A DNA stretch of 64,000 bases from the NCBI GenBank assembly GCA_036399775.1, contig DASWMJ010000096.1:69665-133664 (forward strand), in the 5' to 3' direction. This document shows positions 1 through 64,000 of this stretch, in pieces. Each line of letters opens with the position of its first letter. Positions within the stretch are counted from its first letter, which is position 1. Source of the DNA: Chloroflexia bacterium. GTDB lineage: Bacteria; Chloroflexota; Chloroflexia; QHBQ01; JADMIH01. The notes below the pieces were generated by a model. That model searched no databases. It was not told where the DNA came from and saw only the letters and a list, made by a program, of their open reading frames with translations. The translations under genes and the position numbers were made by a program.

Positions 1-358
1 GGAAGCCCACCGCCAACTCTACATCATGGCCGGGCGTGCGCATGGCGACTGCCACGTCCTCGCCTGCCAGGCGTATTTGCAAAGGTTCTTCTACCGCAAG
101 GTTGTCGTAGGTCCACTGGTGGGCGTCGCCGGAGTAGCGAAGCACAGGCTCGGTGGCGCTCATAAGCGCTATCGATTGGCCGGTACCGCTCCACCCAGGC
201 TCGCCGGGGATATGCAAAGTAATTTGTTCGCTCTCCATAATCCATTGTATTGCGTGCTGCGGGGCTAGTCAACTTGTATTCTTGACAGACCTGGCTGGCA
301 TAGGAAATGCAATTCTACGTGCTATGGTCCGCCATCTTATTTCGCTAACCCAACAATT

Positions 359-1099
359 ATGATATGGATCGGCACATCAGGGTGGGTCTACAAACACTGG
401 ATAGGCCGCTTCTACCCGCCTGAACTGAAACAGAAGGACTGGCTCGCCTTCTACGCGGCGCGTTTCCCCACTGTGGAGATAAACCGCAGCTTCTACCGCC
501 TGCCCTCGTATGAGAACTTCCAGGCGTGGGCGTGGCAGGCCGGTTTTCATCATGGCTTCCTCTTCGCGGTCAAGGCGAGCCGCTACCTCACGCACATGAA
601 GCGGCTCTACGGGCCGGAGGAGCCTATCGGCAGGCTCATGGGCGCGGCATCGGGTCTGGGGCCTCATCTTGGGCCGTTCCTCTACCAGTTGCCGCCCCGG
701 TGGTCAGCCGACCCTACTCGCCTGTCTTACTTCATCTCCCGCCTGCCCAGGGAGCACCGCGCCGCCTTCGAGTTCCGCGACCACTCGTGGTACCAGCCCG
801 ACATCTACCGCATCCTGGACGAAGCAGGCTACCCCATAGTGCGCGCTATCGGCGGCTACCACACCCCGATGGACGTGCCGGACGTAGGCTCGTTCCGCTA
901 CCTGCGCGTTCATGGCGGCCAGTACGGCATCGGCCTGACCGACGGCGAGCTTGGCTACTGGGCCGACCGCCTGGCCGGATACGCCTCGCAAGGCATAGAC
1001 GCCTTCATCTACTTCAACAACGACCCCGACGGCCACGCCATCTACGACGCCTACCGCCTGCGCGACATGCTTCAGCATACGGGGGCGGTGTACGCGTAA
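359..1099 (+). CDS. DUF72 (UPF0759/YecE-like) family protein
   Basis: N-terminal IGTSGW-Y-W--FYP motif and overall DUF72 length (246 aa). The overlapping Arg/Pro-rich alternate-frame ORFs are GC artefacts. Confidence 0.8.
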   Translation: MIWIGTSGWVYKHWIGRFYPPELKQKDWLAFYAARFPTVEINRSFYRLPSYENFQAWAWQAGFHHGFLFAVKASRYLTHMKRLYGPEEPIGRLMGAASGLGPHLGPFLYQLPPRWSADPTRLSYFISRLPREHRAAFEFRDHSWYQPDIYRILDEAGYPIVRAIGGYHTPMDVPDVGSFRYLRVHGGQYGIGLTDGELGYWADRLAGYASQGIDAFIYFNNDPDGHAIYDAYRLRDMLQHTGAVYA

Positions 1100-1197
1100 A
1101 ACGTGAAACGTAATTATTGAACCACAAAGGCACGAAGAGCACAAAGTTCGCTAAGGTTTTTGTGTGGGCTTGCGATTTACGTTTCACGTTTCACGTT

Positions 1198-1569
1198 TCA
1201 CGTTTTACGTCTTACTTCCTCATCTTCGGCTCGCCAGGCGGGGTCTACTATGCAGAGGAACTTGAGGTCTGTCGCGCCGGTGTTTTGGATGTGCTGGGTG
1301 GCTTGGGGTGGGACGTAGATGGCGCAGCCCGCGCGGATGTCCGCTGTTTCTCCGTTGACGTGCATGACCCCTACGCCTTCCAGGATGTAATAGGCTTCGG
1401 AACCGGCAAGCCTATGTGGGAGGGAGCTTTCGCCGGGTCTGACGTAGGCGTGGGCCAGGCTGTAACGCATCTCTACGCTGTCGTTGGCGGGGTGCAACAC
1501 TTCTCGGAGGTTCGTGCCGTCTCCGGCTACGAATTCTTCGCACTCGTCCAGGGCTTTGGTTATCATCAT
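1198..1569 (-). CDS. cupin domain protein
   Basis: 123 aa with conserved cupin beta-barrel motifs (G-x5-HxH...E...G, YYILEG). Its stop abuts the aminotransferase gene. Confidence 0.55.
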   Translation of the reverse strand: MMITKALDECEEFVAGDGTNLREVLHPANDSVEMRYSLAHAYVRPGESSLPHRLAGSEAYYILEGVGVMHVNGETADIRAGCAIYVPPQATQHIQNTGATDLKFLCIVDPAWRAEDEEVRRKT

Positions 1570-1570
1570 T

Positions 1571-2764
1571 TCAAGCCTGATATATCTCCATCGCCCCGGC
1601 CAGGCCAGCGCCAGCCTCGATGCTATGACCTTGCGCCTTGAGGATTTGCTCTAGCGCGGCGAGTAGTTGCAGCACGAACTCCTGCTGCGAGCCGTAGCCC
1701 ATCAGCCCCACGCGCAGGAGTTTGCCCTTTAGCGGGCCGAGTCCGCCGCCTACCTCTATACCGTGCTCATTCAGCAAGGCTGTTCTTATGGCGGCTTCGT
1801 CAAGGCTGCCGGGCAATTTGACGGCGTTGAGCGGCCACAGGCTGATTTCCTCGTCCGGTAGAAAGTCCAGACCCAGGCCCTCTATGCCTGCCCGGAAGGC
1901 GCGATGGTTGAGATGGTGTCTATGCCATCTCTCCTCCAAACCTTCTTCGTGGAGCAGGCGCAGGGCGGTGTGCAGGGAGTAGATGAGCGGCGCTGAGATG
2001 GTGTGATGGTACTGGCGCTCATCCCAGTACTTCGACAGCAAGACGGCATCGAGGTAGAAGGTTTGCAGAGGGGTATTCCGGCGGCTCGCTTTCTCTAATG
2101 CCCGGTCGTTCATTGTGAATGGCGCGAGGCCGGAGGGCGCGCCCAGGCACTTCTGGCTGCCACTATAGCAAACGTCTATGCCCCACTCGTCCACGCGCAA
2201 GGGATGGCCCCCAAGCGAGGTAACGGCATCTACCAACATGAGAGCGTCCACCTCATGCGCCGCCCGGACGATCTCCGTCAGGTCCTGGCACACCCCCGTA
2301 GAGGTCTCGGCATGCACAGCGCACACCACGCGCGGGCGCGCATGCCTTATCGCGTCGCGCATTTGCTGTGGGTCAAGCGCGGTGCCCCACTCGGCGTCAA
2401 CTCGCGTCAGCCTCCCTCCCAGGCGCTGCACTATCTGGCACATGCGGTCGCCGAAATAGCCCGCGACCCCAACAACCACGCCATCCCCCGCCTCGATGCT
2501 GTTCGCAAGGGCGGCTTCCATACCCGAAGTGCCCGTGCCGGAGAGCGCCAGCGTAAGCCTATTCTTCGTCTGAAACACGCCCCGCAACATATCCTGTAGC
2601 TCCCCCATCATCGCCAGCAACGCGGGGTCAAGATGTCCCAACGGCGGCAGCGCCAGCGAAGCAAGCACCTCCGGGTCAACCTCGCTAGGCCCCGGCCCCA
2701 GCAGGAGCCGCTTCGGAGGTCGCGTCGGGGCGACGGCACTAGCAGACGTATTCTCAATTGCCAT
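1571..2764 (-). CDS. class V aminotransferase, alanine-glyoxylate/serine-pyruvate aminotransferase type
   Basis: 397 aa, LLGPGPS N-terminus and SGSQKCLGAPSG PLP-lysine region typical of AGXT/SPT. Sits immediately downstream of glcF. Confidence 0.8.
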   Translation of the reverse strand: MAIENTSASAVAPTRPPKRLLLGPGPSEVDPEVLASLALPPLGHLDPALLAMMGELQDMLRGVFQTKNRLTLALSGTGTSGMEAALANSIEAGDGVVVGVAGYFGDRMCQIVQRLGGRLTRVDAEWGTALDPQQMRDAIRHARPRVVCAVHAETSTGVCQDLTEIVRAAHEVDALMLVDAVTSLGGHPLRVDEWGIDVCYSGSQKCLGAPSGLAPFTMNDRALEKASRRNTPLQTFYLDAVLLSKYWDERQYHHTISAPLIYSLHTALRLLHEEGLEERWHRHHLNHRAFRAGIEGLGLDFLPDEEISLWPLNAVKLPGSLDEAAIRTALLNEHGIEVGGGLGPLKGKLLRVGLMGYGSQQEFVLQLLAALEQILKAQGHSIEAGAGLAGAMEIYQA

Positions 2765-2779
2765 GCGTTACCTCCTTAC

Positions 2780-2903
2780 GAGGGATCAGGGGTCAGGGAT
2801 CAGGGATCAGGGGTCAGGTGATGAGTACTGGGTGTTGGAAGTTGGACGTTGGACATCAAGGCCTATTAAGGCTGATCCCTGACCCCTGACCCCTGATCCC
2901 TCG
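2780..2903. repeat. palindromic heptamer-repeat element (GGGTCAG/GGATCAG)n ... (CTGACCC/CTGATCC)n
   Basis: Five tandem 7-mers, a 55-bp core containing (GTTGGAN)n, then the reverse-complement 7-mers. Intergenic between the aminotransferase and glcF, extending into the glcF 3' end. Confidence 0.7.
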
Positions 2904-4424
2904 TATAGACATATCGAGTATTTCGACGGGGTGCAGCACCTTAAGCGTGTGGCCCAGTCGGCTGGCGGTGCTTTGGATTTGGAGCGTGCAGCCTGGGTTG
3001 GCGCTGGCTACTATCTGCGCGCCTGTGCTCAGGATGTGGCGGGTTTTGCGCTCACCAAGCTCGGAGGCAGGCTTTGGCTCTACGAGGTTGTATATGCCCG
3101 CGCTGCCGCAACATATGTCGCCCTCCGGGATAGGCACCAGTTCAACGCCCGGTATGCTTTCCAGCAGGCGGCGAGGCTGGCGGCGCACACCCTGGGCATG
3201 CGCGAGGTGGCAGGCGTCATGGTATGCGATCTTCGCCTTTAGCGGCTTGCGAGGGGCGACAGGACCTAGCTCGTCCAGTAATTCGGTAACGTCCCTTACT
3301 CGCTCTGAAAACCGGACGGCGCGCTCTGCGAACTGCGGGTCGTCACGTAAAAGGTAGCCGTATTCTTTCATGCTGGAACCGCAGCCCGCCGCGTTGACCG
3401 CTATATAGTCCAGTTTGCATTGCTCGAAAGTGCGGATAAGCTCGCGGGCGTACCTCCTGGCGTCTTCCTCCAGTCCCGCATGTAGAGCGAGTGCCCCGCA
3501 ACACCCCTGTGTAGGTGGATCATACACTTCGCACCCCTCCGCCGCCAACACTCGTATCGTGGCCGCGTTCACTTGCGAGAAAAATACGCGCTGCACGCAG
3601 CCGGTGAGCAGGCCAACCCGCGCCCGCCGCTTGCCTCTCGCGGGCATAAATACAGGTATGCGCCGCCTCAACCCTTTCAGCGTCACCGGCGGCATCAAAG
3701 CGTGGAGGCTCGCCAGCCTGGGCGGCAGCTTCGCTAGCAAACCCGTGCGCGTCACCAGACTTTGCATACCGCTCCTCTGGTAAAGCAGCAGGGGCAGGGC
3801 AAGGAGGCGAAGGCGCGCAGGGTGGGGGAAGAGCGCGAAGAGCATCGCGCGGAAAAGCCGGTCGGAGCGCGTGCGTGGGTAGCGTCGCTCGATCTGCTGG
3901 CGAGTAGACTCTATCAGCTTATTGTACTGCACCCCCGAAGGGCAGGCAGTGATGCAGGCCATACACCCCAGGCATTGGTCGAAGTGGCGCACGTAGGTAT
4001 CGGTCATGGCAACCTTGCCCTCGTTGCCCACCTTCATCAGGTGTATGCGCCCGCGCGGCGAGTCCATCTCCTCTCCCCACAGGACATAGGTGGGGCAGGT
4101 GGGCAGGCAGAAGCCGCAATGCACGCAATCGTCTATCAACGCCGGCGACGGGGGATTGTGTGCGTCGAATGCGGAATGCGGAGTGCGGAATGTGGAGTGT
4201 TGGGAGTTGGAGGCTAAGCGGAGTAGAAGATTGTCCTCGGAGCTGTGTATGGCTTCGGCGGCTGAGGTTTCTGTTGCTGCCCCTATATCCTGGGGGCCGC
4301 TCAGCACGCTCGTTTCGCCCGCAGCTTCAGCGGCTGCGTGCATGTGTGCGGGCAGGCCACCCATCTCTCGCTCATAAGTGGGGGAGGCTTCCTGTTGCTG
4401 CTCTTTGTCTCGCGCTTGCTCCAT
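2856..4424 (-). CDS. glcF: glycolate oxidase iron-sulfur subunit GlcF, with an unusually long low-complexity N-terminal extension
   Basis: Two CxxCxxCxxxCP ferredoxin motifs (CVHCGFCLPTCPTY, CLGCMACITACPSG) plus C-terminal CCG domains. Lies 10 bp downstream of the glcE stop. About 95 residues precede the first Cys motif, versus about 25 in E. coli GlcF. Part of that extension is encoded by (GAATGCG)n heptamer repeats, and the C-terminal residues RGIRGQGSGISLNRP are encoded by (GGGTCAG/GGATCAG)n repeats. Confidence 0.8.
   Translation of the reverse strand: MEQARDKEQQQEASPTYEREMGGLPAHMHAAAEAAGETSVLSGPQDIGAATETSAAEAIHSSEDNLLLRLASNSQHSTFRTPHSAFDAHNPPSPALIDDCVHCGFCLPTCPTYVLWGEEMDSPRGRIHLMKVGNEGKVAMTDTYVRHFDQCLGCMACITACPSGVQYNKLIESTRQQIERRYPRTRSDRLFRAMLFALFPHPARLRLLALPLLLYQRSGMQSLVTRTGLLAKLPPRLASLHALMPPVTLKGLRRRIPVFMPARGKRRARVGLLTGCVQRVFFSQVNAATIRVLAAEGCEVYDPPTQGCCGALALHAGLEEDARRYARELIRTFEQCKLDYIAVNAAGCGSSMKEYGYLLRDDPQFAERAVRFSERVRDVTELLDELGPVAPRKPLKAKIAYHDACHLAHAQGVRRQPRRLLESIPGVELVPIPEGDICCGSAGIYNLVEPKPASELGERKTRHILSTGAQIVASANPGCTLQIQSTASRLGHTLKVLHPVEILDMSIRGIRGQGSGISLNRP
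4167..4212. repeat. (GAATGCG)n-derived heptamer array inside the glcF coding sequence
   Basis: Six to seven degenerate 7-mers (GAATGCG GAATGCG GAGTGCG GAATGTG GAGTGTT GGGAGTT) lying in-frame in the N-terminal extension of GlcF. Confidence 0.65.
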
Positions 4425-4433
4425 CTGGCCTGC

Positions 4434-5708
4434 CTATATCCCTCCAACAAACCTTCCGGGGTTGAGCGTGCCGTTCGGGTCGAACTGCGCCTTTATCCTG
4501 CGCATCAAGCCCACGCCCTCGCCCGCATCACCCCATGCATCAATCTGCGAGTGCACCTCTGCCGGAGCGCGCCACACTACAAGATTGGAGCCGCACAGTT
4601 CAGCTTGCCGTCTCAAGTCTCGCAACAGCCTCACTGCCTCACCTGTGGACGGGTCGTGCCAGCGTAGGAGCGCATGGCCGTGTCCCACGTGGGCGCGTAC
4701 CGAGATCTGCGTGTTGGTCTCTCTTGTCGCCTTCTGTGCATTTTCCACCAATTTTGGCAATTCTGTCACCGGCGCGATGAGGCGGGCAAGCACGGTGCCC
4801 TCTGTAGTATGCGCTATAGTGTCAAATTGCCGCCAGAGCGCCTCTTCCTCCCCGCCAGCCAGGGTTTGCGATTTACTACCCAGCAGTTCCGCGACACGAT
4901 CTGCCTGGGCCTCAACCGAGCCGGGCGAGCCTTCAAAGCGCACGGCCAATACAGATTGCGCGCTATCGCCCTCACTAAAATAATCAATACTGGTGGGCAC
5001 AAGTGTGGAGTCGAGGATAACTGCAACCGCTTTGCCCACATCCATTACCGGCATCTCTCGACTTACAACTGTAGCCGACGCCGAGGGCAATGGATAGAGC
5101 CGAAACGTTGCCTCCACAAGCACGCCCAACGTGCCGAGCGAACCTGTGAGCAACTTGGGGAGATCGTAGCCTGCGACGTTCTTCACCACCTTGCCGCCCC
5201 CCTTAGCCACAACGCCGTCGGCCCGCACGAACGTAACCCCCAGGATGAGGTCTCGCACGCCCCCATAACGGATGCGCCTGGGGCCGCTGTCGCTGGTGGC
5301 TACCAGCCCGCCTACCGTGCCCGGCACCGGAGGGTCAATCGCCAGGAACTGTCCCGCGCCCCCCAGCGCCCCCTGTAAGTCGCTCAATCGCACGCCCGCC
5401 TGCGCGGTGACGGTCATATCGCCCGCCGCGTGCTCTACTATTTTCGACAGGTTGCCCAATTGGAGCAGGATGTCGCAACCTGTAGGCGCGTTGCCCCTAT
5501 CCAGCTTTGTGCGCGTACCGCAGGGCACCACCTTCAGCCCCCGTCTATTCGCCCACGCAAGCAGCCGCGACACCTCCTCAATATTACCGGGCATTACGGC
5601 CACCGAAGGCACGACACCCATTACAGCCTCAGCCTCGATTGCCTGGCGCACATCTTTTATACCAGATTGCCCGGCAACTTCCTCCGCGTCAATCCTGCGT
5701 GTCGTCAC
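4434..5708 (-). CDS. glcE: glycolate oxidase FAD-binding subunit GlcE
   Basis: FAD_binding_4 type N-terminus (KVVPCGTRTKLDRGN). Positioned between glcD and glcF. Confidence 0.75.
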   Translation of the reverse strand: MTTRRIDAEEVAGQSGIKDVRQAIEAEAVMGVVPSVAVMPGNIEEVSRLLAWANRRGLKVVPCGTRTKLDRGNAPTGCDILLQLGNLSKIVEHAAGDMTVTAQAGVRLSDLQGALGGAGQFLAIDPPVPGTVGGLVATSDSGPRRIRYGGVRDLILGVTFVRADGVVAKGGGKVVKNVAGYDLPKLLTGSLGTLGVLVEATFRLYPLPSASATVVSREMPVMDVGKAVAVILDSTLVPTSIDYFSEGDSAQSVLAVRFEGSPGSVEAQADRVAELLGSKSQTLAGGEEEALWRQFDTIAHTTEGTVLARLIAPVTELPKLVENAQKATRETNTQISVRAHVGHGHALLRWHDPSTGEAVRLLRDLRRQAELCGSNLVVWRAPAEVHSQIDAWGDAGEGVGLMRRIKAQFDPNGTLNPGRFVGGI

Positions 5709-5801
5709 TTCCCCTCCAGGGCAGGCGTATGCAATCCAGGTGCGCGATGGTCTTTGCTCGATCTGCCTGTATGAGCCTTTTGACTGATAGCGGGCTTATT
5801 T

Positions 5802-6383
5802 CTATTGGTTGGTACGCACCTCATCGCCTGCGAACCAGTATGGTCCTGGGCACGCATCAGGCAAAGGCTCACGTAATTGCTTGGACATGGCCGCGCCAGA
5901 TGAGGCCGGTATCTCACCTCCATCAATGAACACTGAGTCCCCGACCTGTGCGACTACCTGGCCGGCCTTGTTATAGATTTGGATCTTGTTATCTTCTGTG
6001 CTCAATGTAACGTCAGGCGGCCATAATATCAAGTAAGCGGCGCTGGAATTATCCGCAATCACCCGGAGGCAACCGTTGACCTCGGCCAACTTACCCGTGA
6101 GATATGATGCAGGCACGGCGCGGTCCTCTTGTGCCGGTACTTGTTGAGGGAAAAAGATCCCTGAATTGGGTGTTGACGTAGCCATCTTAGCTTCTGGTAC
6201 TGAAGTAGCCACCTCAGATTCGGGTACTGAAGCCGTATTCGGTGTGCTGTCGCATGCGGAAATAAGAATCAAAGCAGTTATGAGCGCCAGGCCCACCAAT
6301 CCAGTAGACAATGATCGCGCTGGACTTGCCCCTGGTTGCCCCTCCAGACGTTGAGCAAGCTTTCGCAGTTTACCATATCCCAT
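5802..6383 (-). CDS. hypothetical lipoprotein embedded in the glc operon
   Basis: Hydrophobic leader with lipobox LISAC and a Ser/Thr/Pro-rich linker. No recognisable domain. Confidence 0.4.
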   Translation of the reverse strand: MGYGKLRKLAQRLEGQPGASPARSLSTGLVGLALITALILISACDSTPNTASVPESEVATSVPEAKMATSTPNSGIFFPQQVPAQEDRAVPASYLTGKLAEVNGCLRVIADNSSAAYLILWPPDVTLSTEDNKIQIYNKAGQVVAQVGDSVFIDGGEIPASSGAAMSKQLREPLPDACPGPYWFAGDEVRTNQ

Positions 6384-6489
6384 CTCTATCTCCTTACTGC
6401 TACTTCACAGCGCACCCTAAGAAACCCTTGAGGGAAATGGGGTTGACTGGCTGTGATACTGACTATCCTGGGAAACTTTAGCCGTAAAT

Positions 6490-7944
6490 CTAAAATAAGT
6501 CCGCTATTCCGGCCTGTTGAAGCGGGTGTGGCCTGTATGGGCCTGGGCGCTCACCGCACAACCTTGGGGTTGGAAAGACCTTATCGGGGTTGTATATGCG
6601 CTTCGGGTCTACCGCGCAACGCAGCATCTGCATCGTATCAAGGTCATCGGGGCCGAACATCGCGGGCATATACCGCTTCTTGTCCGCGCCCACCCCGTGC
6701 TCGCCCGTGATGCTGCCGCCCGCGTTGACGCAAGCCCGCAATATATCGCCCGCCAATTGCTCGGCGTGGTGCGCCTGCCCCTCTATCGAGCCGTCGAATA
6801 GCACTAACGGGTGCAGGTTGCCGTCGCCCGCGTGGAAGACGTTGGCGACGCGCAAGCCGTACTGCTCGCTCAAATCGTTGATCTCGCGTAGCACCTGGGA
6901 GAGCGCGGTGCGCGGGATTACCCCATCTTGCACGTAATAGTCGGGGCTGATGCGGCCCATCGCGGCGAAAGCCGATTTGCGCCCCTTCCACATAAGCACC
7001 CGTTCGTCATCGTCCTGGGCGATGCGTAGGGAGGACGCGCCACCGGCCCGGCATATCTCCTCCACCATCGCCATCTGCTCTTTTATCTCGATGGCCGGCC
7101 CGTCCAGTTCGACCAACAGGATAGCCCCCGCGTCGAGGGGATAATTGGCGTGTACCGCCGCTTCGGCGGCCTGGATGCTGAGATTGTCCATCATCTCTAT
7201 GGCTGCGGGCACTATCCCCGCCCCGATGATGCCGGTGACGGCCCCCCCCGCCGCGTCCGTGCTCTCGAAAGCCGCCTGCAAAGTCGCCACCCCTTCCGGC
7301 TTGCGTACCAATCGCAGCGTGACCTCGGTGACTATCCCAAGCGTGCCCTCCGACCCGACGAACACGCCCACAAGGTCGTAGCCCGGCTTCTCCACAGCTT
7401 TGCCGCCCAGCCGGACCACCTCGCCGTCCGATAGGACCACCGTGAGGCCCAGGACATGGTTCACCGTGAAGCCGTACTTGAGGCAATGCGCGCCTCCTGA
7501 GTTCTCGGCCACGTTGCCGCCTATAGAGCAGACCTGCTGGCTTGAGGGGTCGGGCGCGTAGTAATAGCCGTGTGGCGCTACTCGCTGCGTGACCCACAGG
7601 TTTAGCACGCCCGGCTGCACGACGGCCCGCGCATTCGCAAGGTCTACCTCCAATATCTCCCGCATACGGCTGAGGCCAAGCACTATGCCGTCAGCAACCG
7701 GCAAAGCCCCGGCAGAGAGGCCCGTCCCCGACCCGCGGGGCACGATAGGGATGCCCTGTTCGTAGCATAACCTCACCACCGCCTGCACCTGCTCCGTGCT
7801 CGTGGGGAGCACCACCAGCATAGGCACGACGCGGTAGTTACGCAGCCCGTCCGACTCGTAGGTAAGTAGCTGTTCAGGCTCGCTGATGACCCCTTGCGGT
7901 CCAACGATGGCAGTCAGCTTATGTATGAGTGTGTTGCGTTCCAT
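6490..7944 (-). CDS. glcD: glycolate oxidase subunit GlcD (FAD-linked oxidase)
   Basis: 484 aa with FAD-linked oxidase N- and C-domains (PRGSGTGLSAGALP). First gene of the glcD-glcE-glcF array. Confidence 0.85.
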   Translation of the reverse strand: MERNTLIHKLTAIVGPQGVISEPEQLLTYESDGLRNYRVVPMLVVLPTSTEQVQAVVRLCYEQGIPIVPRGSGTGLSAGALPVADGIVLGLSRMREILEVDLANARAVVQPGVLNLWVTQRVAPHGYYYAPDPSSQQVCSIGGNVAENSGGAHCLKYGFTVNHVLGLTVVLSDGEVVRLGGKAVEKPGYDLVGVFVGSEGTLGIVTEVTLRLVRKPEGVATLQAAFESTDAAGGAVTGIIGAGIVPAAIEMMDNLSIQAAEAAVHANYPLDAGAILLVELDGPAIEIKEQMAMVEEICRAGGASSLRIAQDDDERVLMWKGRKSAFAAMGRISPDYYVQDGVIPRTALSQVLREINDLSEQYGLRVANVFHAGDGNLHPLVLFDGSIEGQAHHAEQLAGDILRACVNAGGSITGEHGVGADKKRYMPAMFGPDDLDTMQMLRCAVDPKRIYNPDKVFPTPRLCGERPGPYRPHPLQQAGIADLF

Positions 7945-7949
7945 AGGCT

Positions 7950-8028
7950 CCAGGGGTCAGGGGCTAGGGGTCAGGGGTTAGGGATCAGGGGTTAGGTAAT
8001 TTACTGATCCCTGACCCCTGATCCCTCA
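7950..8028. repeat. palindromic heptamer-repeat element (GGGGTCA/GGGGCTA/GGGATCA)n
   Basis: Tandem 7-mers and inverted partner between glcD and the MBL hydrolase gene. Confidence 0.7.
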
Positions 8029-8875
8029 CGAAGTAATAGAGTTCCCCTGCCTGCAAGAAGTGTACTCGCTGGGTGGGGTGATGGGCTTGCAGGTAATCTA
8101 GCAGGTAGGCGGGGTTGATGCGGTTGGCGGCGAACATGTCGTTGTGGCCGGGGATGAGCACTTTGACGCCTGCCGCTACAGCAAGCTCGGCGGCCTCCCT
8201 GTAGTCCAGGTTGCCTGTCAGGTCATGCTGTTCGCGGAACCAGTCGCGCCCGTTGATGGGGAGGCAGGCTATGTCTATCTCCTGCTCCTTCAGGCGCTCG
8301 ATGAGGCCAGGGTAGATTATAGTGTCGCCACAGTGGTAGAGGGTTACGCCGTTCATGTTGATTATGAAGCCCAGGTACGCGGGGTTGCCGTGCTCGTCCG
8401 GCTCCTGGCGGTAGTGAGCGGAAGGGATGGCCGTCACCGTGAGGCCGTCTCCATGTTCCACAGCCTCTCCGACGGGCGGCACCGATATGCGCCCGGTGTC
8501 GAAATGCTCTTGAGACAGCGTCTCCTTTGCCTTATAAGACGTTACCAGGCATGCGTCCTTAGATGCGCGCATGAGAGGGTGGAGGGTCTGCGGATCGCAA
8601 TGGTCGGCGTGCTGGTGGGTAGCAAGCACGAGCGTAACCGTATCAAGCTCTTCGGGCGGCACCACGATGGGTATCTGCCGGGCGAAGAAGTCCATCTGGT
8701 TAGGCACTATCTCTTCAACGTAGTTGGACAGGTAGGGGTCTATCACCACTATATGCCTGCCACTCTTCAAGATGTACCCCTGCTGCCCCAACGCCCAAAG
8801 TGCCAGGTGCCCATGCGGTACCTCTAGCTCCCGCACCTGCCGCGCCAGTGTAGATTTTCCGTTCGTGTCGGTCAT
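7985..8875 (-). CDS. MBL-fold metallo-hydrolase (UlaG-like)
   Basis: HQHADHCD (HxHxDH) motif and approximately 296 aa length. The C-terminal tail RDQGSGISKLPNP is encoded by heptamer repeats. Confidence 0.7.
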   Translation of the reverse strand: MTDTNGKSTLARQVRELEVPHGHLALWALGQQGYILKSGRHIVVIDPYLSNYVEEIVPNQMDFFARQIPIVVPPEELDTVTLVLATHQHADHCDPQTLHPLMRASKDACLVTSYKAKETLSQEHFDTGRISVPPVGEAVEHGDGLTVTAIPSAHYRQEPDEHGNPAYLGFIINMNGVTLYHCGDTIIYPGLIERLKEQEIDIACLPINGRDWFREQHDLTGNLDYREAAELAVAAGVKVLIPGHNDMFAANRINPAYLLDYLQAHHPTQRVHFLQAGELYYFVRDQGSGISKLPNP

Positions 8876-8891
8876 TCAGTTCTCCGGGAAG

Positions 8892-9033
8892 TGAAACGTA
8901 AAACGTGGTGCGTATTGCGTAGTACGTATTGCGTAAAACTCCAAATAACCTCTGCGTTTCTATTCATATATCTTAGTGTTCTTTGTGTCTCTGTGGTTCA
9001 ATGATTACGCAATACGCAATACGCAATACGTTT
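8892..9033. repeat. (CGTATTG)n-armed MITE-like element, copy 1
   Basis: Inverted (CGTATTG)n / (CAATACG)n arms around the conserved core CTCTGCGGTTCAAT...CTTAGTGTTCTTTGTGTCTTTGTGGTTCAA. Copies also at 30714-30857 and 36452-36616. Confidence 0.65.
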
Positions 9034-10049
9034 CATGCCAGCGCGTTTTCTACATCAATGCGGTTTTGGTCTACCAGGGAGCGAAATGCTTCTATCGTGG
9101 CGCGCACGCCGTCGACCAGGGGGGTTTCGGGCGCATCAGGCAGCAATCCTTTCAGGGTAGCGCTGTCTAGCTCGTCGGGAAAGGGGAGGCGCGTTTCGGG
9201 GAATGTGATGCGTCCCTGCATTTCGGGCGCGACCTCTTCAATCGCGGCCACTACCTCCTGCACGCTCACTTTGCTGCCGCCCAGGTTGATTACCCTCGCG
9301 CCCTCGAACGGCACCGCAGCCAGGGCGATGAGGGTGTTCGCGGCATCATCTCCCCACTGGAAGTTGCACCGCCCGCCGTACGTGATGGCGTAGTCGCGGC
9401 CCAGGGCTGCGGCGAGCATCGCTTTGGTGGGCGACGAAGTGACACCCCTATCGCGTCCCAGCCCGTAGATTACGTAGGGGCGCACGCCGATGCTCGTTAC
9501 ACCATTGTCCTGGGCGTAGATGCGTGCCGTGCCCTCGTTGGCTTGCTTGTAGACGCCGTAGTGGGTGGCGGGTGCGAGCGGCGCATCCTCCGGCACAGGG
9601 CCAGGCTCGTAGAGTTCGGCGGGACCGTACACGGCGGCAGAGCTTGTGTATATGACGCGCTCCACCTGCGCCGGGTGGCGGGCCGCTACCTCAAAGACGT
9701 TCACGGTGCCTGTGACGTTCACCTGCGCGCCCAGGATGGGGTTGGCCTTGCAAAAAGGCACCTGTAGCGCGGCCAGGTGGATGATATGCGTTATACCCTC
9801 GCCTATCACCACGCGCTCGACAGTCTCGTAGTCGGTGATGTCGCCCTGCTCGATAGGCACCTGGGCGATCTCCTCATCGCTCATGAGCAGCTTGAGGCGC
9901 GACGGGTCGGCGCTCAGGTCGAAGGCGACTACCTTCTCACCCTGCCGCAAAAGGTTGTGTATGGTCCATGCACCCAGGCACCCCATCGCGCCTGTTACCA
10001 TGTACGTGTTGCTCATTCTTGCTCCGGGTGTTTGCTCTTCGATTGGCAT
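9033..10049 (-). CDS. NAD-dependent epimerase/dehydratase family protein
   Basis: VTGAMGCLGAW Rossmann motif and YxxxK SDR-type catalytic region. The true start may be the internal Met 11 codons in. Confidence 0.75.
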   Translation of the reverse strand: MPIEEQTPGARMSNTYMVTGAMGCLGAWTIHNLLRQGEKVVAFDLSADPSRLKLLMSDEEIAQVPIEQGDITDYETVERVVIGEGITHIIHLAALQVPFCKANPILGAQVNVTGTVNVFEVAARHPAQVERVIYTSSAAVYGPAELYEPGPVPEDAPLAPATHYGVYKQANEGTARIYAQDNGVTSIGVRPYVIYGLGRDRGVTSSPTKAMLAAALGRDYAITYGGRCNFQWGDDAANTLIALAAVPFEGARVINLGGSKVSVQEVVAAIEEVAPEMQGRITFPETRLPFPDELDSATLKGLLPDAPETPLVDGVRATIEAFRSLVDQNRIDVENALA

Positions 10050-10179
10050 TGCCCAGCGACTGAAGTCGCGGGCAACGATTACAAAGTCGCCCTGCGGCGA
10101 CTACTCTATCCCTCATAGTCCGCGTAGGCGGACTTCGTTTTCGTTGCCCGCGACTTCAGTCGCTGGGCAACATTCGCCC

Positions 10180-11241
10180 TTATGATAGATTCACCTCGAA
10201 TTGTCCTATTGCTTCACCATCAGGCAGCACGCCAAACTCTATACGGTAGTGTATCTCTTCGCCTGGGGCCATGTGCTTCAGGCGGCCCTCTTCGCGCAGG
10301 CGCTTGCGCGGGGTCTCCCACTGGTTGGCGGGTTCCAGGGCGCACACGTAGTCGCCCGCCGACATCTGCTTCCACTGGGCGAGGTAAGGCAGTTCAGCCG
10401 CCCTGTAGCGTATATAGGCCCCGAACTGCAAGTCGCGGTTGACGATGGCAGCCTGCGCGAAGCCGTTGCTGCTCACGCGTGGCTTGTGGAAGAAGACCTG
10501 CTCGGCGTAGTTGGGTACGGGCTGGTCGAACCTCGTATGATTATCAAATCCGCTCCTGGCAGCTTCGTCCCTGGGGTTCACTAGCTCGTCGTCCACAACC
10601 AGCTCCGACGACGGGCTTACGACGGGGAAACCGAAGTTGCAATGGTAGAGGATCATATGCGGCGTCTCGCGGTATCCGTCGTTGCGCACGGTATCCTCTA
10701 TCACGAGGCTGCTCGCGCCCAGCCTGGTAGATATTCTGCGGGTGAGGAGCAAGTTCTCGCCCCCCAGCATCGCCTGCCTCGCCTGGCCTTCTATCTCAAG
10801 CACGTAGTCATCGCCGCGCCATTCCTCCGTCACGCAGACTTTGCCCGCAGGTATGTGGGCGATGCGACCGTGCAGGCCGAGGTGCTCCCCCTGGTCCTCC
10901 TCCGGGTGGCCGAAGAAGGTAAGGCCGCACGTAGTGACAAGCCCCCCGCCGAAGGTGCGCGCCCAGCCATAACCTTGCGGCTCGTACTGGCCCGCCCCGC
11001 CCAGCGCCGGGTGGACCCACGCGAGAGGCTTTCCGGCGTACTCCGCCGCGCCCACGTCCATAGCGCGGTCCAGCAGCACCTGGAAGCGGAACCCACTGCC
11101 GGTGTACACATCCGCCACCCGCAGCCCGCGTGCCTTGCCGTCCGCAAGCTCCGACACGCGGATGCCTGCTATCTGCGCCATCGTGCTCGTCAGCGTGCGC
11201 AATTCTTCTATCGAATAGTCAGTTCCGAATAGCTGTGGCAT
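10180..11241 (-). CDS. aldose-epimerase-like / DUF4432-type protein (tentative)
   Basis: 353 aa beta-rich protein in sugar catabolic context. The family assignment rests on recall only. Confidence 0.4.
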   Translation of the reverse strand: MPQLFGTDYSIEELRTLTSTMAQIAGIRVSELADGKARGLRVADVYTGSGFRFQVLLDRAMDVGAAEYAGKPLAWVHPALGGAGQYEPQGYGWARTFGGGLVTTCGLTFFGHPEEDQGEHLGLHGRIAHIPAGKVCVTEEWRGDDYVLEIEGQARQAMLGGENLLLTRRISTRLGASSLVIEDTVRNDGYRETPHMILYHCNFGFPVVSPSSELVVDDELVNPRDEAARSGFDNHTRFDQPVPNYAEQVFFHKPRVSSNGFAQAAIVNRDLQFGAYIRYRAAELPYLAQWKQMSAGDYVCALEPANQWETPRKRLREEGRLKHMAPGEEIHYRIEFGVLPDGEAIGQFEVNLS

Positions 11242-11265
11242 CTATTTACCCTTTATAGCATGCGC

Positions 11266-11820
11266 TTACAAATCTGCCCTGGCCTTGAATTCTTCAACAG
11301 TCAGCCCAAGAATGAGATCGTCAAAGTACTGGCCTTCGGTGTATATCATCCGGCGCACACGGCCCTCAAGCTGGAAGCCGAGGCTCTCGTGCAGACGCAA
11401 CGAAGTCTCATTGAAGCTGTAGGTATGCACGGTCGCTTTCTGGTAGCGCAACTCCTCAAAATAGTATCGCAAAATGAGGGTGATAGCCTCCGAAGCGTAA
11501 CCTTTACCTCGATGATCCTTGAGTATGCTCACGCCATAACTGAATGTCCCATTCCTGGGATCGCACGCATGCGTGTTGATGGAGCCTACCATCTCGCCCG
11601 CGAGGGTCTCTATTACGAAGAAAAAAGTATCGTCTGCTGCCTCCTGTGTTGACAGCTTCTGCGCCCACTGCTTGACAGCTTCCCGTGATTGTGGAGGCGG
11701 AACACTGTAGAGATTCCTGGCTGTCTCGCTATCAAGATTCCAGTCCCAGAAAGCTTGCCAATCTGACGGCTCTATACCACGAAGCCTGATATGCTCACTT
11801 TCCCAGAGATTACCTTTCAT
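11266..11820 (-). CDS. GNAT family N-acetyltransferase
   Basis: GNAT motifs (GYASEAI, acetyl-CoA binding region). Start placed at the internal Met (MKGNLWESEH) giving a 4-bp ATGA overlap with the upstream GNAT. The longer 268-aa ORF overlaps the neighbour. Confidence 0.65.
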   Translation of the reverse strand: MKGNLWESEHIRLRGIEPSDWQAFWDWNLDSETARNLYSVPPPQSREAVKQWAQKLSTQEAADDTFFFVIETLAGEMVGSINTHACDPRNGTFSYGVSILKDHRGKGYASEAITLILRYYFEELRYQKATVHTYSFNETSLRLHESLGFQLEGRVRRMIYTEGQYFDDLILGLTVEEFKARADL

Positions 11821-12404
11821 TATGGGACATAGCCCAACCTGGCTTCCAGGCTGGCTTTGACCTGGGGCCATTCTTCGTCTGTGATGCTGAACATTACGCT
11901 GTCGCGGAAAGTGCCGTCGGGGAGAATTATTTGCTTCCGCAAAGTGCCCTCGCGTATCGCGCCCAGCTTTTCCATAGCTCTCTGGCTCTGCAAGTTGCGC
12001 CTGTCCGTTTTTAGTTGCACCCTTATTGCTCCCAGCGTCTCGAAGGCGTGGCGCAGCATGAGGTACTTGCACTCCGGGTTCACCTGTGTGCCCTGGTACG
12101 GCCTTGCGATCCAGGTGTAGCCTATTTCAAGGCCGCGATGCTCCGGGCGGATGTCGAAGTAAGATGACGTGCCTATGGGCTGTCCTGTTTCCTTAAGTAT
12201 CATAGTGAATGGGACCCGCCCGGGCATATCCAGGTTACGTTGAACGTACGCCCTGAAGGCTTCAAGGGTCGTATCCTCAAGCACTACGGTCGTATATTTG
12301 AAGATGACCGGCTCCGCCACCCGCCATAGGCCCTCTGCGTGGCTCATGCTCAGCGGCTCAAGACGCAGAGTGCGCCCCTCTATTGTCACAGGTTCTACTC
12401 GCAT
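11820..12404 (-). CDS. GNAT family N-acetyltransferase (RimL-like)
   Basis: 194 aa with typical GNAT fold motifs. Tandem with the previous GNAT. Confidence 0.7.
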   Translation of the reverse strand: MRVEPVTIEGRTLRLEPLSMSHAEGLWRVAEPVIFKYTTVVLEDTTLEAFRAYVQRNLDMPGRVPFTMILKETGQPIGTSSYFDIRPEHRGLEIGYTWIARPYQGTQVNPECKYLMLRHAFETLGAIRVQLKTDRRNLQSQRAMEKLGAIREGTLRKQIILPDGTFRDSVMFSITDEEWPQVKASLEARLGYVP

Positions 12405-12457
12405 AACGTCATATCTATAACAAAGTCGGAATGCTTGGGGTTCAGCAACCCCTGTAC

Positions 12458-12746
12458 CCTTGTCATTCTGAGCGCAGCGAAGAATCTCGTCCCTAGCTCA
12501 TCCTTTTGCCTCAGTCTCTCCCCTTGCGTCCCCAGCATAATACGCGAGGGACGAGATTCTTCGCTTCGCTCAGTACAGCACTAACAAAGAAATGTCTGCG
12601 TAGGGGCGACCCGGTGGGTCGCCCGGGTGGGGATGGCGAACCAACTTTACGCGTGACCCTGGCAGGGCGACCCACCGGGTCGCCCCTACCTTACACATTT
12701 TATTCCTGGACATAACTTTGTTAGTGCTGTACTCAGAATGACAGGG
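12458..12746. mobile_element. triple-nested MITE-like insertion
   Basis: Outer element with 37-bp TIRs (CCTTGTCATTCTGAGCGNAGCGAAGAATCTCGTCCCT). Its right TIR is interrupted after CGCTCAG by an element with TIR TACAGCACTAACAAAG flanked by a 5-bp duplication CTCAG. That element in turn carries an 88-bp GTAGGGGCGACCCGGTGGGTCGCCC...CGCCCCTAC palindromic element (12601-12688). Confidence 0.7.
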
Positions 12747-12796
12747 ATGTTGGCGTGGTTTCCTGTTGTAGTGCCTCTATGCAACAGCCTTGCCAT

Positions 12797-14992
12797 TTAT
12801 GCCGAAACTGTCTCAATAGGCTGAGATGCTTCTACCTTTATCGCCATGCTCATCTGTGCCTGCTGCCTCGCCCAATCTGCAACCTGCCTCGGCACCACCC
12901 CATGCGCCGCGTCGGTATGGTACAGCATACGGTTGGAGGGCGCGATCCTCATGGCGCGTCTCTCAAGATGCTGGCGGCGCTCGGCCCCGACGCCTGCGCG
13001 ATGGGCTGCCAGGTCGCCCTCGTACAGCCTTTTCTCACCGTGCGCGAACGCCTCCCTGTCGAGCAGGTCTATGCGCCCGGCCCGGAAGCGCAGGTGCAGC
13101 AGGTCGCCCGTTTGCAGGTACGCGATGCCGCCGCCGTGTACCGCTTCGGGGGTTACATGCCCCACCGACGCGCCGAAGTTCGTGCCCGAATAGCGCCCGT
13201 CCGTTATAAGCGTCACCAACTGCCGCAGCACCCGGTCGTAGTTGATGCGGAAGGAGGGTACTGCCATCTCCGGCATGCCGTATGCTTCCGGCCCCTGCCC
13301 GCTGATCACTATGGCGATACGAAGGGTATGCGTCGTCACCATCTCATCATAGAGCCTGTCGGGATCAATCTCACTGATGGACTTGTGGAGTAGTGTGCGG
13401 TTGCACTCGTACATCTGCCTCAGCACATCGTAAGTCACACCGGGCGCATCGCGGAACTTCTTCAGCACATCGGGGTCCACCAGGGCTTCGTTGGCGGAGT
13501 CTTCAGTCTCGTAGTAGAGCACGAGCGCCACCTTATCATCGAACTTGTTCAGCAGGTCGTCCGGCATGCCGCTTATCTTGACGATAGCCGACTCGAACCA
13601 GTTCGACCTCAGCACGTCCACGCCCGAAAACGCCCGGCGCGGTGTGGAGAGGATGATCGGGTTGTCCTTGACGCCATCCGCGCTCAGGTTGCGGGTGTCG
13701 GAGAGCCGCCCGTGCCAGGTCTGCCCCGTCACGGTAGGCGCGTCCAGGTCCATCGGCACGCCCAGGCGCGACAACTCGTAGAAGACCGTCTCTATGCCGC
13801 GTATCTGCCCCGCGCAACACTGCTGGGCGAGGGCGAAAACGTCACGCCCCTGTGTGAGGGAGTAGTCGTAGATATCGGGCACCGGCGCGGCACGGTGGAT
13901 GCGCTCTGTATCCCACAGGGAGAAATCGTACCCCGCGTAAATCATGGCGGCTACTATATGCATCACAAGGTTGGTGGAGCCGCCCAGCGCGCTATGCACT
14001 CGTACCACATTGGCGATGTTGCGCGTCACGATCTCCCCCACCGAATAGCCGGGGTCATTCAGCAACCCGAATAGCGCGTCAATAGAGGCGTTGACCTGCG
14101 CCTGCGTGGGCGGCAGCGTCAGCAATTCGACTGACGGGTGTACAAGCCCAAAAGCGGCCACCACGTCCCGCGAAGAGTTACCTGTGCCGTGAAAGGCGCA
14201 GATTCCGCCCTGGCTGTCGCACGTATTGACCGCCAGCCGCTTCTCCAAACTCTTGTGTTCTTGCGCCGTCAGGATGCCTTCCTGCGTAGCCCGCTCGAAC
14301 AGCGCCTGAAATACCTCGTTGGTGGTACATTGGAGGATATATTCGAGATTGTCGTGTATATCTTCCGCCAGATCGTGCAGCCCCGCCCCTTCAGCGCGTA
14401 TCGCCAACTCTCTTATTTCAATCACTACATCCGGCGGTATGCTGCCCCCTTTGAGGACGTGGGCAGGCGCGAACGTACCGTACACGGGTGGCTCGCCGCG
14501 CAATCTCCTCACACGGTCGAGGTGAGCCAGGGCCGAGACAATTGCCATAGGGGTCTTGTCGCAGCCCTGTATGACGAACGCCGCGTGGTACGACTGCCCC
14601 TCCATCTGGTTGACAACCATCTGCGTCACGGCATTGCGCGATTGCAGCGAATAGCACATCCCCACCGTGCTTTGCGCCGTGCCATCGCACACCACCGGGA
14701 TAGAGAAATAGAAAGGCACTCCTCCATCGTGCCAGATGCGTACCGCCGCCCGCAGCATCGTGTCCCAGTCCTTGACGTGCGCCGGGTGGTCGGGCGAGCC
14801 ACCGATAATGGCGATGCGAGGCGCGTTCTGGTCGAGCCTGTCGAATATGGCTTCAAGCGTGCAATCGGTCTTCACCCCATGAAGCTGGTAAGCGCGGTCC
14901 AGCAGCGCCGCCACAGTGATAGGCTCGTTCGCCTTCCCCTGCACGTGGTCGCGATATGGGTTTATAGGGCTATTTATCCTGATCGGCTGCAT
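12797..14992 (-). CDS. IlvD/EDD family dehydratase (long, sugar-acid dehydratase type)
   Basis: CDKTPMA Fe-S cysteine motif and GGSTNLVMH signature of dihydroxy-acid/sugar-acid dehydratases. At 731 aa it is longer than typical IlvD. Confidence 0.8.
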   Translation of the reverse strand: MQPIRINSPINPYRDHVQGKANEPITVAALLDRAYQLHGVKTDCTLEAIFDRLDQNAPRIAIIGGSPDHPAHVKDWDTMLRAAVRIWHDGGVPFYFSIPVVCDGTAQSTVGMCYSLQSRNAVTQMVVNQMEGQSYHAAFVIQGCDKTPMAIVSALAHLDRVRRLRGEPPVYGTFAPAHVLKGGSIPPDVVIEIRELAIRAEGAGLHDLAEDIHDNLEYILQCTTNEVFQALFERATQEGILTAQEHKSLEKRLAVNTCDSQGGICAFHGTGNSSRDVVAAFGLVHPSVELLTLPPTQAQVNASIDALFGLLNDPGYSVGEIVTRNIANVVRVHSALGGSTNLVMHIVAAMIYAGYDFSLWDTERIHRAAPVPDIYDYSLTQGRDVFALAQQCCAGQIRGIETVFYELSRLGVPMDLDAPTVTGQTWHGRLSDTRNLSADGVKDNPIILSTPRRAFSGVDVLRSNWFESAIVKISGMPDDLLNKFDDKVALVLYYETEDSANEALVDPDVLKKFRDAPGVTYDVLRQMYECNRTLLHKSISEIDPDRLYDEMVTTHTLRIAIVISGQGPEAYGMPEMAVPSFRINYDRVLRQLVTLITDGRYSGTNFGASVGHVTPEAVHGGGIAYLQTGDLLHLRFRAGRIDLLDREAFAHGEKRLYEGDLAAHRAGVGAERRQHLERRAMRIAPSNRMLYHTDAAHGVVPRQVADWARQQAQMSMAIKVEASQPIETVSA

Positions 14993-15085
14993 AAATCATC
15001 CTAACCTTACAAATGATTGAACCGCAGAGACGCAGAGGCGCTGAGATGACCTATTTATTTCCACGACAACAAACATTTCCTCGGC

Positions 15086-15131
15086 ACTCAGCACTCGGTA
15101 CTCGGTACTCGGTACTCGGTACTCGGTACTA
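15086..15131. repeat. (GTACTCG)n tandem heptamer array
   Basis: Six perfect copies at the 3' end of the SDR gene. The same 7-mer array recurs at 26591-26632. Confidence 0.7.
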
Positions 15132-15132
15132 G

Positions 15133-15936
15133 CTACGTCCCGATCCGGCCCTCTTTCTCCACGAACTCGAAGCCTGGGGTGGGGCTGTAGCTGGTCCAGC
15201 CGCCATCCACCATAAGCGTGGTGCCGGTGATGAAGCCCGCTTCGTCTGAGGCGTAGAAGAGCACGGCTGCTACAACGTCGCTGGGTTGGCCTACGCGCCT
15301 GATTGGAATCACCCCCGCCCAGTCGGTGTCGTAATTCGGGTCGTCGTGGAGGTTGCGCTCGTTGCTGATAGCGCCTGGGGCTACCGCGTTGATGGTTATA
15401 TTATACGGGGAAAGCTCAAGCACAAGGTTGCGTACCAGCATCTGCAAACCCCCTTTGGTCATGGCATACGCCGAGAGGTACTGCACCGCCTGGTTGCCCG
15501 TCACCGACGACGTAACGATAATCCGCCCACCGCCACCCTGCCTGACCATCTCGCGGGCTGCGGCCTGAGCCGTGAAATACGTCCCTTTCAGGTTGGTATC
15601 CACCACAGCATCGAACGCATCCTCCGTATAATCGAGAAACTTGCCCCAGCTAGTGATACCCGCATGGCAGCACGCGATGTCTATGCGCCCGAACTCCTCA
15701 ACGGTCCGCGCTACTATCCGGCGGCAGTCCTCTACCCTGGCTATGTCGCCCTGTACCACGACGGCCCTGCCGCCACTCGCCACTATCTTACTCACAGCAT
15801 CTTGCGCGCCCGCCTCGTCCCGGTTGAAGTTGGCGACCACAGCCGCGCCCGCCTCCGCGAGGCCGATAGCCAGCTCGTAGCCTATCCCTTTGCTCGCCCC
15901 CGTTACGAGGGCTACTTTGCCTGATAGGTTGGTCAT
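15133..15936 (-). CDS. SDR family oxidoreductase
   Basis: TGASKGIG cofactor motif and YxxxK catalytic region. The 3' end runs into a (GTACTCG)n repeat. Confidence 0.85.
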   Translation of the reverse strand: MTNLSGKVALVTGASKGIGYELAIGLAEAGAAVVANFNRDEAGAQDAVSKIVASGGRAVVVQGDIARVEDCRRIVARTVEEFGRIDIACCHAGITSWGKFLDYTEDAFDAVVDTNLKGTYFTAQAAAREMVRQGGGGRIIVTSSVTGNQAVQYLSAYAMTKGGLQMLVRNLVLELSPYNITINAVAPGAISNERNLHDDPNYDTDWAGVIPIRRVGQPSDVVAAVLFYASDEAGFITGTTLMVDGGWTSYSPTPGFEFVEKEGRIGT

Positions 15937-16004
15937 AGTGTGCGTCTATTCCTGTGAGGTGGATGTTCCCAACTGCTCGGGTGATGATTGTTCATTCCAT
16001 TAAT

Positions 16005-16099
16005 GTAGGGGCGTGATTAATCGCGCCCTGATCGTGGTAGCGAACCAACATAAGGCCGCCCCATGCCCCATGCAAGGGCGCGATAAATCACGCCCCTAC
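16005..16099. repeat. GTAGGGGCG...CGCCCCTAC palindromic MITE-like element (family copy)
   Basis: GTAGGGGCGTGATTAATCGCGCCC...GGGCGCGATAAATCACGCCCCTAC termini. Family members share GTAGGGGCG ends with internally palindromic arms. Confidence 0.55.
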
Positions 16100-16395
16100 G
16101 AACGTTTTCGCTTTAAGGTCTTCCCAGGAGTTCGAGGCTTAATTCCCAAAGTTTCCATCAGTTCCGTAAGGGTAGTATTCCGTAGTTGTGCCAATTCAAT
16201 CAGATACCTTATGCGTTGTGCGCTCAGGTTCTCCATATTGTCTGTTATAGAGATTAGTTCTTTGTGCTCCTCAAGGGTTAGCGTTCCTTTTCGACATTTG
16301 ATCGCGAGCTTATCATAACGCTTATAAACCTCCTCAGGCAGCTCCTCCTTGATCTTCATCAGCAATTCAGACTCATGATGCTGAGCAGTTGTCAT
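16096..16395 (-). CDS. hypothetical small protein in an AT-rich islet
   Basis: 99-aa Lys/Glu-rich ORF in a locally low-GC (about 45%) segment next to a MITE. No recognisable domain. Confidence 0.35.
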   Translation of the reverse strand: MTTAQHHESELLMKIKEELPEEVYKRYDKLAIKCRKGTLTLEEHKELISITDNMENLSAQRIRYLIELAQLRNTTLTELMETLGIKPRTPGKTLKRKRS

Positions 16396-16475
16396 CTCTC
16401 ACCTCCTGCCATGCGTCTCACAACAGAATTATACAACGTGTCGCATCTTCCTCAAGGTAAATTACTTCAGAGGTA

Positions 16476-18053
16476 CTAGCTGATGATTGCGCTGACGCGC
16501 TTGAAATATGGTGCAAGCGTGGGGTATAGGTCGCGATAAATAGAGTAGTAATCCTCATAAATGCTAACGTCCGCGCCCGGCTCCACCCTATCGGTCACGC
16601 GGATAGTGCGCCCACACGCCTCCCGGACATCCTCATACACACCCGCGCCCACCCCCGCCAGTAGAGCCGCCCCAAACGCCGCGCCTTCGGTGACGTTCGT
16701 CAGCACGATCTCCGAATTGAACACGTCGGCTAGAATCTGCCTCCACAGTGGACTCTTCGCCCCTCCACCCGATGCGCGCACCTGCTTGATCTCCACTCCC
16801 ATGTTGCGCATCAACTCAAGGGAGTCGCGCAGGCCGTAGGTAACGCCTTCCAGTACGGCGCGTACCATATGCTCTTTGCCATGTCGCAGGGTCAACCCGA
16901 AATATACGCCCCGCGCATCGGGGTCGGGGTAGGGCGTGCGCTCCCCTGACAGGTATGGCAGGAAGATAAGGCCCTCTGAGCCTGCTGGGGCTGAAGCGGC
17001 TTGTTGACATAACACGTCATAGACATCTATGCCGCGTGCGCCCGCCTTTGCCATCTCTGCCTGTCCCAGCACGTCGCGGTACCATCGCAACGAGCCTGCG
17101 GCGGAGAGCATCACACCCATGAGGTGCCACTGGCCGGGGACCGCGTGGCAGAACGCGTGGAGTCTCCCTTCCGGCTCAAGCAGGAACCTGTCTGTGGCGG
17201 CAAAGACTACCCCCGACGTGCCGAGCGTCACCGAGATAGTGCCTTGCTCTATGATGCCGCTACCTACTGCCTGCGCTGCCTGGTCCCCTCCACCGCCCAC
17301 CACCGGCGTGCTCACTTTGAGGCCCGTCTCACCCGCCGCCTGGGGCGAGATGGCGGCGGTAGGCACGGGCGACTCGTGGCACTCCGGCAGCCAACCCGCA
17401 GGGATGTCTAGCGCGGCAAGCATCTCCTCCGACCATTTACGGCCCTCCACGTTGAGCAGAGCCGTGCCCGATGCATCCGACACCTCGGTAGCAAGCGCGC
17501 CGGTCAGCCTGTAGCGTATGTAGTCTTTAGGCAGGAGCACGTGCGCTATCCTGCCGTAAACGTCCGGTTCGTGCTCACGCACCCACACGATCTTGGGCGC
17601 GGTGAAGCCGGGGAGCACCGGGTTGGCTATCAACTGTAGCAATTTCTTGGAGCCGATCCTCTCGGTGATAGCCTCACATTGCGCGCCGGTACGCTGGTCG
17701 TTCCACATGATGCAGGGGCGCAACACTTCTCCCTTATTATCGAGGAGCACCAGGCCGTGCATCTGCCCCGTGAGGCCCAGGCCCGCCACCTGCTCCGGCC
17801 TTACCCCGGCGGATTGTAGCGCCTTCCTGATCGCAAGCACGGTGGCCGACCACCAATCCTGCGGATTCTGCTCGGCCCACAGCGGGCGCGGCGTGAACAT
17901 AGGGTAGTCGCCGGTGGCTGACGCAAGCACGTTGCCGTCGGGGTCTACCAGCAGTGCCTTGCTGCCCGACGTGCCAATGTCTATCCCCAGTAATACTTTG
18001 TCGGCCATATCCGGGCTAACCCCAAAAGAAATGTCAATGTAGGGGCGAGGCAT
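16476..18053 (-). CDS. xylB: xylulokinase (FGGY family)
   Basis: LGIDIGTSGSKALL N-terminal FGGY motif and 525 aa length. Adjacent to a xylose-isomerase-like gene. Confidence 0.8.
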   Translation of the reverse strand: MPRPYIDISFGVSPDMADKVLLGIDIGTSGSKALLVDPDGNVLASATGDYPMFTPRPLWAEQNPQDWWSATVLAIRKALQSAGVRPEQVAGLGLTGQMHGLVLLDNKGEVLRPCIMWNDQRTGAQCEAITERIGSKKLLQLIANPVLPGFTAPKIVWVREHEPDVYGRIAHVLLPKDYIRYRLTGALATEVSDASGTALLNVEGRKWSEEMLAALDIPAGWLPECHESPVPTAAISPQAAGETGLKVSTPVVGGGGDQAAQAVGSGIIEQGTISVTLGTSGVVFAATDRFLLEPEGRLHAFCHAVPGQWHLMGVMLSAAGSLRWYRDVLGQAEMAKAGARGIDVYDVLCQQAASAPAGSEGLIFLPYLSGERTPYPDPDARGVYFGLTLRHGKEHMVRAVLEGVTYGLRDSLELMRNMGVEIKQVRASGGGAKSPLWRQILADVFNSEIVLTNVTEGAAFGAALLAGVGAGVYEDVREACGRTIRVTDRVEPGADVSIYEDYYSIYRDLYPTLAPYFKRVSAIIS

Positions 18054-18126
18054 GCCTCACCCTGTCTGGGTTCAAGCATAAAGTTGGTACGCCAGCCCAT
18101 GAGGGCGAGGCATGCCTCACCCCTAC
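18039..18126. repeat. GTAGGGGCG...CCCCTAC palindromic MITE-like element (family copy)
   Basis: GTAGGGGCGAGGCATGCCTCACCC ... GAGGGCGAGGCATGCCTCACCCCTAC, located between xylB and the xylose-isomerase-like gene. Confidence 0.55.
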
Positions 18127-18132
18127 AGCGGA

Positions 18133-19284
18133 CTAATCTCGCTCAAGCGGGGGCAGGGTAGAAAGACGCTCAGGGCGTGAGGCGCGGGCGCGTATCAGGT
18201 AGGCTTCGAGCCAGCCGCGCGCCTTATCAGGATGCTCAGTCGCCCATATGATAGATTCGTGGTCCAGGTTGTTGATGCGGTCATTTGCGGCCCGTAACGC
18301 GTCCATCGAGTTCTGCAAGGCAACCTCCACCGGCATGCGCTCAGGGTTGATGTCCAGGCCAAACCACCCCTGGTAGCCGTACATCTTCAGCGCGTATAGT
18401 GTCGCTTCGACCGCTTCAGGCGAGAGCACCCCCACGTTGAGGTCCTGGTCGTAATTTCCCAGGGGCTGGCTGTTCCAATGAGTATGCGCCAACCTGCCAT
18501 ACTCCATGACCATCCCGTACGCATAGGGCATATCTTCATACGCCATCAGCATGTGTCCCACTTCGGGGTTCAGCCCCACGAGGGCGTGCCCCATGTTCAT
18601 CAGCCGCCTGTTCTCCGGGTTCTTCAGCATCGCTTCCACCTTCATGCCGAGGAGTATTCCTTCGGGCGTGGTGCCGTACAGGATGTGGCCGCGCGGCTCG
18701 TAGGGCTTCGGCTCCTCGGCCACCCGCACACCGGGCACCGCGTCCATCGCTTCCGCCAGCCCCTCCGCGAAGCGGTCACGCGCCGCCCGCAGGTCTGAGC
18801 CAAAGGGGTTTTCGTAGCCGTCAATGCCGGGCCACACCACAGCGAACTCGGTGTCAAGCTCTCTGTTGAATTCGAGCGCGCGTATCGTGCGGTCAATCGC
18901 CGCCCGCCGCACTTCCGGTATGGGGTTGGAGAGCGATCCCCACTCGAACTGAGCGTCGTAAAAGAGGAGCGGGATAACCGTCAGTATCTTGATGCCGGTA
19001 TCGCGGGAGAAGGTCCGCCAAAGCTCCAGGTTGTCCTCGTTGATCTCGTTGGGGTAATGGGCCTCCATACCCTTGAGGCCCGCATCAGCGAGTGTGGCGG
19101 CGATTTCCAGGCGCGGCGCTATCTCTATGACCGGGGCGTAACGGTCATGGAATCGGCTGGCCGGTGGCGAGAAGAACCACACTCCCGCCGAGAACTTCAG
19201 GTCCAACTCAAACGATTTCAGGTGCTTTACAAGCTCCTCGGGCGTCCGGCGTTTGGCTTGCGGGCGCAGATCAGGCAGACTCAT
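18133..19284 (-). CDS. divergent xylose isomerase-like TIM-barrel protein
   Basis: Shares the VWPG-DG-E, EPKP-EPRG, NPE-GH and HxDxND..DQDL metal-site motifs with class I XylA. The N-terminus is atypical. Confidence 0.6.
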   Translation of the reverse strand: MSLPDLRPQAKRRTPEELVKHLKSFELDLKFSAGVWFFSPPASRFHDRYAPVIEIAPRLEIAATLADAGLKGMEAHYPNEINEDNLELWRTFSRDTGIKILTVIPLLFYDAQFEWGSLSNPIPEVRRAAIDRTIRALEFNRELDTEFAVVWPGIDGYENPFGSDLRAARDRFAEGLAEAMDAVPGVRVAEEPKPYEPRGHILYGTTPEGILLGMKVEAMLKNPENRRLMNMGHALVGLNPEVGHMLMAYEDMPYAYGMVMEYGRLAHTHWNSQPLGNYDQDLNVGVLSPEAVEATLYALKMYGYQGWFGLDINPERMPVEVALQNSMDALRAANDRINNLDHESIIWATEHPDKARGWLEAYLIRARASRPERLSTLPPLERD

Positions 19285-19338
19285 TATGGCCTCCAGGGCT
19301 AAAGGCTAATTTTTAAGCGTAGGAGCAGGGACCACTCC

Positions 19339-19602
19339 CTACGCGGGGCTGTTACGGTTATCTATAGAGTTTTCAGACGAACTCAAGCCAATGGGCAATT
19401 CTTGGAGTACGTCAGGATTTGCCGACGCGCTCGACGGCTCCGGCAGGTGCGAAACGATGATGAAAGCCAGCGTCGAGAAGAGCAGAAGCAAAAAGCTGTA
19501 CCTGAACAAATCAAACATAAATGGCTGTATCATCCCCACGATCCCCAGCATTATGCCCGCGATACACAAACGCGTGATGGTGCCGATAATCTTTGCAGAC
19601 AA
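19339..19602 (-). CDS. hypothetical small membrane protein
   Basis: 87 aa with two hydrophobic helices. Weak call. Confidence 0.3.
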   Translation of the reverse strand: MSAKIIGTITRLCIAGIMLGIVGMIQPFMFDLFRYSFLLLLFSTLAFIIVSHLPEPSSASANPDVLQELPIGLSSSENSIDNRNSPA

Positions 19603-19616
19603 GCTAAACCTCCGTA

Positions 19617-20049
19617 TTTTAGATTTTAGATTTTAGATTTTAGATTGTTATTGGATTGCCTGGCGCGCAAGGTATTTATGGATGCTACGATCATGGCTAC
19701 TATTTCGTTGGTCTCAGCCATTAGGTCCTTCAGCTTGGCTTCGGGAACTATTCCGGCTTCTACCAGTAGTTCCATCCAATATAAGGACTCGTCTGCTTCC
19801 TCTTCTACGATACGTAGTTTAAGGATGATGTCGGGAACAGACTTAGCTCTACAGGCAGACCGATAATTCGCGCCCACTGATGTAGCCGAGCGGAGTAATT
19901 GCTTCCCAATAACCAGCGCGGCCTGTGATGTAGGCAACGCCTCTACCAACTTGATAGCCCGCAATGCCAGCTTCTTCGTTCTAGCCTTGAACTCCCGTTC
20001 ATCCATCGGTGAACCTCAATCTAAAATCCGAAATCTAAAATCTAAAATT
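19617..20049. repeat. inverted (TTTTAGA)n / (TCTAAAA)n heptamer arrays bracketing the four-helix-bundle gene
   Basis: Left array 19617-19649, right array 20017-20049. They are reverse complements of each other and flank the 381-bp gene. Confidence 0.65.
19626..20006 (-). CDS. four-helix-bundle protein (TIGR02436, 23S rRNA intervening-sequence protein family)
   Basis: 126 aa with characteristic GANYRSA and EADESLYWMEL motifs. Flanked on both sides by inverted (TTTTAGA)n / (TCTAAAA)n heptamer arrays. Confidence 0.8.
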   Translation of the reverse strand: MDEREFKARTKKLALRAIKLVEALPTSQAALVIGKQLLRSATSVGANYRSACRAKSVPDIILKLRIVEEEADESLYWMELLVEAGIVPEAKLKDLMAETNEIVAMIVASINTLRARQSNNNLKSKI

Positions 20050-21232
20050 CTATGTTGACTCTCTTGCCTTCCTGCGAGGATTGTATGATAGCATCGCAGA
20101 TAACCGCGTTCTTGTAGCCGTCCTCGAAGGTGCCGCCGTAAGGGGCTACGTCTTTGTCGTTCACTATGGCATCTAAGAGGTGGGCGATCTCGTGGACGAA
20201 GGCGTGCTCCCAGCCTATTATGTGCCCGTGCGGCCACCAGTTTGACCAGAAGGGGTGGAAAGACTCGGTTACAAGCACGTTGGTGAAGCCCTGCGTCTCT
20301 TTGGGGCCATCCGTCCAGAAGACTTCAAGCTCGTTCAGCCTCTCAAGGTTGAAGCGGATAGAGCCTTTCGAGCCGTTGATCTCGAAGACCTCGTGGTTCT
20401 TGCGTCCCGGTGCGAACCGCGATGCTTCCAGCGTGCCCACCGCGCCATTCTCGAACTCCACCACAGCCTCAAAAGCGTCGTCCACTTCGACCTTGCCCGT
20501 GCCGTTGCCGCCGGGGAGGGGACGCTCGGTGATAAAGGTCTTGGTCATGCCCATGACCGATTTCGGCTCGCCCACCAGGAAGCGCCCCAGGTCTATAATA
20601 TGCGCTCCCAGGTCGCCCAGCGCGCCGCTACCCGCCACTTTCTTATCCAATCGCCAGATAAGCGGAAAGTTAGGGTCGGTAATCCACTCCTGTAGATAGA
20701 CCGCCCGGAAGTGGTATATCTCGCCCAGCGCGCCGCTCTTTACGATCTCGTATGCGTGGCGTATCGCGGGTACGAAGCGGTAGCTGAACGACACCATGTG
20801 CTTCACCCCGGCTTTATTCACCGCGTCCAGCATCCTCTTCGCCTCTTCTGCGGAGCGCGCCATCGGCTTCTCGCATAGGATGTGCTTCCCTGCCTCTGCT
20901 GCCGCTATGCAAGGCTCGGCGTGCATGTCGTTCGGCCCGCCGTTGTCGAAAAGCTGAACGTCTGGGTCTCGCAGCATCTCCCTCCAGTCGGTATAGTATT
21001 TCTCATAGCCATACCGATTCATCGCCTCCTTAACCGCGTCCTCAGTCCGCCCTGCCACCGCCACCAGCCTGGGTATCGCGGGCGGCGGGTACATCATATA
21101 AGGCAGCTTCTTGTAGGCGTTGGTATGCGCCTTCCCCATGAACGCATACCCAAACATGCCAACCCCAATCTCTCGCGCGGCCTCCGTAGCCTTCGCTCCC
21201 GCCATGCTAACAAACCCGACCTCATCGGACAT
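20042..21232 (-). CDS. Gfo/Idh/MocA family oxidoreductase
   Basis: N-terminal Rossmann fold (GMFGYAFMGKAH) and EKP motif, 396 aa. Confidence 0.85.
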   Translation of the reverse strand: MSDEVGFVSMAGAKATEAAREIGVGMFGYAFMGKAHTNAYKKLPYMMYPPPAIPRLVAVAGRTEDAVKEAMNRYGYEKYYTDWREMLRDPDVQLFDNGGPNDMHAEPCIAAAEAGKHILCEKPMARSAEEAKRMLDAVNKAGVKHMVSFSYRFVPAIRHAYEIVKSGALGEIYHFRAVYLQEWITDPNFPLIWRLDKKVAGSGALGDLGAHIIDLGRFLVGEPKSVMGMTKTFITERPLPGGNGTGKVEVDDAFEAVVEFENGAVGTLEASRFAPGRKNHEVFEINGSKGSIRFNLERLNELEVFWTDGPKETQGFTNVLVTESFHPFWSNWWPHGHIIGWEHAFVHEIAHLLDAIVNDKDVAPYGGTFEDGYKNAVICDAIIQSSQEGKRVNIEF

Positions 21233-21296
21233 GGTTGCCTCCTCTCAAATTTGCTTGTTGCATACTCTTCCCCTAAGTGGCGTGCAACCACCAGGC

Positions 21297-21827
21297 TTAG
21301 CCCACTATACCCAAGGCTTGACGCATGCCATGAACAAAATCGGCTCGCCAATTACCGAGTGGAAATCGTAACGGGCCATTCTGAAGTATACTCACCCCTC
21401 CGTCAATCAATCGCGCAGCCGAAAATTTATAAACTACGGAATGACAAATGATAACACCGTGTTCAGGTGCAAGCTTTTGGCATCGCGTGACCAGACCTGG
21501 TATGCCTTCCTTGATTGCCCTGCGGCGTGCTGGTTTCCCTAGATTATTAATAGGGCTTTCTACAGCATCTATCAGCCAGTAACCATCGTCCCGTAGCCGT
21601 TCTAAGACTTTGGTTTTATCGTACTCGTTGATAGTTTCATAGCCATATAGGGCTTTTACAACCCCTCGATAGAGATTATCGAACCGACTCAGTTCTGGCG
21701 CATAGAAGAAACGCCTATTGTTCGCATCTGAGTCAGGTGGCGATTCAGCGATCAGGAGGACTTTGAGATTAGTAGGTCGATACTGTTGACGAAGCTCGTC
21801 ATACCAAGTCAGCATGTCACTGCTCAT
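21297..21827 (-). CDS. hypothetical protein in a low-GC islet
   Basis: 176-aa ORF with no recognisable family, in a segment of about 48% GC between two 60%-GC sugar genes. Confidence 0.4.
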   Translation of the reverse strand: MSSDMLTWYDELRQQYRPTNLKVLLIAESPPDSDANNRRFFYAPELSRFDNLYRGVVKALYGYETINEYDKTKVLERLRDDGYWLIDAVESPINNLGKPARRRAIKEGIPGLVTRCQKLAPEHGVIICHSVVYKFSAARLIDGGVSILQNGPLRFPLGNWRADFVHGMRQALGIVG

Positions 21828-21874
21828 TGATCCTCCCTGTAACTTGAACCTATGTTAAGCTAGCTTCTCTCCTG

Positions 21875-22873
21875 TCACTCCTTTTGGAAGGCGGCGTCGA
21901 AGGCCACGTTGGAGGGGGCGAAGTCGGTGCGGCGGACGAAGGCCAACGCGTCCCTCGCGCCCCATTCGCGGTCCATGCCGGAGTCTTCCCACTCGATAGA
22001 GAGCGGACCCTGGTAGCCTACGCGGGTGAGGGCGCGGAAGACCGACTCGAAGTCTACATCGCCATGTCCGGGCGAAACGAAGTCCCAGCCGCGCTGTGCA
22101 TCGCCGAAGCCGATGTGCGAGCCGAGGATGCTCCTGCGCCCGTTCAAATACCGCTTCGAGTCCTTGACATGCACGTGGTAGATGCGCTCTCCAAACTCCT
22201 CTATGAAGGCTGCCGAGTCGAGGAATTGGTGGGCGAAGTGGCTGGGGTCGAAGTTGATGCCGAAGCCTGGGCGGTTGCCTATCGCGTCCAGCGTTTTGCG
22301 CGCAGTCACGAAGTCGTAGGCTATCTCGGTAGGGTGGACTTCCAACCCAAACTTCACCCCTTCCTGGTCAAACACGTCAATGATGGGGTTCCAACGCTCA
22401 GCGAAGTCCGCGTAGCCCCGCTCAACCTCCGCGAAATCGTTGGGCGGGAAGGAATATATCATGTGCCACACGCTAGACCCCGTGAAGCCGTTGACCTGGG
22501 TCACGCCGAACTTTGCGGCGGCGCGGGCCGTATCCATCACCTTCCGCGCGGCCCGCTGGCGCACCCCCTCCGGGTCGCCGTCGCCCCATACGTCGGGCGG
22601 GAGGATGCCCTTGTGCCGGCTGTCTATGTTGTCGCACACCGCCTGCCCAACAAGATGCGTGCTGATGGCGTAGCACTTGAGGCCATACCTGTTGAGGATG
22701 TCCCACCGCGACTGTGTGTAGTCCGATTCGGAGAGCGCGCGGTCCACCTCAAAATGGTCGCCCCAACAAGCCAACTCAAGGCCGTCAAACCCCCACTCGC
22801 TAACTTTCTTAGCCAAATCTTCCAGCGTCAGATCGGCCCACTGGCCGGTGAAAAGCGTTACGGGTCGTGCCAT
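21875..22873 (-). CDS. sugar phosphate isomerase/epimerase (xylose-isomerase-like TIM barrel)
   Basis: AP-endonuclease-2/TIM-barrel motifs (HVKD, IEWED). Confidence 0.8.
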
Positions 22874-22904
22874 ATTTACCTCCTGATTTGGAATTTCGAA
22901 ATTG

Positions 22905-23312
22905 TCAGGGTAAAGTGTGAAACTCTATCAGATGCTTGTCTGGGTCGTAGCAGAACAGTTGAGTTGCTCCGTCGCCTCTTGGGCGGGGGCCTAGTATTAT
23001 CGGGATGCCGTGCCGGTTTAGCTCGCTCACGACCTGGTCTATATCCTGGACCGCGAACGCGAAGTGCCTTGCCCTGGAATGGTCTTTGTCGCCGTAGACA
23101 TTGAGTTTGGGGTCGCCGGGCGTCTGTGCCGCGTCTACTACGTGGACCATGTGTATCTCCGCGTTACCCTTGCGATACCAGGACGTAGCGTGGGTGAAAG
23201 CTGGCGGAAGTGGTAACGGCTCCATACCGAGAACGTCGCAGTAGAACTTCTCGGCTGCCCTTACGTCTCGCACGATTATCGTTACGTGGTTCAGGTCTGT
23301 GATGTCAATCAT
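22905..23312 (-). CDS. VOC (glyoxalase/bleomycin-resistance) family protein
   Basis: 135 aa with [10 protein letters not shown] and paired beta-alpha-beta-beta-beta modules. Confidence 0.7.
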
Positions 23313-23333
23313 GGCTCTTCCCCTCCAATCTGC

Positions 23334-24200
23334 TCATACCCGCGAAACAAACTCGCGGTCGTGGACCTCCACTTTTACCGTCATAAGTTCTTCTATAGCC
23401 TCTACGAGGTGGTCGGCGTAGCGGCGAAAGGCTTCCTCTCCTTTCTCTGCGGTAGCGCGGAAGGGGTTGCCTATCACGCCCGTGTCGCTGAACTCGTCGT
23501 GGTCCATCGGGAACATGAAATACTGATAGCCCTTGAACTCTATATCGGGCGCGCCATCCCCCTTCTTGAACGCCTCCGGCAGCCACTCCGGCTTGTGCGT
23601 GACCGTATGCACGGCGCGATCCATCCGCACAAGGCTGGCGTTGTGCGCGAGCATCTGCGAAGTCTCAAGCTCGCTGGCGTGCCACCCCGGCGTCTCGTCA
23701 ACCGGATTCTCCATCAGGTCCTTTATCAGCCCCATATACCGCTCGGCGTAAGGCTTGTAGTACGCCACCATCGCGCCCGTCTCGTACTTGATCTTGCGGA
23801 GGAGAGGGTCGATAATCTTGACGTTCGAACCGTGCCCCGCCACGAAGATGATGCGGTTGAAGCCGTGATGTATGAGGCTGCGAGCGATGTCGTATAGCAC
23901 GTTGAGGAAAGTCTCGGCGCGCACGGTGATGGTGCCGAAGCCCTGCCCAGGCTCGCGCATGTGCTGGGGCGAATACCCCATCCAGACGCACGGCGTATAG
24001 AGCACCTTCCCCTTGTTGCCCGCCCGTTGCGCCACCTCTTCCGCCGTTACAGTGTCGGTGGAGAGTGGCAGGTGCGGCCCATGCTGCTCGGTGCTCGCCA
24101 CCGGGATGAGAATGATGTCCTTATGCTTTAGGTATTCCTGTATATCTGGATAAGCCAGGTCTGCTATGTTGTATGATGGCAGCGAGCCGTTCTGGTCCAT
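23334..24200 (-). CDS. creatininase (creatinine amidohydrolase) family protein
   Basis: EQHGPHLPL and AGHGSN metal-binding motifs. Confidence 0.75.
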   Translation of the reverse strand: MDQNGSLPSYNIADLAYPDIQEYLKHKDIILIPVASTEQHGPHLPLSTDTVTAEEVAQRAGNKGKVLYTPCVWMGYSPQHMREPGQGFGTITVRAETFLNVLYDIARSLIHHGFNRIIFVAGHGSNVKIIDPLLRKIKYETGAMVAYYKPYAERYMGLIKDLMENPVDETPGWHASELETSQMLAHNASLVRMDRAVHTVTHKPEWLPEAFKKGDGAPDIEFKGYQYFMFPMDHDEFSDTGVIGNPFRATAEKGEEAFRRYADHLVEAIEELMTVKVEVHDREFVSRV

Positions 24201-24283
24201 GTTGGTTCTCTCCTGTTCGTTCGTGAAACGTGATGCGTATTGCGTAAGTTACCTTAGTTCCTGATTCTGATCCTGACCCCTGA

Positions 24284-25603
24284 TCACCAACCACCAGTCA
24301 CCGACCACTGACCACTCGTCACCAACTTCAGGAATTCATCCGCCACTCGGTCTGAGAAGGCAGGGTCGTTGATGTGGGTTTCTACAGTGATTAGGGGAAT
24401 GTCTTTTCGCAGATTGGATTGGAGCGCGTCAAGAAAAGCGGCGTCGGCTTCGGGGTCCCAGAAAGCGCCGCCTGGGACGTTGGGGATGGAGAGGCCGCTT
24501 GTGGGCACCACTACCGCCAGTGGCCCGCGTGCTTCGTTCAGCTTGCGGGCCATTATCCGGCCTACTTCCACCATCTCTTCTTTCGTCAGGCGAACCAACG
24601 TGAACTCAGGGTTGTGGTAGTAGGCGGGGCGGCCCTTGAGACGATCGGGCACCTCGTCGCGCCGCCCCTGCACGGTGAAGTCAACGCAGCCAGGCACGAC
24701 CACCTGGGGCAGCCCCAACGCGCCCACTCGCTCAAGCCTCCTGTCGCCCGCCGCGTGGAAGCCGCCCACCAGTTGGTCGGATAGCTCGTCGGTGGTGAAG
24801 TCAATCACACCCACAAACATCCCCTGCCCGGCAAGCTCCTCCATCGCGGGCCCACCTACCCCGTTCGAGTGGAATATCACCGCCTCCATACCATGCTCAG
24901 ACAGCCTATCCTTGATATGCATCACAGCCTTAGTCGTGTTACCAAGCATAGTAATCGCCACGTACCTGAGTGTCGGGTGTTGGGTGTTGGGTGTTATTGC
25001 TCCTGATCCTTGCCCTCTAATCACTGACCACTGACCATCGATCACTGACCACTGACCACTCGCCCCATACTTCACCATCCCCACGATGGCAGCCGCCGCG
25101 TTGTCGAATACTGCCACGCTGACCGGGTTGATGCCCAGGATGTCTATGACCGAATGGACGACCATAATGTCTTTGGTGCCGACGAGCGGGCCGAAGTGGC
25201 GCTTGCCGGAGGCAATGGGGGTGATTATCACTTTGGGCACGCCTATGGGCAAGGCTTTCATGGCAGCCGCGCCCAGCACCGCGCCCTCGGCCCCACCCAG
25301 GCATATCACCCCATGTACTTTGCCCTCCTGGTAGAGCCTGAGCGTCGTTTCCCGTACGCCCTCTTTCATCCGCTCGACTGCCAGGCCGCGCGTGCCTGCG
25401 TTCCTTAGCTCATCTATGGTAGAGCCTGCGGCTATGGCTACCTCTGCCCGCGTGATGTCGGGCACGATGTCCATCGGCTCCCCCAGCACGCCTGAGTCGA
25501 GCACGAGCGTAGCCACGCCCAGCGCCCGTATGCGGTCGCGCACGTAGGCTATCTCGCGCCCTTTGGTGTCAAGCGTGCCTATGAGGAGGACAGTCGGGTT
25601 CAT
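24284..25603 (-). CDS. UPF0261 (Tm-1-like) family protein carrying an in-frame heptamer-repeat insertion
   Basis: N-terminal LLIGTLDTKG and overall UPF0261 architecture. The internal segment SGQWSVIDGQWSVIRGQGSGAITPNTQHPT (about nt 24968-25052) and the C-terminal SGQWSVTGGW are translations of (CACTGAC)n/(GTGTTGG)n repeats. Confidence 0.7.
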   Translation of the reverse strand: MNPTVLLIGTLDTKGREIAYVRDRIRALGVATLVLDSGVLGEPMDIVPDITRAEVAIAAGSTIDELRNAGTRGLAVERMKEGVRETTLRLYQEGKVHGVICLGGAEGAVLGAAAMKALPIGVPKVIITPIASGKRHFGPLVGTKDIMVVHSVIDILGINPVSVAVFDNAAAAIVGMVKYGASGQWSVIDGQWSVIRGQGSGAITPNTQHPTLRYVAITMLGNTTKAVMHIKDRLSEHGMEAVIFHSNGVGGPAMEELAGQGMFVGVIDFTTDELSDQLVGGFHAAGDRRLERVGALGLPQVVVPGCVDFTVQGRRDEVPDRLKGRPAYYHNPEFTLVRLTKEEMVEVGRIMARKLNEARGPLAVVVPTSGLSIPNVPGGAFWDPEADAAFLDALQSNLRKDIPLITVETHINDPAFSDRVADEFLKLVTSGQWSVTGGW

Positions 25604-25608
25604 CTATC

Positions 25609-26547
25609 TCACTTGCCCACGCGGAAGTTTGGCTCGTAACGCTCCGGCACCCCTGCCTCTTTCATGGCCTTGCGCAGAGTGTTGGCCGACACTTCCACGA
25701 GCCACGAATAAAACTCGTCCGACAGCACGCCTGAACCGTGATCCTCGATGAACTTGAGCTGCTCTGCGGTTAGCTCGGCCTCTGCCGTGCCGCGCGCGTT
25801 CTTGTAGGGGTTGGCGGGCGTGCGGTCGAGCGGGGCGACGAACTCCACTGTAAGGGCGTTGTCGTAGCCTGCCTGCGCGAGCGTTTTCACCAGTTTCGTC
25901 CAATCGTAGTCGCCCTGCCCACAGGCCATACGGTTGTTGTCGGCTACGTGGAAGGCCACCAGCTTACTACCTGTATTGAGGATCGCCTGGTGCAGATCGG
26001 ACTCCTCGATGTTGATGTGGAAGGCGTCCAGGCACACACCGCAGTTAGGCCCGACCTCCTGGGCCAGAAGCAGCGCCTGGTCATGGCGGTTGAGGAAGTT
26101 CGTCTCGAAGCGGTTGAGCGGCTCAAGGCCGATAACCACGCCTTCCTGCTCCGAGTGCGCATAAACTTCGCGCAACCCCTCGACTGCCCATTTCCACTCC
26201 TGCTCCGGCGTATCCATAGCCTTGACCTTGCCCACCTCCGACGGCACTATGGTCATCTCTCGCCCTTCAAGCTCCTTCACCATAGTGATGCAGTCCTTCA
26301 GGTACTGCACGCTGCTCTCACGCACCGCCGCGTCGGCATGTATAAGGTCGCGCCCCGCGAACATGAGCGACACCGACCCCCAGCACCTGACGCCGTTCTC
26401 CTGCAACAGTTGCCGCAGCGCCTTCGTGTCGCTGTAAAGCTCCGGGTCGCCCGCGATCTCTATGCTCTCATACCCATATTTAGCAAGCCGCCGTATCGTG
26501 ATGTCTATCGGTTCAGCCCTCATCCAGTTATGCATCGACAGAAACAT
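25609..26547 (-). CDS. sugar phosphate isomerase/epimerase (TIM barrel)
   Basis: Xylose-isomerase-like TIM barrel motifs (GLEPLN, FHVAD). Confidence 0.8.
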   Translation of the reverse strand: MFLSMHNWMRAEPIDITIRRLAKYGYESIEIAGDPELYSDTKALRQLLQENGVRCWGSVSLMFAGRDLIHADAAVRESSVQYLKDCITMVKELEGREMTIVPSEVGKVKAMDTPEQEWKWAVEGLREVYAHSEQEGVVIGLEPLNRFETNFLNRHDQALLLAQEVGPNCGVCLDAFHINIEESDLHQAILNTGSKLVAFHVADNNRMACGQGDYDWTKLVKTLAQAGYDNALTVEFVAPLDRTPANPYKNARGTAEAELTAEQLKFIEDHGSGVLSDEFYSWLVEVSANTLRKAMKEAGVPERYEPNFRVGK

Positions 26548-26589
26548 TTATTACCTCCTTGATAAGACTCGTAAAACGTATTGCGTAAG

Positions 26590-27768
26590 TTACTCAGCAC
26601 TCGGAACTCGGTACTCGGTACTCGGTACTCGCTCCGCCACCAACTCGATTAGATTCACCACAGGCATCTCCTCCGCGTACTTTGACAGGTGGGCGGCGCA
26701 ACAGGGATCTTCGGTCAGGAGCATGTTTGCGCCTGCCGCTCGTGCCTCGGCTATTCTTGCTTGCGCCAGGCTCTCCGCTAGCTCTACCTGGGTGAACTCG
26801 AAGCCGCCTATCGCGCCACAGGGGGAGGCGTGTCTCTCCTTCCAGAAAAGCTCGCCTGACTTGTAGCCTGTCAGAGCTTCGACCAGAGTGCGCGTTGGGG
26901 CGGCGGTCTCCAGCAGGCGTGGGGTGTGGCATGGGTCGTGGTAGACCGCGCCGCTCAGGTCGCGCGCTTCGAGCCGCAAGTCGCCCTGCTCCACCATCCC
27001 GGCCAGCCATGCAGCGAACTCCATCACCTGCAACTCTTCCGGGACCGCCACGCCTATTTCCGGGTAGACGTTCTTGAATGCGTGGGCATCTTCCTTTGAG
27101 AGAGTTATTATCTGCGTGACCCCGGCGGCGCTGATTTCATCTAGCGTCTGCTGCGCGAGCTTCCGCGCCATATCCCACAACCCAACCGTATAAGGCAGGT
27201 ACACGCTCGACCGCCCCATGCTGAGTAAGGTATACTCATATCCCATCGCGTTTAGCAGAGTTTGGGCTGCCTCTACGGTCTGCGGACGGCCAAAGCGAGT
27301 GGCAGCCCCTACGAATAGTCCCACGCAGCTAGAAGCATCCTTTCCCCCGTCACTTACCCTTCCCTCTGCATCATCCCCCTCCGATACCTCCCCATAAGGA
27401 TTCCCCCACAGCCGCAACTTCTCTTCCATCTCCACAACACTCTGAGGCATGGCTCCCTCTTTGACCACAGCCGCACGGGCAGCTACTATGGTCGCTGGCA
27501 GTGGCCGGTCTGTAGCGCAGTTCGCCTGGCACAGCCCACAATCGGCGCACTTGTACAGCGTGTCCACAGTCTCCTCATTCCACCCCACAAGCCCCCTATC
27601 AACCGAGGCGATCAACAGCGCCCACCCATGCGGCGAAGTAGCCTCCCGCTTGGTCACGCGCTCGACGGGGCACACATGCCTGCACATCAGGCAATACCTG
27701 TCGCCGTCGTATATGGGCTTGTAGTCTTTTAGCTCCATTTCCTCTCCGGGTCCGGTTGCCTGCCCCAA
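26590..27768 (-). CDS. (Fe-S)-binding protein with CCG domains (GlcF/GlpC/LutA-like)
   Basis: CLMCRHVCPV and CADCGLCQANC cluster motifs plus C-terminal Cys-rich CCG region. The C-terminal VPSTEYRVPSAE is encoded by a (GTACTCG)n repeat. Confidence 0.7.
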   Translation of the reverse strand: MGQATGPGEEMELKDYKPIYDGDRYCLMCRHVCPVERVTKREATSPHGWALLIASVDRGLVGWNEETVDTLYKCADCGLCQANCATDRPLPATIVAARAAVVKEGAMPQSVVEMEEKLRLWGNPYGEVSEGDDAEGRVSDGGKDASSCVGLFVGAATRFGRPQTVEAAQTLLNAMGYEYTLLSMGRSSVYLPYTVGLWDMARKLAQQTLDEISAAGVTQIITLSKEDAHAFKNVYPEIGVAVPEELQVMEFAAWLAGMVEQGDLRLEARDLSGAVYHDPCHTPRLLETAAPTRTLVEALTGYKSGELFWKERHASPCGAIGGFEFTQVELAESLAQARIAEARAAGANMLLTEDPCCAAHLSKYAEEMPVVNLIELVAERVPSTEYRVPSAE

Positions 27769-27809
27769 ATTCCAAAACTCACAATCTAAAATCGAAGATC
27801 TAAAATTTA

Positions 27810-29255
27810 CTAGCCCGTGCTAAACCCCATTTTCCCCGGATTCATAATCCCCCTCGGATCAAGCGTGTGCTTGAGCTTCTCCAACGCAGGCCAGGCGGTG
27901 CCGTACTGTTCAGGCATCAGGCGGCCCAGCTTGAAACCTATCCCGTGATGCTCATTCAGCATCCCCCCATTCGCCAGGGAGGTTCGAGCGGCTACCGTCC
28001 ATATCCTGTTGTGAAGTTGCAGCGCGGCGTGTGGGTCCTGCGGCGGCTCGTCTATAATGAAGCGGTCGTACACCATCACGCCCCATGGGAACCAGTGTGA
28101 GAAATGGGCGATATAGCGCGCCCCCCACTCCTCGAAGCCCTGCTCAATGGCCTCTTTCTTCGCGTAATAAAGCCGCTCGATATTGTCGAAAGTGGTCACG
28201 GTCTCGATAGTGCCGTACATCTTAGGCAGGCTCAGCCCCAGCGGCGGGTAGTAGAAGTCGTAGCGATGCTCCCACCAGTGCTCCGCCGACTCCGGCCCCA
28301 GGTCCCGCCCCCCATACTCCCCGCAAATCCTCATCGCCCTGGCAAGCTGCGCGCTGGCAATCTCCTCGTACCCGTCGAACACCAGCACCATGTACGCGCC
28401 CTCCAAATCGAGGTTGAGCACGCGCTTGATGAGCGAGACTGTAGAAGCCCTGTCGTACAGCCTTATCACCGCAGGCTGCAAGCGCGACAGCATAATCTCG
28501 CGCCCAGCTTCCAGAGCATCGTGCAAATCATCGAACAGCACCGCCCCGAAGACCCTGCTCTCCGGCAACCTCTCTATCTGGAACGTGACCTCGGTAATCA
28601 CGGCCATTGTGCCCTCAGAGCCGATGAGCAGGTTCATCAGCATCGGCCCTGAAGCGTGGCTGGGCACCGGCGGCGTGTTGATAATTGTCCCATCGGGCAA
28701 CACGGCCCCAATCGAAAGCACAAGGTCCTCTGCCTTACCATACTTGGTGGAGATGACCCCCGACCCGCGAGCCGCCACGTACCCGCCCACAGTGGCCGCG
28801 TTAGCCGACGACGGGTAGTGTGGCAGCGTCAGCCCGCGTTCGTTCAGCGCCATCTCCAACACCGACCCTATCACGCCCGCCTGCGCCGTGACGGTAAGTG
28901 AGTTCTCATTGATGTCGAGTATCTTGTCCAGCCGCTTGAGGTCGAGCAGGATACCGCCGTAGATGGGTGCCGCGCCCCCCTGCGTGCCCGACCCCCCGCC
29001 CCACGGCACGACAGGCACCCGGTGCCTACCCGCCACCTTCAATATCGCGGAAATCTCCTCCGCCGACTCCGGGTGTACCACGCAATCCGGGCTGGGCGGC
29101 GTCATAGCCCTATCGAGCCACATCTGTGGCATCCACGACCAATCCGTAGAGTAAACCAGCTTGTCTGACTCGCGCACGGACAGCCGCCCCTCGCCCACAA
29201 TGTCGGCAAGCTCGGTAAGCACCATTTCAAATGCCAGGTCGTCTCGTGTGTTCAT
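27810..29255 (-). CDS. FAD-binding oxidoreductase (FAD-linked oxidase, D-lactate/glycolate oxidase-like)
   Basis: FAD_binding_4 N-domain (VVPWGGGSGTQGG) and C-terminal oxidase domain, 481 aa. Forms a likely two-subunit dehydrogenase with the downstream Fe-S protein. Confidence 0.8.
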   Translation of the reverse strand: MNTRDDLAFEMVLTELADIVGEGRLSVRESDKLVYSTDWSWMPQMWLDRAMTPPSPDCVVHPESAEEISAILKVAGRHRVPVVPWGGGSGTQGGAAPIYGGILLDLKRLDKILDINENSLTVTAQAGVIGSVLEMALNERGLTLPHYPSSANAATVGGYVAARGSGVISTKYGKAEDLVLSIGAVLPDGTIINTPPVPSHASGPMLMNLLIGSEGTMAVITEVTFQIERLPESRVFGAVLFDDLHDALEAGREIMLSRLQPAVIRLYDRASTVSLIKRVLNLDLEGAYMVLVFDGYEEIASAQLARAMRICGEYGGRDLGPESAEHWWEHRYDFYYPPLGLSLPKMYGTIETVTTFDNIERLYYAKKEAIEQGFEEWGARYIAHFSHWFPWGVMVYDRFIIDEPPQDPHAALQLHNRIWTVAARTSLANGGMLNEHHGIGFKLGRLMPEQYGTAWPALEKLKHTLDPRGIMNPGKMGFSTG

Positions 29256-29359
29256 AGAAGTCAGAAATCAGAAGTTAGAAGCTAGAAACCCACTTTCACC
29301 ACTTGTATGCACTACCGTCCTACCGGCAAGATAGCCAGGGGTAGGCCGCTCCCACTCTC

Positions 29360-29487
29360 CTTGTCATTCTGAGCGAAGCGAAGAATCTCGTCCCTCGCTT
29401 ATTAGCTCGGGTAACGTAGAAATGAGAGAATGAAGGCAAGAGGATGCGCGAGGGACGAGATTCTTCGCTTCGCTCAGAATGACAGGG
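29360..29487. mobile_element. intact copy of the CCTTGTCATTCTGAGCG...TIR MITE-like element
   Basis: 128 bp with the same 37-bp terminal inverted repeats as the outer element at 12458-12746, without insertions. Confidence 0.65.
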
Positions 29488-29614
29488 TTTGCTTTTCTTG
29501 CTTGCCCCACGCTATCCTTTCGGTACAGCATTAGCCTCATGGTTCTCCTTACTGAACATTCAGCCTCTAAACTCCCAAACTAACAATCTAAAATCCAAAA
29601 TCGGAAATCCAAAA

Positions 29615-30697
29615 TCAAAGGATAGCCTGGTCGCTCTTCGGGTCGAACAGGTGGATGCGCTGGCGGTTGATACCCATGTAGACACGTTCGCCGGGCTGCA
29701 CCATAAACGTAGGTGGTGTCTTAATGCGTACTATGCTCGTGCCCAGCTTCACCTCATAAATATTGCGGTCACCCAACGGCTCTATCGCGTAGACTTCGCC
29801 CGGCAGATCGCCGTGTTGCTCCTGGACCCTCAAAGCGATGTCCTCTGGCCGCACCCCAAGCACTACATTCCCGATACCCGCCTTCTTGATAGCATCGCGG
29901 GCCGGGCCGGGTATGGTCAGCACCCAGCCTTCTGCTGTGAGGGCCGCATCGTCGCCTGCCAGGTTGCAATCCAGCATGTTCATGGTGGGGCTGCCGATGA
30001 AGCTGGCGACGAAGCGGTTTACCGGGTGGTCGTAGATGTTTTCGGGCGTATCCATCTGCTGCAACACGCCCTTGTTCAGCACCGCTATTCGGTCGGCAAG
30101 CGACAGCGCCTCAAGCTGGTCGTTAGTCACGTAAAAGAACGTCGTATCGAGGTCGGCGTGGAGGTGCTTCAACTCGGTACGCATCTCCACCCGCAGCTTG
30201 AAGTCGAGGTTAGTCAGCGGCTCGTCCATCAGGAAAACGCGAGGCTGGCGCACCATCGCCCGGCAGAGTGCCACGCGTTGCTGCTCGCCGCCCGATAGCT
30301 GCTGAGGCCGCCGTGTCAGCAACCGCTCGATGTGCAGCTTATTGGCTACCTCTCTAACCTTCGCGTCAATCTCGGACTTCGGCACCTTCCGCGCCTGCAA
30401 TGGCGAAGCGATATTCTCATACACAGTCTTGCGCGGGTAAAGCGCATATGACTGGAAAACGAACGCCACGTCGCGCAGAGCAGGGGCTACCGTGTTCATC
30501 AATTCGCCATCAAAATGCACCTGCCCCGCCTCCGGCTTCTCCAACCCCGCCACGCATCGCAGGGTAGTAGTCTTGCCCGCCCCAGACGGCCCAAGCAACA
30601 CAAGAAACTCCCGGTCAGCAATATCGAGGTTGAAATCGCTGACCGCCGTCACAGCCCCAAATCTCTTAGTCAATTCCTTGATAGTCACACGAGCCAC
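29615..30697 (-). CDS. sugar ABC transporter ATP-binding protein (MalK/UgpC type)
   Basis: Walker A GPSGAGKTT, LSGGEQQRVAL signature and C-terminal TOBE domain. Confidence 0.85.
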   Translation of the reverse strand: MARVTIKELTKRFGAVTAVSDFNLDIADREFLVLLGPSGAGKTTTLRCVAGLEKPEAGQVHFDGELMNTVAPALRDVAFVFQSYALYPRKTVYENIASPLQARKVPKSEIDAKVREVANKLHIERLLTRRPQQLSGGEQQRVALCRAMVRQPRVFLMDEPLTNLDFKLRVEMRTELKHLHADLDTTFFYVTNDQLEALSLADRIAVLNKGVLQQMDTPENIYDHPVNRFVASFIGSPTMNMLDCNLAGDDAALTAEGWVLTIPGPARDAIKKAGIGNVVLGVRPEDIALRVQEQHGDLPGEVYAIEPLGDRNIYEVKLGTSIVRIKTPPTFMVQPGERVYMGINRQRIHLFDPKSDQAIL

Positions 30698-30713
30698 AAA
30701 CTCTATCCCCTTT

Positions 30714-30857
30714 TGCGTATTGCGTATTGCGTATTGCGTATTGCGTATTGCGTATTGCGTAAGACCTCTAATAATCTCTGCGGTTCAATCCAATAAATCT
30801 TAGTGTTCTTTGTGTCTTTGTGGTTCCAAAAATACGCAATACGCAATACGCAATACG
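30714..30857. repeat. (CGTATTG)n-armed MITE-like element, copy 2
   Basis: Same core and arms. Exactly fills the gap between the two ABC ATPase genes. Confidence 0.65.
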
Positions 30858-30859
30858 AG

Positions 30860-31945
30860 TCAAAAGATCGCCTGCTCCGTTCGGCTGTCGAAGACGTGGA
30901 CGCGATCGGGGTCGAAGGCTACACCCACGTTTTCGCCCACATTGAGGCGCAGCGTGGGCGGCACTTTGGCCCTGATGATGCGCTCGCCTATCTTCAGGTC
31001 GTATATGATCTCATCCCCTAGAGGCTCGCGCACGTATATCTCAGCTTTTAGATCGTTGGCGGTAGGTTGGGTGACTATACGCACATCCTCGGAGCGCGCG
31101 CCGAACGTCAATTGACCTTCCCGCGCCTGTGGGCTGATCCTGCTGACCTGCCCAGGCGTCAACTTATACGTGAACGGCCCCTCCGGGTCGTTGAGAGTGT
31201 CGCCCGCGAGCGTGCAGGGCACGAAGTTCATGGGTGGCGTGCCGATGAAACCCGCCACGAATAGCGTCGCCGGGTGGTTGTACACGTCCAGGGGTGTGCC
31301 TACCTGCTGCAACACACCCTGGTGCATGATGGCGATGCGCTGCGACATAGAGAGGGCTTCCGTCTGGTCGTGCGTCACGTAGACCATCGTGGTGCGCAGC
31401 TCCTTTTGCAGCCTCTTCAACTCCACGCGCATATCCCCGCGCAGCTTCGCGTCCAGGTTGGTCAGCGGCTCGTCCATCAAAAAGACCTGCGGCTGGCGCA
31501 CCATCGCCCTGCCCAACGCCACGCGCTGCTGCTCGCCCGCGCCCAGCTTGCTCGGCTGACGCTTCAGCAGGTGCTCTATACGCAGCACCCTGGCGGCCTG
31601 CTGCACGCGCTTCTCTATCTCCTGGGTAGGCACTTTCTGCGCTCGCAATGGAAACGCCACGTTGTCATACGCCGACAGGTGGGGGTAGAGCGCGTAGAAC
31701 TGAAAGACCATCGCTATATCACGGTCCCCTGGCCGCAGGTCGTTCACCACCCTCTCACCGATGCGTATATCCCCCGAAGTCTGCCGCTCAAGCCCCGCCA
31801 CGCACCGCAAAGTGGTAGTCTTGCCGCAGCCCGACGGCCCAAGCAGCGTCAAGAACTCCCCATCCCTGATAATCAGGTCCAGGTCCTTGACTGCGTAGAA
31901 GTCGCCAAACTTCTTTATCAAATTTTCAATGCGTACTTCAGCCAT
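30860..31945 (-). CDS. sugar ABC transporter ATP-binding protein (MalK/UgpC type), second copy
   Basis: Walker A GPSGCGKTT and signature LGAGEQQRVALGRA. Separated from the first ATPase by a MITE. Confidence 0.85.
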   Translation of the reverse strand: MAEVRIENLIKKFGDFYAVKDLDLIIRDGEFLTLLGPSGCGKTTTLRCVAGLERQTSGDIRIGERVVNDLRPGDRDIAMVFQFYALYPHLSAYDNVAFPLRAQKVPTQEIEKRVQQAARVLRIEHLLKRQPSKLGAGEQQRVALGRAMVRQPQVFLMDEPLTNLDAKLRGDMRVELKRLQKELRTTMVYVTHDQTEALSMSQRIAIMHQGVLQQVGTPLDVYNHPATLFVAGFIGTPPMNFVPCTLAGDTLNDPEGPFTYKLTPGQVSRISPQAREGQLTFGARSEDVRIVTQPTANDLKAEIYVREPLGDEIIYDLKIGERIIRAKVPPTLRLNVGENVGVAFDPDRVHVFDSRTEQAIF

Positions 31946-31981
31946 AACTCTCTCGTATTTGGAGATGGTTTCAAAGTCCAG

Positions 31982-32827
31982 TTACCTGGCTTCCGGCATG
32001 GGCGCGTCCAGAAACGGCGGGATGATTCGCATAAGCAAATCGGCGCGGGACGCGATGGATACGTGCGTCGTGCCTGGGAGCACGGCGAGCTGTGAGTTCG
32101 GCAGTCCGGCTAAATCACCGAAAACACCGCCGCCGAGCAATCGAAACATTTCTACCGCGTGCTCGGGCCGGACGAGATCGCTATCCCCGATGACGATCAA
32201 GGTAGGTGCCTTGATCGCCGCGATGGCCTCTGCCGGTACATCCTTTGTGTTCCGGTCCATTTGGGTCTTCTTGTCGAAGAACGTGGCAAAATGGTCAGGA
32301 TCGGGCGCGATTCGCATATATTCATCGTGCCACTGAGATCCATGCATCATCTCAGGCGTCATCTCCCCCAATCCATCCATTAGACCGGGGTGAACGCCGC
32401 CCATGTTGAAGGTTGCCGACATGAACACGAGCTTGCGCACTAACTCCGGGTGCCTGAGGACGACATGCAGGGCGACGGCGGCACCCATGCTGTAGCCGAA
32501 GATATCGGCCTGTTCGATGCCGAGGTGGTGGAGTGCGGCGGCGGTGTCGTCAGCCATCTGCTCGATGGACAAAGGGCGGTCTATGTCGGCGGTGCGCCCG
32601 TGCGCCTGCAACTCAAGGCCAATGACCTGCCGTGACCTGGCGAGTCCCGGCAGAAGCGCTCCGAAGGAGGTGCCGATTGCCGAAAAAGCGCCATGAAGGA
32701 GGACCAACGGCTGCCCGGTCCCGTGGATCTCGTAATACATCTGGAGACCGTTTACCGGAGCGTAGCCGCTAGTGAACTCCCCCGTTGTTTCGCTCGATCC
32801 ATCCGTCGTACTATTGGTCATGTTCAA
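31982..32827 (-). CDS. alpha/beta hydrolase
   Basis: HGAF oxyanion region and GYSMGA nucleophile elbow. Embedded in the ABC operon. Confidence 0.7.
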   Translation of the reverse strand: MNMTNSTTDGSSETTGEFTSGYAPVNGLQMYYEIHGTGQPLVLLHGAFSAIGTSFGALLPGLARSRQVIGLELQAHGRTADIDRPLSIEQMADDTAAALHHLGIEQADIFGYSMGAAVALHVVLRHPELVRKLVFMSATFNMGGVHPGLMDGLGEMTPEMMHGSQWHDEYMRIAPDPDHFATFFDKKTQMDRNTKDVPAEAIAAIKAPTLIVIGDSDLVRPEHAVEMFRLLGGGVFGDLAGLPNSQLAVLPGTTHVSIASRADLLMRIIPPFLDAPMPEAR

Positions 32828-32855
32828 TTTCTCCTCGACAAACCTTTCTAAAATC

Positions 32856-33881
32856 CTACCGTCTTACTGCTCCAAACGTCACCCCGCGCAGCAGGTGATT
32901 ACGCACCAGGAAGGTGAACAGCACCACCGGCACCAGGAATATCACCGAGGTAGCAGCCATGCGCCCCCACTCTATCGTGCCTACGCCAATGATAGAGTAG
33001 AGGAAGGGTGGCACGGTGGTCGCCTTGCTGGGGTTGAGGATTTGCACGAACACAAACTCGTTCCAGGCGGTGATGAGCACGAACACCGCCGTCGCCAGCA
33101 TCGCGGGCAGCGCCTCCGGCAGCACGTACTTCCACAGGGCTTCTATGCGCGAGTAGCCGTCGAGCATGGCGGCCTCCTCATACTCCTTCGGTATCTCATC
33201 GAAGAAACCCTTCATCATCCACACGACGAAGGGGAGGCCGAACGTAGTATAGAGCAAAGTGATGCCTATGTAGCTCTCGCGCAGGTTCACCTGGCTCAAC
33301 CCAACCAGGAAGTCCTTGAACCCGCCCGCCTCCATGCCCGCCGCTATCGGGGCGACGAACCCAAAGGGGTTTACGAACATGAGGAATATCGGTATCAGCA
33401 CGACGATTGGCGGGAGCATGCGCGTGCTCAAGATGAAGAAGAGCATGTCGCTCTCCCCCTTGACGCGGAAGCGCGAAAAGACGTAAGCCGCCATCGTGCC
33501 CAGTATAACCGCCAAAACGGTGGCCGTGCCCGCTATAGCCACGCTGTTGAACTGCCGGATGAGGAACCCGGTAGCTTCCCACCCCTGCGCGAATACCGCT
33601 TCATAATTGGCAAGAGTCGGTTGGAAGTCCACGAACGGCAAGAAGCTCGGCGGCAGGGGCGTTATGTCGGCCCGTGCCTTGATAGAGGTAATCAATATCC
33701 AGAAGAGTGGAAAGAGGAAGAATATGAACGCCGCACTCAGGGCGACCCAGAACAGGACGTTGCCTATCCCGCCCGTCTGCCTCCTCTTACGCGCCACCAC
33801 GATTGATTCGGGCCGCACATCCTCTCGCGTACCGCCTTGCGCGACTGCGTCTGATTTTGCCTGTGGAGTGGTAGTTGCCAT
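32856..33881 (-). CDS. carbohydrate ABC transporter permease (MalG/UgpE type)
   Basis: Six TM helices and EAA loop (EEAAMLDGYSR). Confidence 0.85.
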   Translation of the reverse strand: MATTTPQAKSDAVAQGGTREDVRPESIVVARKRRQTGGIGNVLFWVALSAAFIFFLFPLFWILITSIKARADITPLPPSFLPFVDFQPTLANYEAVFAQGWEATGFLIRQFNSVAIAGTATVLAVILGTMAAYVFSRFRVKGESDMLFFILSTRMLPPIVVLIPIFLMFVNPFGFVAPIAAGMEAGGFKDFLVGLSQVNLRESYIGITLLYTTFGLPFVVWMMKGFFDEIPKEYEEAAMLDGYSRIEALWKYVLPEALPAMLATAVFVLITAWNEFVFVQILNPSKATTVPPFLYSIIGVGTIEWGRMAATSVIFLVPVVLFTFLVRNHLLRGVTFGAVRR

Positions 33882-33885
33882 GTTT

Positions 33886-34806
33886 CTATGCTCCTCCCGC
33901 TTTGATACCGTTGAGCACCCGTATGAGGAGGTTTGCCAGCGCGATAATAACTATCAGCATGATATAACCGAGGGCAGAGCCTTTGCCCGTGTTGAAGTCC
34001 TCGAAAGCCATTTTGAAAAGGGTTATGGAGAGCACGTTGGTCTCCGCACCCCCACCCGTTAGCGCATACGCCTGGTCAAACATCTTATATGAGTCCATCG
34101 TGCGGAAGAGCACGGCTATCAACAATAGAGGCGTAACCAGCGGCAGCGTGATATGCCGGAAGCGGAACCACCCCGAAGCCCTGTCTACTTCGGCTGCTTC
34201 GTAAAGGTACTTGGGCACGGCTGACAGGCCGGCCAGCGAAATCAGCATTATGAACGGAGTCCACTGCCACACGTCCACCAGCACCAGGGACCACATGGCC
34301 GTGCCTGGGTCGTTGAGCCAGTCGGGCGCTCCCAGGTGGGTAACGTCGCGCACGAAGAAGTTCACCACGCCCCGGTCGGTCTGGAGCATGTACTTCCAGA
34401 AGAGCGCGACGATCAGGGGCGAGAGCATCATCGGGATTAGCATTGTGGTGACTATGAAGCCCCGCCCCTTGAAGTTGCGGTTCAGCAAGAATGCCAACCC
34501 GAAGCCCAGCAGCAGCTCGATAACGACGGCGGGTATCACGAACCGGGCGGTGTCGGAGAAGCGCGCCCATATCTCAGGGTCGTTCAGCAGCCGTTCGTAG
34601 TTCTTGAACCCTATCCAAACCGGCTCCGCCCTCCGGTTGACGTTGTACTGCGTGAAGCTAAGATAGAGGGACCATATCAGCGGGAAGATAGCTATCGCCA
34701 ACAGCAACACCATAGTGGGCGTCAGAAACAACCTCGCCAATACGCGGTCGCTCAGCCACCCAAAGCGCGGCCTGACCCTCGGTACCCCTCTATCCTGTGC
34801 TGCCAC
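33886..34806 (-). CDS. carbohydrate ABC transporter permease (MalF/UgpA type)
   Basis: TM profile and EAA-like loop (YEAAEVDRASGW). Confidence 0.85.
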   Translation of the reverse strand: MAAQDRGVPRVRPRFGWLSDRVLARLFLTPTMVLLLAIAIFPLIWSLYLSFTQYNVNRRAEPVWIGFKNYERLLNDPEIWARFSDTARFVIPAVVIELLLGFGLAFLLNRNFKGRGFIVTTMLIPMMLSPLIVALFWKYMLQTDRGVVNFFVRDVTHLGAPDWLNDPGTAMWSLVLVDVWQWTPFIMLISLAGLSAVPKYLYEAAEVDRASGWFRFRHITLPLVTPLLLIAVLFRTMDSYKMFDQAYALTGGGAETNVLSITLFKMAFEDFNTGKGSALGYIMLIVIIALANLLIRVLNGIKAGGA

Positions 34807-34828
34807 TCTCTACCCCCTTCCTCTGCGG

Positions 34829-34938
34829 GAATTTTGAATTTTGAGTTTTGAATTTTGAATTACGAATTTCGGGAAGGCAACAAGCACAGTCCCAACCATC
34901 ACTAATTCAAAATTCAAAACTCAAAATTCAAAATTCGT
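34829..34938. repeat. palindromic heptamer element (AATTTTG)n ... (CAAAATT)n
   Basis: Arrays of 4-5 units on each side of a 50-bp core, between the permease and binding-protein genes. Confidence 0.7.
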
Positions 34939-34940
34939 AC

Positions 34941-36434
34941 TTATTTCGGCGGTCCGTTGGGATATGCTTCGTCCAGGATGGATTGCTGCTTCTGGGCGAT
35001 CTCGTCCAGGGCCGCTTTTGGCTCTGCCTGGCCGCTTACCGCCTTGTTCAGCAGTTCCATCTGGGGAACCAGCATCTGGCTGTACTCAGGTATATTCCAG
35101 AAGTCCTTGACCAGCAGGTACGACTCCGCGAAGGCCGGGTTGTAGGGCCTGGCGTTCTTGAACTCGTCGCTGGCGAGCACCGACTTGCGGGCCGAGAAGC
35201 CGCCCAGCTTCGCCCATTCCAACTGTGTTTCCTTCGACTCGAACCACTTGACGTAGCTGAGCGCGAGGTCCTTGTTCTTGGTGTAGGTGCTGACGCTCAA
35301 GCCCATGCCGCCGAGGCTCAGGAAGTGCTCTTTCTCCCCCGGCACTACCGCGAAGCCGAGGTTGTCCGAGTTCTTGCACCCTGCCTTGTCAACGAAGCCC
35401 GCGCCGAAGCCGAACCACACAGTTTCCATTGCCGTCGTGCCGTCACACAGGGCGCTATTGGCCGCGCTGAAGTCGAAGTTGGCCTGGCCTTCGGGTCCCG
35501 TCTTGAAGAGCTCGCGGTCCAGGGTAAGGGCCTGCACCGCCGCGTCGGTGTTCAGCACGCCCTCTACCTTGTAGGTAGTGGGGTCCCAAAGCTCGCCGCC
35601 GAAGGACCAGAGTATCTGGTTCCAGTGGGTAGCCATCTGGTCGTAGCAGGCCGGGGTGCCGCACCAGTGGGTCGTGTAGCCGTTCTGCACGCCATACTTG
35701 CCGCCGCTCTCCTTGAAGAACTTGGCGATCTCAAGCAGTTCGGTCCACGTCTTGGGGAGCGCCAGGTCCTTGCCCGCCTTCGCCTTGAAGTCGGCCTTCA
35801 CGTCGTCCTTAGCGAAGAGGTCCTTGCGGTAGACGAGCATCTGCGTGTCGCCCTCGGCTGCTATGCCGTAGAACTTGCCACTGCCCGACGGGTACTCGCC
35901 GTAAGCGGTGAGGGCCGCAGGCACATAGTCTGCCGTCTCGATGTTGGTCTTCATCCAGTCGGTCAGGTCCATGACGTGGCCGCCCACTACCGCCTCACCG
36001 ATGAACTGGCTGTCGAGTATAACGATGTCCGCGCCCGCCTTGGCGACAAAGTCGGTGAATATCTGCCCACGCCACTGGTCAATAGGCACGCAGCGCACTT
36101 CAACGTCCGCTTCGGGGAACGTCTTAGACAGGGTGCCCAGGTCTGTGCAGGGCGGCCACGCGAACCAGATTATCTGGAGCTTGCCCTTCGTGCCAGTCGA
36201 AGTGCCCGCAGTATCAGTGGGCTTCGCCATTGCCTCGGCGGTGTCTGTCGGCTCAGCGGGGGCTGCGTCCGTAGGCTCAGTCACAACTTCCGTAGTGGCC
36301 GTAGCTGCCGGGGCCGGGGGGGTCGGGGTAGCAGTGTCGCCCCCGCAAGCCACCAGCAAGGGCACAGCCACCAACATCATCGCCAACAACGTCATTATCC
36401 GTTTGTACATTACTCTCCTCCTTAGAAGGCTCAT
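34941..36434 (-). CDS. ABC transporter substrate-binding lipoprotein (family 1, sugar)
   Basis: Signal peptide with lipobox LVACGG, Thr/Pro/Ala-rich linker and SBP_bac_1-like body. Confidence 0.8.
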   Translation of the reverse strand: MSLLRRRVMYKRIMTLLAMMLVAVPLLVACGGDTATPTPPAPAATATTEVVTEPTDAAPAEPTDTAEAMAKPTDTAGTSTGTKGKLQIIWFAWPPCTDLGTLSKTFPEADVEVRCVPIDQWRGQIFTDFVAKAGADIVILDSQFIGEAVVGGHVMDLTDWMKTNIETADYVPAALTAYGEYPSGSGKFYGIAAEGDTQMLVYRKDLFAKDDVKADFKAKAGKDLALPKTWTELLEIAKFFKESGGKYGVQNGYTTHWCGTPACYDQMATHWNQILWSFGGELWDPTTYKVEGVLNTDAAVQALTLDRELFKTGPEGQANFDFSAANSALCDGTTAMETVWFGFGAGFVDKAGCKNSDNLGFAVVPGEKEHFLSLGGMGLSVSTYTKNKDLALSYVKWFESKETQLEWAKLGGFSARKSVLASDEFKNARPYNPAFAESYLLVKDFWNIPEYSQMLVPQMELLNKAVSGQAEPKAALDEIAQKQQSILDEAYPNGPPK

Positions 36435-36451
36435 AAACAGATGGGGGCCTA

Positions 36452-36616
36452 ACGTAAAACGTATTGCGTATTGCGTAGTACGTATTGCGTAAAACCCTTA
36501 GAAACCTCAGCGTCTCCGCGTCTCTGCGGTTCAATATGTCTTCGTGTTCTTTGTGCCTTTGTGGTTCAACAATTACGCAATACGCAATACGCAGTACGAA
36601 CTACGCATCACGCATT
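36452..36616. repeat. (CGTATTG)n-armed MITE-like element, copy 3
   Basis: Same core and arms, between the binding-protein gene start and the ROK regulator stop. Confidence 0.65.
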
Positions 36617-38005
36617 ATTCGCCATAGCCTCACCTCCTCTTCGAGTGAATACTTGCTCTTTACGATTGCCACCATTGTTAGTGCGGGCTGATTTGAAAGG
36701 CTGGCTCAGTACCTGGTGGTAAACGCTGGCGATGCCGCCCATAGCGCATGCGTCAAGGCCATGCGAGGCGACCAGCACCTGCATCTGCTCCACTGACCAC
36801 TGTAGCGCCCGCTCTGATATGATCCGCTTGATGACCGGCACCAAAAATTCGCTCGCCACACTGAGTATCCCGCCGAAGACCACTATTTCGGGGTTGAGCG
36901 CGTTCACCAGGTTCGCAAGCCCGATGCCCAGGTAAACACCCGTCTCATTGAGCGCATCAAGGGCAACCTGGTCTTTTTCCCCTGCCGCCCGCGCCACCAG
37001 GGGCACCGTCAGGCTATCCAGGTCCCCACCCGTATACTCGGTGAGTTTAGATGTTTTGCCGCCCGCTATAGCCTTGCGGACCCTATCGAATAGAGCGCCC
37101 TGGCTGACCAGCGTCTCCCAGCAGCCCTTGTTGCCGCAGTTACATTGCTGGCCCTGGGGGTCAATGGTCATGTGGCCCACCTCGCCCGTGAAGCCCGCCG
37201 CCCCAGGCAATATCCGCCCATCCAGCACTATCCCCCCGCCCAGGCCCACGCCCGCGCTCACGTACAGCACGCTTCTTGAGCCGCGAGCCACGCCGAAGTA
37301 GCTCTCTGCCAGCGCGGCCATATTAGCCTCATTGTCTACGTAAATGGGGAAATCAAACTCGCGTTCGAGCATCTTGCGCAGTGGTACATCCTGCCAGCGC
37401 AGGTTGGGCGCGAAAAGCAGTTGCCCGGAGGAAACGTCCACCAGGCCGGGCACGCCCAAGCCCAGCCCCAATATCTTGCCGCACTGGTCTTTGGTCTTGC
37501 GTATGCCTTTTCTAATTGTATCGAGCGTGGTCTTTAATATAGAAGCCTGTCCGTCGCGCAGGTTGGTAGACTCATAGTGCCGCCAGATGGTCTCGATGGC
37601 GAAGTTGGTGATGATGACCGACACGAAATCAACGCCGATCTCCGCGCCGATTATACAGCCCGCGCCTGGGTTCAATTCGAGCAGGATGCCGGGGCGGCCC
37701 GTATCTTCGGTCTTGTCTACTCCGACCTGGGAGACAAAACGCGCATCGGTGAGTTGTTGGACGAGGCTTGAGACGGTCGTCTTGTTGAGGCCCGTGACGG
37801 CGGCAAGAGAGGCGCGGGAGATAGGGGAATGGTCGCGGAGGGCATTGAGAATTATCGAGAGGTTAATCTCTCGAACGAGGGCTTGGTCGCCGGTTCTCCC
37901 TGTAAGCATGAGAGCACCCACCTCAATGTAGGTCAGCCGGACGGGGTTAGTTTGTTGTACCAACAAACTAAATCGCATCCTACCATAAGAATCCGGCGGT
38001 GTCAA
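36608..38005 (-). CDS. ROK family transcriptional regulator
   Basis: N-terminal winged-HTH (LNKTTVSSLVQQL), ROK sugar-kinase-like domain with zinc CxCGxxGC motif. True start probably at the internal Met near 37909. Confidence 0.75.
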   Translation of the reverse strand: MTPPDSYGRMRFSLLVQQTNPVRLTYIEVGALMLTGRTGDQALVREINLSIILNALRDHSPISRASLAAVTGLNKTTVSSLVQQLTDARFVSQVGVDKTEDTGRPGILLELNPGAGCIIGAEIGVDFVSVIITNFAIETIWRHYESTNLRDGQASILKTTLDTIRKGIRKTKDQCGKILGLGLGVPGLVDVSSGQLLFAPNLRWQDVPLRKMLEREFDFPIYVDNEANMAALAESYFGVARGSRSVLYVSAGVGLGGGIVLDGRILPGAAGFTGEVGHMTIDPQGQQCNCGNKGCWETLVSQGALFDRVRKAIAGGKTSKLTEYTGGDLDSLTVPLVARAAGEKDQVALDALNETGVYLGIGLANLVNALNPEIVVFGGILSVASEFLVPVIKRIISERALQWSVEQMQVLVASHGLDACAMGGIASVYHQVLSQPFKSARTNNGGNRKEQVFTRRGGEAMANNA

Positions 38006-38073
38006 TAGCTTACAAGAAGTAAATATGCAGCAAGATATTTGCTATGACGTTGTCATGCGTGAAACTGCCTGGC

Positions 38074-38664
38074 TCAAGGCCCGGTGCCAATCTCCAGTAG
38101 CTTCCACTCTCCAGCCTCTTGGACGAGCGTGATGAACTGGAGATTGACCCCAGCCGGAACGACAGGAACCCAGCCCTCTTTCCACTGCATATCTACTTCT
38201 ACAACATATCTCCGCTGATTCAGGTTCCCTACCTGATCAGGAGACGGCGTCGCTCCGCGTTGGGTCAACCATTCCTCCATTGAACGAATCGACACAACCC
38301 TGGCTCCCGCCCATGCGTCCTGGCAACCCTTCACATAGGTGGTCAAGTCTTGAGCGCGGGTAGTCGCAAGAAGTTGATGAGATTGCTCACATTCACCGGC
38401 ATCCAGATGCGCATAATACGCTCTGATAGCTGCCTCCGGTGCATCGGCCTCGTTGTCCGGCACGCTCGTAGTTATCGATTTGTCAGTAGGTAACGGTGAC
38501 GCCTGGAGACTGTTACGCTGCACAGGTCCAACGCTGCCAACCGGGCTTGGAGTGGAAGTGCCGGTTGAAGGGGAAGTTGTACAGGACGCCAGCAGCAGGC
38601 AAGATACAAGCATCACCGGCACTACCAGCCCTACGATAAGCTTACGAGAAGAACCATACCTCAT
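38074..38664 (-). CDS. hypothetical lipoprotein
   Basis: Signal peptide with lipobox LLASC and Ser/Thr/Pro-rich linker, in a lower-GC block. No domain recognised. Confidence 0.4.
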   Translation of the reverse strand: MRYGSSRKLIVGLVVPVMLVSCLLLASCTTSPSTGTSTPSPVGSVGPVQRNSLQASPLPTDKSITTSVPDNEADAPEAAIRAYYAHLDAGECEQSHQLLATTRAQDLTTYVKGCQDAWAGARVVSIRSMEEWLTQRGATPSPDQVGNLNQRRYVVEVDMQWKEGWVPVVPAGVNLQFITLVQEAGEWKLLEIGTGP

Positions 38665-38847
38665 TGGTAATCCCTTCTAAGAAGACAACATGGCCGAGAG
38701 CCAGCCCAGGAAGCCTGCCTCTTGAATAATAGAGGCACAGTTCTATTGGCGACTATCCGGTTAGCATGAAGTCACATGTTCTATACCGACCTGGCAAAAT
38801 ATTGCCAGATTAGAATACCGTGTGATGCTTATGTATCGCGTCGCTGT

Positions 38848-39702
38848 TTACACGTAGTTGCTGAGCGGATAATTATCTCTGGTAGTATGAGTTGCAATAA
38901 GCGCAGGATTAGGTTGCGGTTGCCAATCCAGGCGCAGGAAGGCAATGCCAGTAATAGCACCAACCACCAACCAGCCTGCGAACCAGCCTACACCTTCGCC
39001 CAGCGCTATATTCATGGGATAGTCCAGGCTGGGATAAAAGAGATTGGCTAGAGGCCAACCCACCAGCTTGCTTGCCAAGTAGCCTGCGGCCCAGCCTACG
39101 GTCCATGCTAGCGTCGTAAAAAGTACCCATTGACCTGTGCGACCTCTTGCAGTCGAGCGGCTCAAGTAATGCAGCGCCTGCCATTGGCATATTCCGACCA
39201 GCAAACCAAACAGAGCTATACTTAAGAGCCAACCCACAGGCATACCCACGCTGTCGCCTATGCTTACGTTGAAGCCGAGCGATTGGCTTGCGATAAAGGC
39301 CAGGCCGCGGCCAACTGCTCCACCAACGTAACCGCCTGCACTAAAGGCACCCCCTAGAGCAAAGCCCAGTGCGGTCAGTCCGACCCACCAGAGGCTGGCG
39401 CTAGTAGAGTGGGCCGCTCTACGGCGTATCACCAACCATTGAGCCAGCCCGCATAGCACCCCGGCCAGAGCGCCCCCAAGCGCACCACCCAACAACCCGC
39501 CCAGATACCCACTCCTGGTTGGGTTGGAGAGGTCGTAACTGCCGCCACCTAGCAAGATACCTAGATGACCACCTACGTACCCACCACCACTCATAACTCC
39601 AAGGGCCGCACCCCCTACAACCAGCATAGCTAAGGCAATTCCGGTGGCCAGCATCCACCAGGCAAGCGACCTCCGGTACTGCCTTTCGTATCGCACTGCC
39701 AT
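38848..39702 (-). CDS. hypothetical glycine-rich integral membrane protein
   Basis: 284 aa with repeated GGYVGG / GGxxGG glycine-zipper-like segments in predicted TM helices. No recognisable family. Confidence 0.4.
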   Translation of the reverse strand: MAVRYERQYRRSLAWWMLATGIALAMLVVGGAALGVMSGGGYVGGHLGILLGGGSYDLSNPTRSGYLGGLLGGALGGALAGVLCGLAQWLVIRRRAAHSTSASLWWVGLTALGFALGGAFSAGGYVGGAVGRGLAFIASQSLGFNVSIGDSVGMPVGWLLSIALFGLLVGICQWQALHYLSRSTARGRTGQWVLFTTLAWTVGWAAGYLASKLVGWPLANLFYPSLDYPMNIALGEGVGWFAGWLVVGAITGIAFLRLDWQPQPNPALIATHTTRDNYPLSNYV

Positions 39703-39952
39703 AACTTTATTTCCTCACTTTCTAGAGTTCCTGCTTCCTGTTGTCATTTGTTACTGTTAATAGCTAATAATAGCTAATAGCAGTTTACCATCATTGCTGC
39801 TCCACTTCCAGTCTGCTGCCTCCCCAGGCAACTAAGAGTCGAGGGAGAGAAACATTGTGATTTCTCTCCCTCGGTCGTCCCCTTAGCCTCTCCTACACAG
39901 CCTCTCTTGTCATGCAGATCAGGTGTTAGAGTGTGACTGGCTTGATGGATAA

Positions 39953-40411
39953 TTAGTTTAGTTGCATGTAGCCATAAGCGTGGCGTGGAAAGTACCAGCA
40001 GTGACTCTGGACCTGGTTGGTGAAGTGCGAGCCAGTCGTCCCCGTCAATGGAGATGGGTAAGTACCACTGTAATGGCTGCCGGTAGAAAGTTGGGAGTTG
40101 CTACCGCAGCCTGGGTAATAACCATAGGTTGGGTCGCCTGGGCTAGGCCTGAAGGAGGTAAACTCCAGATAGGTATAGCTGGCACCTTGAGTTGTGAGCC
40201 AGGTTTCGTGACTGCTCACGCCTACCGAATTGCATACGCCCTGATAGTATTGCACATAGTAGGTTGCCTTGTACGCGACCACCGGCGAGGGGCTATCAGG
40301 GAAATTGGAGGCTGTGTAGCTACCTGATGGTGTGCAGGTTGAATTGCAGCTGCACGTAGCGACGATGGCGTCCCGCCTGACATCCTTATACTTTTCAAGG
40401 TCGCGCACCAT
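39953..40411 (-). CDS. possible small Cys/Tyr/Ser-rich protein (very tentative)
   Basis: This is the only non-overlapping portion of a 251-aa ORF whose first 100 codons overlap the PQQ-dehydrogenase gene in another frame. A 13-bp perfect hairpin (39838-39874) lies just downstream on the minus strand. Confidence 0.2.
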   Translation of the reverse strand: MVRDLEKYKDVRRDAIVATCSCNSTCTPSGSYTASNFPDSPSPVVAYKATYYVQYYQGVCNSVGVSSHETWLTTQGASYTYLEFTSFRPSPGDPTYGYYPGCGSNSQLSTGSHYSGTYPSPLTGTTGSHFTNQVQSHCWYFPRHAYGYMQLN

Positions 40412-42140
40412 ACCTGCCCTGGTAAGTTTGCACGCCCAGCAACCCCAGCAGCACCTCGAATTGCGTGCCTTTGTTCTCCGGGTGGTATTCCAGGCGGTTG
40501 CGCTCGAAATACTGCACCAGGTAAGTCTTGCCGTCCGTCGGACTCTTCTCCTGGAACGCCTCCGAGAGTGGGTAGCCAAAGACGGGGATGCCGCCGTTGC
40601 TCTCCCAGTAAGCCTGGAACTCCTTGCCGATAAAGTGGCTCGTGGCATCGAAGTAGACCAGGCCATTACCCTGCCGAGGCGGCACCGGCTTGAAAGGGTC
40701 TTCGCCACCCCGGCCCGCCGCCAGGTCGAAGCCGAGCCGCCCCAATAGCACCTGCGACTCCTTGCCCCGGTTCTCAGGGTGCCACTCGAATCGCGCCCGC
40801 TCCGTGTACTGCACCGTATAGGTCTTGCCGTCGCCCAACCTCTCCGCCAGTTCGCCAGTCACGGGCAGCCCGAACTGCGCCACCCCGCCGTGCTCGAACC
40901 AGTAGTTGAGGAAAGCCCCGCGCAGGCATTTGCCCGTCTCCGGGAAGCAGCGACCGGCCCCCGGCATAATGACGGCAGGCTGTGGGGCAGGCTTGCCAGC
41001 AACTGCGGTACGTGCGGGGCCGGACAGTTCATTGGGAGCCGGGTTGGTGCCTGTGTAGCTGATCTTGTAGATGGTGCCCGTCCTATCCTGCGAAGCGAAG
41101 AGCGCGCCATCGTAAGGGTCAACCGCCAGCCCAAGCCACGAATCGCCCGTTTCGGCAAAGGTCTGCGGCGACCCTGAAGGCTTGCCATCCTTGAAAGGCA
41201 CGAACACGATGGAGCGGAACTGCGCGTATGGCTGCTGGATGCTGTGCAGGGCCACGAAAGCCCCTCCCCAGTACGACGATGGGAAAGACCAGCCCGTATA
41301 GAAGGTCATCCCCAGGGGTGCCGAGTGCGCGGGGAACGTTACCACAGGCGGGATGGTCCCGGCGCAGTCCCGGCTACCCAGCTTGGGGTTGGCCTGCCGG
41401 TTGCCGATGCAGAAGGGGAAACCGTAGTCCCCGCCGTCCACAAGCTGGTTGAACTCCTCAGGCGGCAGGTTGTCACCCAGGTCGTCAGCGCCGTTGTCCG
41501 ATCCCCACATAAGGCCCGTCGTGCGGTCCCAGTCGAAGCCGACTGTGTTCCGCAGGCCCCGCGCAAAGACCCGCCCGCCTGAGCCGTCCGCGTTGTACTG
41601 CATGATGGTAGCGCGCCCCTCCGCTTCCGCGCCATTATCGTTGAACGAGCCTACATTCATGTAAAGCTTGCCGTCCGGCCCGAAGCCTATCGTCCTGGTC
41701 CTGTGCCGCCCATCGGCAGGCAGCTTATCGATGAAAACGGAGCGGGTATCGGCAACGAGGTCCCCATCCTTATCAACCAGCCGCACGACCCTCCCCAACT
41801 CTCCTACGTATACAGCCCCGTTGCGGAAGACCACGTTGTTGGGGGAGTTGAGACCGGTGGCGAACGTAGTCACCGAATCGGGCTTGCCGTCGTGGTTGCG
41901 GTCGGGGAGCGTCTTGATGGTGCCATTGGACCCGAACTCCGCCACGTAGAGGTCGCCCTCCGGCGAGAAAGAGACGAAGCGCGGAGTACGCAGCCCGGTA
42001 GCGTAAACCTCGCTCTTGAAGTTGGGCGGCAAGCTCACCGGGCCGGCAGCCGGGGCCGCCTGGCTCCCATTAGCCGCAAAGCCCACTACGGCTGCAACCA
42101 TTAAGAGTAAAAAAGCCACAAGCCCTATGCCCCTTAGCAT
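40395..42140 (-). CDS. PQQ-dependent sugar dehydrogenase (sorbosone/glucose dehydrogenase-like beta-propeller) with two C-terminal LGFP-like repeats
   Basis: N-terminal TM/signal segment and SGDH-type propeller motifs. Two approximately 55-aa C-terminal repeats (YWFEHGGVAQFGLPVTGE... and YWESNGGIPVFGYPLSEAF...). Confidence 0.7.
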   Translation of the reverse strand: MLRGIGLVAFLLLMVAAVVGFAANGSQAAPAAGPVSLPPNFKSEVYATGLRTPRFVSFSPEGDLYVAEFGSNGTIKTLPDRNHDGKPDSVTTFATGLNSPNNVVFRNGAVYVGELGRVVRLVDKDGDLVADTRSVFIDKLPADGRHRTRTIGFGPDGKLYMNVGSFNDNGAEAEGRATIMQYNADGSGGRVFARGLRNTVGFDWDRTTGLMWGSDNGADDLGDNLPPEEFNQLVDGGDYGFPFCIGNRQANPKLGSRDCAGTIPPVVTFPAHSAPLGMTFYTGWSFPSSYWGGAFVALHSIQQPYAQFRSIVFVPFKDGKPSGSPQTFAETGDSWLGLAVDPYDGALFASQDRTGTIYKISYTGTNPAPNELSGPARTAVAGKPAPQPAVIMPGAGRCFPETGKCLRGAFLNYWFEHGGVAQFGLPVTGELAERLGDGKTYTVQYTERARFEWHPENRGKESQVLLGRLGFDLAAGRGGEDPFKPVPPRQGNGLVYFDATSHFIGKEFQAYWESNGGIPVFGYPLSEAFQEKSPTDGKTYLVQYFERNRLEYHPENKGTQFEVLLGLLGVQTYQGRYGARP

Positions 42141-42256
42141 GATGCCTCCACGTTTACTGTGATACCGCCCCTCAGATGGCCGGACGCGCTGGCTCAGCCG
42201 GAAGAAGTTGTCGAGATCGCCCGTCCATTATACCTGAGGTAAGTATTCAGAACAGG

Positions 42257-42346
42257 GTAGGGGCGACCCGCATGCTCGCCCTGGTGGGGTTAGCGTACCA
42301 TGCTTGGGTGCTACCCGACCACGGCGACCCACCGGGTCGCCCCTAC
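42257..42346. repeat. GTAGGGGCGACCC...GGGTCGCCCCTAC palindromic MITE-like element
   Basis: Same termini as the copies at 12601, 51559 and 63372. Intergenic, upstream of the ROK promoter. Confidence 0.6.
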
Positions 42347-42394
42347 CAGAAATATTCCCTCCTTTAGTCGGAATATTTGATTTGCTTCGACCTA

Positions 42395-42449
42395 TTGACA
42401 AGAGCTTAATTTGGTGCTAAACTTTGTTAGTCCACTGAACTAACAAAGT
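42395..42449 (+). promoter_or_regulatory. sigma70 promoter plus perfect palindrome (candidate ROK operator) upstream of the ROK regulator gene
   Basis: TTGACA (42395-42400), 17-nt spacer, TAAACT (42418-42423). This is followed by ACTTTGTTAGT-n7-ACTAACAAAGT (42421-42449), which overlaps the predicted transcription start. Confidence 0.55.
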
Positions 42450-42451
42450 CT

Positions 42452-43660
42452 ATGCAGGGTTTAGAGATGCCAGGTCTACAAAAGGCTACCCAGCAACAAA
42501 CTAAAACGCACAATAGCCGTCTTGTCCTCGAAGCCATTTATGACCGGAGGCAGATCAGCCGCGCCGACATATCGCGCCTAACCAACCTCACCAGGACTAC
42601 CGTCTCCGACCTGGTCACCGAATTACAGGGCAAGGGCCTCGTAGAGGAGATAGGTTACGGGCAATCGAGAGGCGGGCGCTCCCCTATCTTGTTGAGCGTG
42701 ATTGACGATGCGCGCCACCTGATCGGCATTGACCTCGAAAACGACGAGCTTCGCGGCGCGGTAGTCAACCTACGCAACGAAATAATAAGCACCGCCAGCC
42801 TACCTCTTCACAGCCGCGAAGGGGACGAGGCGCTGATGCTCGTTTATGAATTGGTGGACAGGCTGATCGCGAGTACGGACAAGCCTCTCCTGGGCATCGG
42901 TGTTGGGACCCCCGGCCTAGTTGACGCAAGCAACAAGGTCGTGCTTCGAGCCGTCAACCTCAACTGGCGCGGTACGCCATTGGGCGATCTCCTCCAGGCG
43001 CGCTACGACCTGCCCGTATACGTCGCGAACGACAGCCAGCTTGCCGCCCTGGCCCAGTACATGTTCGGTGCCGACAAGTACGACAGCAATCTCATTGTGG
43101 TGAAGGTGGGGACCGGCATCGGTGCCGGGCTGATACTTGATGGCCGCCTTTTTCATGGAGACGGCTTCGGAGCCGGAGAGATCGGCCACATCAGCGTGGT
43201 GGAGAATGGGCAGCAGTGTCGTTGCGGCAACCTGGGCTGCCTGGAGACGGTTGCCAGTACGCCCGCCATCATCAAGAGTGTACACGCCCTGGCCCAGCCA
43301 CTATCTAACAGCCCTGCGCCGGATGCTGGTGACCTAACCCTCGACGCGGTTCAAGAGTCTTTCGCGGCAGGGCACCCCGCCGCTACCCAGGCCGTGCTTG
43401 AAGCAGGGCGCTATCTCGGTATCGCTGCCGCTAACCTGGTAGGTACTCTCAACGTGCATCGCATAGTCTTTCTGAGCCAGCTTGCCCGGTTTGGAACGCC
43501 GCTTCTAGACGCCATCCGGCAGGAAATGGTCAGGAGGGTGCTACCTACGCTCACCCAAGATACCGAGATCGAATTGATAGACCTCCGGCCCGAAATGGTG
43601 ATCCTGGGAGCATCGGCGCTCTTGATGAGCCACGAATTGGGCCTAAAGCTGGCCCGCTAG
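42452..43660 (+). CDS. ROK family transcriptional regulator (NagC/XylR-like)
   Basis: N-terminal HTH (ISRLTNLTRTTVSDLVTEL), ROK domain, CRCGNLGC zinc motif. Own TTGACA-17-TAAACT promoter. Confidence 0.8.
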   Translation: MQGLEMPGLQKATQQQTKTHNSRLVLEAIYDRRQISRADISRLTNLTRTTVSDLVTELQGKGLVEEIGYGQSRGGRSPILLSVIDDARHLIGIDLENDELRGAVVNLRNEIISTASLPLHSREGDEALMLVYELVDRLIASTDKPLLGIGVGTPGLVDASNKVVLRAVNLNWRGTPLGDLLQARYDLPVYVANDSQLAALAQYMFGADKYDSNLIVVKVGTGIGAGLILDGRLFHGDGFGAGEIGHISVVENGQQCRCGNLGCLETVASTPAIIKSVHALAQPLSNSPAPDAGDLTLDAVQESFAAGHPAATQAVLEAGRYLGIAAANLVGTLNVHRIVFLSQLARFGTPLLDAIRQEMVRRVLPTLTQDTEIELIDLRPEMVILGASALLMSHELGLKLAR

Positions 43661-43767
43661 TGCGCCGGGCTATCGCAAATATCGGAAACCATAGAGGAAA
43701 TCAAGTTGGATTACAGGTCTGCCATTTCTGAATACAGTTTTCTTCATCATATCCTGGTTTAAACCTA

Positions 43768-43894
43768 TTGACAAAGTGAAATTACTGTGATATTATGGGA
43801 GCGCTCCCATAAACTAAGAGCAATGCATTTCTTCCATGCTCAAAACGGTTCCTTGCAGGTGCCTCGGATGGAGCGTTTGATAGGAGCGCTCCCA
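43768..43894 (+). promoter_or_regulatory. sigma70 promoter and two lac-operator-like palindromes upstream of the LacI-family gene
   Basis: TTGACA (43768-43773), 17-nt spacer, TATTAT (43791-43796). A perfect 14-bp palindrome TGGGAGCGCTCCCA (43796-43809) overlaps -10/+1 and a 13/14 copy TAGGAGCGCTCCCA sits at 43881-43894. Both share the GAGCGCTC core of the ideal lac operator. Confidence 0.6.
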
Positions 43895-43921
43895 AAAAGG
43901 CGTAATGGAGTAGTTTACTAT

Positions 43922-44959
43922 ATGCCCTCCACGTTGGAACAAATAGCTGAACAGGCCGGGGTGTCTCGCTCGACCGTTTCTAGGGTGATGAATGATCACC
44001 CCAGCGTAGACGATGACACGAGAGCGCGTGTGCTGTCGGTGGCGGAACGCCTCAACTACCAGCCCAATATGGCGGCGCGGAGCCTGGCAGCCGGGCGCAC
44101 TCGCATCCTGGGGCTTGTCATCCCTATGGGCGTCTCCGCGCTCTTCACGGACCCCTACTTTCCCCTCCTTATACAAGGCATCTCTTCCGCCTGTAGCGCC
44201 AACGACCATTCGGTGATGCTCTGGATTGCCGAGCCTGAGTATGAGCGCCGCACGATTCGCCAGGCGCTGCAAGGTGGCATGATCGACGGTGTCATCCTCG
44301 CCTCCGCGCTCATGGACGACCCGATGCTGGAGGCGTTGCGAAAGCGCGGCCTCCCCTTCATCCTGGTGGGGCGGCACCCAAGCGACGACCATCTGAGCTA
44401 TGTAGACGTGGACAATAAGAGCGCCGCCCGCGACATGGTTTCTTATCTGATACGCCTGGGCTACGAGCGCGTCGCGACCATTACCGGCCCCAAGAATATG
44501 ATCGCGGGCGCGGACCGCTTGCAGGGCTATCTCACCGCCCTGAAGGAGCGAAGAGTAGCCACTAACGCCGATCTGATCGTGGAAGCGGATTTCACCGAGG
44601 AGGGCGGGTATATCGCCATGCAGCATCTTCTTCCTTTCGCGCCCGACGCCGTTTTCGCCGCGAGTGATGCGATGGCGCTGGGTGCATTGCGGGCGCTGCG
44701 CGATGCGGGCAAGCGAGTCCCAGACGACGTTGCGGTTACAGGCTTCGATGACGTGCCGTTTGCCGCCCGCACCGACCCACCACTAACCACAGTCAGGCAG
44801 CCCATTCAGCCTATGGGGGCACTCGCCGCTGAAACTCTGATCAACATGATCAGTCACCCGGATGGCCAGCCGCACCGCGTCCTCTTGCCCACCGAATTGA
44901 TTATTCGCGCATCCTGCGGCTCCAACGTCAGAAGGCAGAAGGTAGTAAGCAATAAGTAG
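43922..44959 (+). CDS. LacI family transcriptional regulator
   Basis: HTH_LacI (LEQIAEQAGVSRSTVSRV) plus periplasmic-binding-fold sugar domain. Start placed at the Met preceding the HTH (ATG 43922); the ORF track starts 45 codons earlier inside the promoter. Confidence 0.85.
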   Translation: MPSTLEQIAEQAGVSRSTVSRVMNDHPSVDDDTRARVLSVAERLNYQPNMAARSLAAGRTRILGLVIPMGVSALFTDPYFPLLIQGISSACSANDHSVMLWIAEPEYERRTIRQALQGGMIDGVILASALMDDPMLEALRKRGLPFILVGRHPSDDHLSYVDVDNKSAARDMVSYLIRLGYERVATITGPKNMIAGADRLQGYLTALKERRVATNADLIVEADFTEEGGYIAMQHLLPFAPDAVFAASDAMALGALRALRDAGKRVPDDVAVTGFDDVPFAARTDPPLTTVRQPIQPMGALAAETLINMISHPDGQPHRVLLPTELIIRASCGSNVRRQKVVSNK

Positions 44960-45187
44960 CAATGTGAAGGGGGACGGCATACACAGACAAACGTCCAACT
45001 TAGATACGCCCCCTGTATGTTTTCTATAACCGTATAGCGCGCATCTGGACAGAGATAATCGCACAGCGCCCCAGTACGCACCAGCATGTTCAGCGTCAAA
45101 GGAGGTGGTCATACTGCCAGGTTAGACCAATGAAACGGTGGGTAATTGTGAACCCCCAAGTGCTCTAACTCGAAGGAGGATACTCAA

Positions 45188-46736
45188 AATGGCAATGTTG
45201 AAACCACGTAAAGCTTATCTGGCTGCCCTGGCGCTCTTTATAATGCCAATGCTGGCAGCCTGTGGAACTACGGCCACCGCGCCGACCGCCGTTGTAGTCC
45301 CGACCGAAACCGCTGCCGTCGTAGTTCCTGACGCTACCGACACCGCTGCCCCTGTGGCGGACGCTACCGATACCGCCGCCCCGGCTGCGGAAACACCTGT
45401 CGCGGCGCTTACCCCGACCGTCCCGCCGACGGTGCTGGCGGGTGGCGAAGGCTGCGCCAGTGGATCCACCAAACTGACCTGGTACGTCGGCCTCGGCGCG
45501 GGTGGTGACGCGAACGTAATCCCCAAGGAAGAGGCCTGGGTCAATAATTTCAACAAATCGCAGACCGAAGCCTGCCTGACCCTACAAGTCGTGCATAACC
45601 CCGAATCGTATGACACCCTCAAGGCCCAGCTCGCCGCCGGAAACGGCCCCGACATCGTTGGCCCCGTCGGCAAGGCTGGACGCGCCAGCTTCCAGGGTAG
45701 CTGGGCAGATGTGAGTGCGCTGGCGGCAGAAGCCAAAGTTGACTTGAGCAAGTATGACCCCGCGCTGCTGGAATTCACCAAGGACGAGGGCGTGCTGGTC
45801 GGTATCCCGTTCGCACTCTTCCCAAGCTTCATCTACTACAACAAAGCCCTCTTCGACGAAGCTAAATTGCCCTACCCACCTCATAAACTTGGCGAGCAGT
45901 ATAATGGTAAGGAGTGGAACCTCGACACAATGGCCGAGCTTGCCAGGCAGCTTACGGTTGACGCGAACGGCAACGACGCGACCTCCGCCGACTTCGATGC
46001 CAAGAACATCAAGCAGTTCGGTTTCTACGAGTCGAATACCGACGCGCGTGGCATAGCAACCCTCTTTGGGGGCGGTCTCCCTTACGACGAGGCCGATACC
46101 AAGACCGCCAAGATACCGGAGCATTGGCGAGCCGCCTGGAAGTGGTACTATGACAGCATGTGGAGCCAACACTACGCGCCCAACTACGACTACCAGCAGA
46201 GCGACCTGCTCGGCAAAGGCAACCCCTTCTCGTCGGGCAACACCGCCATGGCGCACTCTCATAGCTGGTTCACCTGCTGCTTCGACATCCAGAAGCTGAA
46301 CTGGGACATAGCCGTCATGCCCACGATAAACGGCAAAGTCACGGCGAAGCTGCACGGCGATACTTTCGCGATCTTGAAGGCAAGCAAGAACCAGCAGGTC
46401 GCGTTCAATGTCGTGAGCAAGATGGTCGTGGACAAAGAGCTTTACCAGATATACGGCGGCATGCCTGCCAAGCCCGAAGACCGCGCCGAGTTCTTCACCG
46501 CGTTCGATGCTCGCGTAGCGCCGAACAAGGTAGACTGGGCAGTGGCTGAGGAGATGGTCAAGCACCCGGACCTGCCTAATCACGAGTCCTGGCTGCCCAA
46601 CCTGATCAAAGCCAACGACCTCTTCGGCAAGTTCCGCACGCTGATGGACCAGACGCCCGGCTTGGACATGGACAAGGAAATAGACAAGTTCGAGTCCCAG
46701 CTAACCGACGTGTTCAAGTCAGCGCCGGCCCCGTAA
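45188..46736 (+). CDS. ABC transporter substrate-binding lipoprotein (sugar, family 1)
   Basis: GAAGGAGGA RBS 9 bp upstream of ATG 45188. Signal peptide with lipobox LAACG, Thr/Pro/Ala linker, SBP_bac_1 body. Confidence 0.8.
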
Positions 46737-46841
46737 TCGGTAAAAAATTAATGGTTTTCTCTTCTTGCGGCTTCCGAGGAAGCCGCAAGAAGAGAAAAAA
46801 GAATCGCGCCGGGAGCGAAAGCCAGGAAGGAGATATGGCTG

Positions 46842-47810
46842 ATGGCAGCGACAGATTTAGCCTTAGGTCGAAGGTCGGAGTCTCAACCCAAACGCCGGAT
46901 TACCGCACTGGAGCGCGGACGCCTCCGGTGGGGGTTGTTCTTCATGGCCCCCTGGTTCATCGGGTTCCTGGCGTTCCAACTCTTGCCTATCGTATCCACT
47001 ATATTCTTGTCGTTCACCGACTACAGCGCGACCAAAGAATTCGCGCCCGGCAATTTCAACATGGTCGGCCTCAACAACTATGGCCGCCTCTTCACCGACC
47101 CCCAACTCATTCAATCCGTAGGCGTAACCCTGAAATTTGCCGTAATCGCCGTGCCGCTTGGCCTGATAATCCCGCTATCCTTTGCTTTGCTAGTCAACTC
47201 AAAGCACCTGCTGGCCCCTAACATATTCAGGACTCTCTATTTTCTGCCGACGGTTATCCCGCTCGTCGCCGGTGTGATGGTCTTTCAGGGAGTGCTGAAC
47301 GCGCAGTCCGGCTGGATCAATCTGTCGCTCAAGTCTATCGGGATAGAAGGCCCACGCTGGTTGAGCGACCCTAACTGGGCCGTGCCCGCGCTCAACCTGT
47401 TGAGCCTGTGGGCTGTGGGCAACGCCATGATAATCCTGCTCGCGGGCTTGCAAGGCGTCCCTACGGAGATCCTTGAGGCGGCGACGGTAGACGGCGCGAA
47501 TGGTGTGCAGCGCTTCTTCCGTATCACGATCCCGATGATATCGCCCGTCATCTTCTACAATGTCACCCTCGGAGTTATTGGCGCCTTCCAGTATTTCGTC
47601 GCGGCCCTGCTCATCGGCGGGCGCAACGGCGACCCCCAGGGGGCCACGCTCTTCTATAACCTGCACTTCTACCGGCAGGCTTTTGTTTTCAACGATATGG
47701 GCTACGGCTCGGCCCTGGCGCTGATGATGTTTATTACGGTAATGATCCTGACCGGGATCATGTTTTCTGTGGGCCAGAAGGCAGTTTACTACGCAGGCGG
47801 AGATGCCTAA
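46842..47810 (+). CDS. carbohydrate ABC transporter permease (MalF type)
   Basis: AGGAAGGAGA RBS, six TM helices, EAA loop (EAATVDGANGVQRF). Confidence 0.85.
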   Translation: MAATDLALGRRSESQPKRRITALERGRLRWGLFFMAPWFIGFLAFQLLPIVSTIFLSFTDYSATKEFAPGNFNMVGLNNYGRLFTDPQLIQSVGVTLKFAVIAVPLGLIIPLSFALLVNSKHLLAPNIFRTLYFLPTVIPLVAGVMVFQGVLNAQSGWINLSLKSIGIEGPRWLSDPNWAVPALNLLSLWAVGNAMIILLAGLQGVPTEILEAATVDGANGVQRFFRITIPMISPVIFYNVTLGVIGAFQYFVAALLIGGRNGDPQGATLFYNLHFYRQAFVFNDMGYGSALALMMFITVMILTGIMFSVGQKAVYYAGGDA

Positions 47811-47811
47811 A

Positions 47812-47910
47812 CGAATTACGAATTACGAATTACGAATTACGAGTTGAGAGGAACGTGTAAGAATTCGTAATTCGTAATTCGTAATTCGTAATTCGTAATT
47901 GGAAAAGTGA
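47812..47910. repeat. palindromic heptamer element (GAATTAC)n ... (GTAATTC)n
   Basis: Four and five units flanking a 20-bp core, between the two permease genes of the plus-strand operon. Confidence 0.7.
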
Positions 47911-47917
47911 GGGAAAG

Positions 47918-49003
47918 ATGGCAACTTTGGCTCAAGTAGAAAAGTCACGCCCGGTGGCATCCGCACGCCGGACCAAGTGGGGACCGCGCCGTCTTTCCGC
48001 ACAGGTGCTTATCACCTCGCTGGGGCTGGCGGTAATGCTGATATTCCTGATGCCGCTTGGCTACATGGTCATGACCGCGTTCAAGGACGATTCTCAGCTT
48101 TCCGCTCAGCGCGCGCCTCTTTGGCCCGCCAAAGCATCTACTTATACTTATGAAGGCAAGGAGCTGCCGCTTTACAATGTGCCGACAAGCGAAGGGACCA
48201 AACAGTGGGCTTTAGTCAAAGGCTTCCGCGAAGATAGCGACTTCATCGACCCTGCCCATCCTGAGCAAGGTGTGTTCAATTGGAAGGGGAGGTACCGCAC
48301 TCTTGAGCCGGTTTACCACTTCTCGCCCACGCTCGACAACTTTGTCATGGCCTGGAACCAGGTGCAGTTCGGGGTGCTATTCAAGAATACCTTCCTGATC
48401 GCCATCATCAGCACGGTCGGCACGCTGATTTCGTGCATCCTCGTGGCTTACGGGTTCGCGCGCTTTCGCATCCCAGGCAAAAATATCCTTTTCATCATCC
48501 TGATTTCGACGATAGTCCTGCCGCCACAGGCCACTATCATACCGCTCTACATCCTGTTCGCCAAGCTGGGGTGGACGGGGACGTGGCTGCCGCTACTCGT
48601 GCCCGCCTTCTTCGCCAATGCATATGACGTCTTCTTGCTGCGCCAGTATTTCATGAGCATCCCCAAGGAAATGGACGAGGCTGCGATGCTCGATGGCGCT
48701 AACCCATTGCGGACGCTCGTATCGGTCATCATCCCCCAGTCCATCCCGGCGATCACGGCGGTGACCCTCTTCCACTTCTTCTTCACGTGGAACGACTATT
48801 TCGCGCCCCTGGTCTACCTGGTAGGCAAAGAGGACCTCTACCCCATCTCGGTAGGCATAGCCAAGTTCGTAGGGACGTTCAGCATCTATCCTGGGCGAGC
48901 AATGGCAACCGCCGTGATGACCCTCATTCTCCCCGCGCTGATGTTCTTCTTCGCTCAGCGCCAGTTCATGCAGGGCGTGGTAGTCACGGGTGTAGACAAA
49001 TAA
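47918..49003 (+). CDS. carbohydrate ABC transporter permease (MalG type)
   Basis: TM profile and EAA loop (DEAAMLDGANPLRT). Confidence 0.85.
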   Translation: MATLAQVEKSRPVASARRTKWGPRRLSAQVLITSLGLAVMLIFLMPLGYMVMTAFKDDSQLSAQRAPLWPAKASTYTYEGKELPLYNVPTSEGTKQWALVKGFREDSDFIDPAHPEQGVFNWKGRYRTLEPVYHFSPTLDNFVMAWNQVQFGVLFKNTFLIAIISTVGTLISCILVAYGFARFRIPGKNILFIILISTIVLPPQATIIPLYILFAKLGWTGTWLPLLVPAFFANAYDVFLLRQYFMSIPKEMDEAAMLDGANPLRTLVSVIIPQSIPAITAVTLFHFFFTWNDYFAPLVYLVGKEDLYPISVGIAKFVGTFSIYPGRAMATAVMTLILPALMFFFAQRQFMQGVVVTGVDK

Positions 49004-49084
49004 TTTTAGATTTCCGATTTTAGATTTTAGATTGTTTCAGCGTTACCCTATTCAATCTAAAATCTAAAATCGGAAATCTAAAAT
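49004..49084. repeat. palindromic heptamer element (TTTTAGA)n ... (TCTAAAA)n
   Basis: Lies between the permease and GH1 genes. A smaller version sits at 50421-50464. Confidence 0.7.
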
Positions 49085-49102
49085 AAGGAGATTGCAATCA
49101 TA

Positions 49103-50425
49103 ATGACAACCCCGGATACTTTTCCTCCCGACTTTGCCTGGGGCGCTGCCACGGCGGCTTACCAGATCGAGGGCGCGTTCAACGAGGACGGCAGGGGAGA
49201 GTCGATATGGGACCGCTTCAGCCATACGCCGGGTAAGGTGAAGAACGGCGATACCGGCGACGTGGCATGCGACCATTACCACCGCTACCGCGAAGACATA
49301 GCCTTGATGAAGCAGATCGGCCTCAAGGCATATCGCTTTTCGACTTCCTGGCCCAGGGTCCTCCCAAACGGGCGGGGTCCCGCCAATCGCTTAGGGCTGG
49401 ATTTCTATGATAGGCTAGTGGACCAATTGCTGGAGGCGAATATCCAGCCATTCCTGACCCTGTACCACTGGGACCTGCCCCAGGCGCTGCAAGACAAGGG
49501 CGGGTGGGCCAACCGCGACACCTGCGGCTATTTCGCCGATTACGCCACGCTCATGGCCCGGCGTTTCGGCGATCGTGTGAACTACTGGACTACCTTCAAT
49601 GAGCCGTGGGTTGTTGCGTGGGTCGGCAATTACCAGGGTGAGCACGCTCCAGGCTTCACCGATATAAAGCTGGCGATGCACGCAACTCACCATCTGCTGG
49701 TCGCGCACGGGCTGGCAACGCAAGCGATCCGCACGATAGCCCCACAGGTCAACTTTGGTATCGTGCTCGATTTCGCGCCCCCGGAGCCTGCCGAAGAGAC
49801 CGAGGACAACCATGCCGCCGCAGAGTCAATCTGGCAGCGAGGTGGCGCGCTCTTCTTAGACCCACTTTTCCGGGGGCACTATCCGCCCACCGTCCAGCCG
49901 TTTGTCGAAGAATGCGAGGTGCCCGTGCAACCGGGCGACCACGCTCTCATCGCGCAACCTCTCGACTATGTCGGCGTCAACTTCTACCGGCGCATAGTGT
50001 TTGACGAGCAAGGCAACCCGGCCCGCGTTCCGGGCGCTGAGTATACCGAAATGGACTGGGAAGTCCACGCACCCGCTTTCAAGCGCCTGCTGCTTCGCCT
50101 GTCCAGCGAGTACCGCCTACCGCCCATCTACATTACCGAGAACGGGGCTGCGTTCGCGGATGAAGTCGGCAGGGATGGAGAGGTCCATGATGAGCGCCGC
50201 CTGAATTATATCCGGGAGCATCTTGGTGCCGTGCATGAAGCCATGTCGGAAGGCGCGGACGTACGCGGCTATTTTGCCTGGTCGCTGCTCGATAACTTTG
50301 AATGGGCAGAGGGCTATTCCAAGCGCTTCGGCCTCGTCTACGTTGACTACCCGACGCAAAAGCGCATCATCAAGGACAGCGGGAAATGGTACGCGCAGGT
50401 CATCGCGCAAAACCGGCTATTTTAG
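49103..50425 (+). CDS. GH1 beta-glucosidase
   Basis: FAWGAATAAYQIEGA N-terminal signature, TFNEPW acid/base and ITENGAAF nucleophile motifs, 440 aa. Confidence 0.9.
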   Translation: MTTPDTFPPDFAWGAATAAYQIEGAFNEDGRGESIWDRFSHTPGKVKNGDTGDVACDHYHRYREDIALMKQIGLKAYRFSTSWPRVLPNGRGPANRLGLDFYDRLVDQLLEANIQPFLTLYHWDLPQALQDKGGWANRDTCGYFADYATLMARRFGDRVNYWTTFNEPWVVAWVGNYQGEHAPGFTDIKLAMHATHHLLVAHGLATQAIRTIAPQVNFGIVLDFAPPEPAEETEDNHAAAESIWQRGGALFLDPLFRGHYPPTVQPFVEECEVPVQPGDHALIAQPLDYVGVNFYRRIVFDEQGNPARVPGAEYTEMDWEVHAPAFKRLLLRLSSEYRLPPIYITENGAAFADEVGRDGEVHDERRLNYIREHLGAVHEAMSEGADVRGYFAWSLLDNFEWAEGYSKRFGLVYVDYPTQKRIIKDSGKWYAQVIAQNRLF

Positions 50426-50478
50426 ATTGAATAGTTGGCTCCGAAATCTAAAATCTAAAATCACTTTGAGGTAATCTG

Positions 50479-51549
50479 ATGGACAGTCGGGGCCAACGGC
50501 GCGACCTGCTGGTAGGAGTGGACGTAGGCGGGACCAAGGTCGCCGTGCTGGTGGTTGACGGCGGCTACAACGTGCTCAGCCAGATCATGCTACCGACCGT
50601 CCTAGGCAGTTCCCAGGCCACGCTAACCTCCATCACAGGGGCTGTGCAGCAAGGCGTCGAGCAGGCGGGAGCAAGTCTGGATTGCGTAGCGGCGGTGGGC
50701 CTCGGCGTTCCGGGGAGAGTAGACACCGCAACGGGGCTTGTACGCCGCGCCGTGAACCTGGGTTGGGAAGAGCTGCCCTTCGGCCAACTCCTCTCGGCTC
50801 AGCTTGGCGTGCCATGCGTGCTCGAAAACGATGTGACGCTGGCTGCTATAGGCGCACAGCATTATATGGGCATAAGCGAAGCGAGGGGTGCCAGCCGCAA
50901 TATGGCCTATGTAAGCGTGGGCACGGGTATCGCCGCAGGGCTTGTGCTCGATGGCCGCACCTATCGAGGCGCGCACGGTATGGCAGGTGAGATCGGCCAC
51001 ATGATAATCGCCCCCGGTGGGCCTCGCTGCCAGTGTGGCGCGCACGGCTGCCTGGAAGCGGTAGCGGCAGGCCCCGCGATTGCGCGCCTGGGAGAGGAAG
51101 CTGCTTTGTCCCCCGGCGATACGCTGTTGCGCCTGTACAGGCCCGTAACCGCCGAGGCCGTGTACCAGGCAGCGAGAGATGGGGACGCTGCCGCTACTAC
51201 CATCATCCGCAAGGTAAGTGGGCACCTCGCGCTGGCTCTTCAGCAGCTTATCGTAGCCTACGACGTGGAATGCATCGTATTTGGCGGCGGTGTCTCGCGT
51301 GAGGGAGATACGTTCCTTCAGCCCATACTTGCAGAGCTAGCGCACCTGCGTGAGCAATCCGTACTGACCGGCGAGATGCTGCAACCGGACATGATTCGCG
51401 TCTTGCCGTCCGACTACGATGCGGGCGCATGGGGAGCGGTGCTGCTGGCGGCTGAAAGTACAGCACGCATCTCTCCAAAGTATAGACATGTTACCCTCCC
51501 CGACGGGGTTACAGGGGGTGCCCCCGGTAAATTCTCAGAGACGGGGTAA
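50479..51549 (+). CDS. ROK family sugar kinase (no HTH; glucokinase/GlcNAc kinase-like)
   Basis: DVGGTKV ATP motif and CQCGAHGCLE zinc motif. Lacks an N-terminal DNA-binding domain. Confidence 0.75.
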   Translation: MDSRGQRRDLLVGVDVGGTKVAVLVVDGGYNVLSQIMLPTVLGSSQATLTSITGAVQQGVEQAGASLDCVAAVGLGVPGRVDTATGLVRRAVNLGWEELPFGQLLSAQLGVPCVLENDVTLAAIGAQHYMGISEARGASRNMAYVSVGTGIAAGLVLDGRTYRGAHGMAGEIGHMIIAPGGPRCQCGAHGCLEAVAAGPAIARLGEEAALSPGDTLLRLYRPVTAEAVYQAARDGDAAATTIIRKVSGHLALALQQLIVAYDVECIVFGGGVSREGDTFLQPILAELAHLREQSVLTGEMLQPDMIRVLPSDYDAGAWGAVLLAAESTARISPKYRHVTLPDGVTGGAPGKFSETG

Positions 51550-51558
51550 AGCCAACGG

Positions 51559-51648
51559 TAGGGGCGACCCGGTGGGGCGCCCAGGGGGGGGTGGCGGATC
51601 ATGCGTGCCGGCGACCTCAGACAGGGCGACCCACCGGGTCGCCCCTAC
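51559..51648. repeat. GTAGGGGCGACCC...GGGTCGCCCCTAC palindromic MITE-like element
   Basis: Lies between the ROK kinase gene and nagZ. Same 25-bp terminal inverted repeats. Confidence 0.6.
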
Positions 51649-51692
51649 CGGAAACATATTCTTCTTCCTTCAATCTATAAATAGGAGAAATA

Positions 51693-53297
51693 ATGGGTAA
51701 TTCCGCATTCCGCATTCCGCATTCCGCAATTACTCTTGAGCAAGCCGTCGGCCAGAAGTTGCTGGCGGCCTTCCAGGGTTACCATGTACCCGACGGGTTG
51801 GTGGATTTGCTGAAGCATACGCAGATCGGCGGGGTAACTCTGTTCCGCTCGTTGAACGTGCAGAACCCCGCACAAGTACGCGACCTGACTAACGCTTTGC
51901 AAACAGCAGCGGCGACAGCCGGGCAGCCTCCACTTCTGATTTGCGCGGACCAGGAGGGCGGCCAGTTGTTGGCTATGGCAGGCACTACCCCTTTCCCTGG
52001 CAACATGGCGCTGGGGGCTACGCGCTCGCCGGAGCTTGCCCACCGCACCGGATTCGCGATTGGGCGGGAGCTTGCGGCTATGGGAATAAATGTCAATTAT
52101 GCGCCGGTGTGCGATGTGAACGTCAACCCGCAAAACCCGGTAATAGGTACCCGTTCTTTCGGTGAAGACCCTGCCGAGGTGGGGCGGCTTGGCGCGGCAA
52201 TGATCGAGGGGCTGCAAGCGGCGGGCGTGGCAGCAACGGCCAAGCACTTCCCCGGACATGGAGACACGGCCACCGACTCGCACTACGCCACGCCCGTGCT
52301 ACCCTTCGATGAAGAGCGTTTGCGCCGGGTCGAACTACCCCCGTTCAGCAGCGCGATTGAGGCGGGCGTCAAGCTGATGATGACCGCGCATATAGCCCTG
52401 CCGGGCCTCACCGGGGGCCTCGAAGTGCCTGCCACCCTTTCTCCCGCGATCATGAGGAAGCTTTTGCGAGACGATCTTGGCTTTCGTGGGGTAGTGGTTA
52501 GCGACGCGATGGATATGGGTGCCATCGAAAGGGGGCTGGGCCTCGCGATAGACTGTATAGCTGCATCGGCGGCAGGGGTTGACTTGCTGTTGCTCGCCGA
52601 CTGTGGCGAGGGCTTCCAGGCCGTGTACTCTGCCGTGCTACAAGCAGCCAGGAGAGGTCTACTTGAACCCGGCGAAATGATGGCATCGGCCCACAGAGTG
52701 CTAGAGCTGAAGGCATGGCTCAACAAGCACGAACAACCAGGATTAGAAGTAGTAAACTGCGAAGAGCATCGCGCCCTGGCCTACGAGATAGCCGCCCAAT
52801 CGGTTACCCTGCTGCGCGATACGCAGGGGTGCTTACCTTTGAGTCTCCCAGCTGAAGCACGGATAGCCCTGGTCCTGCCTCGCCCATCGGATCTCACGCC
52901 CGCCGACACTTCTTCATACGATAAGCCGGTGTTGGCAGAGATGCTGCGCCGGTACCATCCCGCCGTAGACCAAATAGATGTGCCCACCAACCCCGGTTCG
53001 TCCGATATTGGCGCGGTGTTGCAACAGGTAAAGGACTACGACCTCGTAATAGTGGGTACCATCAACGCCTTCCAGCACGAAGGGCAGGCCGCCCTGGTCA
53101 ATATGCTGCTGGAGGCAGGCAGCAAGTTAATAGCGGTGGCCCTCCGTATGCCTTATGACCTGTCGGCCTATCCGGGCGCGCCCACATATATTTGCACCTA
53201 TAACCTTCAGCCGCCGTCTATGGAAGCCCTGGCCGACGCTTTGTGGGGGCGGATTCCTTTCGTGGGGCGATCACCCGTTATGGTGGCGGGTGCCTGA
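51693..53297 (+). CDS. nagZ: GH3 family beta-N-acetylhexosaminidase (NagZ-like)
   Basis: AGGAG RBS. GH3 N-domain motifs (KHFPGHGDTATDSH, DQEGG). The first residues (NSAFRIPHSA) are encoded by a (CGCATTC)n heptamer repeat. Confidence 0.8.
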   Translation: MGNSAFRIPHSAITLEQAVGQKLLAAFQGYHVPDGLVDLLKHTQIGGVTLFRSLNVQNPAQVRDLTNALQTAAATAGQPPLLICADQEGGQLLAMAGTTPFPGNMALGATRSPELAHRTGFAIGRELAAMGINVNYAPVCDVNVNPQNPVIGTRSFGEDPAEVGRLGAAMIEGLQAAGVAATAKHFPGHGDTATDSHYATPVLPFDEERLRRVELPPFSSAIEAGVKLMMTAHIALPGLTGGLEVPATLSPAIMRKLLRDDLGFRGVVVSDAMDMGAIERGLGLAIDCIAASAAGVDLLLLADCGEGFQAVYSAVLQAARRGLLEPGEMMASAHRVLELKAWLNKHEQPGLEVVNCEEHRALAYEIAAQSVTLLRDTQGCLPLSLPAEARIALVLPRPSDLTPADTSSYDKPVLAEMLRRYHPAVDQIDVPTNPGSSDIGAVLQQVKDYDLVIVGTINAFQHEGQAALVNMLLEAGSKLIAVALRMPYDLSAYPGAPTYICTYNLQPPSMEALADALWGRIPFVGRSPVMVAGA

Positions 53298-53309
53298 GGT
53301 AGAGCACTG

Positions 53310-54467
53310 ATGCTCTATATCGAGCCTGCGGCCATTGTAACACCCGAAGGCTTGCTGGAAGATCGCGCGGTGCTTGTGGATGGCGAGCGCATCGTTGCCG
53401 TTGACTATGCCTCCCGGCTGCCATGTCCGGCGGGGGCGCGCAAACGGGAAGCGGCGGGCCTATCGCTGGCTCCCGGCTTTATCGACCTTCAGATAAATGG
53501 GGCCTTCGGTAGCGATTTCACCAACGAGCCGGGCGCTATCTGGCAAGCAGCCGCCCTACTGCCCAGGTATGGCGTCACGTCATTTCTGCCGACGATTATT
53601 AGCTCGCCGCGTGAGAGGGTGGAGATAGCCCAGGCTGTCATATGTGAGGGCCAGCCTCCAGGCTTCAGGGGTGCAACTCCGCTTGGGCTTCACCTTGAAG
53701 GGCCATTCCTCAACCCGGCAAAGCGCGGCGCGCACAACCCGGCGCACCTACGCCTGCCCGATACGGCGGAGGCTCAAGGCTGGACCCCGGATAGAGGTAT
53801 CCGTTTTGTAACGCTGGCTCCTGAGCTACCCGGCGCACTTGGGATGATCGAAATGCTGGCAGCGCGAGGCATAGTAGTCAGCGAGGGCCATTCCCTGGCT
53901 AATTATGAGGAGGGCATCGCCGGTATCAATGCGGGCATCAGATATGGCACCCACCTGTTCAACGCTATGCCCGTACTGGACCACCGGGAACCGGGGCTGG
54001 TGGGTGCGCTGCTTGGCGATGGCCGGGTAACTGTTGGGCTTATAGCCGACGGCATCCACCTGCACCCCAGCATGGTAGCGCTGGCCTGGAAAGCTAAAGG
54101 CCCCTCTCGGTTAAGCCTGGTGACGGATGCAATGGCGGCACTCGGCATGTCAGATGGCATCTATAAACTGGCGGACCAGGACGTGATTGTAGCGGGTGAG
54201 GCGGCCCGCCTGGCAGACGGCAGGTTGGCGGGAAGCGTGCTGACCCTGGACCAGGCTGTGCGCAACCTGATCAGTTTTGCAGGTTGTAGTCCATGCGATG
54301 CCATCTCCACCGTAACTACCGTACCTGCATCGCTACTTGGAATGGCGGACTCGCGAAGCCAGATCGCCCCAGGCTCCCGCGCCGACATGGTATTGCTGGA
54401 CGGCGGTCTGCGCGTTGTGGAGACGCTGGTCGCCGGAGAGGTCGTTTATTCAACACGGGCCGATTAA
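53310..54467 (+). CDS. nagA: N-acetylglucosamine-6-phosphate deacetylase
   Basis: GFIDLQINGAFG metal-binding motif and amidohydrolase fold signatures, 385 aa. Confidence 0.85.
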   Translation: MLYIEPAAIVTPEGLLEDRAVLVDGERIVAVDYASRLPCPAGARKREAAGLSLAPGFIDLQINGAFGSDFTNEPGAIWQAAALLPRYGVTSFLPTIISSPRERVEIAQAVICEGQPPGFRGATPLGLHLEGPFLNPAKRGAHNPAHLRLPDTAEAQGWTPDRGIRFVTLAPELPGALGMIEMLAARGIVVSEGHSLANYEEGIAGINAGIRYGTHLFNAMPVLDHREPGLVGALLGDGRVTVGLIADGIHLHPSMVALAWKAKGPSRLSLVTDAMAALGMSDGIYKLADQDVIVAGEAARLADGRLAGSVLTLDQAVRNLISFAGCSPCDAISTVTTVPASLLGMADSRSQIAPGSRADMVLLDGGLRVVETLVAGEVVYSTRAD

Positions 54468-54512
54468 GAAGTAGGCAGGCTGAGCAAGGCAGAAACAGGG
54501 AAAGGAGAAGGC

Positions 54513-55553
54513 GTGGCACTCAGAGACGAGATATTAGAGCAGCCGGGTGTCTTGCGTGGCTGGATAGAGACGCAGATGCAAACGGCGTCCGGTATAGCCG
54601 AGGCTATCCTTTCGCGCGACGTGCAATACATCTTCCTGGCGGCGAGGGGTAGCTCAGACCACGCAGGAGTGTACGCGCAGTACCTTTTTAGCGCGCGGAA
54701 TCGCCTGGCGGTAGCCCTGGCAACGCCGTCGCTGTTTACGATGTACCCTCAGTCGCCCCGGCTGCACAACTCGCTCGTGATCGGCATATCGCAGTCCGGC
54801 CAGTCTCCCGATATAGTGAGTGTTATCGCCGAAGGAAGACGACAGGGCGCTATTACCCTGGCTATCACCAACGACTCTGACTCTCCGTTGGCGCGGGCCG
54901 CCGAGCTTACCCTGGGGTTACACACAGGGCCGGAGAAAGCCGTGGCCGCCACCAAGACTTACACCGCACAGCTGTTGGCGCTGGGTGCGCTCTCTGTTGC
55001 CCTGGCGGGAAACAAAGAAGCTGACTTGGCTGACCTGGCCGGGGTGCCTGACGCAGTACAATCGGCGCTGGAACTGGAGCCGGAAGCCGAGCGAATCGCC
55101 GGAAGACACGCTTTAATGGATCACTGTGTGGTGCTGGGGCGCGGTTACAACTATGCCACGGCCCAGGAATGGGCGTTGAAGCTCAAGGAGCTTGCATACG
55201 TATTTACGGATGTTTACTCTACGGCAGATTTCCGGCACGGGCCGATAGCGATAGTCGAGCCGGGTTTCCCGGTGCTGGCCGTAGCTCCGCAAGGGGCGGT
55301 CCTGGCGGACCAGTTAGCCTTATTCTCAAGGCTGCGCGACGACTACAAGGCTAAACTGGTAATCATCTCGGACAGCGACCAGGCGCTGTCCCTGGGGGCT
55401 GAGAAGTTACGCCTGCCACCTGGGCTGTCCGAGTGGCTGACCCCAATCGTTAGCATCGTCCCGGCCCAGTTGTTCTGCTACCATCTCACCCGCGCTAAGG
55501 GTTACGATACCGAGAACCCTCGCATGCTGCACAAGATAACTCTGACCGAATAG
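54513..55553 (+). CDS. SIS-domain sugar isomerase, GlmS-like glucosamine-6-phosphate deaminase (NagB-II/AgaS type)
   Basis: Two SIS domains (GISQSGQSPD, second SIS with SDSD). GTG start after an AAAGGAGA RBS. Position after nagA. Confidence 0.7.
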   Translation: MALRDEILEQPGVLRGWIETQMQTASGIAEAILSRDVQYIFLAARGSSDHAGVYAQYLFSARNRLAVALATPSLFTMYPQSPRLHNSLVIGISQSGQSPDIVSVIAEGRRQGAITLAITNDSDSPLARAAELTLGLHTGPEKAVAATKTYTAQLLALGALSVALAGNKEADLADLAGVPDAVQSALELEPEAERIAGRHALMDHCVVLGRGYNYATAQEWALKLKELAYVFTDVYSTADFRHGPIAIVEPGFPVLAVAPQGAVLADQLALFSRLRDDYKAKLVIISDSDQALSLGAEKLRLPPGLSEWLTPIVSIVPAQLFCYHLTRAKGYDTENPRMLHKITLTE

Positions 55554-55624
55554 CTGCTTCAGCTTCGTTCTGTGCCTGGGTAGCTTGGTCACAACTAACA
55601 GTCGGCAGTTCTTAGCGGGCTGTA

Positions 55625-55653
55625 TTGCAAAAATCATAGACATTTAGTAGAGT
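55625..55653 (+). promoter_or_regulatory. putative sigma70 promoter for the MBL-hydrolase pair
   Basis: TTGCAA (55625-55630), 17-nt spacer, TAGAGT (55648-55653), about 110 bp upstream of the first MBL gene. Confidence 0.4.
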
Positions 55654-55766
55654 GAAACTTGACGCAGAGGCGGCATAAGTGCGAAACTCTACAACGCATT
55701 CAGCAAACAGGAAACCCTTAGCGTCCATTGGCTCGGTCACAATTTGAACACGAGAGGAGGAGTAAT

Positions 55767-57287
55767 ATGCCAGAGTTCGCTTGTATTAACTACGACCTGG
55801 TAGGAATTTATCGTACCCCTGAACGTGAGGGGTATGCTGGAACGCTTGCCTGGGGAGATACGGTCGAGGTACTGGAAAAAACGAATACATACTTGAAGGT
55901 ACCATACTATTTGCGCAACAAGGATGGGAGCCTGCAATCTGAGCCTTCTCCCTGCTACATTATCCCCAGGAAGGTTACGCCTGATGAAATCATCGTTGCT
56001 CCCGAAGAGAATAAGGTCTTGCGTATGGACTTCGTTGATGTGCAACAGGGTGATGGCTCCATCGTCCAGACCCCAAAAGGGAAGACGATAATCATCGACG
56101 GGGGGATGGGCAACCTCTTCGCACGTTATCTTGCCGCCAGATACCGGGGTAGCTCCAAAGACAATCCCCAGCAGTTCGACTGCATCGTTGTGACGCACGG
56201 GGACGCGGATCACTTCGCCGGCCTCACAGCCATCCATGCAACGGAGAAGAATGACTCAAAGAGTAAGCGCCTATTCATGTATCCGAGACGTGTTTATCAC
56301 AATGGCCTTGTCAAGCGCCCTGGCAAAATGAACGGGCAGGACCTTACTCCCAAAGAGATGTTTGGGGCCACCGTACCCATAGGCAATCGAACCATCATCA
56401 CCGATCTAGTGGACGATCTCACGCAGACGCCGGATACGGTGATGAACGAGCCATTTCGCGCCTGGAAAAAGGCGCTCTCCAGTTACCGGCAACGCTATGA
56501 AGGTCCGTTCGGACCTATGGATATTCGGAGGCTGGCCTACGGAGACGATGATGCCTTCAGCTTCCTCTCAGATGAGGGGATAAAGGTGGAGGTCCTTGGC
56601 CCTATACCTTATGAGAAAGATGGCATATATGGGTTACCTTTTTTGGGTGCGCCCTCGCGAAACCCACGCCTCGAAGATGAGTCTTTGGACCTATCGGACG
56701 AAGTCTTCAAGGGTACGGACGATTCGCATACTATCAACGGCCACTCGGTGCTCCTGAGGCTGACGTACGGAAACGTAAGATTACTGTACACGGGTGACAT
56801 GAACAACCAGAGCGAAAGGACCCTGGTCAGGCAGCATAAAGAGAAGCTCAGCGCAGAAGTTATGAAAGTGCCTCACCACGGTTCGCATGATTTCTCTGCT
56901 GCTTTTCTCAGGGCGGTTTCACCGCTGGTATCCGTGGTCTCTTCGGGTGACGAGAATGAAAGAGTCGAATATATACACCCTCGGGCCAATCTGATGGGAG
57001 CGCTTGGTCGATACTCAAGGGTCTCCGAACCGCTGGTGTTCGTAACAGAACTGGTCGCCTTCTTCAAGTATGAGGGCTATGCAAGACCCGTATCCGACGC
57101 TGATGCACAGGAGCGAGGTAGCTTTATTGCATTCAGCAGGTCGGCTTGGGGGATCGTTCGCGTACGGACTGACGGACATCGTCTCTTTGTTTACACGGAC
57201 AGCGGTAAGCGAGGGCAGTTTGAAACCTATGCCTACACAATAGAGGATGGAGCAGTACCCCAGGCGACCAAGGTGCGAGCAACGTGA
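55767..57287 (+). CDS. ComEC-type MBL-fold metallo-hydrolase with an N-terminal SH3-like domain
   Basis: GAGAGGAGGAG RBS. Motifs VVTHGDADHFAGL (HxHxDH) and LxLTYGNVRLLYTGD...KVPHHGSHD, typical of the ComEC/Rec2 beta-lactamase-like nuclease domain. N-terminal approximately 70 aa (CINYDLVGIYRTPEREGYAGTLAWGDTVEVLEKTNTYLKV) resemble bacterial SH3. GC about 50% versus 62% flanking. Confidence 0.7.
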   Translation: MPEFACINYDLVGIYRTPEREGYAGTLAWGDTVEVLEKTNTYLKVPYYLRNKDGSLQSEPSPCYIIPRKVTPDEIIVAPEENKVLRMDFVDVQQGDGSIVQTPKGKTIIIDGGMGNLFARYLAARYRGSSKDNPQQFDCIVVTHGDADHFAGLTAIHATEKNDSKSKRLFMYPRRVYHNGLVKRPGKMNGQDLTPKEMFGATVPIGNRTIITDLVDDLTQTPDTVMNEPFRAWKKALSSYRQRYEGPFGPMDIRRLAYGDDDAFSFLSDEGIKVEVLGPIPYEKDGIYGLPFLGAPSRNPRLEDESLDLSDEVFKGTDDSHTINGHSVLLRLTYGNVRLLYTGDMNNQSERTLVRQHKEKLSAEVMKVPHHGSHDFSAAFLRAVSPLVSVVSSGDENERVEYIHPRANLMGALGRYSRVSEPLVFVTELVAFFKYEGYARPVSDADAQERGSFIAFSRSAWGIVRVRTDGHRLFVYTDSGKRGQFETYAYTIEDGAVPQATKVRAT

Positions 57288-57311
57288 GTTACGGAGCGTA
57301 AGGTGGACACT

Positions 57312-58634
57312 ATGCAACCACAAGCAACGCTAGTGGTCAAGGTCAGGATGTACCGTCAGGGGTTCGGAGACTGCTTCTTGCTCTCATTCCTGAGGGGCGG
57401 CCAAACCTTCAATATGCTCATCGACTGCGGAGTGCTCGAGAATACCGAGAAAAAGGCGGCTATAATGCGGTTGGTAGCCCAAGACATCAAGGTGGTAACT
57501 GCCAATCGTATCGACCTCCTTGTAGCTACGCATCGGCACTGGGACCACGTGTCGGGGTTTCTTCAAGCGCGAAGGGTGTTCGGGAGTATGGAAGTGGGGC
57601 GAATATGGATGCCCTGGACGGAAAATCCGATCGATCAGCAAGCCGCCAGGATGTGGAAACGTAGTCGTGCTAACCTACTGCTAACGCGGAAGTTGATTAC
57701 CAAGAGCGAATCGAAAGAAGCGCAGGTGCCTTCAGTTCATCAGGGTGGGAAGACGGAGAAAATGGAGGACCTACGTGCTGGGATTGACTCTATCCTAAGC
57801 TTCTCCATGGACACTCATCCTGATGCAGGATCTACGCGCGAGGTGGTTCGCAACGACCCGAGGCAAGCACTAGCCTATGTTTCGACGCTCGGGCAAGCGC
57901 CTTTGTGGTATCTTGAGCCAGACGTATCCACAGAGGCTGCGCCGCTCACCCTTCCGGGCCTGGAGGGTGTTCGCATCTACGTGCTTGGACCCCCGAGAGA
58001 TATGATGCTGCTTAGCCACGACTATCCGAACCAGTGGGACGCGGAAGATACTATCTATGGCCTCTCCGATCTAATGAAGGACAGTGAGGATAATAAGCTC
58101 AGACGGGCGTTCAGGCGTGCTCTGTCGCTCGACTCGGTTGTGAACAACACCAGCCTGGCTTTGGCGATTGAGTTAACTGAAAGTGGCAAGGTGCTGCTCT
58201 TCCCAGCGGACGCTCAGATAGGCAATTGGGAGTCCTGGAGCAACCTATCGTGGAGGGTGCGAGCCGCAGATGGCTCTTCATGGGTGGTGCGCATCGAGGA
58301 TCTATTGAGTCGTACTGTGCTCTATAAAGTAAGTCATCATGGTAGTCACAATGGGACGTTGCGCCGACGCGGGCTAGAGCTGATGAACCACACGGATCTG
58401 GTCGCTATGGTCCCTGTAGACTTGGAGACCGCCGCTGAGCGGCTTTGGTGGCGAATACCCGAGGCTCAGCTGATGAATAGTCTGAAAGTACATACACGGG
58501 GGCGTGTTATCCGATCCGACACAGGGTTGCCTGACCGAGATGACCTCAAGAGGCTGTCATCGCAAGAAACAGCAGCATTTATAGCTGCGACTCGACAGCA
58601 AGATATGTGGGTCGAACTTACAATACATGAATAG
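57312..58634 (+). CDS. ComEC-type MBL-fold metallo-hydrolase, second paralogous copy
   Basis: AAGGTGGA RBS. VATHRHWDHVSG (HxHxDH), LALAIELTESGKVLLFPADA and KVSHHGSHNG motifs. Same architecture as the upstream gene but diverged, 441 aa. Confidence 0.7.
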   Translation: MQPQATLVVKVRMYRQGFGDCFLLSFLRGGQTFNMLIDCGVLENTEKKAAIMRLVAQDIKVVTANRIDLLVATHRHWDHVSGFLQARRVFGSMEVGRIWMPWTENPIDQQAARMWKRSRANLLLTRKLITKSESKEAQVPSVHQGGKTEKMEDLRAGIDSILSFSMDTHPDAGSTREVVRNDPRQALAYVSTLGQAPLWYLEPDVSTEAAPLTLPGLEGVRIYVLGPPRDMMLLSHDYPNQWDAEDTIYGLSDLMKDSEDNKLRRAFRRALSLDSVVNNTSLALAIELTESGKVLLFPADAQIGNWESWSNLSWRVRAADGSSWVVRIEDLLSRTVLYKVSHHGSHNGTLRRRGLELMNHTDLVAMVPVDLETAAERLWWRIPEAQLMNSLKVHTRGRVIRSDTGLPDRDDLKRLSSQETAAFIAATRQQDMWVELTIHE

Positions 58635-58663
58635 AAATGTTAATTGTACTGTGGGTTAAAGCC

Positions 58664-58692
58664 TTGACATGCGAGCAAATGTCTGCTACACT
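58664..58692 (+). promoter_or_regulatory. sigma70 promoter of the T-box leader
   Basis: TTGACA (58664-58669), 17-nt spacer, TACACT (58687-58692). Confidence 0.7.
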
Positions 58693-58699
58693 GGGCGAA

Positions 58700-58982
58700 A
58701 TTGAATAGCGGCGACGAGCCGCATGCCCGCGTCGAAGTGGAATAGTAGCTACATCAAGGATTTGCAGCGAATCGGGAGATGGTGCAAGCCCGGTAGACCT
58801 GGCGTAGCGAACCGGCCATGGAGCGGTCCGCCGAAGAAAGCCCAACGGCGAGCAAGTAGGATGGAGTGGTTGGTCACCACGCACAAAATAACCACGAGCG
58901 GTCACAGGCCAAAAATGTGACAATTAGGGTGGTACCGCGGGAGCCATGCTCTCGTCCCTTGCTTTGGGACGGGAGTTTTTTG
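58700..58982 (+). promoter_or_regulatory. T-box riboswitch leader RNA (tRNA-sensing transcription attenuator)
   Basis: Canonical T-box sequence AATTAGGGTGGTACCGCG at 58923-58940. It is immediately followed by an intrinsic terminator (stem CTCTCGTCCC / GGGACGGGAG, 58949-58975, then TTTTTTG), and the T-box 3' half can alternatively pair with the terminator 5' arm to form an antiterminator. Leader of about 283 nt between promoter and ATG 59015. Possible specifier GAA-GAA-A or AAG/AAA near 58833-58839. Confidence 0.75.
58949..58982 (+). terminator. intrinsic terminator of the T-box leader
   Basis: 10-bp stem (one G-U) CTCTCGTCCC / GGGACGGGAG with a 7-nt loop and a TTTTTTG tract. Confidence 0.7.
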
Positions 58983-59014
58983 TTGCCCGGAATCGGCGGG
59001 AGGAGGATCGGGTC

Positions 59015-60088
59015 ATGCAAGTAACGCTGGGCAAGATAGCCTCGGTGACGGCGCGGGTGAGACTGCCCCACCAGGTGGAGATAGGCGATTACGTCTGCGC
59101 AGAGCGCGGCGCGGTGATAGTGGTCGAAGCTCTTGAAGAGAAGTCGGTGTACGGAGAGCTTGAGCTGCTCGGCGGCAGGATGGCTCGCATCATCAAGGGC
59201 GACGTGATGGCGGGCGTGCTGGGCGAGCGCCAGGCCCTCAAAGGTTTCGTGGGCCACATCCCTGAGCGCATAGAGCCGGGTGACACTCTCCACGTCCTGA
59301 ATATGGGTGGGGTCATAGGGCTGTGTAGCTCCGCCAACACCGATTTCGGCCAGGCGTTGCGGGTGCGCGTGCTCGGTTCGGCCATAGTTGACGGCGAACC
59401 TGCCAGCATCGCCCGCGACGCGCTCCCCTGGCGCAACTCCCTCCACAGGAGCGCGCCTATCATCCTCGTCTCCGGCACCTGCATGAACGCGGGCAAGACT
59501 ACAGCGGCGTGCGAGAGCCTACGCGTGCTGTCGAGCAGGGGGTACCGGATCGCAGCCGCCAAGCTCGCGGGCGTTGCCACTCAGCGCGACCTGCTGAATA
59601 TGCAAGATCACGGCGCGATAGCGGCGCTCTCATTCAGCGACGCGGGCCTCCCCTCCACCACCGGCACCGATAGCTGCTTGGTGCCCGCCGCCAAAGGCGT
59701 GCTGGCTGCCCTCAACGCCTCCCAGCCTGACGCCATAATCGTGGAGTTCGGCGACGGTATCATGGGGCACTACGGCGTGGATATACTCCTGCGGGACGCC
59801 GAATTGATGGGCCACGTGCGAGCGCACATCCTCTGCGCCAACGACCTTGTCGCCGCGTGGGGCGGACTGCGCTACCTCGAAGGGATGGGCGTGCGTGTAG
59901 ACTGCATATCAGGCCCGGCCACCGACAACACGGCGGGCGTAGATTACATCAACAAGCATTTCAGCATGCAAGCCGCCAACGGTCGCACGCAACCCACTCT
60001 CCTGGCCGACATGGTGGAAGCCCTGGCCTTCCCAGGCAACTCCCATTCGATGTCTGGCAGAATGATAGAAGATAGGGACGTGGCGTAA
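59015..60088 (+). CDS. P-loop protein, DUF1611-like (possible DgcN-type N-acetyltransferase), first gene of the T-box operon
   Basis: GGGAGGAGG RBS and ATG 59015. The upstream ATG of the ORF track lies inside the terminator hairpin. P-loop-like VSGTCMNAGKTT. Stop overlaps the argC start (ATGA). Family assignment from recall only. Confidence 0.45.
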   Translation: MQVTLGKIASVTARVRLPHQVEIGDYVCAERGAVIVVEALEEKSVYGELELLGGRMARIIKGDVMAGVLGERQALKGFVGHIPERIEPGDTLHVLNMGGVIGLCSSANTDFGQALRVRVLGSAIVDGEPASIARDALPWRNSLHRSAPIILVSGTCMNAGKTTAACESLRVLSSRGYRIAAAKLAGVATQRDLLNMQDHGAIAALSFSDAGLPSTTGTDSCLVPAAKGVLAALNASQPDAIIVEFGDGIMGHYGVDILLRDAELMGHVRAHILCANDLVAAWGGLRYLEGMGVRVDCISGPATDNTAGVDYINKHFSMQAANGRTQPTLLADMVEALAFPGNSHSMSGRMIEDRDVA

Positions 60089-61179
60089 TGGCTATACGGC
60101 AATTCTCCATGTCGCGGCCCGCGCGGGTAGCGGTGGTGGGCGCATCGGGGTATATCGGCGGGGAGGCGTTGCGCCTGCTGCTGGGGCACCCGTGCGTAGA
60201 AGTGGCAGCGGTAACGTCGCAGTCACATGCAGGCAAGCTCGTTGCCGAGGTACACCCACACCTGGCCCATACCACGGAACTCAACTTCGTCGGCGACCTG
60301 CCCCCGGAGGCTGCGAGCGAGTATGACGCAATCTTCCTGGCGCTGCCGCACGGCGCTGCCATGTCCCGCGTGCCGCAGATGCTGGCTCATATGGGAGAGG
60401 GCGGTCCGAGAGGCGACGGCCCGCTCATATTGGACTTGAGCGGCGACTTTCGCATTAAGGAGGAGGCGCAGTTCCAGAGATACTACGGGCTGCAACACAC
60501 GGCCTCCGAGTGGGCCGGGCGTGCGGCTTATGGCTTGACCGAATGGAACCGCGAAGCCATAAGGGAGGCGCGATTGGTGGCGTGCCCTGGCTGCTTCCCG
60601 ACCGGCTCGCTGCTGGCCCTTACGCCGCTCGCTCGCGCCGGACTGCTGACCGGGAACGTAGTGATCGACTCCAAGACAGGCTCGTCGGGTTCCGGCAAAG
60701 AGCCGGGCGAGGGCACCCATCACCCCACGCGGGCGAACGACTTCCGCGCTTATGGCCTGCTCAAGCACCGCCACTTGCCGGAAATCGTCCAGGAACTCGC
60801 TAAGTGGCATCTCCAGGACAGCGCAAGCCTTCGCGTGGTCTTCACGCCCCATTCCGCCCCGATGGTGAGGGGCATATTCACTACGGCCTACGTCTTCCCT
60901 TCGCGCCCGGTCAGCAAGGAGGAGCTACGCGATATATACGAGCAGGCTTACCAGGGCGAGTATTTCGTGCGGTTGGTGGAGTCGCCCCGCGTAGGCGTGG
61001 TAGCCCACTCCAACTTCTGCGACATAGCCGCCGTGACCGATGGCGAGGGCGCTATCATAGTAACCAGCGCCATAGACAATCTCGTAAAAGGCGGCGCGGG
61101 CCAGGGCGTGCAAAACCTCAACGTAGCATTCGACTGGCCCGAAAATCTCGGCCTAACCTTCCCAGGCACGATGCCATAA
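60088..61179 (+). CDS. argC: N-acetyl-gamma-glutamyl-phosphate reductase (ArgC/LysY type)
   Basis: VVGASGYIGGEALRLL NAD motif and catalytic-Cys region LVACPGCFPTG, 363 aa. Confidence 0.85.
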   Translation: MAIRQFSMSRPARVAVVGASGYIGGEALRLLLGHPCVEVAAVTSQSHAGKLVAEVHPHLAHTTELNFVGDLPPEAASEYDAIFLALPHGAAMSRVPQMLAHMGEGGPRGDGPLILDLSGDFRIKEEAQFQRYYGLQHTASEWAGRAAYGLTEWNREAIREARLVACPGCFPTGSLLALTPLARAGLLTGNVVIDSKTGSSGSGKEPGEGTHHPTRANDFRAYGLLKHRHLPEIVQELAKWHLQDSASLRVVFTPHSAPMVRGIFTTAYVFPSRPVSKEELRDIYEQAYQGEYFVRLVESPRVGVVAHSNFCDIAAVTDGEGAIIVTSAIDNLVKGGAGQGVQNLNVAFDWPENLGLTFPGTMP

Positions 61180-61182
61180 TAC

Positions 61183-61257
61183 CCAGAAATTAGAAGTTAG
61201 AAGTTAGAAATCAGAAGCCTAACACCTGAACCCTGACCCCTGATCCCTAACCCCTAA
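61183..61257. repeat. mixed heptamer array (AGAAGTT)n followed by (CCCTGAC/CCCTAAC)n
   Basis: Between argC and argD. An (AGAAGTT)n array also occurs at 29256-29292. Confidence 0.6.
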
Positions 61258-61267
61258 AGGAGCACAC

Positions 61268-62464
61268 ATGGTTGCAACGATAGATACCGCCACCGGCAGG
61301 CAGGCTGTGATTGACGAAGAAAACAGGGCGCAACTGGGCACATATGCCAAGCTGCCTATAGTGGCGGTGCGGGGTAGCGGCATCATGCTGTACGACGCAT
61401 CGGGCCAGGCATACTACGACTTTTACTGCGGGCACGCCGTAACGCTCCTGGGGCATTGCCACCCCAGGGTCGTGCAGGCGATAAAGGAGCAGGCCGAGCG
61501 CCTCATTTTCTACTCGAACATCGTTTACAACGACGTGCGGGCGCAGTACGCCGCCGCGCTGGTGGGGGTTGCGCCGAGGGGTTACGGGCAGGTCTTTTTC
61601 TGCAATTCGGGGGCCGAGGCCAACGAGACCGCGCTCAAGCTGGCGCGCAAATATACCGGAAGGCCGACCATGCTGGCGATGGACGGCAGCTTTCACGGGC
61701 GGACGATGGGCGCGCTCGCCATGACCAGCAACCCGAAGTATAGGCAGGGCTTCGAGCCGCTACTTCCGGGCGTTGAGTTCGTACCGTTCGGCGACCTGGC
61801 TGCCACACAGGCCAGATTGGAGAAAGGCGACATCGCCGCCATCATAATTGAGCCTATACAGAGCATCGCGGGCGTGCGAATGGAGGGGGCTGAATACTAC
61901 AGGGCGTTGCGAGAGCTTTGCGATAGGCATGGCTCGCTGCTCATCTTTGACGAGATACAGACAGGACTTGGCCGCACGGGCAAGCTGTGGGCAGGCGAAC
62001 ACTGGGATGTCGTGCCCGATATTATCACGCTGGCTAAGGGCATAGCGAGCGGCGTGCCGATGGGGGCTACGCTTATCTCCACGCACATCGCTGAGACGGT
62101 TCATCTTGATGAGCACGGCTCGACCTTCGGAGGCTCGCCTATCGCCTGCGCCGCCGCCTCTGCTACGTTGGGCGCTATCCTCGAAGATAACATGGTGGAG
62201 CACGCCGGGGCTATGGGTAGGCTAATGGTAGAGAAACTGGGCGGGTTGCCCCACATCCAGGAGATACGGGGGATGGGCCTCTTGCTAGGCTTATGCCTCG
62301 ACGTGCCCGCGAAGGACGTGCAGTACGCCGCGCTCGAACGCGGCGTCATCCTCGGCACTTCGGGCGATCCGAACGTATTGCGTATCATGCCTCCGATGGT
62401 GGTCACGCCGGAGGATGTGGAGCACCTGGCATCGGTGTTGCGAGACGTGCTGCAAGGTATTTAG
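61268..62464 (+). CDS. argD: acetylornithine aminotransferase (class III; ArgD/LysJ type)
   Basis: Class III aminotransferase motifs (FCNSGAEANE, IFDEIQTGLGRTG PLP-lysine region), 398 aa. Confidence 0.85.
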   Translation: MVATIDTATGRQAVIDEENRAQLGTYAKLPIVAVRGSGIMLYDASGQAYYDFYCGHAVTLLGHCHPRVVQAIKEQAERLIFYSNIVYNDVRAQYAAALVGVAPRGYGQVFFCNSGAEANETALKLARKYTGRPTMLAMDGSFHGRTMGALAMTSNPKYRQGFEPLLPGVEFVPFGDLAATQARLEKGDIAAIIIEPIQSIAGVRMEGAEYYRALRELCDRHGSLLIFDEIQTGLGRTGKLWAGEHWDVVPDIITLAKGIASGVPMGATLISTHIAETVHLDEHGSTFGGSPIACAAASATLGAILEDNMVEHAGAMGRLMVEKLGGLPHIQEIRGMGLLLGLCLDVPAKDVQYAALERGVILGTSGDPNVLRIMPPMVVTPEDVEHLASVLRDVLQGI

Positions 62465-62472
62465 TGGCGTCC

Positions 62473-63348
62473 ATGATGGATGAGACAGGCGCAGATTCAT
62501 ACTTAGGGCAGCACAAAGGCAAGCGTTTCGTCGTCAAACTGGGTGGCGAAGTGATGCTGAACGCCGCCGGACTGCGCGCGCTTTCAGCCGACATAGCTAC
62601 CCTAGCGCGATCCGGCGTGGGGGTGGTCATCGTGCATGGCGGCGGCCCGCAAGCCGACGCGCTAGCCGCTAAGCTGGGGCACCGGGTACGCAAGGTAGCA
62701 GGTCGCCGCGTGACCGACGACGATGCCCTGGAAGTAGCGAAGATGGTGTACGGCGGCAGTATCAACCTGGAATTGCTGGCCGCGTTGAGGGCCGCAGGCG
62801 CGCAGGGGGTGGGCCTTTCAGGGGTCGACGCGACGCTGATAACGGCCACGCGCCGCATGCCTGTCGTGGTACGCGACCAGCATACCGGCACAGATGAGAT
62901 GGTGGACTTCGGGCACGTAGGGGATATTGCCGCCGTAGACGTTTCGCTGGTGGACTTGCTACTGGGAGCGGGCTACGTGCCGGTGGTAGCTTCGCTGGCT
63001 GCCGACGATGAGGGCAACCTGTACAACGTCAACGCGGATACGGTCGCGCAGGCGCTTGCCGTCGCCCTCCATGCGGACAGGCTATACCTGCTGACCAACG
63101 TGCCCGGCATCCTGCTCGACCCAACCGACCCAGGTTCGCTCCTACCCATCTGCACGCGCGAGCAGGCAGAGCGGCTGATTAGGCAGGGAGTGATCTCCGG
63201 TGGGATGCTCCCAAAGGTGCTGAACTGCCTGCAAGCCCTGGCGGATGGCGTGCGGCAGGTCCAGATTCTAGACGGCACCCAGGAGAGGTCGCTGCTGCTT
63301 GAAAGCCTGGCCCCCAATGCTGAGGTGGGAACGCTGCTGGTCGAATAA
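62473..63348 (+). CDS. argB: acetylglutamate kinase (ArgB/LysZ type)
   Basis: VVKLGGEVM nucleotide-binding start and amino-acid kinase fold. Start set at ATG 62473 just after the argD stop; the longer track ORF overlaps argD. Confidence 0.85.
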   Translation: MMDETGADSYLGQHKGKRFVVKLGGEVMLNAAGLRALSADIATLARSGVGVVIVHGGGPQADALAAKLGHRVRKVAGRRVTDDDALEVAKMVYGGSINLELLAALRAAGAQGVGLSGVDATLITATRRMPVVVRDQHTGTDEMVDFGHVGDIAAVDVSLVDLLLGAGYVPVVASLAADDEGNLYNVNADTVAQALAVALHADRLYLLTNVPGILLDPTDPGSLLPICTREQAERLIRQGVISGGMLPKVLNCLQALADGVRQVQILDGTQERSLLLESLAPNAEVGTLLVE

Positions 63349-63371
63349 TATTATCGACTGCCTAAATTAGG

Positions 63372-63462
63372 GTAGGGGCGACCCGGCGGGTCGCCCTGGT
63401 GGGGACGGCGTACCGTGCTTGTCTGGTGCCCTAGACAGGGCGACCCGGCGGGTCGCCCCTAC
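63372..63462. repeat. GTAGGGGCGACCC...GGGTCGCCCCTAC palindromic MITE-like element
   Basis: Downstream of argB. Variant GGCGGG in place of GGTGGG in both arms, a compensatory change that preserves the palindrome. Confidence 0.6.
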
Positions 63463-63502
63463 AGGAAATATTCCCTTACTTCCAGTCTGAACTCTCGTTT
63501 CG

Positions 63503-63961
63503 CTACCTGAAGCCGAGCAGGCGGGAGCGGTACAACCTGAAGCGAAGGAAGAGGAAGCAGCCGAGGCAGAAGCCCGCCAGCGCTACCGCCGCAGCAACGG
63601 CCACCATCAGCGACAGCGCCCACCCGATAACGGGCAGCCCCAGCATGAACGCTACCTGCGCCAGCCCAAGCAGTACGACGGCTATCGAATTGTTGAAGCG
63701 CATGAGGCGGCGGTCTTCACCTTCCCCATCGGCGGCGATGCGCGACGCCAGCAAGCGCTGGCCCACCTGGAAGATGAGGCTGCGACGCTGGCCGTACAGC
63801 ACGGCAGGTAGCAATATCAGGAAAAGTAAAGTCGTTATGAGAGGTTGCTGAAGCAGCAGGCCCGCCACTATGCCCGTCAATAGCGTCCAGCGATTGAGGC
63901 GTACTATAGGCATAGGTATGTCGCTGCACAGTCCCGCCTCTTCTGTCTTATTCTTATCCAT
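63503..63961 (-). CDS. hypothetical small membrane protein
   Basis: 152 aa with 3-4 TM helices. No recognisable family from sequence alone. Confidence 0.35.
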   Translation of the reverse strand: MDKNKTEEAGLCSDIPMPIVRLNRWTLLTGIVAGLLLQQPLITTLLFLILLPAVLYGQRRSLIFQVGQRLLASRIAADGEGEDRRLMRFNNSIAVVLLGLAQVAFMLGLPVIGWALSLMVAVAAAVALAGFCLGCFLFLRFRLYRSRLLGFR

Positions 63962-64000
63962 TTTTGTATCTCCTGTTTGAATATTTTTTGCTAAGCCTGA

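Follow-up and report, generated by a model that had tools for sequence, protein, structure and literature searches.

Inverted heptanucleotide arrays between genes of a Chloroflexota genome and their possible kinship with S23p-bearing IVS

According to the summary of Mrazek 2007 given in PMC4679880, heptamers are the over-represented class of long simple sequence repeats in many genomes, including those of Burkholderia and Xanthomonas. Genomes of Xanthomonas (65% GC) carry 70 to 75 inverted heptamer pairs each, 89 to 93% of them intergenic (PMC4692102). In Coxiella, the intervening sequence (IVS) has a 28-bp terminal stem that is cut by RNase III, as well as strain-variable GACAGAT heptamer repeats at the start of S23p (PMC4990558). 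RNase III likewise cuts the (ATCTTTC)n hairpin in the 5' untranslated region of H. influenzae hmw1A, and changes in repeat number there depend on the enzyme as well (PMC12721329).

The window analyzed here is a 64-kb stretch of a Chloroflexota MAG with 59% GC. Its arrays were described in the first-pass annotation as STRR-like heptanucleotide repeats, many of them paired as forward and reverse-complement arms, and this description is accurate. The accompanying remark that such an organization is best known from heterocystous cyanobacteria is too narrow in view of the many genomes in the summary cited above, and the statement that it is not known from high-GC genomes is wrong because of the inverted pairs in Xanthomonas. 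The window elements resemble the S23p-bearing IVS of 23S rRNA genes but are located between genes, with an S23p gene in one copy.

Heptamer arrays and hairpins in the window

A tolerant scan finds 24 period-7 arrays at a score of at least 11 and 30 at a score of at least 9, compared with 1, 0, 0, and 0 arrays for periods 5, 6, 8, and 9, respectively, and 0 to 1 period-7 arrays in each of 20 shuffled controls. Exact arrays of at least three copies are found only for period 7 (11 arrays; none for periods 4 to 6 and 8 to 15), and 38 of the 60 TRF rows have this period. The reported heptamer excess is thus real, and all ten 7-mer families named in the first-pass annotation are found at the positions given there; altogether, the window contains more than 10 mutually unrelated units. 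The assertion that arrays fill nearly every intergenic gap is too strong, as they occupy 17 of the 43 junctions of at least 20 nt. Intergenic regions make up 12% of the window (88% is coding) and hold 74% of the array bases. Most "coding" arrays lie no more than 16 nt from an ORF end, and two (24970-25060) are in-frame inside a gene. About half of the arrays are single; the remainder form paired hairpin arms.

A JGI contig matches the window with 99.87% identity over 7,086 nt and zero indels. An independent Logan assembly agrees with it at 100% identity across 1,160 nt that include parts of two hairpins. An assembly artifact is thus ruled out as the source of the arrays. Their copy number shows no difference between two assemblies of the window's species. 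Nor are they confined to the window: two sister-genome loci (L024 and L031) and a more distant one (L011) have the same array density. The elements are as follows (SD, Shine-Dalgarno).

1095-1215, plus strand: hairpin at a convergent gene junction; arms CGTAAAA/CGTGAAA (1095-1113) and CACGTTT x5 (1179-1215), shared core TTGAACCACAAAGGCACGAAGAGCAC (1117-1142)
2781-2901, minus strand: hairpin; AGGGATC/AGGGGTC arm (2781-2818), complementary arm (2872-2901), GTTGGAC x3 in the loop (2834-2854); on the sense strand, the 3' arm adjoins the SD and the 5' arm encodes the C-terminal tail of ORF 2856-4424
4167-4196, minus strand: single GAATGCG/GAGTGCG array in a doubtful N-terminal extension of a GlcF-like ORF
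7951-8026, minus strand: GGGGTCA/GGGATCA-family hairpin, loop of 8 nt; on the sense strand, the 3' arm, rich in C, continues into GGAG and the ATG of a GlcD-like gene
8895-9032, minus strand: core-bearing element, copy 1; CGTATTG-type arms and a core of ~75 nt
15017-15130, minus strand: CTCGGTA x7.3 array (15080-15130; unit partly self-complementary) directly past a stop codon, with core-B fragment TTGAACCGCAGAGACGC at 15017-15033
19616-20048, minus strand: S23p cassette; in the sense direction, 5' [ATTTTAG]x4 (20018-20048), ORF 19626-20006, and [AATCTAA]x4.4 (19616-19646)
24259-25060, minus strand: arrays within and at the end of a UPF0261 gene; GTGTTGG and CACTGAC arrays (24970-25060) encode a linker insertion of ~30 aa, SGQWSVIDGQWSVIRGQGSG..., and 24259-24330 holds a heptamer-derived C-terminal tail and an array past the stop codon
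26591-26631, minus strand: TACTCGG x5.9 array that supplies the final 14 codons of ORF 26590-27768
27783-27806, minus strand: single degenerate AATCTAA array within a 41-nt intercistronic gap
29255-29287, minus strand: AGAAGTN x4.7 array extending up to the start codon of gene 27810-29255
29585-29616, minus strand: single AATCCAA/AATCTAA array just past the stop codon of an ABC ATPase gene
30713-30857, minus strand: core-bearing element, copy 2; TTGCGTA x7.0 and AATACGC x3.9, with an ABC ATPase gene on either side
34829-34936, minus strand: hairpin GAATTTT x5.9 / AATTCAA x4.7 with a perfect stem of ~38 bp; variant unit GAGTTTT mirrored by AAAACTC
36453-36614, minus strand: core-bearing element, copy 3, between ROK regulator and solute-binding-protein genes
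47811-47900, plus strand: hairpin ACGAATT x4.6 / AATTCGT x5.6 between two ABC permease genes, starting at the stop codon and ending 11 nt before the SD
49004-49084, plus strand: hairpin ATTTTAG / AATCTAA with a perfect stem of 31-32 bp; variant ATTTCCG mirrored by CGGAAAT; arm type as in the S23p cassette but without an ORF
50418-50462, plus strand: short hairpin without an ORF, TTTTAGATT ... AAATCTAAAATCTAAAATC; right arm identical at 22/22 positions to cassette arm 20027-20048
51700-51728, plus strand: ATTCCGC x4.1 array just past the annotated start of a GH3 gene
61185-61257, plus strand: AGAAGTT x4.7 array directly adjoining a CCTAACC/CTGACCC x5.7 array, which ends at AAAGGAG and ATG

The paired elements consist of [heptamer]n, a loop or core, and [complementary heptamer]n, with near-perfect arm duplexes of 22 to 38 bp; they start 0 to 3 nt past a stop codon and end 5 to 20 nt before the next SD. 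The five palindromes named in the first-pass annotation are all in place and fold into stems of 25 to 48 pairs, with predicted energies of -49.7 kcal/mol for 47808-47903 and -79.4 kcal/mol for 2776-2905. Further palindromes are found at 1095-1215, 8895-9032, 30713-30857, 36453-36614, 19616-20048 (enclosing the ORF), and 50418-50462. Although the two arms have unequal copy numbers, a variant unit in one is mirrored in the other, and the arms co-vary; within arrays, units drift (e.g., ACGTAAA, ACGTGGT, and GCGTATT), as they do in L011. A G.U test of 17 hairpins shows no strand asymmetry (sense, -719.9 kcal/mol; antisense, -721.6 kcal/mol). Neither strand gives the better palindrome, so the result fits a DNA-level palindrome as well as an RNA stem.

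Dispersal, turnover, and the S23p cassette

Four elements with different arms share an invariant core of 30 nt, so the claim of unique cores is partly wrong; the core also recurs together with identical arms at several loci, and the core-bearing paralogues show 8 compensatory pairs between copies. In the sister genome L024, which has 84% nucleotide identity to the window, hairpins at 15320 and 16565 have an identical 32-nt left arm. Sister species differ both in which junctions are filled and in the heptamer family at each junction. At junction 53298, the window has 12 nt and L024 a 72-nt hairpin; at junction 54468, the window has no units and L024 has 4 + 17; at junction 50426, the window has AAAATCT and L024 a GTTCAAR hairpin; and at junction 46737, the window has an ordinary hairpin of 20 bp and L024 a heptamer hairpin. 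The 47811-47900 hairpin has orthologues in both L024 and L031, where the units have changed in a compensatory fashion (ACGAGTT/ATGAGTT with AACTCGT and ACAAATT with AATTTGT, respectively); in more distant relatives (72 to 79% nucleotide identity), the orthologous junction has no array. The two arms of a hairpin differ in copy number, as do species, indicating that slippage acts in addition to the process of dispersal.

The cassette ORF 19626-20006 (126 aa) belongs to PF05635 (E value, 8e-17) and TIGR02436, the S23p/four-helix-bundle proteins. The cassette arms are complementary over 32 nt, and the last residues of the protein, NLKSKI, are encoded by the array. All 12 S23p cassettes inspected in three phyla (three chosen without any tail signal; two from Pyrinomonadaceae and Leptolyngbya) have inverted period-7 arrays on both sides, complementary over 21 to 38 nt, and none has period-6 or period-8 arrays. 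AAAATCY arms surround an orthologous S23p gene family in three phyla. Array-encoded C-terminal tails are found in 97 of 120 close S23p homologues and in 42 of 150 cluster representatives. At every locus where the flanking operon genes are called, they have the same orientation as the S23p gene. Five of the window's heptamer families have been seen flanking S23p genes. These associations include GAATGCG/GAGTGCG at L174 and L175 (ATTCCGC at 51700-51728 is its complement and matches the downstream arm type there), TACTCGG at L168/L169, and the unit of 34829-34936, which is also the Nostoc TTTTGAA unit, at L170. The GGGTCAG, AGAAGTT, and GTGTTGG families and GTTCAAR of L024 have no match in any S23p cassette. 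The window has one S23p gene per ~30 arrays, and none of the 227 period-7 arrays on viral-predicted contigs selected by the AAAATCY pattern (617 kb in total) had an S23p gene next to it. Given this rarity, S23p may be only a passenger living in such hairpins.

Alternative explanations

The arrays might be plain slippage microsatellites, arising independently at each AT-poor intergenic site through a polymerase-specific 7-nt bias, as proposed by Mrazek, with the inverted pairs as by-products and nothing mobile or functional. Relatives poor in arrays still have more of them at period 7 than at any other period from 5 to 9 nt (14 versus 0 to 4 in 430 kb), and the copy number variation and the unit drift also fit this view. 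Arrays moreover intrude on ORF ends and a protein linker, as would be expected of a blind mutational process. We nevertheless view this explanation as unlikely: slippage provides no source of reverse-complement partners with mirrored variant units, does not put the same arms and the 30-nt invariant core at four loci, and leaves unexplained both the dominance of one family at five L024 junctions, empty or otherwise filled in the window, and the AAAATCY arms in three phyla. The earlier suggestion that simple slippage alone is insufficient holds, based on the recurring arms and core, family turnover, arm co-variation, and the three-phylum cassette; slippage still contributes. It is also improbable that the arrays, with the hairpin secondary, are regulatory platforms for binders whose footprint is 7 nt (cold-shock proteins or a pentameric S23p) or G-quadruplex/i-motif formers that tune translation or transcription from just upstream of start codons. 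Arrays do end at or beside the SD or start codon, as TAACTGA repeats do in Beggiatoaceae. Each CspB molecule binds a single heptamer (PMC4679880), GGGNATC repeats can adopt G4 structures in vitro, and in Nostoc, heptamer repeats influence the expression of recF/recO. As regards a pentameric S23p, the nearest relative with a solved structure (2RLD) has five chains, and arrays typically have 4 to 5 units. However, the diversity of units within 64 kb argues against a single sequence-specific binder, G-tracts occur only in the GGGTCAG family, and orthologous junctions in sister species work with another heptamer, an ordinary hairpin, or nothing, and the mirroring of the arms suggests that it is pairing that is conserved.

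Non-autonomous elements, either REP/REPIN moved by RAYT (IS200/IS605-type) or MITEs moved by a DDE transposase elsewhere in the genome, would share the intergenic layout of two inverted arms with a short spacer, the dispersed copies with a common core, and the presence/absence differences between sister species. This assignment appears very unlikely, as the 30 ORFs scanned contain no transposase or RAYT domain, the one filled/empty junction pair examined has no target-site duplication, and the arms are many unrelated tandem heptamers, whereas a transposase recognizes one terminal sequence. The arms also lack the GTAG motif typical of REPs. This motif is present in separate GC-rich elements of the window. 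A role as Rho-independent terminators or attenuators between genes, which the long stable stems directly past stop codons and the convergent junction at 1095-1215 might bring to mind, is extremely improbable. The hairpins at 30713, 34829, 47811, and 49004 all lack a T-run after the stem, with the SD of co-directional genes only 5 to 20 nt farther on, and no U-tract was found 3' of the stems. Terminator-like sites in the window are not enriched (21 versus 16.9 +/- 4.3 expected), and the scan flags only a sub-stem in one arm of 36453-36614 and no full heptamer hairpin.

Proposed nature of the elements

We favor, with a probability of roughly 55%, the view that the arrays are arms of a population of selfish, lineage-specific hairpins akin to the S23p-bearing IVS of 23S rRNA genes. 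The elements are probably IVS-like RNase III substrates, and the Avd-like S23p is a candidate for a factor that copies them in trans to new junctions. The intercistronic spacers in which they lie would be transcribed, and the stem in the polycistronic transcript might be cut by RNase III, for which the Coxiella S23p-IVS and the hmw1A hairpin offer precedents. Such cutting would make insertion between cistrons tolerable and uncouple them, and the leftover half-stems could change mRNA stability or translation. Slippage would shift the copy number in 7-nt steps, with arm complementarity maintained by selection on the stem or by template switching within the palindrome. Elements of this kind are known already; the host lineage and the S23p link appear to be new. 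The apparent kinship with S23p-IVS suggests an origin for the heptamer repeats of many bacteria.

Heptamer arrays and their hairpins in the window

Period 7 accounts for 38 of the 60 Tandem Repeats Finder rows in the window. Of the arrays with three or more exact copies, 11 have this period and none has a period of 4 to 6 or 8 to 15. A mismatch-tolerant scan finds 24 period-7 arrays at a score of at least 11 and 30 at a score of at least 9, as against one array of period 5, none of periods 6, 8, and 9, and 0 to 1 period-7 arrays in shuffled sequence. With a 7-nt unit, at least three copies, and numbers above those of chance and of the neighboring periods, the arrays belong to the heptanucleotide long SSRs. 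They are also STRR-like, being dispersed, mostly intergenic, and composed of at least 10 unit families; the ten families listed by the first-pass annotation are all found where it had placed them. The window is 58.7% GC and 88% coding, and 74% of the array bases are intergenic, although noncoding sequence makes up only 12% of it. Most of the remaining array bases lie no more than 16 nt from an ORF end. The arrays do not, however, fill nearly every intergenic gap, as had been claimed, but occur at only 17 of the 43 junctions. The five palindromic sites proposed from the sequence are all present; that list was incomplete, with others found at 1095-1215, 8895-9032, 30713-30857, 36453-36614, 19616-20048, and 50418-50462. 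A JGI contig from the same species (L161) aligns with the window over 7086 nt without indels, and over 1160 nt the window is identical to a Logan assembly from another run, so the arrays are not assembly artifacts. No indels that would indicate copy-number variation among strains are seen in these two assemblies.

The genes of the window form sugar-catabolic operons, with GlcDEF-like oxidase genes, ABC sugar transporters, ROK regulators, and glycoside hydrolases. Minus-strand genes extend to 42140 and plus-strand genes begin at 42452, so that almost every array lies in a codirectional, presumably transcribed spacer. The strand switch falls in a divergent gap of 311 nt (42141-42451), and the cumulative GC skew has its minimum near 48 to 52 kb of the window; together, these might mark a replication-related landmark.

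In operon sense, a typical element begins 0 to 3 nt past the stop codon of the upstream gene and ends 5 to 20 nt ahead of the Shine-Dalgarno sequence of the next gene. Its arms are complementary heptamer arrays that fold into near-perfect stems of 22 to 38 bp, with folding energies of -30 to -79 kcal/mol for full-size elements. Under the definition used for Xanthomonas (convergent arrays of complementary units, near each other, in a spacer between co-oriented ORFs; PMC4692102), the window holds at least 10 inverted pairs, with stems of 22 to 48 pairs. Variant units are mirrored between arms (GAGTTTT with AAAACTC at 34829/34904, ATTTCCG with CGGAAAT at 49004/49054), and arm copy numbers are often unequal, e.g., 7.0 versus 3.9 units at 30713/30831. 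No T-run is seen after the heptamer hairpins of the window, and a terminator scan of the window shows no enrichment, which argues against intrinsic terminators. A comparison of sense and antisense G.U wobble, used as a strand-asymmetry test for an RNA-level stem, reveals no difference, so a DNA-level palindrome is as compatible with the data as an RNA stem.

Some arrays are single rather than paired. Several of these continue into the end of an ORF, where they code for a C-terminal tail (...RGQGSGISLNRP, ...VPSTEYRVPSAE); such tails are found on at least four proteins (ORF ends 2856, 7985, 24284, and 26590). In a UPF0261 protein, the array pair at 24970-25060 encodes an in-frame insertion of ~30 amino acids (SGQWSVIDGQWSVIRGQGSG...) in the interdomain linker. 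These translated arrays fit a process that is blind to coding sequence and whose products are then filtered by selection.

Other repeats occur in the window. GC-rich palindromes of ~100 nt (GTAGGGGCGACCCGGTGGGTCGCCC...GGGCGACCCACCGGGTCGCCCCTAC, -84 kcal/mol), unrelated to the heptamers, are dispersed in the window as follows.

GC-rich palindromes of the window
12600-12699, copy
42257-42356, copy
51558-51648, copy
63371-63471, copy
18054-18132, variant

They look REP/REPIN-like, since each arm is itself a small palindrome that begins with GTAG. The copy at 51558 is missing from the orthologous junction of the sister-genome locus L024. All 9 differences between the window and the JGI contig (in 7086 nt) fall in the center of this copy (window 51577-51613, L161 6660-6696), where L161 has T at every position, as do the other palindrome copies, and the window has G (7 positions), A (1), or C (1). 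Sequence-specific errors of the Illumina type are known from inverted GC-rich repeats and could account for this pattern, as could localized T/A-specific hypermutation. A third repeat, GTCATTCTGAGCG(C/A)AGCGAAGAATCTC, forms an inverted pair (29363-29389 and 29457-29483) inside a 359-nt gap (29256-29614) and occurs as a single copy at 12462-12488 in a 724-nt gap (12073-12796); it is also found in two distant Chloroflexota loci (L021 151-177, L103 4898-4924). The 130-nt intercistronic spacer at 10050-10179 folds as a single, nearly perfect hairpin (arms GCCCAGCGACTGAAGTCGCGGGCAACGA..., -90 kcal/mol) that is not built of heptamers.

The heptamer elements themselves resemble the REP/BIME sequences of proteobacteria in being intercistronic palindromes in operons, including those for sugar ABC transporters, and resemble REPINs in having two inverted arms and a spacer. 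REP/BIME palindromes within operons can stabilize the upstream mRNA. The heptamer arms differ from REP sequences, however, in being tandem repeats of many sequences without a GTAG motif, and no RAYT (Y1 transposase) gene is found among the window ORFs scanned.

Dispersal within the genome and turnover between sister genomes

The palindrome cores had been described as unique, but several are shared. A 30-nt invariant core, TTGAACCACAAAG.CAC.AAGA.CAC, is common to four elements (1090, 8876, 30698, and 36435), which are all oriented alike with respect to the upstream gene. The arms of these elements are built of CGTATTG units in three cases and of CACGTTT in one, and arm complementarity is kept in every copy, with 8 pairs changed on both sides. 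The common core and orientation and the consistent complementarity of the arms indicate that these elements are copies of one another and not independent local expansions.

The arrays extend beyond the window: they are equally abundant in two loci from sister genomes, L024 (syntenic with 42381-55557, 84% nucleotide identity) and L031 (covering 45450-48552, 85%), and in the more distant L011. The nearest genomes are those of uncultured Chloroflexota, and all relatives belong to this phylum. The arrays are real and are not ordinary for Chloroflexota. No heptamer arrays are found in L001 (86% amino acid identity on the query protein) or in ~70 other Chloroflexota loci, and a metagenome scan for nearer relatives gave a best full-length match of only 80% amino acid identity, with few arrays.

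At one junction, between two permease genes, an orthologous ACGAATT/AATTCGT hairpin that differs in copy number is present in the window, L024, and L031. Unit changes in its arms are compensatory (ACAAATT with AATTTGT in L031, ATGAGTT/ACGAGTT with AACTCGT in L024), and in five more distant relatives the spacer at this position is short and unrelated. Other junctions differ in occupancy.

Junctions that differ between the window and the sister locus L024
53298: window, 12 nt, no hairpin; L024, 72-nt GTTCAAR hairpin
54468: window, no hairpin; L024, hairpin of 4 and 17 units
50426: window, AAAATCT-type hairpin; L024, GTTCAAR hairpin
46737: window, ordinary 20-bp hairpin; L024, GTTCAAG heptamer hairpin

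The last of these window hairpins is perfect (TTTTCTCTTCTTGCGGCTTCC GAGG GGAAGCCGCAAGAAGAGAAAA, 46755-46798); one site can thus take different hairpins interchangeably. A single family dominates the L024 hairpins, two of which have an identical 32-nt left arm. This dominance, together with the differences between sister junctions, indicates that each lineage has seen a recent spread of its own families. The arms act as terminal inverted repeats in the manner of MITEs, but the other MITE hallmark, a target-site duplication, is not seen at junction 53298 (one pair compared, L024 filled and window empty). In L024, a CGGAAAT array of five units (11190-11227) lies just past the apparent start codon of a GH1 gene; it spans 35 nt, which is not a multiple of 3, and either the start is misassigned or the array belongs to the 5' untranslated region.

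Slippage in 7-base steps would account for the differences in copy number. Mirrored variants may persist because the stem is under selection or because templates switch within the palindrome, which is a known route of mutation.

S23p genes inside heptamer hairpins

One element, at 19616-20048, encodes a protein; the other elements of the window have no ORF. Its ORF (19626-20006) codes for a four-helix-bundle protein of family S23p ("23S rRNA intervening sequence protein"; PF05635 and TIGR02436, E values of 8e-17 and 1.3e-24). The closest solved relative is PDB 2RLD (E value 1.7e-16), which was deposited with five chains. The ORF is flanked by [ATTTTAG]x4 and [AATCTAA]x4.4 arrays, which show complementarity to each other along 32 nt, with no more than 2 mismatches, and the last six residues of the protein are encoded by the downstream array. 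One arm of this cassette and one of the hairpin at 50440, which has no ORF, are identical at 22 of 22 positions. The cassette is not inserted in rRNA: its flanks are protein-coding operon genes, and an Rfam search of the whole window at the gathering threshold matches no family and reveals no rRNA.

The DNA surrounding 11 S23p homologues was inspected, namely, the orthologue in a relative and genes from metagenomic contigs and from one MAG each of Pyrinomonadaceae (Acidobacteriota) and Leptolyngbya (cyanobacterial); three representatives had been picked for the lack of a repeat signal at the ends of the protein. All 12 cassettes, from three phyla, have period-7 arrays of 2.6 to 6.7 units on both sides, and none is flanked by arrays of period 6 or 8. 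A long stem of terminal inverted repeats surrounds the ORF in the window cassette and in the 11 others, with arm complementarity of 21 to 38 nt. The cassettes lie between operon genes and are codirectional with them. Their unit families are AAAATCY, GAACTCG, AAAATTC, GCGGATT, ACGAGAT/ACGAAAT, CGGATGT, and GCGGAAT/GCGGAGT, five of which are also families of the window. Array-encoded C-terminal peptides (e.g., NPKSKI) are found in 97 of 120 close S23p homologues and in 42 of 150 representatives of clusters at 50% identity. The homologue P0184 seemed from its N-terminal peptide to belong to a GGGATC-type cassette, but its DNA is of the GCGGATT type, so the GGGTCAG family stays unmatched to S23p. 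The cassette at 1501-1920 of loci L164/L165 lies within an apparent defense island (DUF1156, Uma2, HEPN_Swt1/DUF499); here, the gene-proximal upstream array is oriented like the downstream one, and the inverted array is located further upstream.

The reverse association, from array to S23p, is weak. In the window, a single S23p gene stands against ~30 arrays, and a tblastn search with 270 S23p proteins against 160 related Chloroflexota and metagenome loci (L001-L160) finds no further S23p gene. Likewise, no S23p gene is found in 69 viral-predicted contigs selected by an exact AAAATCY array, which together contain 227 period-7 arrays and 33 inverted pairs, and the idea that every array belongs to a cassette was rejected. 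This weak reverse association in all three samples makes the hairpin the primary unit, with S23p being either a cargo carried now and then, always within a hairpin of this kind, or a trans-acting factor. Several of the 69 contigs (GC content of 0.56 to 0.68) hold many heptamer families together, and this co-occurrence points to a trait of the genome and not of a single sequence. Four viral-predicted IMG/VR contigs (L225, L210, L177, and L244; GC content of 0.60 to 0.65) each carry 15 to 20 multifamily period-7 arrays per 8 to 15 kb, many of them in inverted pairs, and no S23p gene. Thus, other heptamer-rich high-GC genomes or prophages exist.

Relation to known repeats and significance

Tandem heptamers have been on record since 1990, yet we know of no generally agreed origin, function, or way in which they spread. 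The cyanobacterial STRR sequences, reportedly described by Mazel in 1990, resemble the window arrays in being tandem heptamers of several families per genome, located close to start codons and in the spacers of operons. The window differs in its host, and with relatives only in Chloroflexota and a single unit equal to one from Nostoc (GAATTTT/AATTCAA, which is TTTTGAA/TTCAAAA by rotation), its arrays are not cyanobacterial STRRs in the strict sense; most of the other units presumably differ from those of STRR1 to STRR3. The TTTTGAA/TTCAAAA repeats of Nostoc are found near start codons (bioRxiv 10.1101/2022.06.06.494920). Systematic hairpin pairing is not a described STRR feature, and there are few pairs in Nostoc (Rehm, PMC4692102).

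The first-pass annotation held that such an organization is not known from high-GC genomes, which is contradicted by Xanthomonas, where GGGAATC arrays are 89 to 93% intergenic and form 70 to 75 inverted pairs per genome (Rehm 2015, PMC4692102). As far as Mrazek 2007 is related in PMC4679880 and PMC4692102, heptamers are the overrepresented class of long SSRs in many genomes, including those of high-GC Burkholderia and Xanthomonas, and polymerase slippage was proposed as the cause of the excess. The Xanthomonas GGGAATC and Nostoc GGGGA(T/C)T repeats (PMC4692102) share with the window elements a high-GC host, inverted pairs, a location that is ~90% intergenic, mostly between co-oriented ORFs and near an ORF end, and a length that varies among related species even though the type, single or paired, stays constant. 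However, that work treated one G-rich family, read as a G-quadruplex former, whereas the window has more than 10 families, of which only AGGGATC/AGGGGTC contains tracts of three or more G residues. Furthermore, junction occupancy in the window varies between sister species, and no link to S23p is reported for the PMC4692102 repeats. The TAACTGA repeats common to Beggiatoaceae, cyanobacteria, and Bacteroidetes, for which "no mechanism is evident" (MacGregor 2015, PMC4679880), are likewise intergenic, with 2 to 6 units that adjoin start codons or overlap ORF ends, and are patchy across phyla without a known vehicle. They represent a single unit that is nearly always direct (1 inverted in 170 sets), in contrast to the many units of the window, about half in inverted pairs; that paper mentions neither S23p nor RNase III.

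A close parallel is the 23S rRNA intervening sequence (IVS) of Coxiella and Leptospira, which contains an S23p (PF05635) gene within terminal inverted repeats (stem of ~28 to 32 bp) and copy-number-variable heptamer repeats at the S23p start, also occurs in ORF-less versions, and is regarded as selfish. In Coxiella, the 28-bp terminal stem is cut by RNase III (Warrier 2016, PMC4990558), and two or three GACAGAT heptamers are found at the S23p start, with the 5' cut at the first repeat. This paper is the only one in the literature searched that combines heptamer repeats, an IVS, and RNase III. IVSs, however, lie in helix 25 or 45 of 23S rRNA and not in intercistronic mRNA spacers, whereas the stems in the window are built entirely of heptamer arrays and ORF-less copies outnumber the ORF-bearing one by ~20 to 1. 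In Haemophilus influenzae, a transcribed (ATCTTTC)n array in the 5' untranslated region upstream of hmw1A is also one arm of a long hairpin cut by RNase III, and changes in its repeat number require the hairpin, transcription, and RNase III (PMC12721329). That array is a single, phase-variable locus, not dispersed, and its right arm is a G-rich nonrepeat sequence.

The best-supported reading is that the window elements are IVS-like hairpin elements residing in operon spacers instead of rRNA. Their anatomy and placement, dispersal within the genome, turnover between sister species, and arm covariation, as well as the association of S23p genes with arrays, are direct observations. By analogy with two experimental precedents, RNase III would be expected to cleave the stems, with consequences for the flanking cistrons. 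The repeats are of an already known kind, as heptamer SSRs and inverted pairs occur in a high-GC genome. What appears new is the lineage, how many families coexist, the turnover from junction to junction, and the consistent location of S23p genes inside heptamer hairpins across phyla.

PF05635 resembles Avd, the accessory protein of diversity-generating retroelements (DGRs; PMC10053308). A wider and more tentative possibility, to which we give roughly three chances in ten, is that the heptamer arrays of cyanobacteria, Xanthomonas, Beggiatoaceae, Bacteroidetes, and Chloroflexota are termini and ORF-less derivatives of one widespread class of mobile, RNase III-processed hairpin cassettes. Cassettes with cargo would code for the Avd-like S23p; as a pentamer opposite arrays of ~4 to 5 units, this four-helix-bundle protein would bind or propagate the arrays in trans.

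The window is a compact and unusually clear case, with many families side by side, gains, losses, and swaps at shared junctions of sister genomes, covarying arms, and one S23p-bearing element. As every inspected S23p gene, in three phyla, lies between inverted heptamer arrays, two orphan phenomena are tied together, the STRR-like repeats and the very large, Avd-related TIGR02436/PF05635 family. If only the modest reading holds, the window adds a new phylum to a known repeat class and corrects the view that such repeats do not occur in high-GC genomes. If the wider one is true, it would supply the missing vehicle for the cross-phylum spread of heptamer arrays and give a function to the very large orphan family of S23p proteins.

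Follow-up and report, generated by a model that had tools for sequence, protein, structure and literature searches.

Two adjacent MBL-fold genes of ComEC type in a Chloroflexia genome and their probable link to protease-coupled pro-nucleases

Layout and origin of the locus

Two adjacent, co-oriented open reading frames, here called A and B, lie on the plus strand of the window, the 64-kb stretch of a 229-kb Chloroflexia contig that was analysed. ORF calling places gene A at 55767–57287 and gene B at 57312–58634, confirming the gene pair of an initial annotation but correcting its protein lengths from 507 and 441 aa to 506 and 440 aa. The reading frame of A opens with ATG 55767 and is predicted to encode a cytoplasmic protein with an SH3-like domain, a ComEC-type MBL domain and, at the C-terminus, a small beta domain. 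B, which begins at ATG 57312 or possibly at GTG 57303, encodes a predicted cytoplasmic MBL protein of a protease-associated family, the B family.

The left boundary is the SIS-domain gene (54513–55553, +) that ends a nag-type operon of the order GH1-ROK-GH3-amidohydrolase-SIS. On the right (58664–58976) lie a promoter, TTGACA-17-TACACT (58664–58692, +), a T-box leader (58723–58962, +) that scores 91.7 bits (E 7e-21), slightly short of the Rfam gathering score of 93 bits, and the terminator of that leader (58948–58976, +). The pair thus lies, as had been described, between a sugar-catabolic operon and a T-box leader with arg-type genes.

A promoter of its own and strong ribosome-binding sites had also been assigned to the pair. 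The promoter sequence, TTGCAA-17-TAGAGT (55625–55653, +), does occur in the 213 nt that follow the SIS gene. It agrees with the consensus at just 8 of 12 positions, however, and is absent from the output of the promoter scan, the yield of which equalled the expectation for shuffled sequence; we regard it as a putative, weak promoter. The ribosome-binding sites hold up: a strong Shine-Dalgarno sequence, AGAGGAGGAG (55753–55762, +), precedes A, and GGAG and AAGGTGGA precede B within the 24-nt spacer between the genes (57288–57311, +). This spacer is short, carries ribosome-binding sites and contains no terminator, implying that A and B are co-transcribed. Their GC content is lower than that of the context, but at 52.7% (A) and 54.3% (B) it is not the approximately 50% once stated. 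Other window genes average 59.4 ± 3.9% (surroundings about 59–64%), and A and B, while lowest in GC among window genes of at least 300 aa, fall only about 1.3–1.7 sd under the mean. Their GC3 is 59–60%, against 71 ± 9% for other window genes, and is likewise the lowest in this size class.

Two related genomes (L097 and L098) carry the nag operon at 81–88% nucleotide identity to the window and lack both A and B. Synteny runs precisely as far as the stop codon of the SIS gene preceding A: nucleotide identity is 86% to L097 (as far as 55552) and 84% to L098 (as far as 55553), with nothing beyond. The SIS gene has relatives at 85–92%, whereas the best database relative of A reaches 54% identity and that of B about 39% over full length. 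Of the hallmarks of an island, the segment has the absence from close relatives and a moderate compositional deviation, but no mobility signal: no tRNA is found in the 64-kb window, no integrase, transposase or recombinase in the A–B flanks, and the only flanking repeats are 12–19 nt long, at chance level. The earlier proposal of horizontal acquisition is upheld on the first two counts, and we conclude that the A–B segment, of about 3.1 kb, is a lineage-specific horizontal acquisition.

Gene A and the ComEC fold

Both proteins belong to the MBL fold of ComEC type, as the initial annotation held. They pass the Pfam Lactamase_B (PF00753) gathering threshold of 22.7 bits, with 55.6 bits for A and 26.7 bits for B. 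Structure prediction gave models of both (pLDDT 82.9 and pTM 0.85 for A; pLDDT 85.9 and pTM 0.89 for B), and the best PDB match by Foldseek is in each case the ComEC/Rec2 MBL domain, 9ic4 (E 4.8e-13 and TM-target 0.76 for A; E 8.6e-10 for B). The KV(P/S)HHGSH signature is present in both. An HxHxDH motif, also ascribed to both, occurs in B as HRHWDH; A has HGDADH instead, that is, HxDxDH.

This difference sets A close to ComEC, whose C-terminal domain is a Mn2+-dependent DNase with a motif II that has Asp instead of His (HxDxDH) and with a motif III Asn (Silale et al. 2021, PMC8579336). A is identical to a database entry (P0001) named 'MBL fold metallo-hydrolase [Chloroflexia bacterium]'. Its motif II (56196–56213, +) is invariant across 30 family members, and its motif V, HHGS (56874–56885, +), inside KVPHHGSH, aligns to FKVPHHGS of ComEC 9ic4. 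The A-family profile matches ComEC chains with E 3e-20. In the PDB profile alignment, two conserved blocks of A align to ComEC residues 4–80 and 148–222, separated by about 93 extra residues in A. An invariant HN at residues 178–179, within YHNG, is a candidate for the motif III Asn. Given the ComEC-type motif II, the candidate HN, the FKVPHHGS match and the ComEC profile match, A is expected, by analogy, to have Mn2+-dependent DNase chemistry.

A differs from ComEC in an added N-terminal domain. An SH3-like beta-barrel over approximately residues 1–70, as first proposed, is plausible. Residues 4–66 are modelled with six short strands; Foldseek gives weak matches to NlpC/P60 proteins that contain SH3b, and Pfam a match to the NHase_beta_C barrel that stays below threshold. 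The 19-residue Kyte-Doolittle average peaks at 1.31 in A and 1.09 in B, and neither has a transmembrane helix or a signal-like N-terminus, in agreement with the earlier statement that both lack a signal peptide and the ComEC channel.

Some members of the A family carry the NCBI name 'ComEC/Rec2 family competence protein', and the MBL domain is truly of ComEC type, so a role in DNA uptake, with A and B derived from the competence protein as fragments or paralogues, has to be considered. The evidence makes it vanishingly improbable. A scores 57.9 bits against TIGR00361, far from the cut-off of 190, and aligns only to the C-terminal MBL part (model positions 559–653); against NF008580 it scores 55.3 bits (cut-off 969). 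B matches neither model, and no Pfam competence domain matches A or B. Unlike ComEC, both are soluble, predicted cytoplasmic proteins lacking the membrane channel and the OB-fold N-terminal domain, and none of the genes around them relates to competence.

Gene B, its protease partners and its insertions

Of three marks of a ComEC-type nuclease, namely HxDxDH as motif II, Asn as motif III and the ComEC fold, B (identical to P0121) has the fold alone. In contrast to ComEC, its motif II (HRHWDH; 57531–57548, +) is a canonical HxHxDH; its motif V reads HHGSHN (58335–58352, +). Every family-invariant catalytic residue is kept (H74, H76, D78, H79, D300, H342 and H343). The second-best fold match (E 5e-6) is Pce/CbpE, the phosphorylcholine esterase of Streptococcus pneumoniae (PDB 1wra, 2bib), which has the same HxHxDH, Zn-type motif II (PMC8579336). 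However, Pce/CbpE is a secreted, choline-binding surface protein, whereas B is cytoplasmic, and the two are 11–12% identical in sequence.

The B-family HMM scores 530 bits against window B (E about 1e-154 to 1e-159), a somewhat circular figure in that window B is among the 30 members from which the HMM was built. Independently of the HMM, BLAST finds the nearest relatives at 37–39% identity over almost the full length. The family accounts for 1785–4519 of 1.84 billion protein clusters at 50% identity, about 1–2.5 per million.

The B family is coupled to proteases. A thermolysin-like protease of about 640 aa, here called Z, lies directly upstream on the same strand of all nine independent B genes examined (L004, L005, L006/7, L008/9, L010/11, L099, L100, L031 and L022), including every one of B's nearest relatives. 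The two genes overlap by up to 14 nt or lie up to 49 nt apart, and Z and B are often translationally coupled. Z has no match among Pfam, NCBIfam or PADLOC models, and its invariant H198, E199, H202 and E225 align to the thermolysin active site (HExxH...E, gluzincin-like). In a further protein (P0429) the B domain is fused to a subtilisin (Peptidase_S8), beside TIR-caspase and TIR-STAND genes, and in L010 the Z–B pair stands beside an E1-E2-JAB fusion (6A-like) with an MBL gene, a GajB-like helicase gene and an HNH gene. In the window, Z is absent throughout the 64 kb and no protease of any kind adjoins A–B. Window B is the only B-family gene examined that lacks a protease, although one may act on it in trans.

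Window B is also exceptional in its insertions. Compared with ComEC, B has about 130 additional residues separating motif II from the Asn block, and in the family alignment two insertion regions lie in the interval from motif II to the NNTS block. Insertion 1 is retained, with 90 residues in its alignment columns against 59–90 in other B proteins. It contains a lineage-specific extension, SKEAQVPSVHQGGKTEKMEDL (57711–57773, +), seen in the alignment and modelled with low confidence (pLDDT 45–79 over residues ~137–180). Insertion 2, of about 50–84 residues with the motifs FFAA...PFD...WRRID, is missing at 58059–58094 (+). Its columns hold 18 residues in window B and 50–84 in all 33 other B proteins, made up of 29 members of alignment A2 with 65–84 and four added Z-linked proteins with 50 (L022), 54 (L031), 77 (L100) and 83 (L099). 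The lost segment of about 60 residues includes nearly invariant positions, and window B is the only B-family protein examined without it. The concurrent loss of Z and insertion 2 is thus a single case (n = 1).

These features recall a kind of system recognised only in 2025, in which ComEC-like MBL pro-nucleases are activated by trypsin or caspase partners (Tuck et al. 2025, PMC12799240). The gated pro-nucleases include HamM, the Avs1/Avs2-associated MBL, the Lamassu/DRT-associated MBL and CanC (PMC12799240; bioRxiv 10.64898/2026.08.25.746987). In these pairs the active site is covered by two insertions that ComEC lacks, and the protease activates the nuclease by cleaving them (PMC12799240; bioRxiv 10.64898/2026.08.25.746987); in HamM both must be cut. 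Like these proteins, the B family combines a ComEC-like MBL domain with insertions and is genetically coupled to a protease; it differs in using the gluzincin Z or a subtilisin, and in having the nuclease gene downstream of the protease. No sensor gene of the Avs, Hachiman, Lamassu or DRT systems is adjacent. Window B departs further, with neither a coupled protease nor insertion 2.

Library searches lead to the same neighbourhood of families without naming the proteins. Beyond Lactamase_B, no defence or family library names A or B above its threshold, and none of the curated defence-family thresholds is reached by A, B or Z. The PADLOC models LmuA, RTasMBL and Avs1a, from Lamassu, DRT and AVAST, systems in which protease–nuclease pairs have been described (PMC12799240), match A and B weakly (E 1e-6 to 1e-19). 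LmuA (PDLC03854) gives 65.9 bits for A and 64.6 for B, the best stretch covering about 90 of 345 model positions; with matches to LmuA and RTasMBL (PDLC03805) that are only partial and no SMC or RT gene flanking the pair, the locus is neither a Lamassu nor a DRT system. It also falls outside AVAST type 1 (Avs1a, NF041809: 61.2 and 33.9 bits, cut-off 420), which has a STAND NTPase partner where A–B has sugar-catabolic and T-box/arg-type flanks, and 6A-MBL (NF058524: 31.1 and 20.3 bits, cut-off 220). The effector of the 6A-MBL anti-phage system is an MBL-fold protein from the broad clade that includes A and B; no E1, E2 or JAB gene lies beside A–B. The earlier remark that no named system covers the locus therefore stands as regards library matches, but the B family fits the protease–pro-nuclease pairs of 2025.

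By analogy with HamM, Avs-MBL and CanC, a family-B enzyme would be an inactive pro-nuclease: its insertions relative to ComEC would occlude the active site until they are cleaved by the partner protease, and cleaved B would then degrade DNA, following an abortive-infection logic. With Z missing and insertion 2 deleted, window B would be an ungated or otherwise regulated derivative, or a remnant. It might simply be inactive, keeping insertion 1 without a protease, since HamM needs both insertions cut. That B is a non-functional relic of a Z–B module, and A an unrelated neighbour with no joint function, would account for the absent protease, the deleted conserved segment, the 38–39% full-length identity to the nearest relatives and the position at a synteny breakpoint. 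Yet the B reading frame is intact, its catalytic residues, confident model, ribosome-binding site and operon linkage are all preserved, and we consider a relic quite improbable.

The relation of A to B and the nature of the locus

The two genes had been taken for paralogues forming a candidate system of two nucleases. Neither part of this claim is supported. A and B share 28% identity over the C-terminal 187 residues only (BLASTP, E 1e-4), and their sequences point to distant homologues, not recent paralogues. Nor is the pair conserved across genomes: B is directly downstream of A at none of 88 other A-family loci, and none of the nine independent B-family genes has A directly upstream, their upstream gene being Z instead. 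The A family is widespread and its genes are usually solitary. Window B is also nearer to the B of plain Z–B pairs than to that of A-linked clusters (29% identity to the B of L031). From these counts, from the Z genes beside B's nearest relatives and from the affinity to plain Z–B pairs, the A–B adjacency in the window is a one-off, and A and B are not supported as a dedicated or conserved two-gene system. A dedicated system, for example a heteromeric one in which A replaces the protease as regulator of B, could draw on the operon-like spacer, on the compositional signature common to A and B, on the tandem MBL genes also found in L022 and on a partner switch as the reason for B's loss of Z and insertion 2. 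Against the gene-order counts, we find such a system quite improbable.

A does, however, recur near Z–B modules and one specific patatin phospholipase, in three independent arrangements. The gene orders are A→Z→B in L031, patatin→Z→B→MBL→A in L022 (tandem MBL genes: B-like, X, A) and Z←|A→patatin in L080/L090; in L099 the order is patatin→Z→B. In the A tree, each of the four A genes of the Z–B and patatin loci belongs to a clade of its own. Among 140 immediate A neighbours, two are B genes, where about 0.0004 would be expected by chance from the B-family cluster frequency. A loose functional link of A with Z–B and patatin is therefore likely. Because this proximity arose repeatedly and independently, it suggests one common pool of effectors: A, normally solitary, would have come several times beside Z–B and the patatin, and A, Z, B and patatin would together serve in cell dismantling or conflict.

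Most A-family neighbours are ordinary metabolic or housekeeping genes, two of them DNA ligase D phosphoesterase-domain (LigD_N) genes, and A may for this reason have a non-conflict role. More broadly, A and B could be ordinary phosphodiesterases of DNA or nucleotide turnover or repair, or esterases like Pce/CbpE, that share a variable slot. Such roles would suit the strong conservation of the A family (about 50% identity across phyla, 72% mean column identity), unlike fast-evolving immune genes, as well as the Pce fold match of B, the DNase_II-family gene in the corresponding slot of L097 and the finding of no A or B relatives in viral contigs. But B is consistently coupled to proteases, including the subtilisin fusion among TIR, caspase and STAND genes; L010 has a defence-island context; A recurs beside Z–B and patatin; and both proteins are homologous to PADLOC defence-associated MBL models. 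On this evidence we hold non-conflict roles to be rather unlikely.

The explanation that we favour, with a probability of roughly 0.55, is that A and B are acquired, co-transcribed genes of different families, and that B is a reduced pro-nuclease of the Z–B type. For the locus itself, the likeliest reading is a reduced variant of a type of system already described. A and B would act in the cytoplasm as metal-dependent phosphodiesterases of the ComEC clade, with DNase as the most probable activity. Nuclease activity of both and protease gating of the B family are drawn by analogy with characterised relatives, and we infer a role in defence. A more far-reaching proposal, that A–B is a working, protease-independent derivative of an undescribed Z/B/A/patatin cassette in which A controls the gate-less B through its SH3-like domain, seems to us a long shot; if true, it would be a new two-nuclease module, in which B has shed the insertion 2 gate and A regulates.

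For the families concerned, Z and the subtilisin fusion would extend the principle of protease-activated pro-nucleases to two more protease classes, and the B family would carry it into phyla of soil and fresh water, among them Acidobacteriota and Chloroflexota. The loose, recurring association of A with Z–B and patatin hints at a common effector pool. The locus in the window is itself a natural 'experiment' for gating, its B having lost the protease together with one candidate gate insertion.

Two ComEC-type genes in a variable genomic slot

Between the stop codon of the SIS gene (55553), the last gene of a nag-type sugar operon, and the T-box leader promoter (58664), the sequence is taken up by two co-oriented ORFs. 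Gene A runs on the forward strand from ATG 55767 to 57287 (506 aa), with AGAGGAGGAG ahead of its start; its product is the same as P0001, which is encoded on a 229-kb contig of a Chloroflexia MAG. Gene B, on the same strand, runs from ATG 57312 (GTG 57303 is a possible alternative) to 58634 (440 aa), and its product equals P0121 in the database. The spacer between them is 24 nt; ribosome-binding sites are present and a terminator is absent. Genes for GH1, ROK, GH3, NagA-like amidohydrolase and SIS proteins lie 5' of A, and the T-box leader with its own terminator lies 3' of B; the initial annotation had placed the pair between a GlcNAc operon and a T-box-regulated one. The low GC content that it reported also holds relative to the surroundings: A and B have 52.7% and 54.3% GC against 59.4 ± 3.9% in the other 52 window genes, and a GC3 of 59–60% against 71 ± 9%. 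These values are the minimum among window genes of at least 300 aa, but the deviation is moderate and does not reach the "about 50%" first given. The sequence proposed as the pair's own promoter, TTGCAA-17-TAGAGT, is indeed present at 55625–55653 (forward strand); it matches the consensus at 8 of 12 positions and was not called by a promoter scan, in which promoter-like sites in the region showed no excess over shuffled sequence.

The T-box leader (RF00230; region 58664–59015) scored 91.7 bits (E 7e-21; gathering score 93) and was found only via an E-value threshold, the whole-window Rfam gathering scan having returned nothing. Upstream of it, the operon promoter TTGACA-17-TACACT starts at 58664. 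In the specifier loop of Stem I, the 3' side has the sequence GAA-CCG-G, which suggests a proline (CCG) specifier, or CGG/Arg on a register shift; proline would be odd given the ArgC-like and ArgD-like genes in this operon. The first gene after the leader (59015–60088) encodes a 357-aa protein that has a P-loop-like motif, GTCMNAGKT, and matches no Pfam family at E≤1e-5; the stop of this gene is overlapped by the ATG (60088) of the ArgC-like gene, an arrangement of translational coupling.

Two loci from relatives, L097 and L098, have the whole sugar operon in common with the window at 81–88% nucleotide identity, and the similarity stops at 55552/55553, the SIS stop codon. Other genes occupy the slot there: a PpoB2/tyrosinase pair in L098 and, in L097, the closest relative (SIS protein 90% identical), a DNase_II-family gene (9049–10098, reverse strand), a different nuclease at the same breakpoint as A–B. 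Neither A, B nor the T-box operon occurs within 8 kb in either locus. Relatives of the SIS protein reach 85–92% identity, those of A at most 54% and those of B at most ~39%. The end of similarity at the SIS stop and the presence of other genes beyond it make the slot a variable breakpoint and A–B lineage-specific. Marks of a mobile element (tRNA, recombinase, meaningful repeats) were looked for and not found.

Both proteins pass the Pfam threshold for Lactamase_B, and hydropathy revealed no segment compatible with a transmembrane helix or signal peptide in either, in line with the initial annotation. Confident AlphaFold models built on 30-sequence alignments (pLDDT 82.9, pTM 0.85 for A; 85.9 and 0.89 for B) have the same closest PDB match, the ComEC beta-lactamase-like domain 9ic4 (E 4.8e-13, TM-target 0.76 for A; E 8.6e-10, TM-target 0.69 for B), which bears out the ComEC-type assignment; phosphorylcholine esterase Pce is the second-best fold match of B. 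From sequence alone, the A-family profile matches ComEC chains at E 3e-20, with block 1 (FVDVQQGDG...THGDADH) aligning with ComEC residues 4–80, block 2 (INGHS...GD...KVPHHGS) with residues 148–222, and ~93 extra residues of A between them. An HxHxDH motif had been ascribed to both proteins; B has it in canonical form (HRHWDH), whereas motif II of A is HGDADH, and an invariant His-Asn later in A, in YHNG, is probably motif III. The A-type ligand pattern sets the Mn2+-dependent ComEC nuclease apart from other metallo-beta-lactamases (MBLs; PMC8579336). For the SH3-like N-terminus suggested for A, a barrel is plausible, short of proof: the model of residues 1–66 has six short strands, proteins with SH3b domains match weakly, and NHase_beta_C matches below threshold. 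A and B share 28% identity over 187 C-terminal residues (BLASTP, E 1e-4) and are remote relatives only. The observation that started this work is largely correct; its errors concern motif II of A, GC content and promoter.

Neighbours of the two families

Matches to A span more than 2,700 database clusters, almost all with proteins of ~510 aa that are ~50% identical to it, from Planctomycetota, Proteobacteria, Cyanobacteria, Bacteroidota, Nitrospirota, Acidobacteriota and others; the family alignment is strongly conserved (mean column identity 72%). We collected 88 A loci (62 after dereplication at 85%) from sources including a genome contig scan with a single-protein query (5 loci) and a metagenome scan with the family alignment. 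All-against-all clustering of 669 predicted ORFs from fetched loci gave no conserved partner, and the neighbour clusters around A were mere synteny among related genomes. The 140 immediate neighbours of A were mostly ordinary genes with scattered defence-like matches, and pooled Pfam and PADLOC scans showed no defence-island enrichment among them. Thus A is normally a solitary gene. In Pseudoduganella lutea (L001, 11585–12640), A is followed by a DUF2278 plus lamin-tail-domain (LTD) protein. We rejected DUF2278 as a conserved partner: of 88 loci, 1 has a complete copy beside A, L044 has a weak partial match to the C-terminal part, and a literature search found nothing. In one A subclade, a 650–830-aa protein with no Pfam or PADLOC match is encoded directly 5' of A (L031 2547–4883, L043 2380–4887, L068 2645–4591) and may be a clade-specific partner.

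For B, the matches exceed 5,500 clusters (90% identity). When its HMM was run against 1.84 billion cluster representatives, 1,785 reached E≤1e-30 and 4,519 reached E≤1e-3; the closest full-length relatives of B are just 37–39% identical. In nine of nine independent B-family loci examined (L004, L005, L006/7, L008/9, L010/11, L099, L100, L031, L022), a gene that we call Z lies immediately 5' on the same strand, the two genes overlapping by up to 14 nt or standing up to 49 nt apart. Z is 612–667 aa long, except in L004, where it is split into 866-aa and 308-aa ORFs. It matches no Pfam, NCBIfam or PADLOC family; its invariant HExxH and downstream Glu (H198, E199, H202, E225) align with the thermolysin active site, which makes Z a gluzincin-like metallopeptidase. 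It also has a large domain of unknown function, and a BLASTP comparison (E 0.4) led us to reject it as a diverged homologue of A. At L004 5907–9978, three Z-like ORFs stand in a row before the B gene, Z being duplicated or split; among the products of nearby genes are astacin, VIT-vWA and a 1,678-aa kinase-RHS protein.

A protease of another class is joined to family B in P0429 (JGI 3300042731, 21-kb contig), where a family-B domain (residues 1–468) is fused to a Peptidase_S8 subtilase; the flanking genes encode TIR+caspase (Peptidase_C14), TIR-nSTAND-WD40 and an M23 peptidase. With Z in all nine loci and this fusion, the constant theme of family B is thus an MBL plus a protease, the protease class varying by case. 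Next to the Z–B pair of L010 are genes for an E2-E1-JAB fusion and a further MBL, together with a GajB-like helicase gene, an HNH gene and an HTH/M78 pair. Scans of viral contigs contained neither family.

ComEC-like MBL nucleases of Hachiman, AVAST, Lamassu and DRT have been studied as "gated" pro-enzymes, in which two insertions relative to ComEC obstruct the active site until a trypsin-like or caspase partner cuts them, and the released nuclease destroys DNA (Tuck et al., Science 2025, PMC12799240; 2026 Avs2-trypsin-MBL preprint, bioRxiv 10.64898/2026.08.25.746987). Family B is partnered by a gluzincin or subtilisin and has, in the stretch from motif II to the NNTS block, two regions of insertion. 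It would fit the gated pro-nuclease kind with new protease classes, but its membership is not established, and every curated threshold is missed. PADLOC models from Lamassu, DRT and AVAST (LmuA, RTasMBL, Avs1a) match A and B weakly (E 1e-6 to 1e-19), with scores far under the NCBIfam cut-offs for such systems, and no defence family rose above its threshold when A, B, Z, the DUF2278-LTD protein and further partners were scanned with PADLOC and NCBIfam. A term search of Kaur et al. 2020 (PMC7159879) gave no matching zincin-MBL system.

Recurrent association of A with Z–B

The initial annotation had proposed a new system of two paralogous nucleases, which is not supported. A–B is not a fixed pair: B is directly downstream of A in 0 of 88 other A loci, and A directly upstream of B in 0 of 9 B genes. 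Looser arrangements do occur. The order is A, Z, B in L031 and patatin, Z, B-like, third MBL, A in L022; in L080/L090 Z is divergent from A–patatin, and in L099 Z–B is preceded by the same patatin family (45–53% identity). The five L022 genes (2–6500) share one strand, the patatin being a fragment and the three MBLs consecutive; the third MBL (434 aa) has a weak LmuA-model match alone. Peptidoglycan hydrolases (PG_binding_1+Peptidase_M15_4 and Muramidase+PG_binding_1) flank patatin–Z–B in L099 (3096–10454), which hints at a lytic or prophage-like context.

At ~1–2.5 family-B members per million clusters, ~0.0004 would be expected among the 140 immediate neighbours of A; two were observed, the window being additional. 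The co-occurrence of A with Z–B is not random. It could reflect a single ancestral cluster, in which case the A genes concerned should form one clade. A neighbour-joining tree ruled this out: the four A genes fall in four separate clades, with nearest relatives that have no Z–B, and the window B is nearer to the B of plain Z–B pairs than to that of L031. The associations thus arose independently, which speaks for a common function, or for genomic neighbourhoods of one type, and not for a single inherited operon.

A window B without protease or insertion 2

Z was found nowhere in the 64-kb window by tblastn or a Z profile, nor were remnants, and A and B are a mere 24 nt apart. The window B also has 18 residues in the columns of insertion 2, the second extra region relative to ComEC, where the other 29 members of a 30-member B-family alignment have 65–84; among four Z-linked B proteins added to the comparison, that of L022 has 50, that of L031 54, that of L100 77 and that of L099 83. 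The window B is the sole one of the 34 compared without this insertion. The near-invariant FFAA, PFD and WRRID positions are absent, and every family-invariant catalytic residue is kept. The sole protease-less B is therefore also the sole B without insertion 2. Such a joint loss is what the gating model would predict, in a single case. Insertion 1 is kept; since both gates need cutting in HamM, the window B, with its protease absent, could instead be inactive.

On the best reading, the window locus would be a reduced variant of the protease/pro-nuclease arrangement that was acquired horizontally, with an orphan B beside a normally solitary ComEC-type A; for its genes we infer nuclease activity, gating and a role in defence. 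Beyond the window there is a more interesting lead, a widespread, unannotated gluzincin–MBL (Z–B) module with A and patatin as recurrent companions.

Follow-up and report, generated by a model that had tools for sequence, protein, structure and literature searches.

Organization of the locus

The window, by which we mean the whole 64,000-nt stretch of DNA from an uncultured Chloroflexia bacterium that was analyzed, carries a promoter, a structured leader, and a unit of four genes, all on the forward strand. The first regulated gene, ORF1 (59015–60088), encodes a protein of 357 aa and begins 33 nt past the T run of the leader terminator. Its start was set by a conserved N-terminus (M-x-[VI]-x-L-D-K-I-A-S), and a ribosome-binding site, GGAGGAGGA, lies ahead of it at 59000–59008. 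ORF1 is followed by argC (N-acetyl-gamma-glutamyl-phosphate reductase; 60088–61179), the start of which overlaps the ORF1 stop codon, then by argD (acetylornithine-family aminotransferase; 61268–62464), and finally by argB (acetylglutamate kinase; 62473–63348), the last gene of the unit. All three arg genes pass their NCBIfam cut-offs, with 379.7 bits against 233.6 for argC (TIGR01850), 414.2 against 410.05 for argD (TIGR00707), and 226.9 against 151.3 for argB (TIGR00761). The initial annotation had described an argC-argD-argB operon, and these three genes stand as called; it had overlooked ORF1, the first gene. A DUF4395 ORF on the reverse strand (63503–63961) converges on argB and ends the unit. 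Upstream of the leader is an unrelated sugar/GlcNAc utilization cluster and two MBL-fold genes.

The leader is a canonical T-box

Transcription would begin from a sigma-70-type promoter at 58664–58692, comprising TTGACA (58664–58669), a 17-nt spacer, and TACACT (58687–58692) with an extended -10 TG. This promoter has 10/12 matches; two promoter-like sites were found, where shuffled sequence would yield 0.4. Related leaders in two other loci (L016 and L013) have homologous promoters ahead of them. With a start about 7 nt past the -10 element, the leader would run to roughly 283 nt through the T run.

An Infernal search against Rfam gave a full-length match to the T-box family RF00230 at 58723–58962, spanning model positions 1–219 of 219 at 91.7 bits (E 9.7e-21, cmscan). 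The match is well past chance expectation. It is also 1.3 bits below the RF00230 gathering score of 93, which explains why scanning the whole window with Rfam at default settings reported no T-box and why the match surfaces only in E-value mode. No other T-boxes were found within the window. Low scores appear to be typical of this group, as the gathering score was passed by only 2 of 14 related leaders in 11 loci scanned, namely the orthologous leaders of L014 (101.4 bits) and L009 (97.4 bits).

The elements of the leader follow one another in the usual T-box order. Stem I (58727–58826), placed by the cmscan alignment, has a basal helix (CCGC/GCGG), a GA (K-turn) region, the helix GUGG/CCAU, and the specifier loop in its lower part; its upper part consists of the helix GCUAC/GUAGC, an AG bulge (GCAGCGA), and the distal loop AGAUGGUGCAAG. 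The 5' side of the specifier loop is AAUAGUA (58741–58747), which contains the AGUA S-turn half, and its 3' side is GAA-CCG-G (58809–58815). Stem II (58825–58865), placed in the same way, contains CCGAAGAAAG. It is followed by Stem IIA (GUGGU/ACCAC) with the IIB pseudoknot at 58866–58894, the latter formed by UGGU (58871–58874) and ACCA (58891–58894), and by Stem III (GUCACA/UGUGAC; 58901–58921), which was placed by both the cmscan alignment and an alignment of 25 related leaders.

The T-box sequence, AATTAGGGTGGTACCGCG (also given as AAUUAGGGUGGUACCGCG), occupies 58922–58939 within the antiterminator region (58922–58959). In antiterminator helix A1, AGGG (58926–58929) pairs with CCCU (58956–58959), and in helix A2, 58937–58944 pairs with 58948–58955 (GCGGGAGC/GCUCUCGU). 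The 7-nt antiterminator bulge is UGGUACC (58930–58936), in which UGGU is the predicted partner of ACCA at the 3' end of the tRNA. The intrinsic terminator (58948–58981) has an 11-bp stem (58948–58976), a 7-nt loop, and TTTTTT. The strand that forms its 5' arm serves as the 3' strand in the antiterminator, and the two structures are mutually exclusive. For an RNA that ends before the 3' terminator arm, the minimum-free-energy fold is the canonical antiterminator at -14.6 kcal/mol; the segment that includes this arm folds at -26.2 kcal/mol, and the terminator outcompetes the antiterminator. The promoter, the leader of about 283 nt, the invariant T-box sequence, and the strand shared between terminator and antiterminator had all been recognized in the initial annotation and are found where it placed them, and its T-box call is upheld by the Rfam match.

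Covariation across related leaders

The comparison set comprised 80 loci encoding ORF1 relatives and 12 metagenome contigs retrieved with a Stem III pattern, and 25 related leaders were aligned for covariation. Across these leaders 94.4% of cells are paired, compared with 37–49% in slid-partner controls. Two-sided change occurs in 23 of 55 pairs, and none of 500 shuffles reached the observed values. Compensatory changes are found in every helix of Stem I, and also in Stem II (helices 6–8, with UA/CG changes) and Stem IIA, where helix 9 changes from UA to GC on both sides in 10 sequences. The IIB pseudoknot (helix 10) is 97% paired without compensatory change. The antiterminator is 100% paired; together with the terminator 5' arm it is invariant in all 25 leaders and carries no covariation information, as expected for a T-box core. 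A long-range pairing between CCGCC in Stem II and GGUGG in the T-box, proposed by RNAalifold, was dropped since it involves invariant columns and clashes with the family model. The comparison of orthologous leaders that the initial annotation had suggested thus supports the family structure by covariation, and the window RNA is confirmed as a canonical, structurally ordinary, transcription-attenuating T-box of the RF00230 type.

The specifier is a proline codon

The cmscan alignment places CCG (Pro; 58812–58814) in the three columns ahead of the last unpaired specifier-loop purine, G58815. When Stem I was folded alone, it formed a 7 x 7 internal loop with AAUAGUA opposite GAACCGG, and the CCAU helix, paired with GUGG, comes directly after GAA-CCG-G. 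From the loop alignment and the Stem I fold, we therefore read the specifier as CCG, 58812–58814. The initial annotation, which had left Stem I to be folded, had looked for a Glu or Lys specifier in GAAGAAA (58833–58839). This stretch falls instead in the GA/S-turn region of Stem II, where GAAGAAA is constant in all 25 aligned leaders, and CCGAAGAAAG in 24 of them, whatever the specifier.

Internal controls for Trp and Arg show that the codon position is correct. A T-box in the trpE leader of a related MAG (L001) aligns GAA-UGG-A to the same model columns, and sister leaders with CGC in the specifier columns precede argG-ORF1-argF'-argH. Reading in the +1 frame (Arg/Pro/Ala) or the -1 frame (Thr) was rejected on the Trp control and the gene context. 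By its codon, then, the leader has the CCN in the canonical specifier position that defines proline-specific T-boxes and lacks the CGN/AGR specifier of arginine-specific T-boxes, which is found in the CGC sisters. The targets typical of the proline class (proBA, proI, proS) are not what lies downstream, where the genes are ORF1, argC, argD, and argB. The unusual part of this locus is the proline codon on an arginine operon, which the initial annotation had missed.

A Chloroflexia subfamily with Pro- and Arg-type leaders

A profile built from the 25 leaders (nhmmer) retrieved 43 leaders of this T-box subfamily, all in Chloroflexia loci, and none in 51 loci of other phyla. All 43 stand before argG or ORF1, and in the Chloroflexia loci a subfamily leader is located at the head of every transcription unit. 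Outside the Chloroflexia the gene order is argG-ORF1-argC-argD-argF'-argB(-argH), without a T-box. Clusters of the type argG-ORF1-argC-argD-argF'-argB were found in Chloroflexota, Planctomycetota, Acidobacteriota, Wallbacteria, and Cloacimonadota. In the tested Chloroflexia loci, argF' is of the N-acetylornithine carbamoyltransferase type (396–426 bits against a cut-off of 288); elsewhere it was named only by tblastn similarity to a protein of that type. These cluster orders indicate that ORF1 is conserved in arginine clusters from which argJ/argA and argE are missing.

Within the Chloroflexia the cluster is intact in L009–L011, L016, and L025. Otherwise it is split into ORF1a-argCDB(-carAB) and argG-ORF1b-argF'-argH(-carAB), with ORF1 duplicated, and on the ORF1 tree the paralogues often cluster by genome rather than by regulation type. 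Pro-type leaders gate the early steps of the pathway in the window. Elsewhere they also extend to argF'-argH, as in L009 and L016 (ORF1-argCDB-argF'-argH), or to carA(B), as in L014 (ORF1-...-carA) and L020 (ORF1-argCDB-carAB), and in L022 a Pro-type leader precedes a monocistronic ORF1 unit. Sister leaders of the CGC type occur in L018, L021, L025, and others. In L001–L004, a trpE T-box with a UGG specifier lies 3 kb from the arg leader.

Specifier triplets were read in 29 aligned leaders and 13 metagenome leaders and are solely CCG, CCC (synonymous, both Pro), or CGC (Arg). In the leaders read, an invariant GAA precedes the triplet and a purine always follows it. Two leaders were seen in each of seven genomes or contigs (JBDTQH, CAWCNY, JBBRPH, JBJMMB, L009, L016, and L013/L091), and in every one of the seven a Pro type is matched with an Arg type; independent draws of the types would give this outcome with a chance of about 0.7%. 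The assignment of the types to the two halves of the pathway varies by genome. Both leaders of L016 have promoters of their own. In L013 a promoter was detected only for the second, Arg-type leader, which adjoins ORF1, and in L013/L091 the Pro and Arg T-boxes stand in series, an AND-like logic that is beyond a simple proline model.

Leader pairs inside one genome are 76–88% identical, compared with a mean of 78% over all pairs, and position-by-position comparison of three same-contig pairs showed that most differences fall in the upper part of Stem I and in the specifier. This similarity, and the location of the differences, point to duplication and a subsequent switch in specificity. The overall pattern indicates that the promoter-leader cassette was duplicated repeatedly, with one base (CGC to CCC) sufficient to re-assign specificity and with selection keeping both types.

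Proposed mechanism and proline supply

We consider it probable that the window T-box is an attenuator at the head of ORF1-argC-argD-argB that uncharged tRNA-Pro antiterminates, so that proline limitation switches the operon on. In this mechanism RNA polymerase would start about 7 nt downstream of TACACT and make a leader of roughly 283 nt. The terminator (58948–58976 plus the T run) would form by default, and transcription would end ahead of ORF1. Stem I would offer CCG (58812–58814) to the anticodon of tRNA-Pro(CGG), with the tRNA elbow docked by the AG bulge and distal loop. An uncharged tRNA could pair through its free 3' end with UGGU (58930–58933) in the antiterminator bulge, and the antiterminator stabilized in this way would take up the terminator 5' arm, allowing read-through into the operon. 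Read-through on uncharged tRNA-Pro implies that ORF1-argCDB would be induced by limitation for proline, and not for arginine, lysine, or glutamate.

The effector itself is presumably tRNA-Pro, judging from the codon. The variable base of the UGGN in the window leader is U (UGGU), which would pair with A73, and bacterial tRNA-Pro usually has A73. Two Pro-type leaders (L020 and L023) have UGGC in place of UGGU, calling for G73. Neither the window nor any of 41 Chloroflexia loci yielded a tRNA gene; the lone ARAGORN call, in L016, falls within argB and is likely to be spurious.

A proline T-box on arginine genes would make sense if this lineage makes its proline from ornithine or arginine. The lineage probably draws proline from the arginine/ornithine pathway, in which case proline starvation must raise flux through that pathway. 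Suppressor strains of B. subtilis provide a documented example of such a route, from the arginine pathway through ornithine and P5C to proline (PMC9245794). A search of the genes beside Pro-type leaders, and of the ~19 kb preceding the window T-box, turned up no proC, ornithine cyclodeaminase, arginase, or ornithine aminotransferase gene. The flanks examined contain sugar-utilization genes, MBL-fold proteins, glyoxalase, DUF5996, cupin, rhodanese, PALP, and molybdopterin oxidoreductase. Since all regulated genes are arginine genes and these flanks hold no proline-specific gene, the arginine-to-proline route is a putative one, argued on grounds of logic.

Alternative readings of the specifier

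The leader might instead sense tRNA-Arg, with CCGG read one base downstream as CGG, or might accept both tRNA-Pro and tRNA-Arg. Such a reading would suit the downstream genes, all of which belong to arginine biosynthesis. The window loop GAACCGG does include the Arg codon CGG, the UGGC of some leaders suits a G73 tRNA, and there is a precedent in the two-codon T-box described in Clostridium acetobutylicum. However, reading CGG leaves no unpaired purine before the helix, as C58816 is already paired in GUGG/CCAU, and the frame is fixed by the Trp control. The sister class with CCC-G (CCC-A in L026) has the same genomic role without an Arg codon in any frame, and a separate CGC class already senses Arg in those genomes. 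We regard sensing of tRNA-Arg as unlikely.

An Arg T-box could also have drifted to the Pro specifier (CGC to CCC), a change tolerated without being adaptive, and the operon would then be mis-wired or in effect constitutive. Only one substitution is needed, and the Pro and Arg types are intermixed on the ORF1 tree. Drift would not be expected to leave all other T-box elements intact in ~20 Pro-type leaders from many species, nor to produce synonymous CCG/CCC variation among them, and the Arg-type partner is present in 7/7 two-leader cases. This makes drift quite improbable.

Shifting the codon one base upstream would give a single amino acid for the whole subfamily, since GA-ACC-GG, GA-ACC-CG, and GA-ACG-CG all contain Thr codons (ACC/ACG). 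This frame would separate codon and helix by two bases, of which the first is often C, whereas the family rule is one purine, a rule that the Trp control of the same lineage obeys (GAA-UGG-A). The A it takes up is part of the conserved GAA S-turn motif, and threonine is unconnected to argG, argF', argH, or carAB; we give the Thr reading very little credence. As for the possibility raised in the initial annotation of a Glu (GAA) or Lys (AAG/AAA) specifier in GAAGAAA on a LysW-type lysY-lysJ-lysZ operon, its probability is negligible, because the aminotransferase and kinase match the LysJ and LysZ-type models only below threshold (346 against 700 and 158.8 against 223) whereas the Arg equivalogs pass, no small LysW-like or ATP-grasp LysX gene is present among the ORFs of the unit, related clusters carry argG, the N-acetylornithine carbamoyltransferase gene argF', argH, and carAB in a clearly Arg-type context, and CCGAAGAAAG, in Stem II, is the same in 24 of 25 leaders despite their different specifiers.

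ORF1 encodes a probable P-loop protein

The protein that heads the proline-coded unit belongs to no Pfam or NCBIfam family. It has at least 2665 homologues, the closest of which is 95% identical and is labelled only "hypothetical protein [Chloroflexia bacterium]". The AlphaFold model of ORF1 (pLDDT 91.8) combines a beta domain at the N-terminus with a P-loop domain at the C-terminus. With Foldseek, the best PDB matches to this model were dethiobiotin synthetases (DTBS; E 3e-6, TM 0.49–0.57 on target), along with other SIMIBI NTPases. The ORF1 P-loop GTCMNAGKT aligns with DTBS GTDTEVGKT (E 0.085), and scores against Pfam DUF1611, CbiA, and MobB were each under the cut-off. Based on the predicted structure, ORF1 is likely to have a dethiobiotin-synthetase-like (SIMIBI) P-loop fold.

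Within the arginine clusters, ORF1 may supply the acetyl-handling step that they otherwise lack, either N-acetylglutamate synthesis or acetyl removal/recycling. Nothing matching the ORF1 family was found in the literature covered on DUF1611/DgcN or novel N-acetylglutamate synthases. ArgA2/ArgA3 (PMC9026213) were rejected as the ORF1 family because they are GNAT and M20-type proteins. A combined account, in which proline is made via the arginine pathway, dual Arg/Pro control arose by cassette duplication, and ORF1 is an acetyl-handling P-loop enzyme that replaces ArgA/ArgJ or ArgE, is offered tentatively, and we doubt that it will hold in all its parts.

Comparison with known T-boxes

In B. subtilis the codon of the proline T-box is CCU, whereas in the Chloroflexia subfamily it is CCG or CCC. 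The B. subtilis T-boxes in question precede proBA and proI and are tRNA-Pro-responsive, according to the summary of Brill et al. 2011 given in PMC9245794. As far as that summary describes them, the window leader resembles them in RNA family and mechanism and in the use of a CCN specifier to tie a biosynthetic operon to proline supply. They control the direct proline route (glutamate kinase, glutamyl-phosphate reductase, and P5C reductase), whereas the window T-box controls ORF1-argC-argD-argB, with its acetylated arginine-pathway enzymes, and occurs in Chloroflexia rather than Bacillales.

Arg-specific T-boxes are known on argCJBDF, argG, and argH in Clostridioides difficile and C. bartlettii (PMC3766115, supplement 2). 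They too place arginine biosynthetic operons under T-box control, and the CGC-type sister leaders are their direct analogue. The window leader differs in its Pro codon and in an operon without argJ that has an uncharacterized, probable P-loop protein first, and at related loci N-acetylornithine carbamoyltransferase takes the place of argF.

The initial annotation had considered a T-box unusual in a non-Firmicute genome. The genome is indeed non-Firmicute, as it belongs to the Chloroflexia, but T-boxes have already been published for Chloroflexi: on glyS, ileS, serS, thrS, trpS/trpB, valS, and pheST in Chloroflexus/Roseiflexus/Herpetosiphon (PMC3766115) and on ileS and trp in Dehalococcoides (PMC2494555). 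The window leader shares with these its phylum, RNA family, and terminator-type regulation. Those listed cover only aminoacyl-tRNA synthetase and trp genes, and neither survey lists an Arg or Pro T-box, or an arginine-pathway target, among the Chloroflexi. In the literature covered, we also found no account of arginine genes under a Pro-specifier T-box.

T-box duplication with specifier switching has been described by Vitreschak et al. 2008, as cited in PMC3766115. The near-identical leaders with different triplets in one genome fit that mode as it is presented there. What sets the Chloroflexia case apart from the switching so described is that it is between Arg and Pro, within one metabolic family, acts on interchangeable pathway halves, and recurs in many species.

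Implications

What is noteworthy here is the Pro/Arg cross-wiring with recurrent specifier switching, in leaders of a subfamily that lies just below the Rfam cut-off and that stand with an uncharacterized, widely conserved ORF1. Because its scores fall just under that cut-off, this T-box subfamily has gone unannotated in Chloroflexia MAGs. It provides a clean natural case in which a single base re-assigns T-box specificity in otherwise near-identical leaders. ORF1, with thousands of homologues and no family name, is a strong candidate for an unassigned arginine-biosynthesis step in several phyla. The specifier codon of a T-box reports directly which amino acid its operon serves, and a Pro codon on arginine genes, always with an Arg-codon twin, predicts that proline is made by the arginine/ornithine route in a lineage without a cultured member. 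If this is true, tRNA-Pro charging would gate arginine-pathway genes, and the route would lead from glutamate through acetylated intermediates to ornithine/arginine and on to proline.

The ORF1 family in arginine clusters

The first gene regulated by the T-box leader, ORF1 (window positions 59015-60088), belongs to a conserved, unnamed protein family. We found at least 2665 homologues, including those encoded at the fetched loci L001-L080, and no Pfam or NCBIfam model for the family. ORF1 is housed in argG-ORF1-argC-argD-argF'-argB arginine clusters of Planctomycetota, Acidobacteriota/Thermoanaerobaculia, Wallbacteria, Cloacimonadota and Chloroflexia, as well as one Methanosarcinales MAG, with argF' outside Chloroflexia assigned solely by resemblance to the L018 protein in tblastn. 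The carbamoyltransferases of the scanned Chloroflexia loci match NF003384, the N-acetylornithine-type model, at 396-426 bits against a cut-off of 288, and are not of the ordinary argF kind. These argF' genes include L018 7092-8189, L016 10304-11401 and L025 10278-11456. A carbamoyltransferase of this type implies an acetylcitrulline route that does not pass through free ornithine.

The argG-ORF1-argC-argD-argF'-argB clusters lack argJ/argA and argE, and ORF1 is a candidate supplier of the missing acetyl-handling step. Its predicted fold combines a dethiobiotin-synthetase-like P-loop with an N-terminal beta domain. In two Chloroflexia loci a small gene lies between ORF1b, one of the two ORF1 paralogues, and carA (L019 7225-7701 and L014 3587-4072). 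The L019 product is a GNAT acetyltransferase of 158 aa, possibly a short N-acetylglutamate synthase; for the 161-aa L014 product no family was found. If the L019 protein is indeed the synthase, acetyl removal or recycling becomes the likelier role for ORF1.

Tandem and internal T-boxes

Two loci carry tandem complete T-boxes upstream of ORF1-argCDB (L013 1307-1983; L091 4573-5249, minus strand), the first with specifier CCG (Pro) and the second with CGC (Arg). A promoter between the two serves the Arg T-box. A different arrangement occurs in L009 and L016, where an Arg T-box heads argG (3889-4164 and 3913-4173, respectively) and a Pro T-box follows inside the cluster (5605-5874 and 5619-5880), upstream of ORF1-argCDB-argF'-argH. 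The late arginine genes of these loci would thus be gated by a proline-type leader. In L016, the one of the two covered by our promoter scan, the internal Pro T-box has its own promoter. This locus also contains a second terminator-like hairpin (4181-4208), a copy of the T-box terminator arm directly 3' of the Arg T-box terminator, and, past argH at the locus end (12964-13017), the 5' portion of a further subfamily leader.

Genomic neighbors

Upstream in the window is a sugar or N-acetylglucosamine utilization cluster (42452-55553), which is unrelated to the T-box. It encodes a ROK regulator, LacI, two ABC permeases, GH1, a ROK kinase, GH3, a 532-aa protein without a family, a NagA-like amidohydrolase and a SIS-domain GlmS/NagB-II-like protein. 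An adjacent pair of MBL-fold proteins (55728-57287 and 57303-58634) lies immediately 5' of the T-box promoter, with weak, sub-threshold matches to the ComEC C-terminal domain and Avs1a / 6A-MBL defense-system models.

Among the related loci, the Chloroflexota MAG locus L007 has an Acido-Lenti-1 sRNA (RF01687) hit just 3' of argB (10603-10648, minus strand), its 46 bits exceeding the gathering score of 37. In L022, a monocistronic Pro T-box-ORF1 unit adjoins a divergent gene (4725-5804, minus strand) whose product, a response regulator with an ANTAR domain, is an RNA-binding antiterminator.

Detection by Rfam

We scored 14 subfamily leaders from 11 loci (L007, L009, L011, L013, L014, L016, L018, L020, L021, L022 and L025), and only two reached the RF00230 gathering score, one in L014 (101.4 bits) and one in L009 (97.4 bits). 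A separate T-box with specifier UGG, 5' of trpE (anthranilate synthase component I) in L001 (2597-2946, minus strand), likewise falls under this score at 76.2 bits; L002-L004 have a similar UGG T-box upstream of trpE. Most Chloroflexia arg T-boxes will escape routine annotation.
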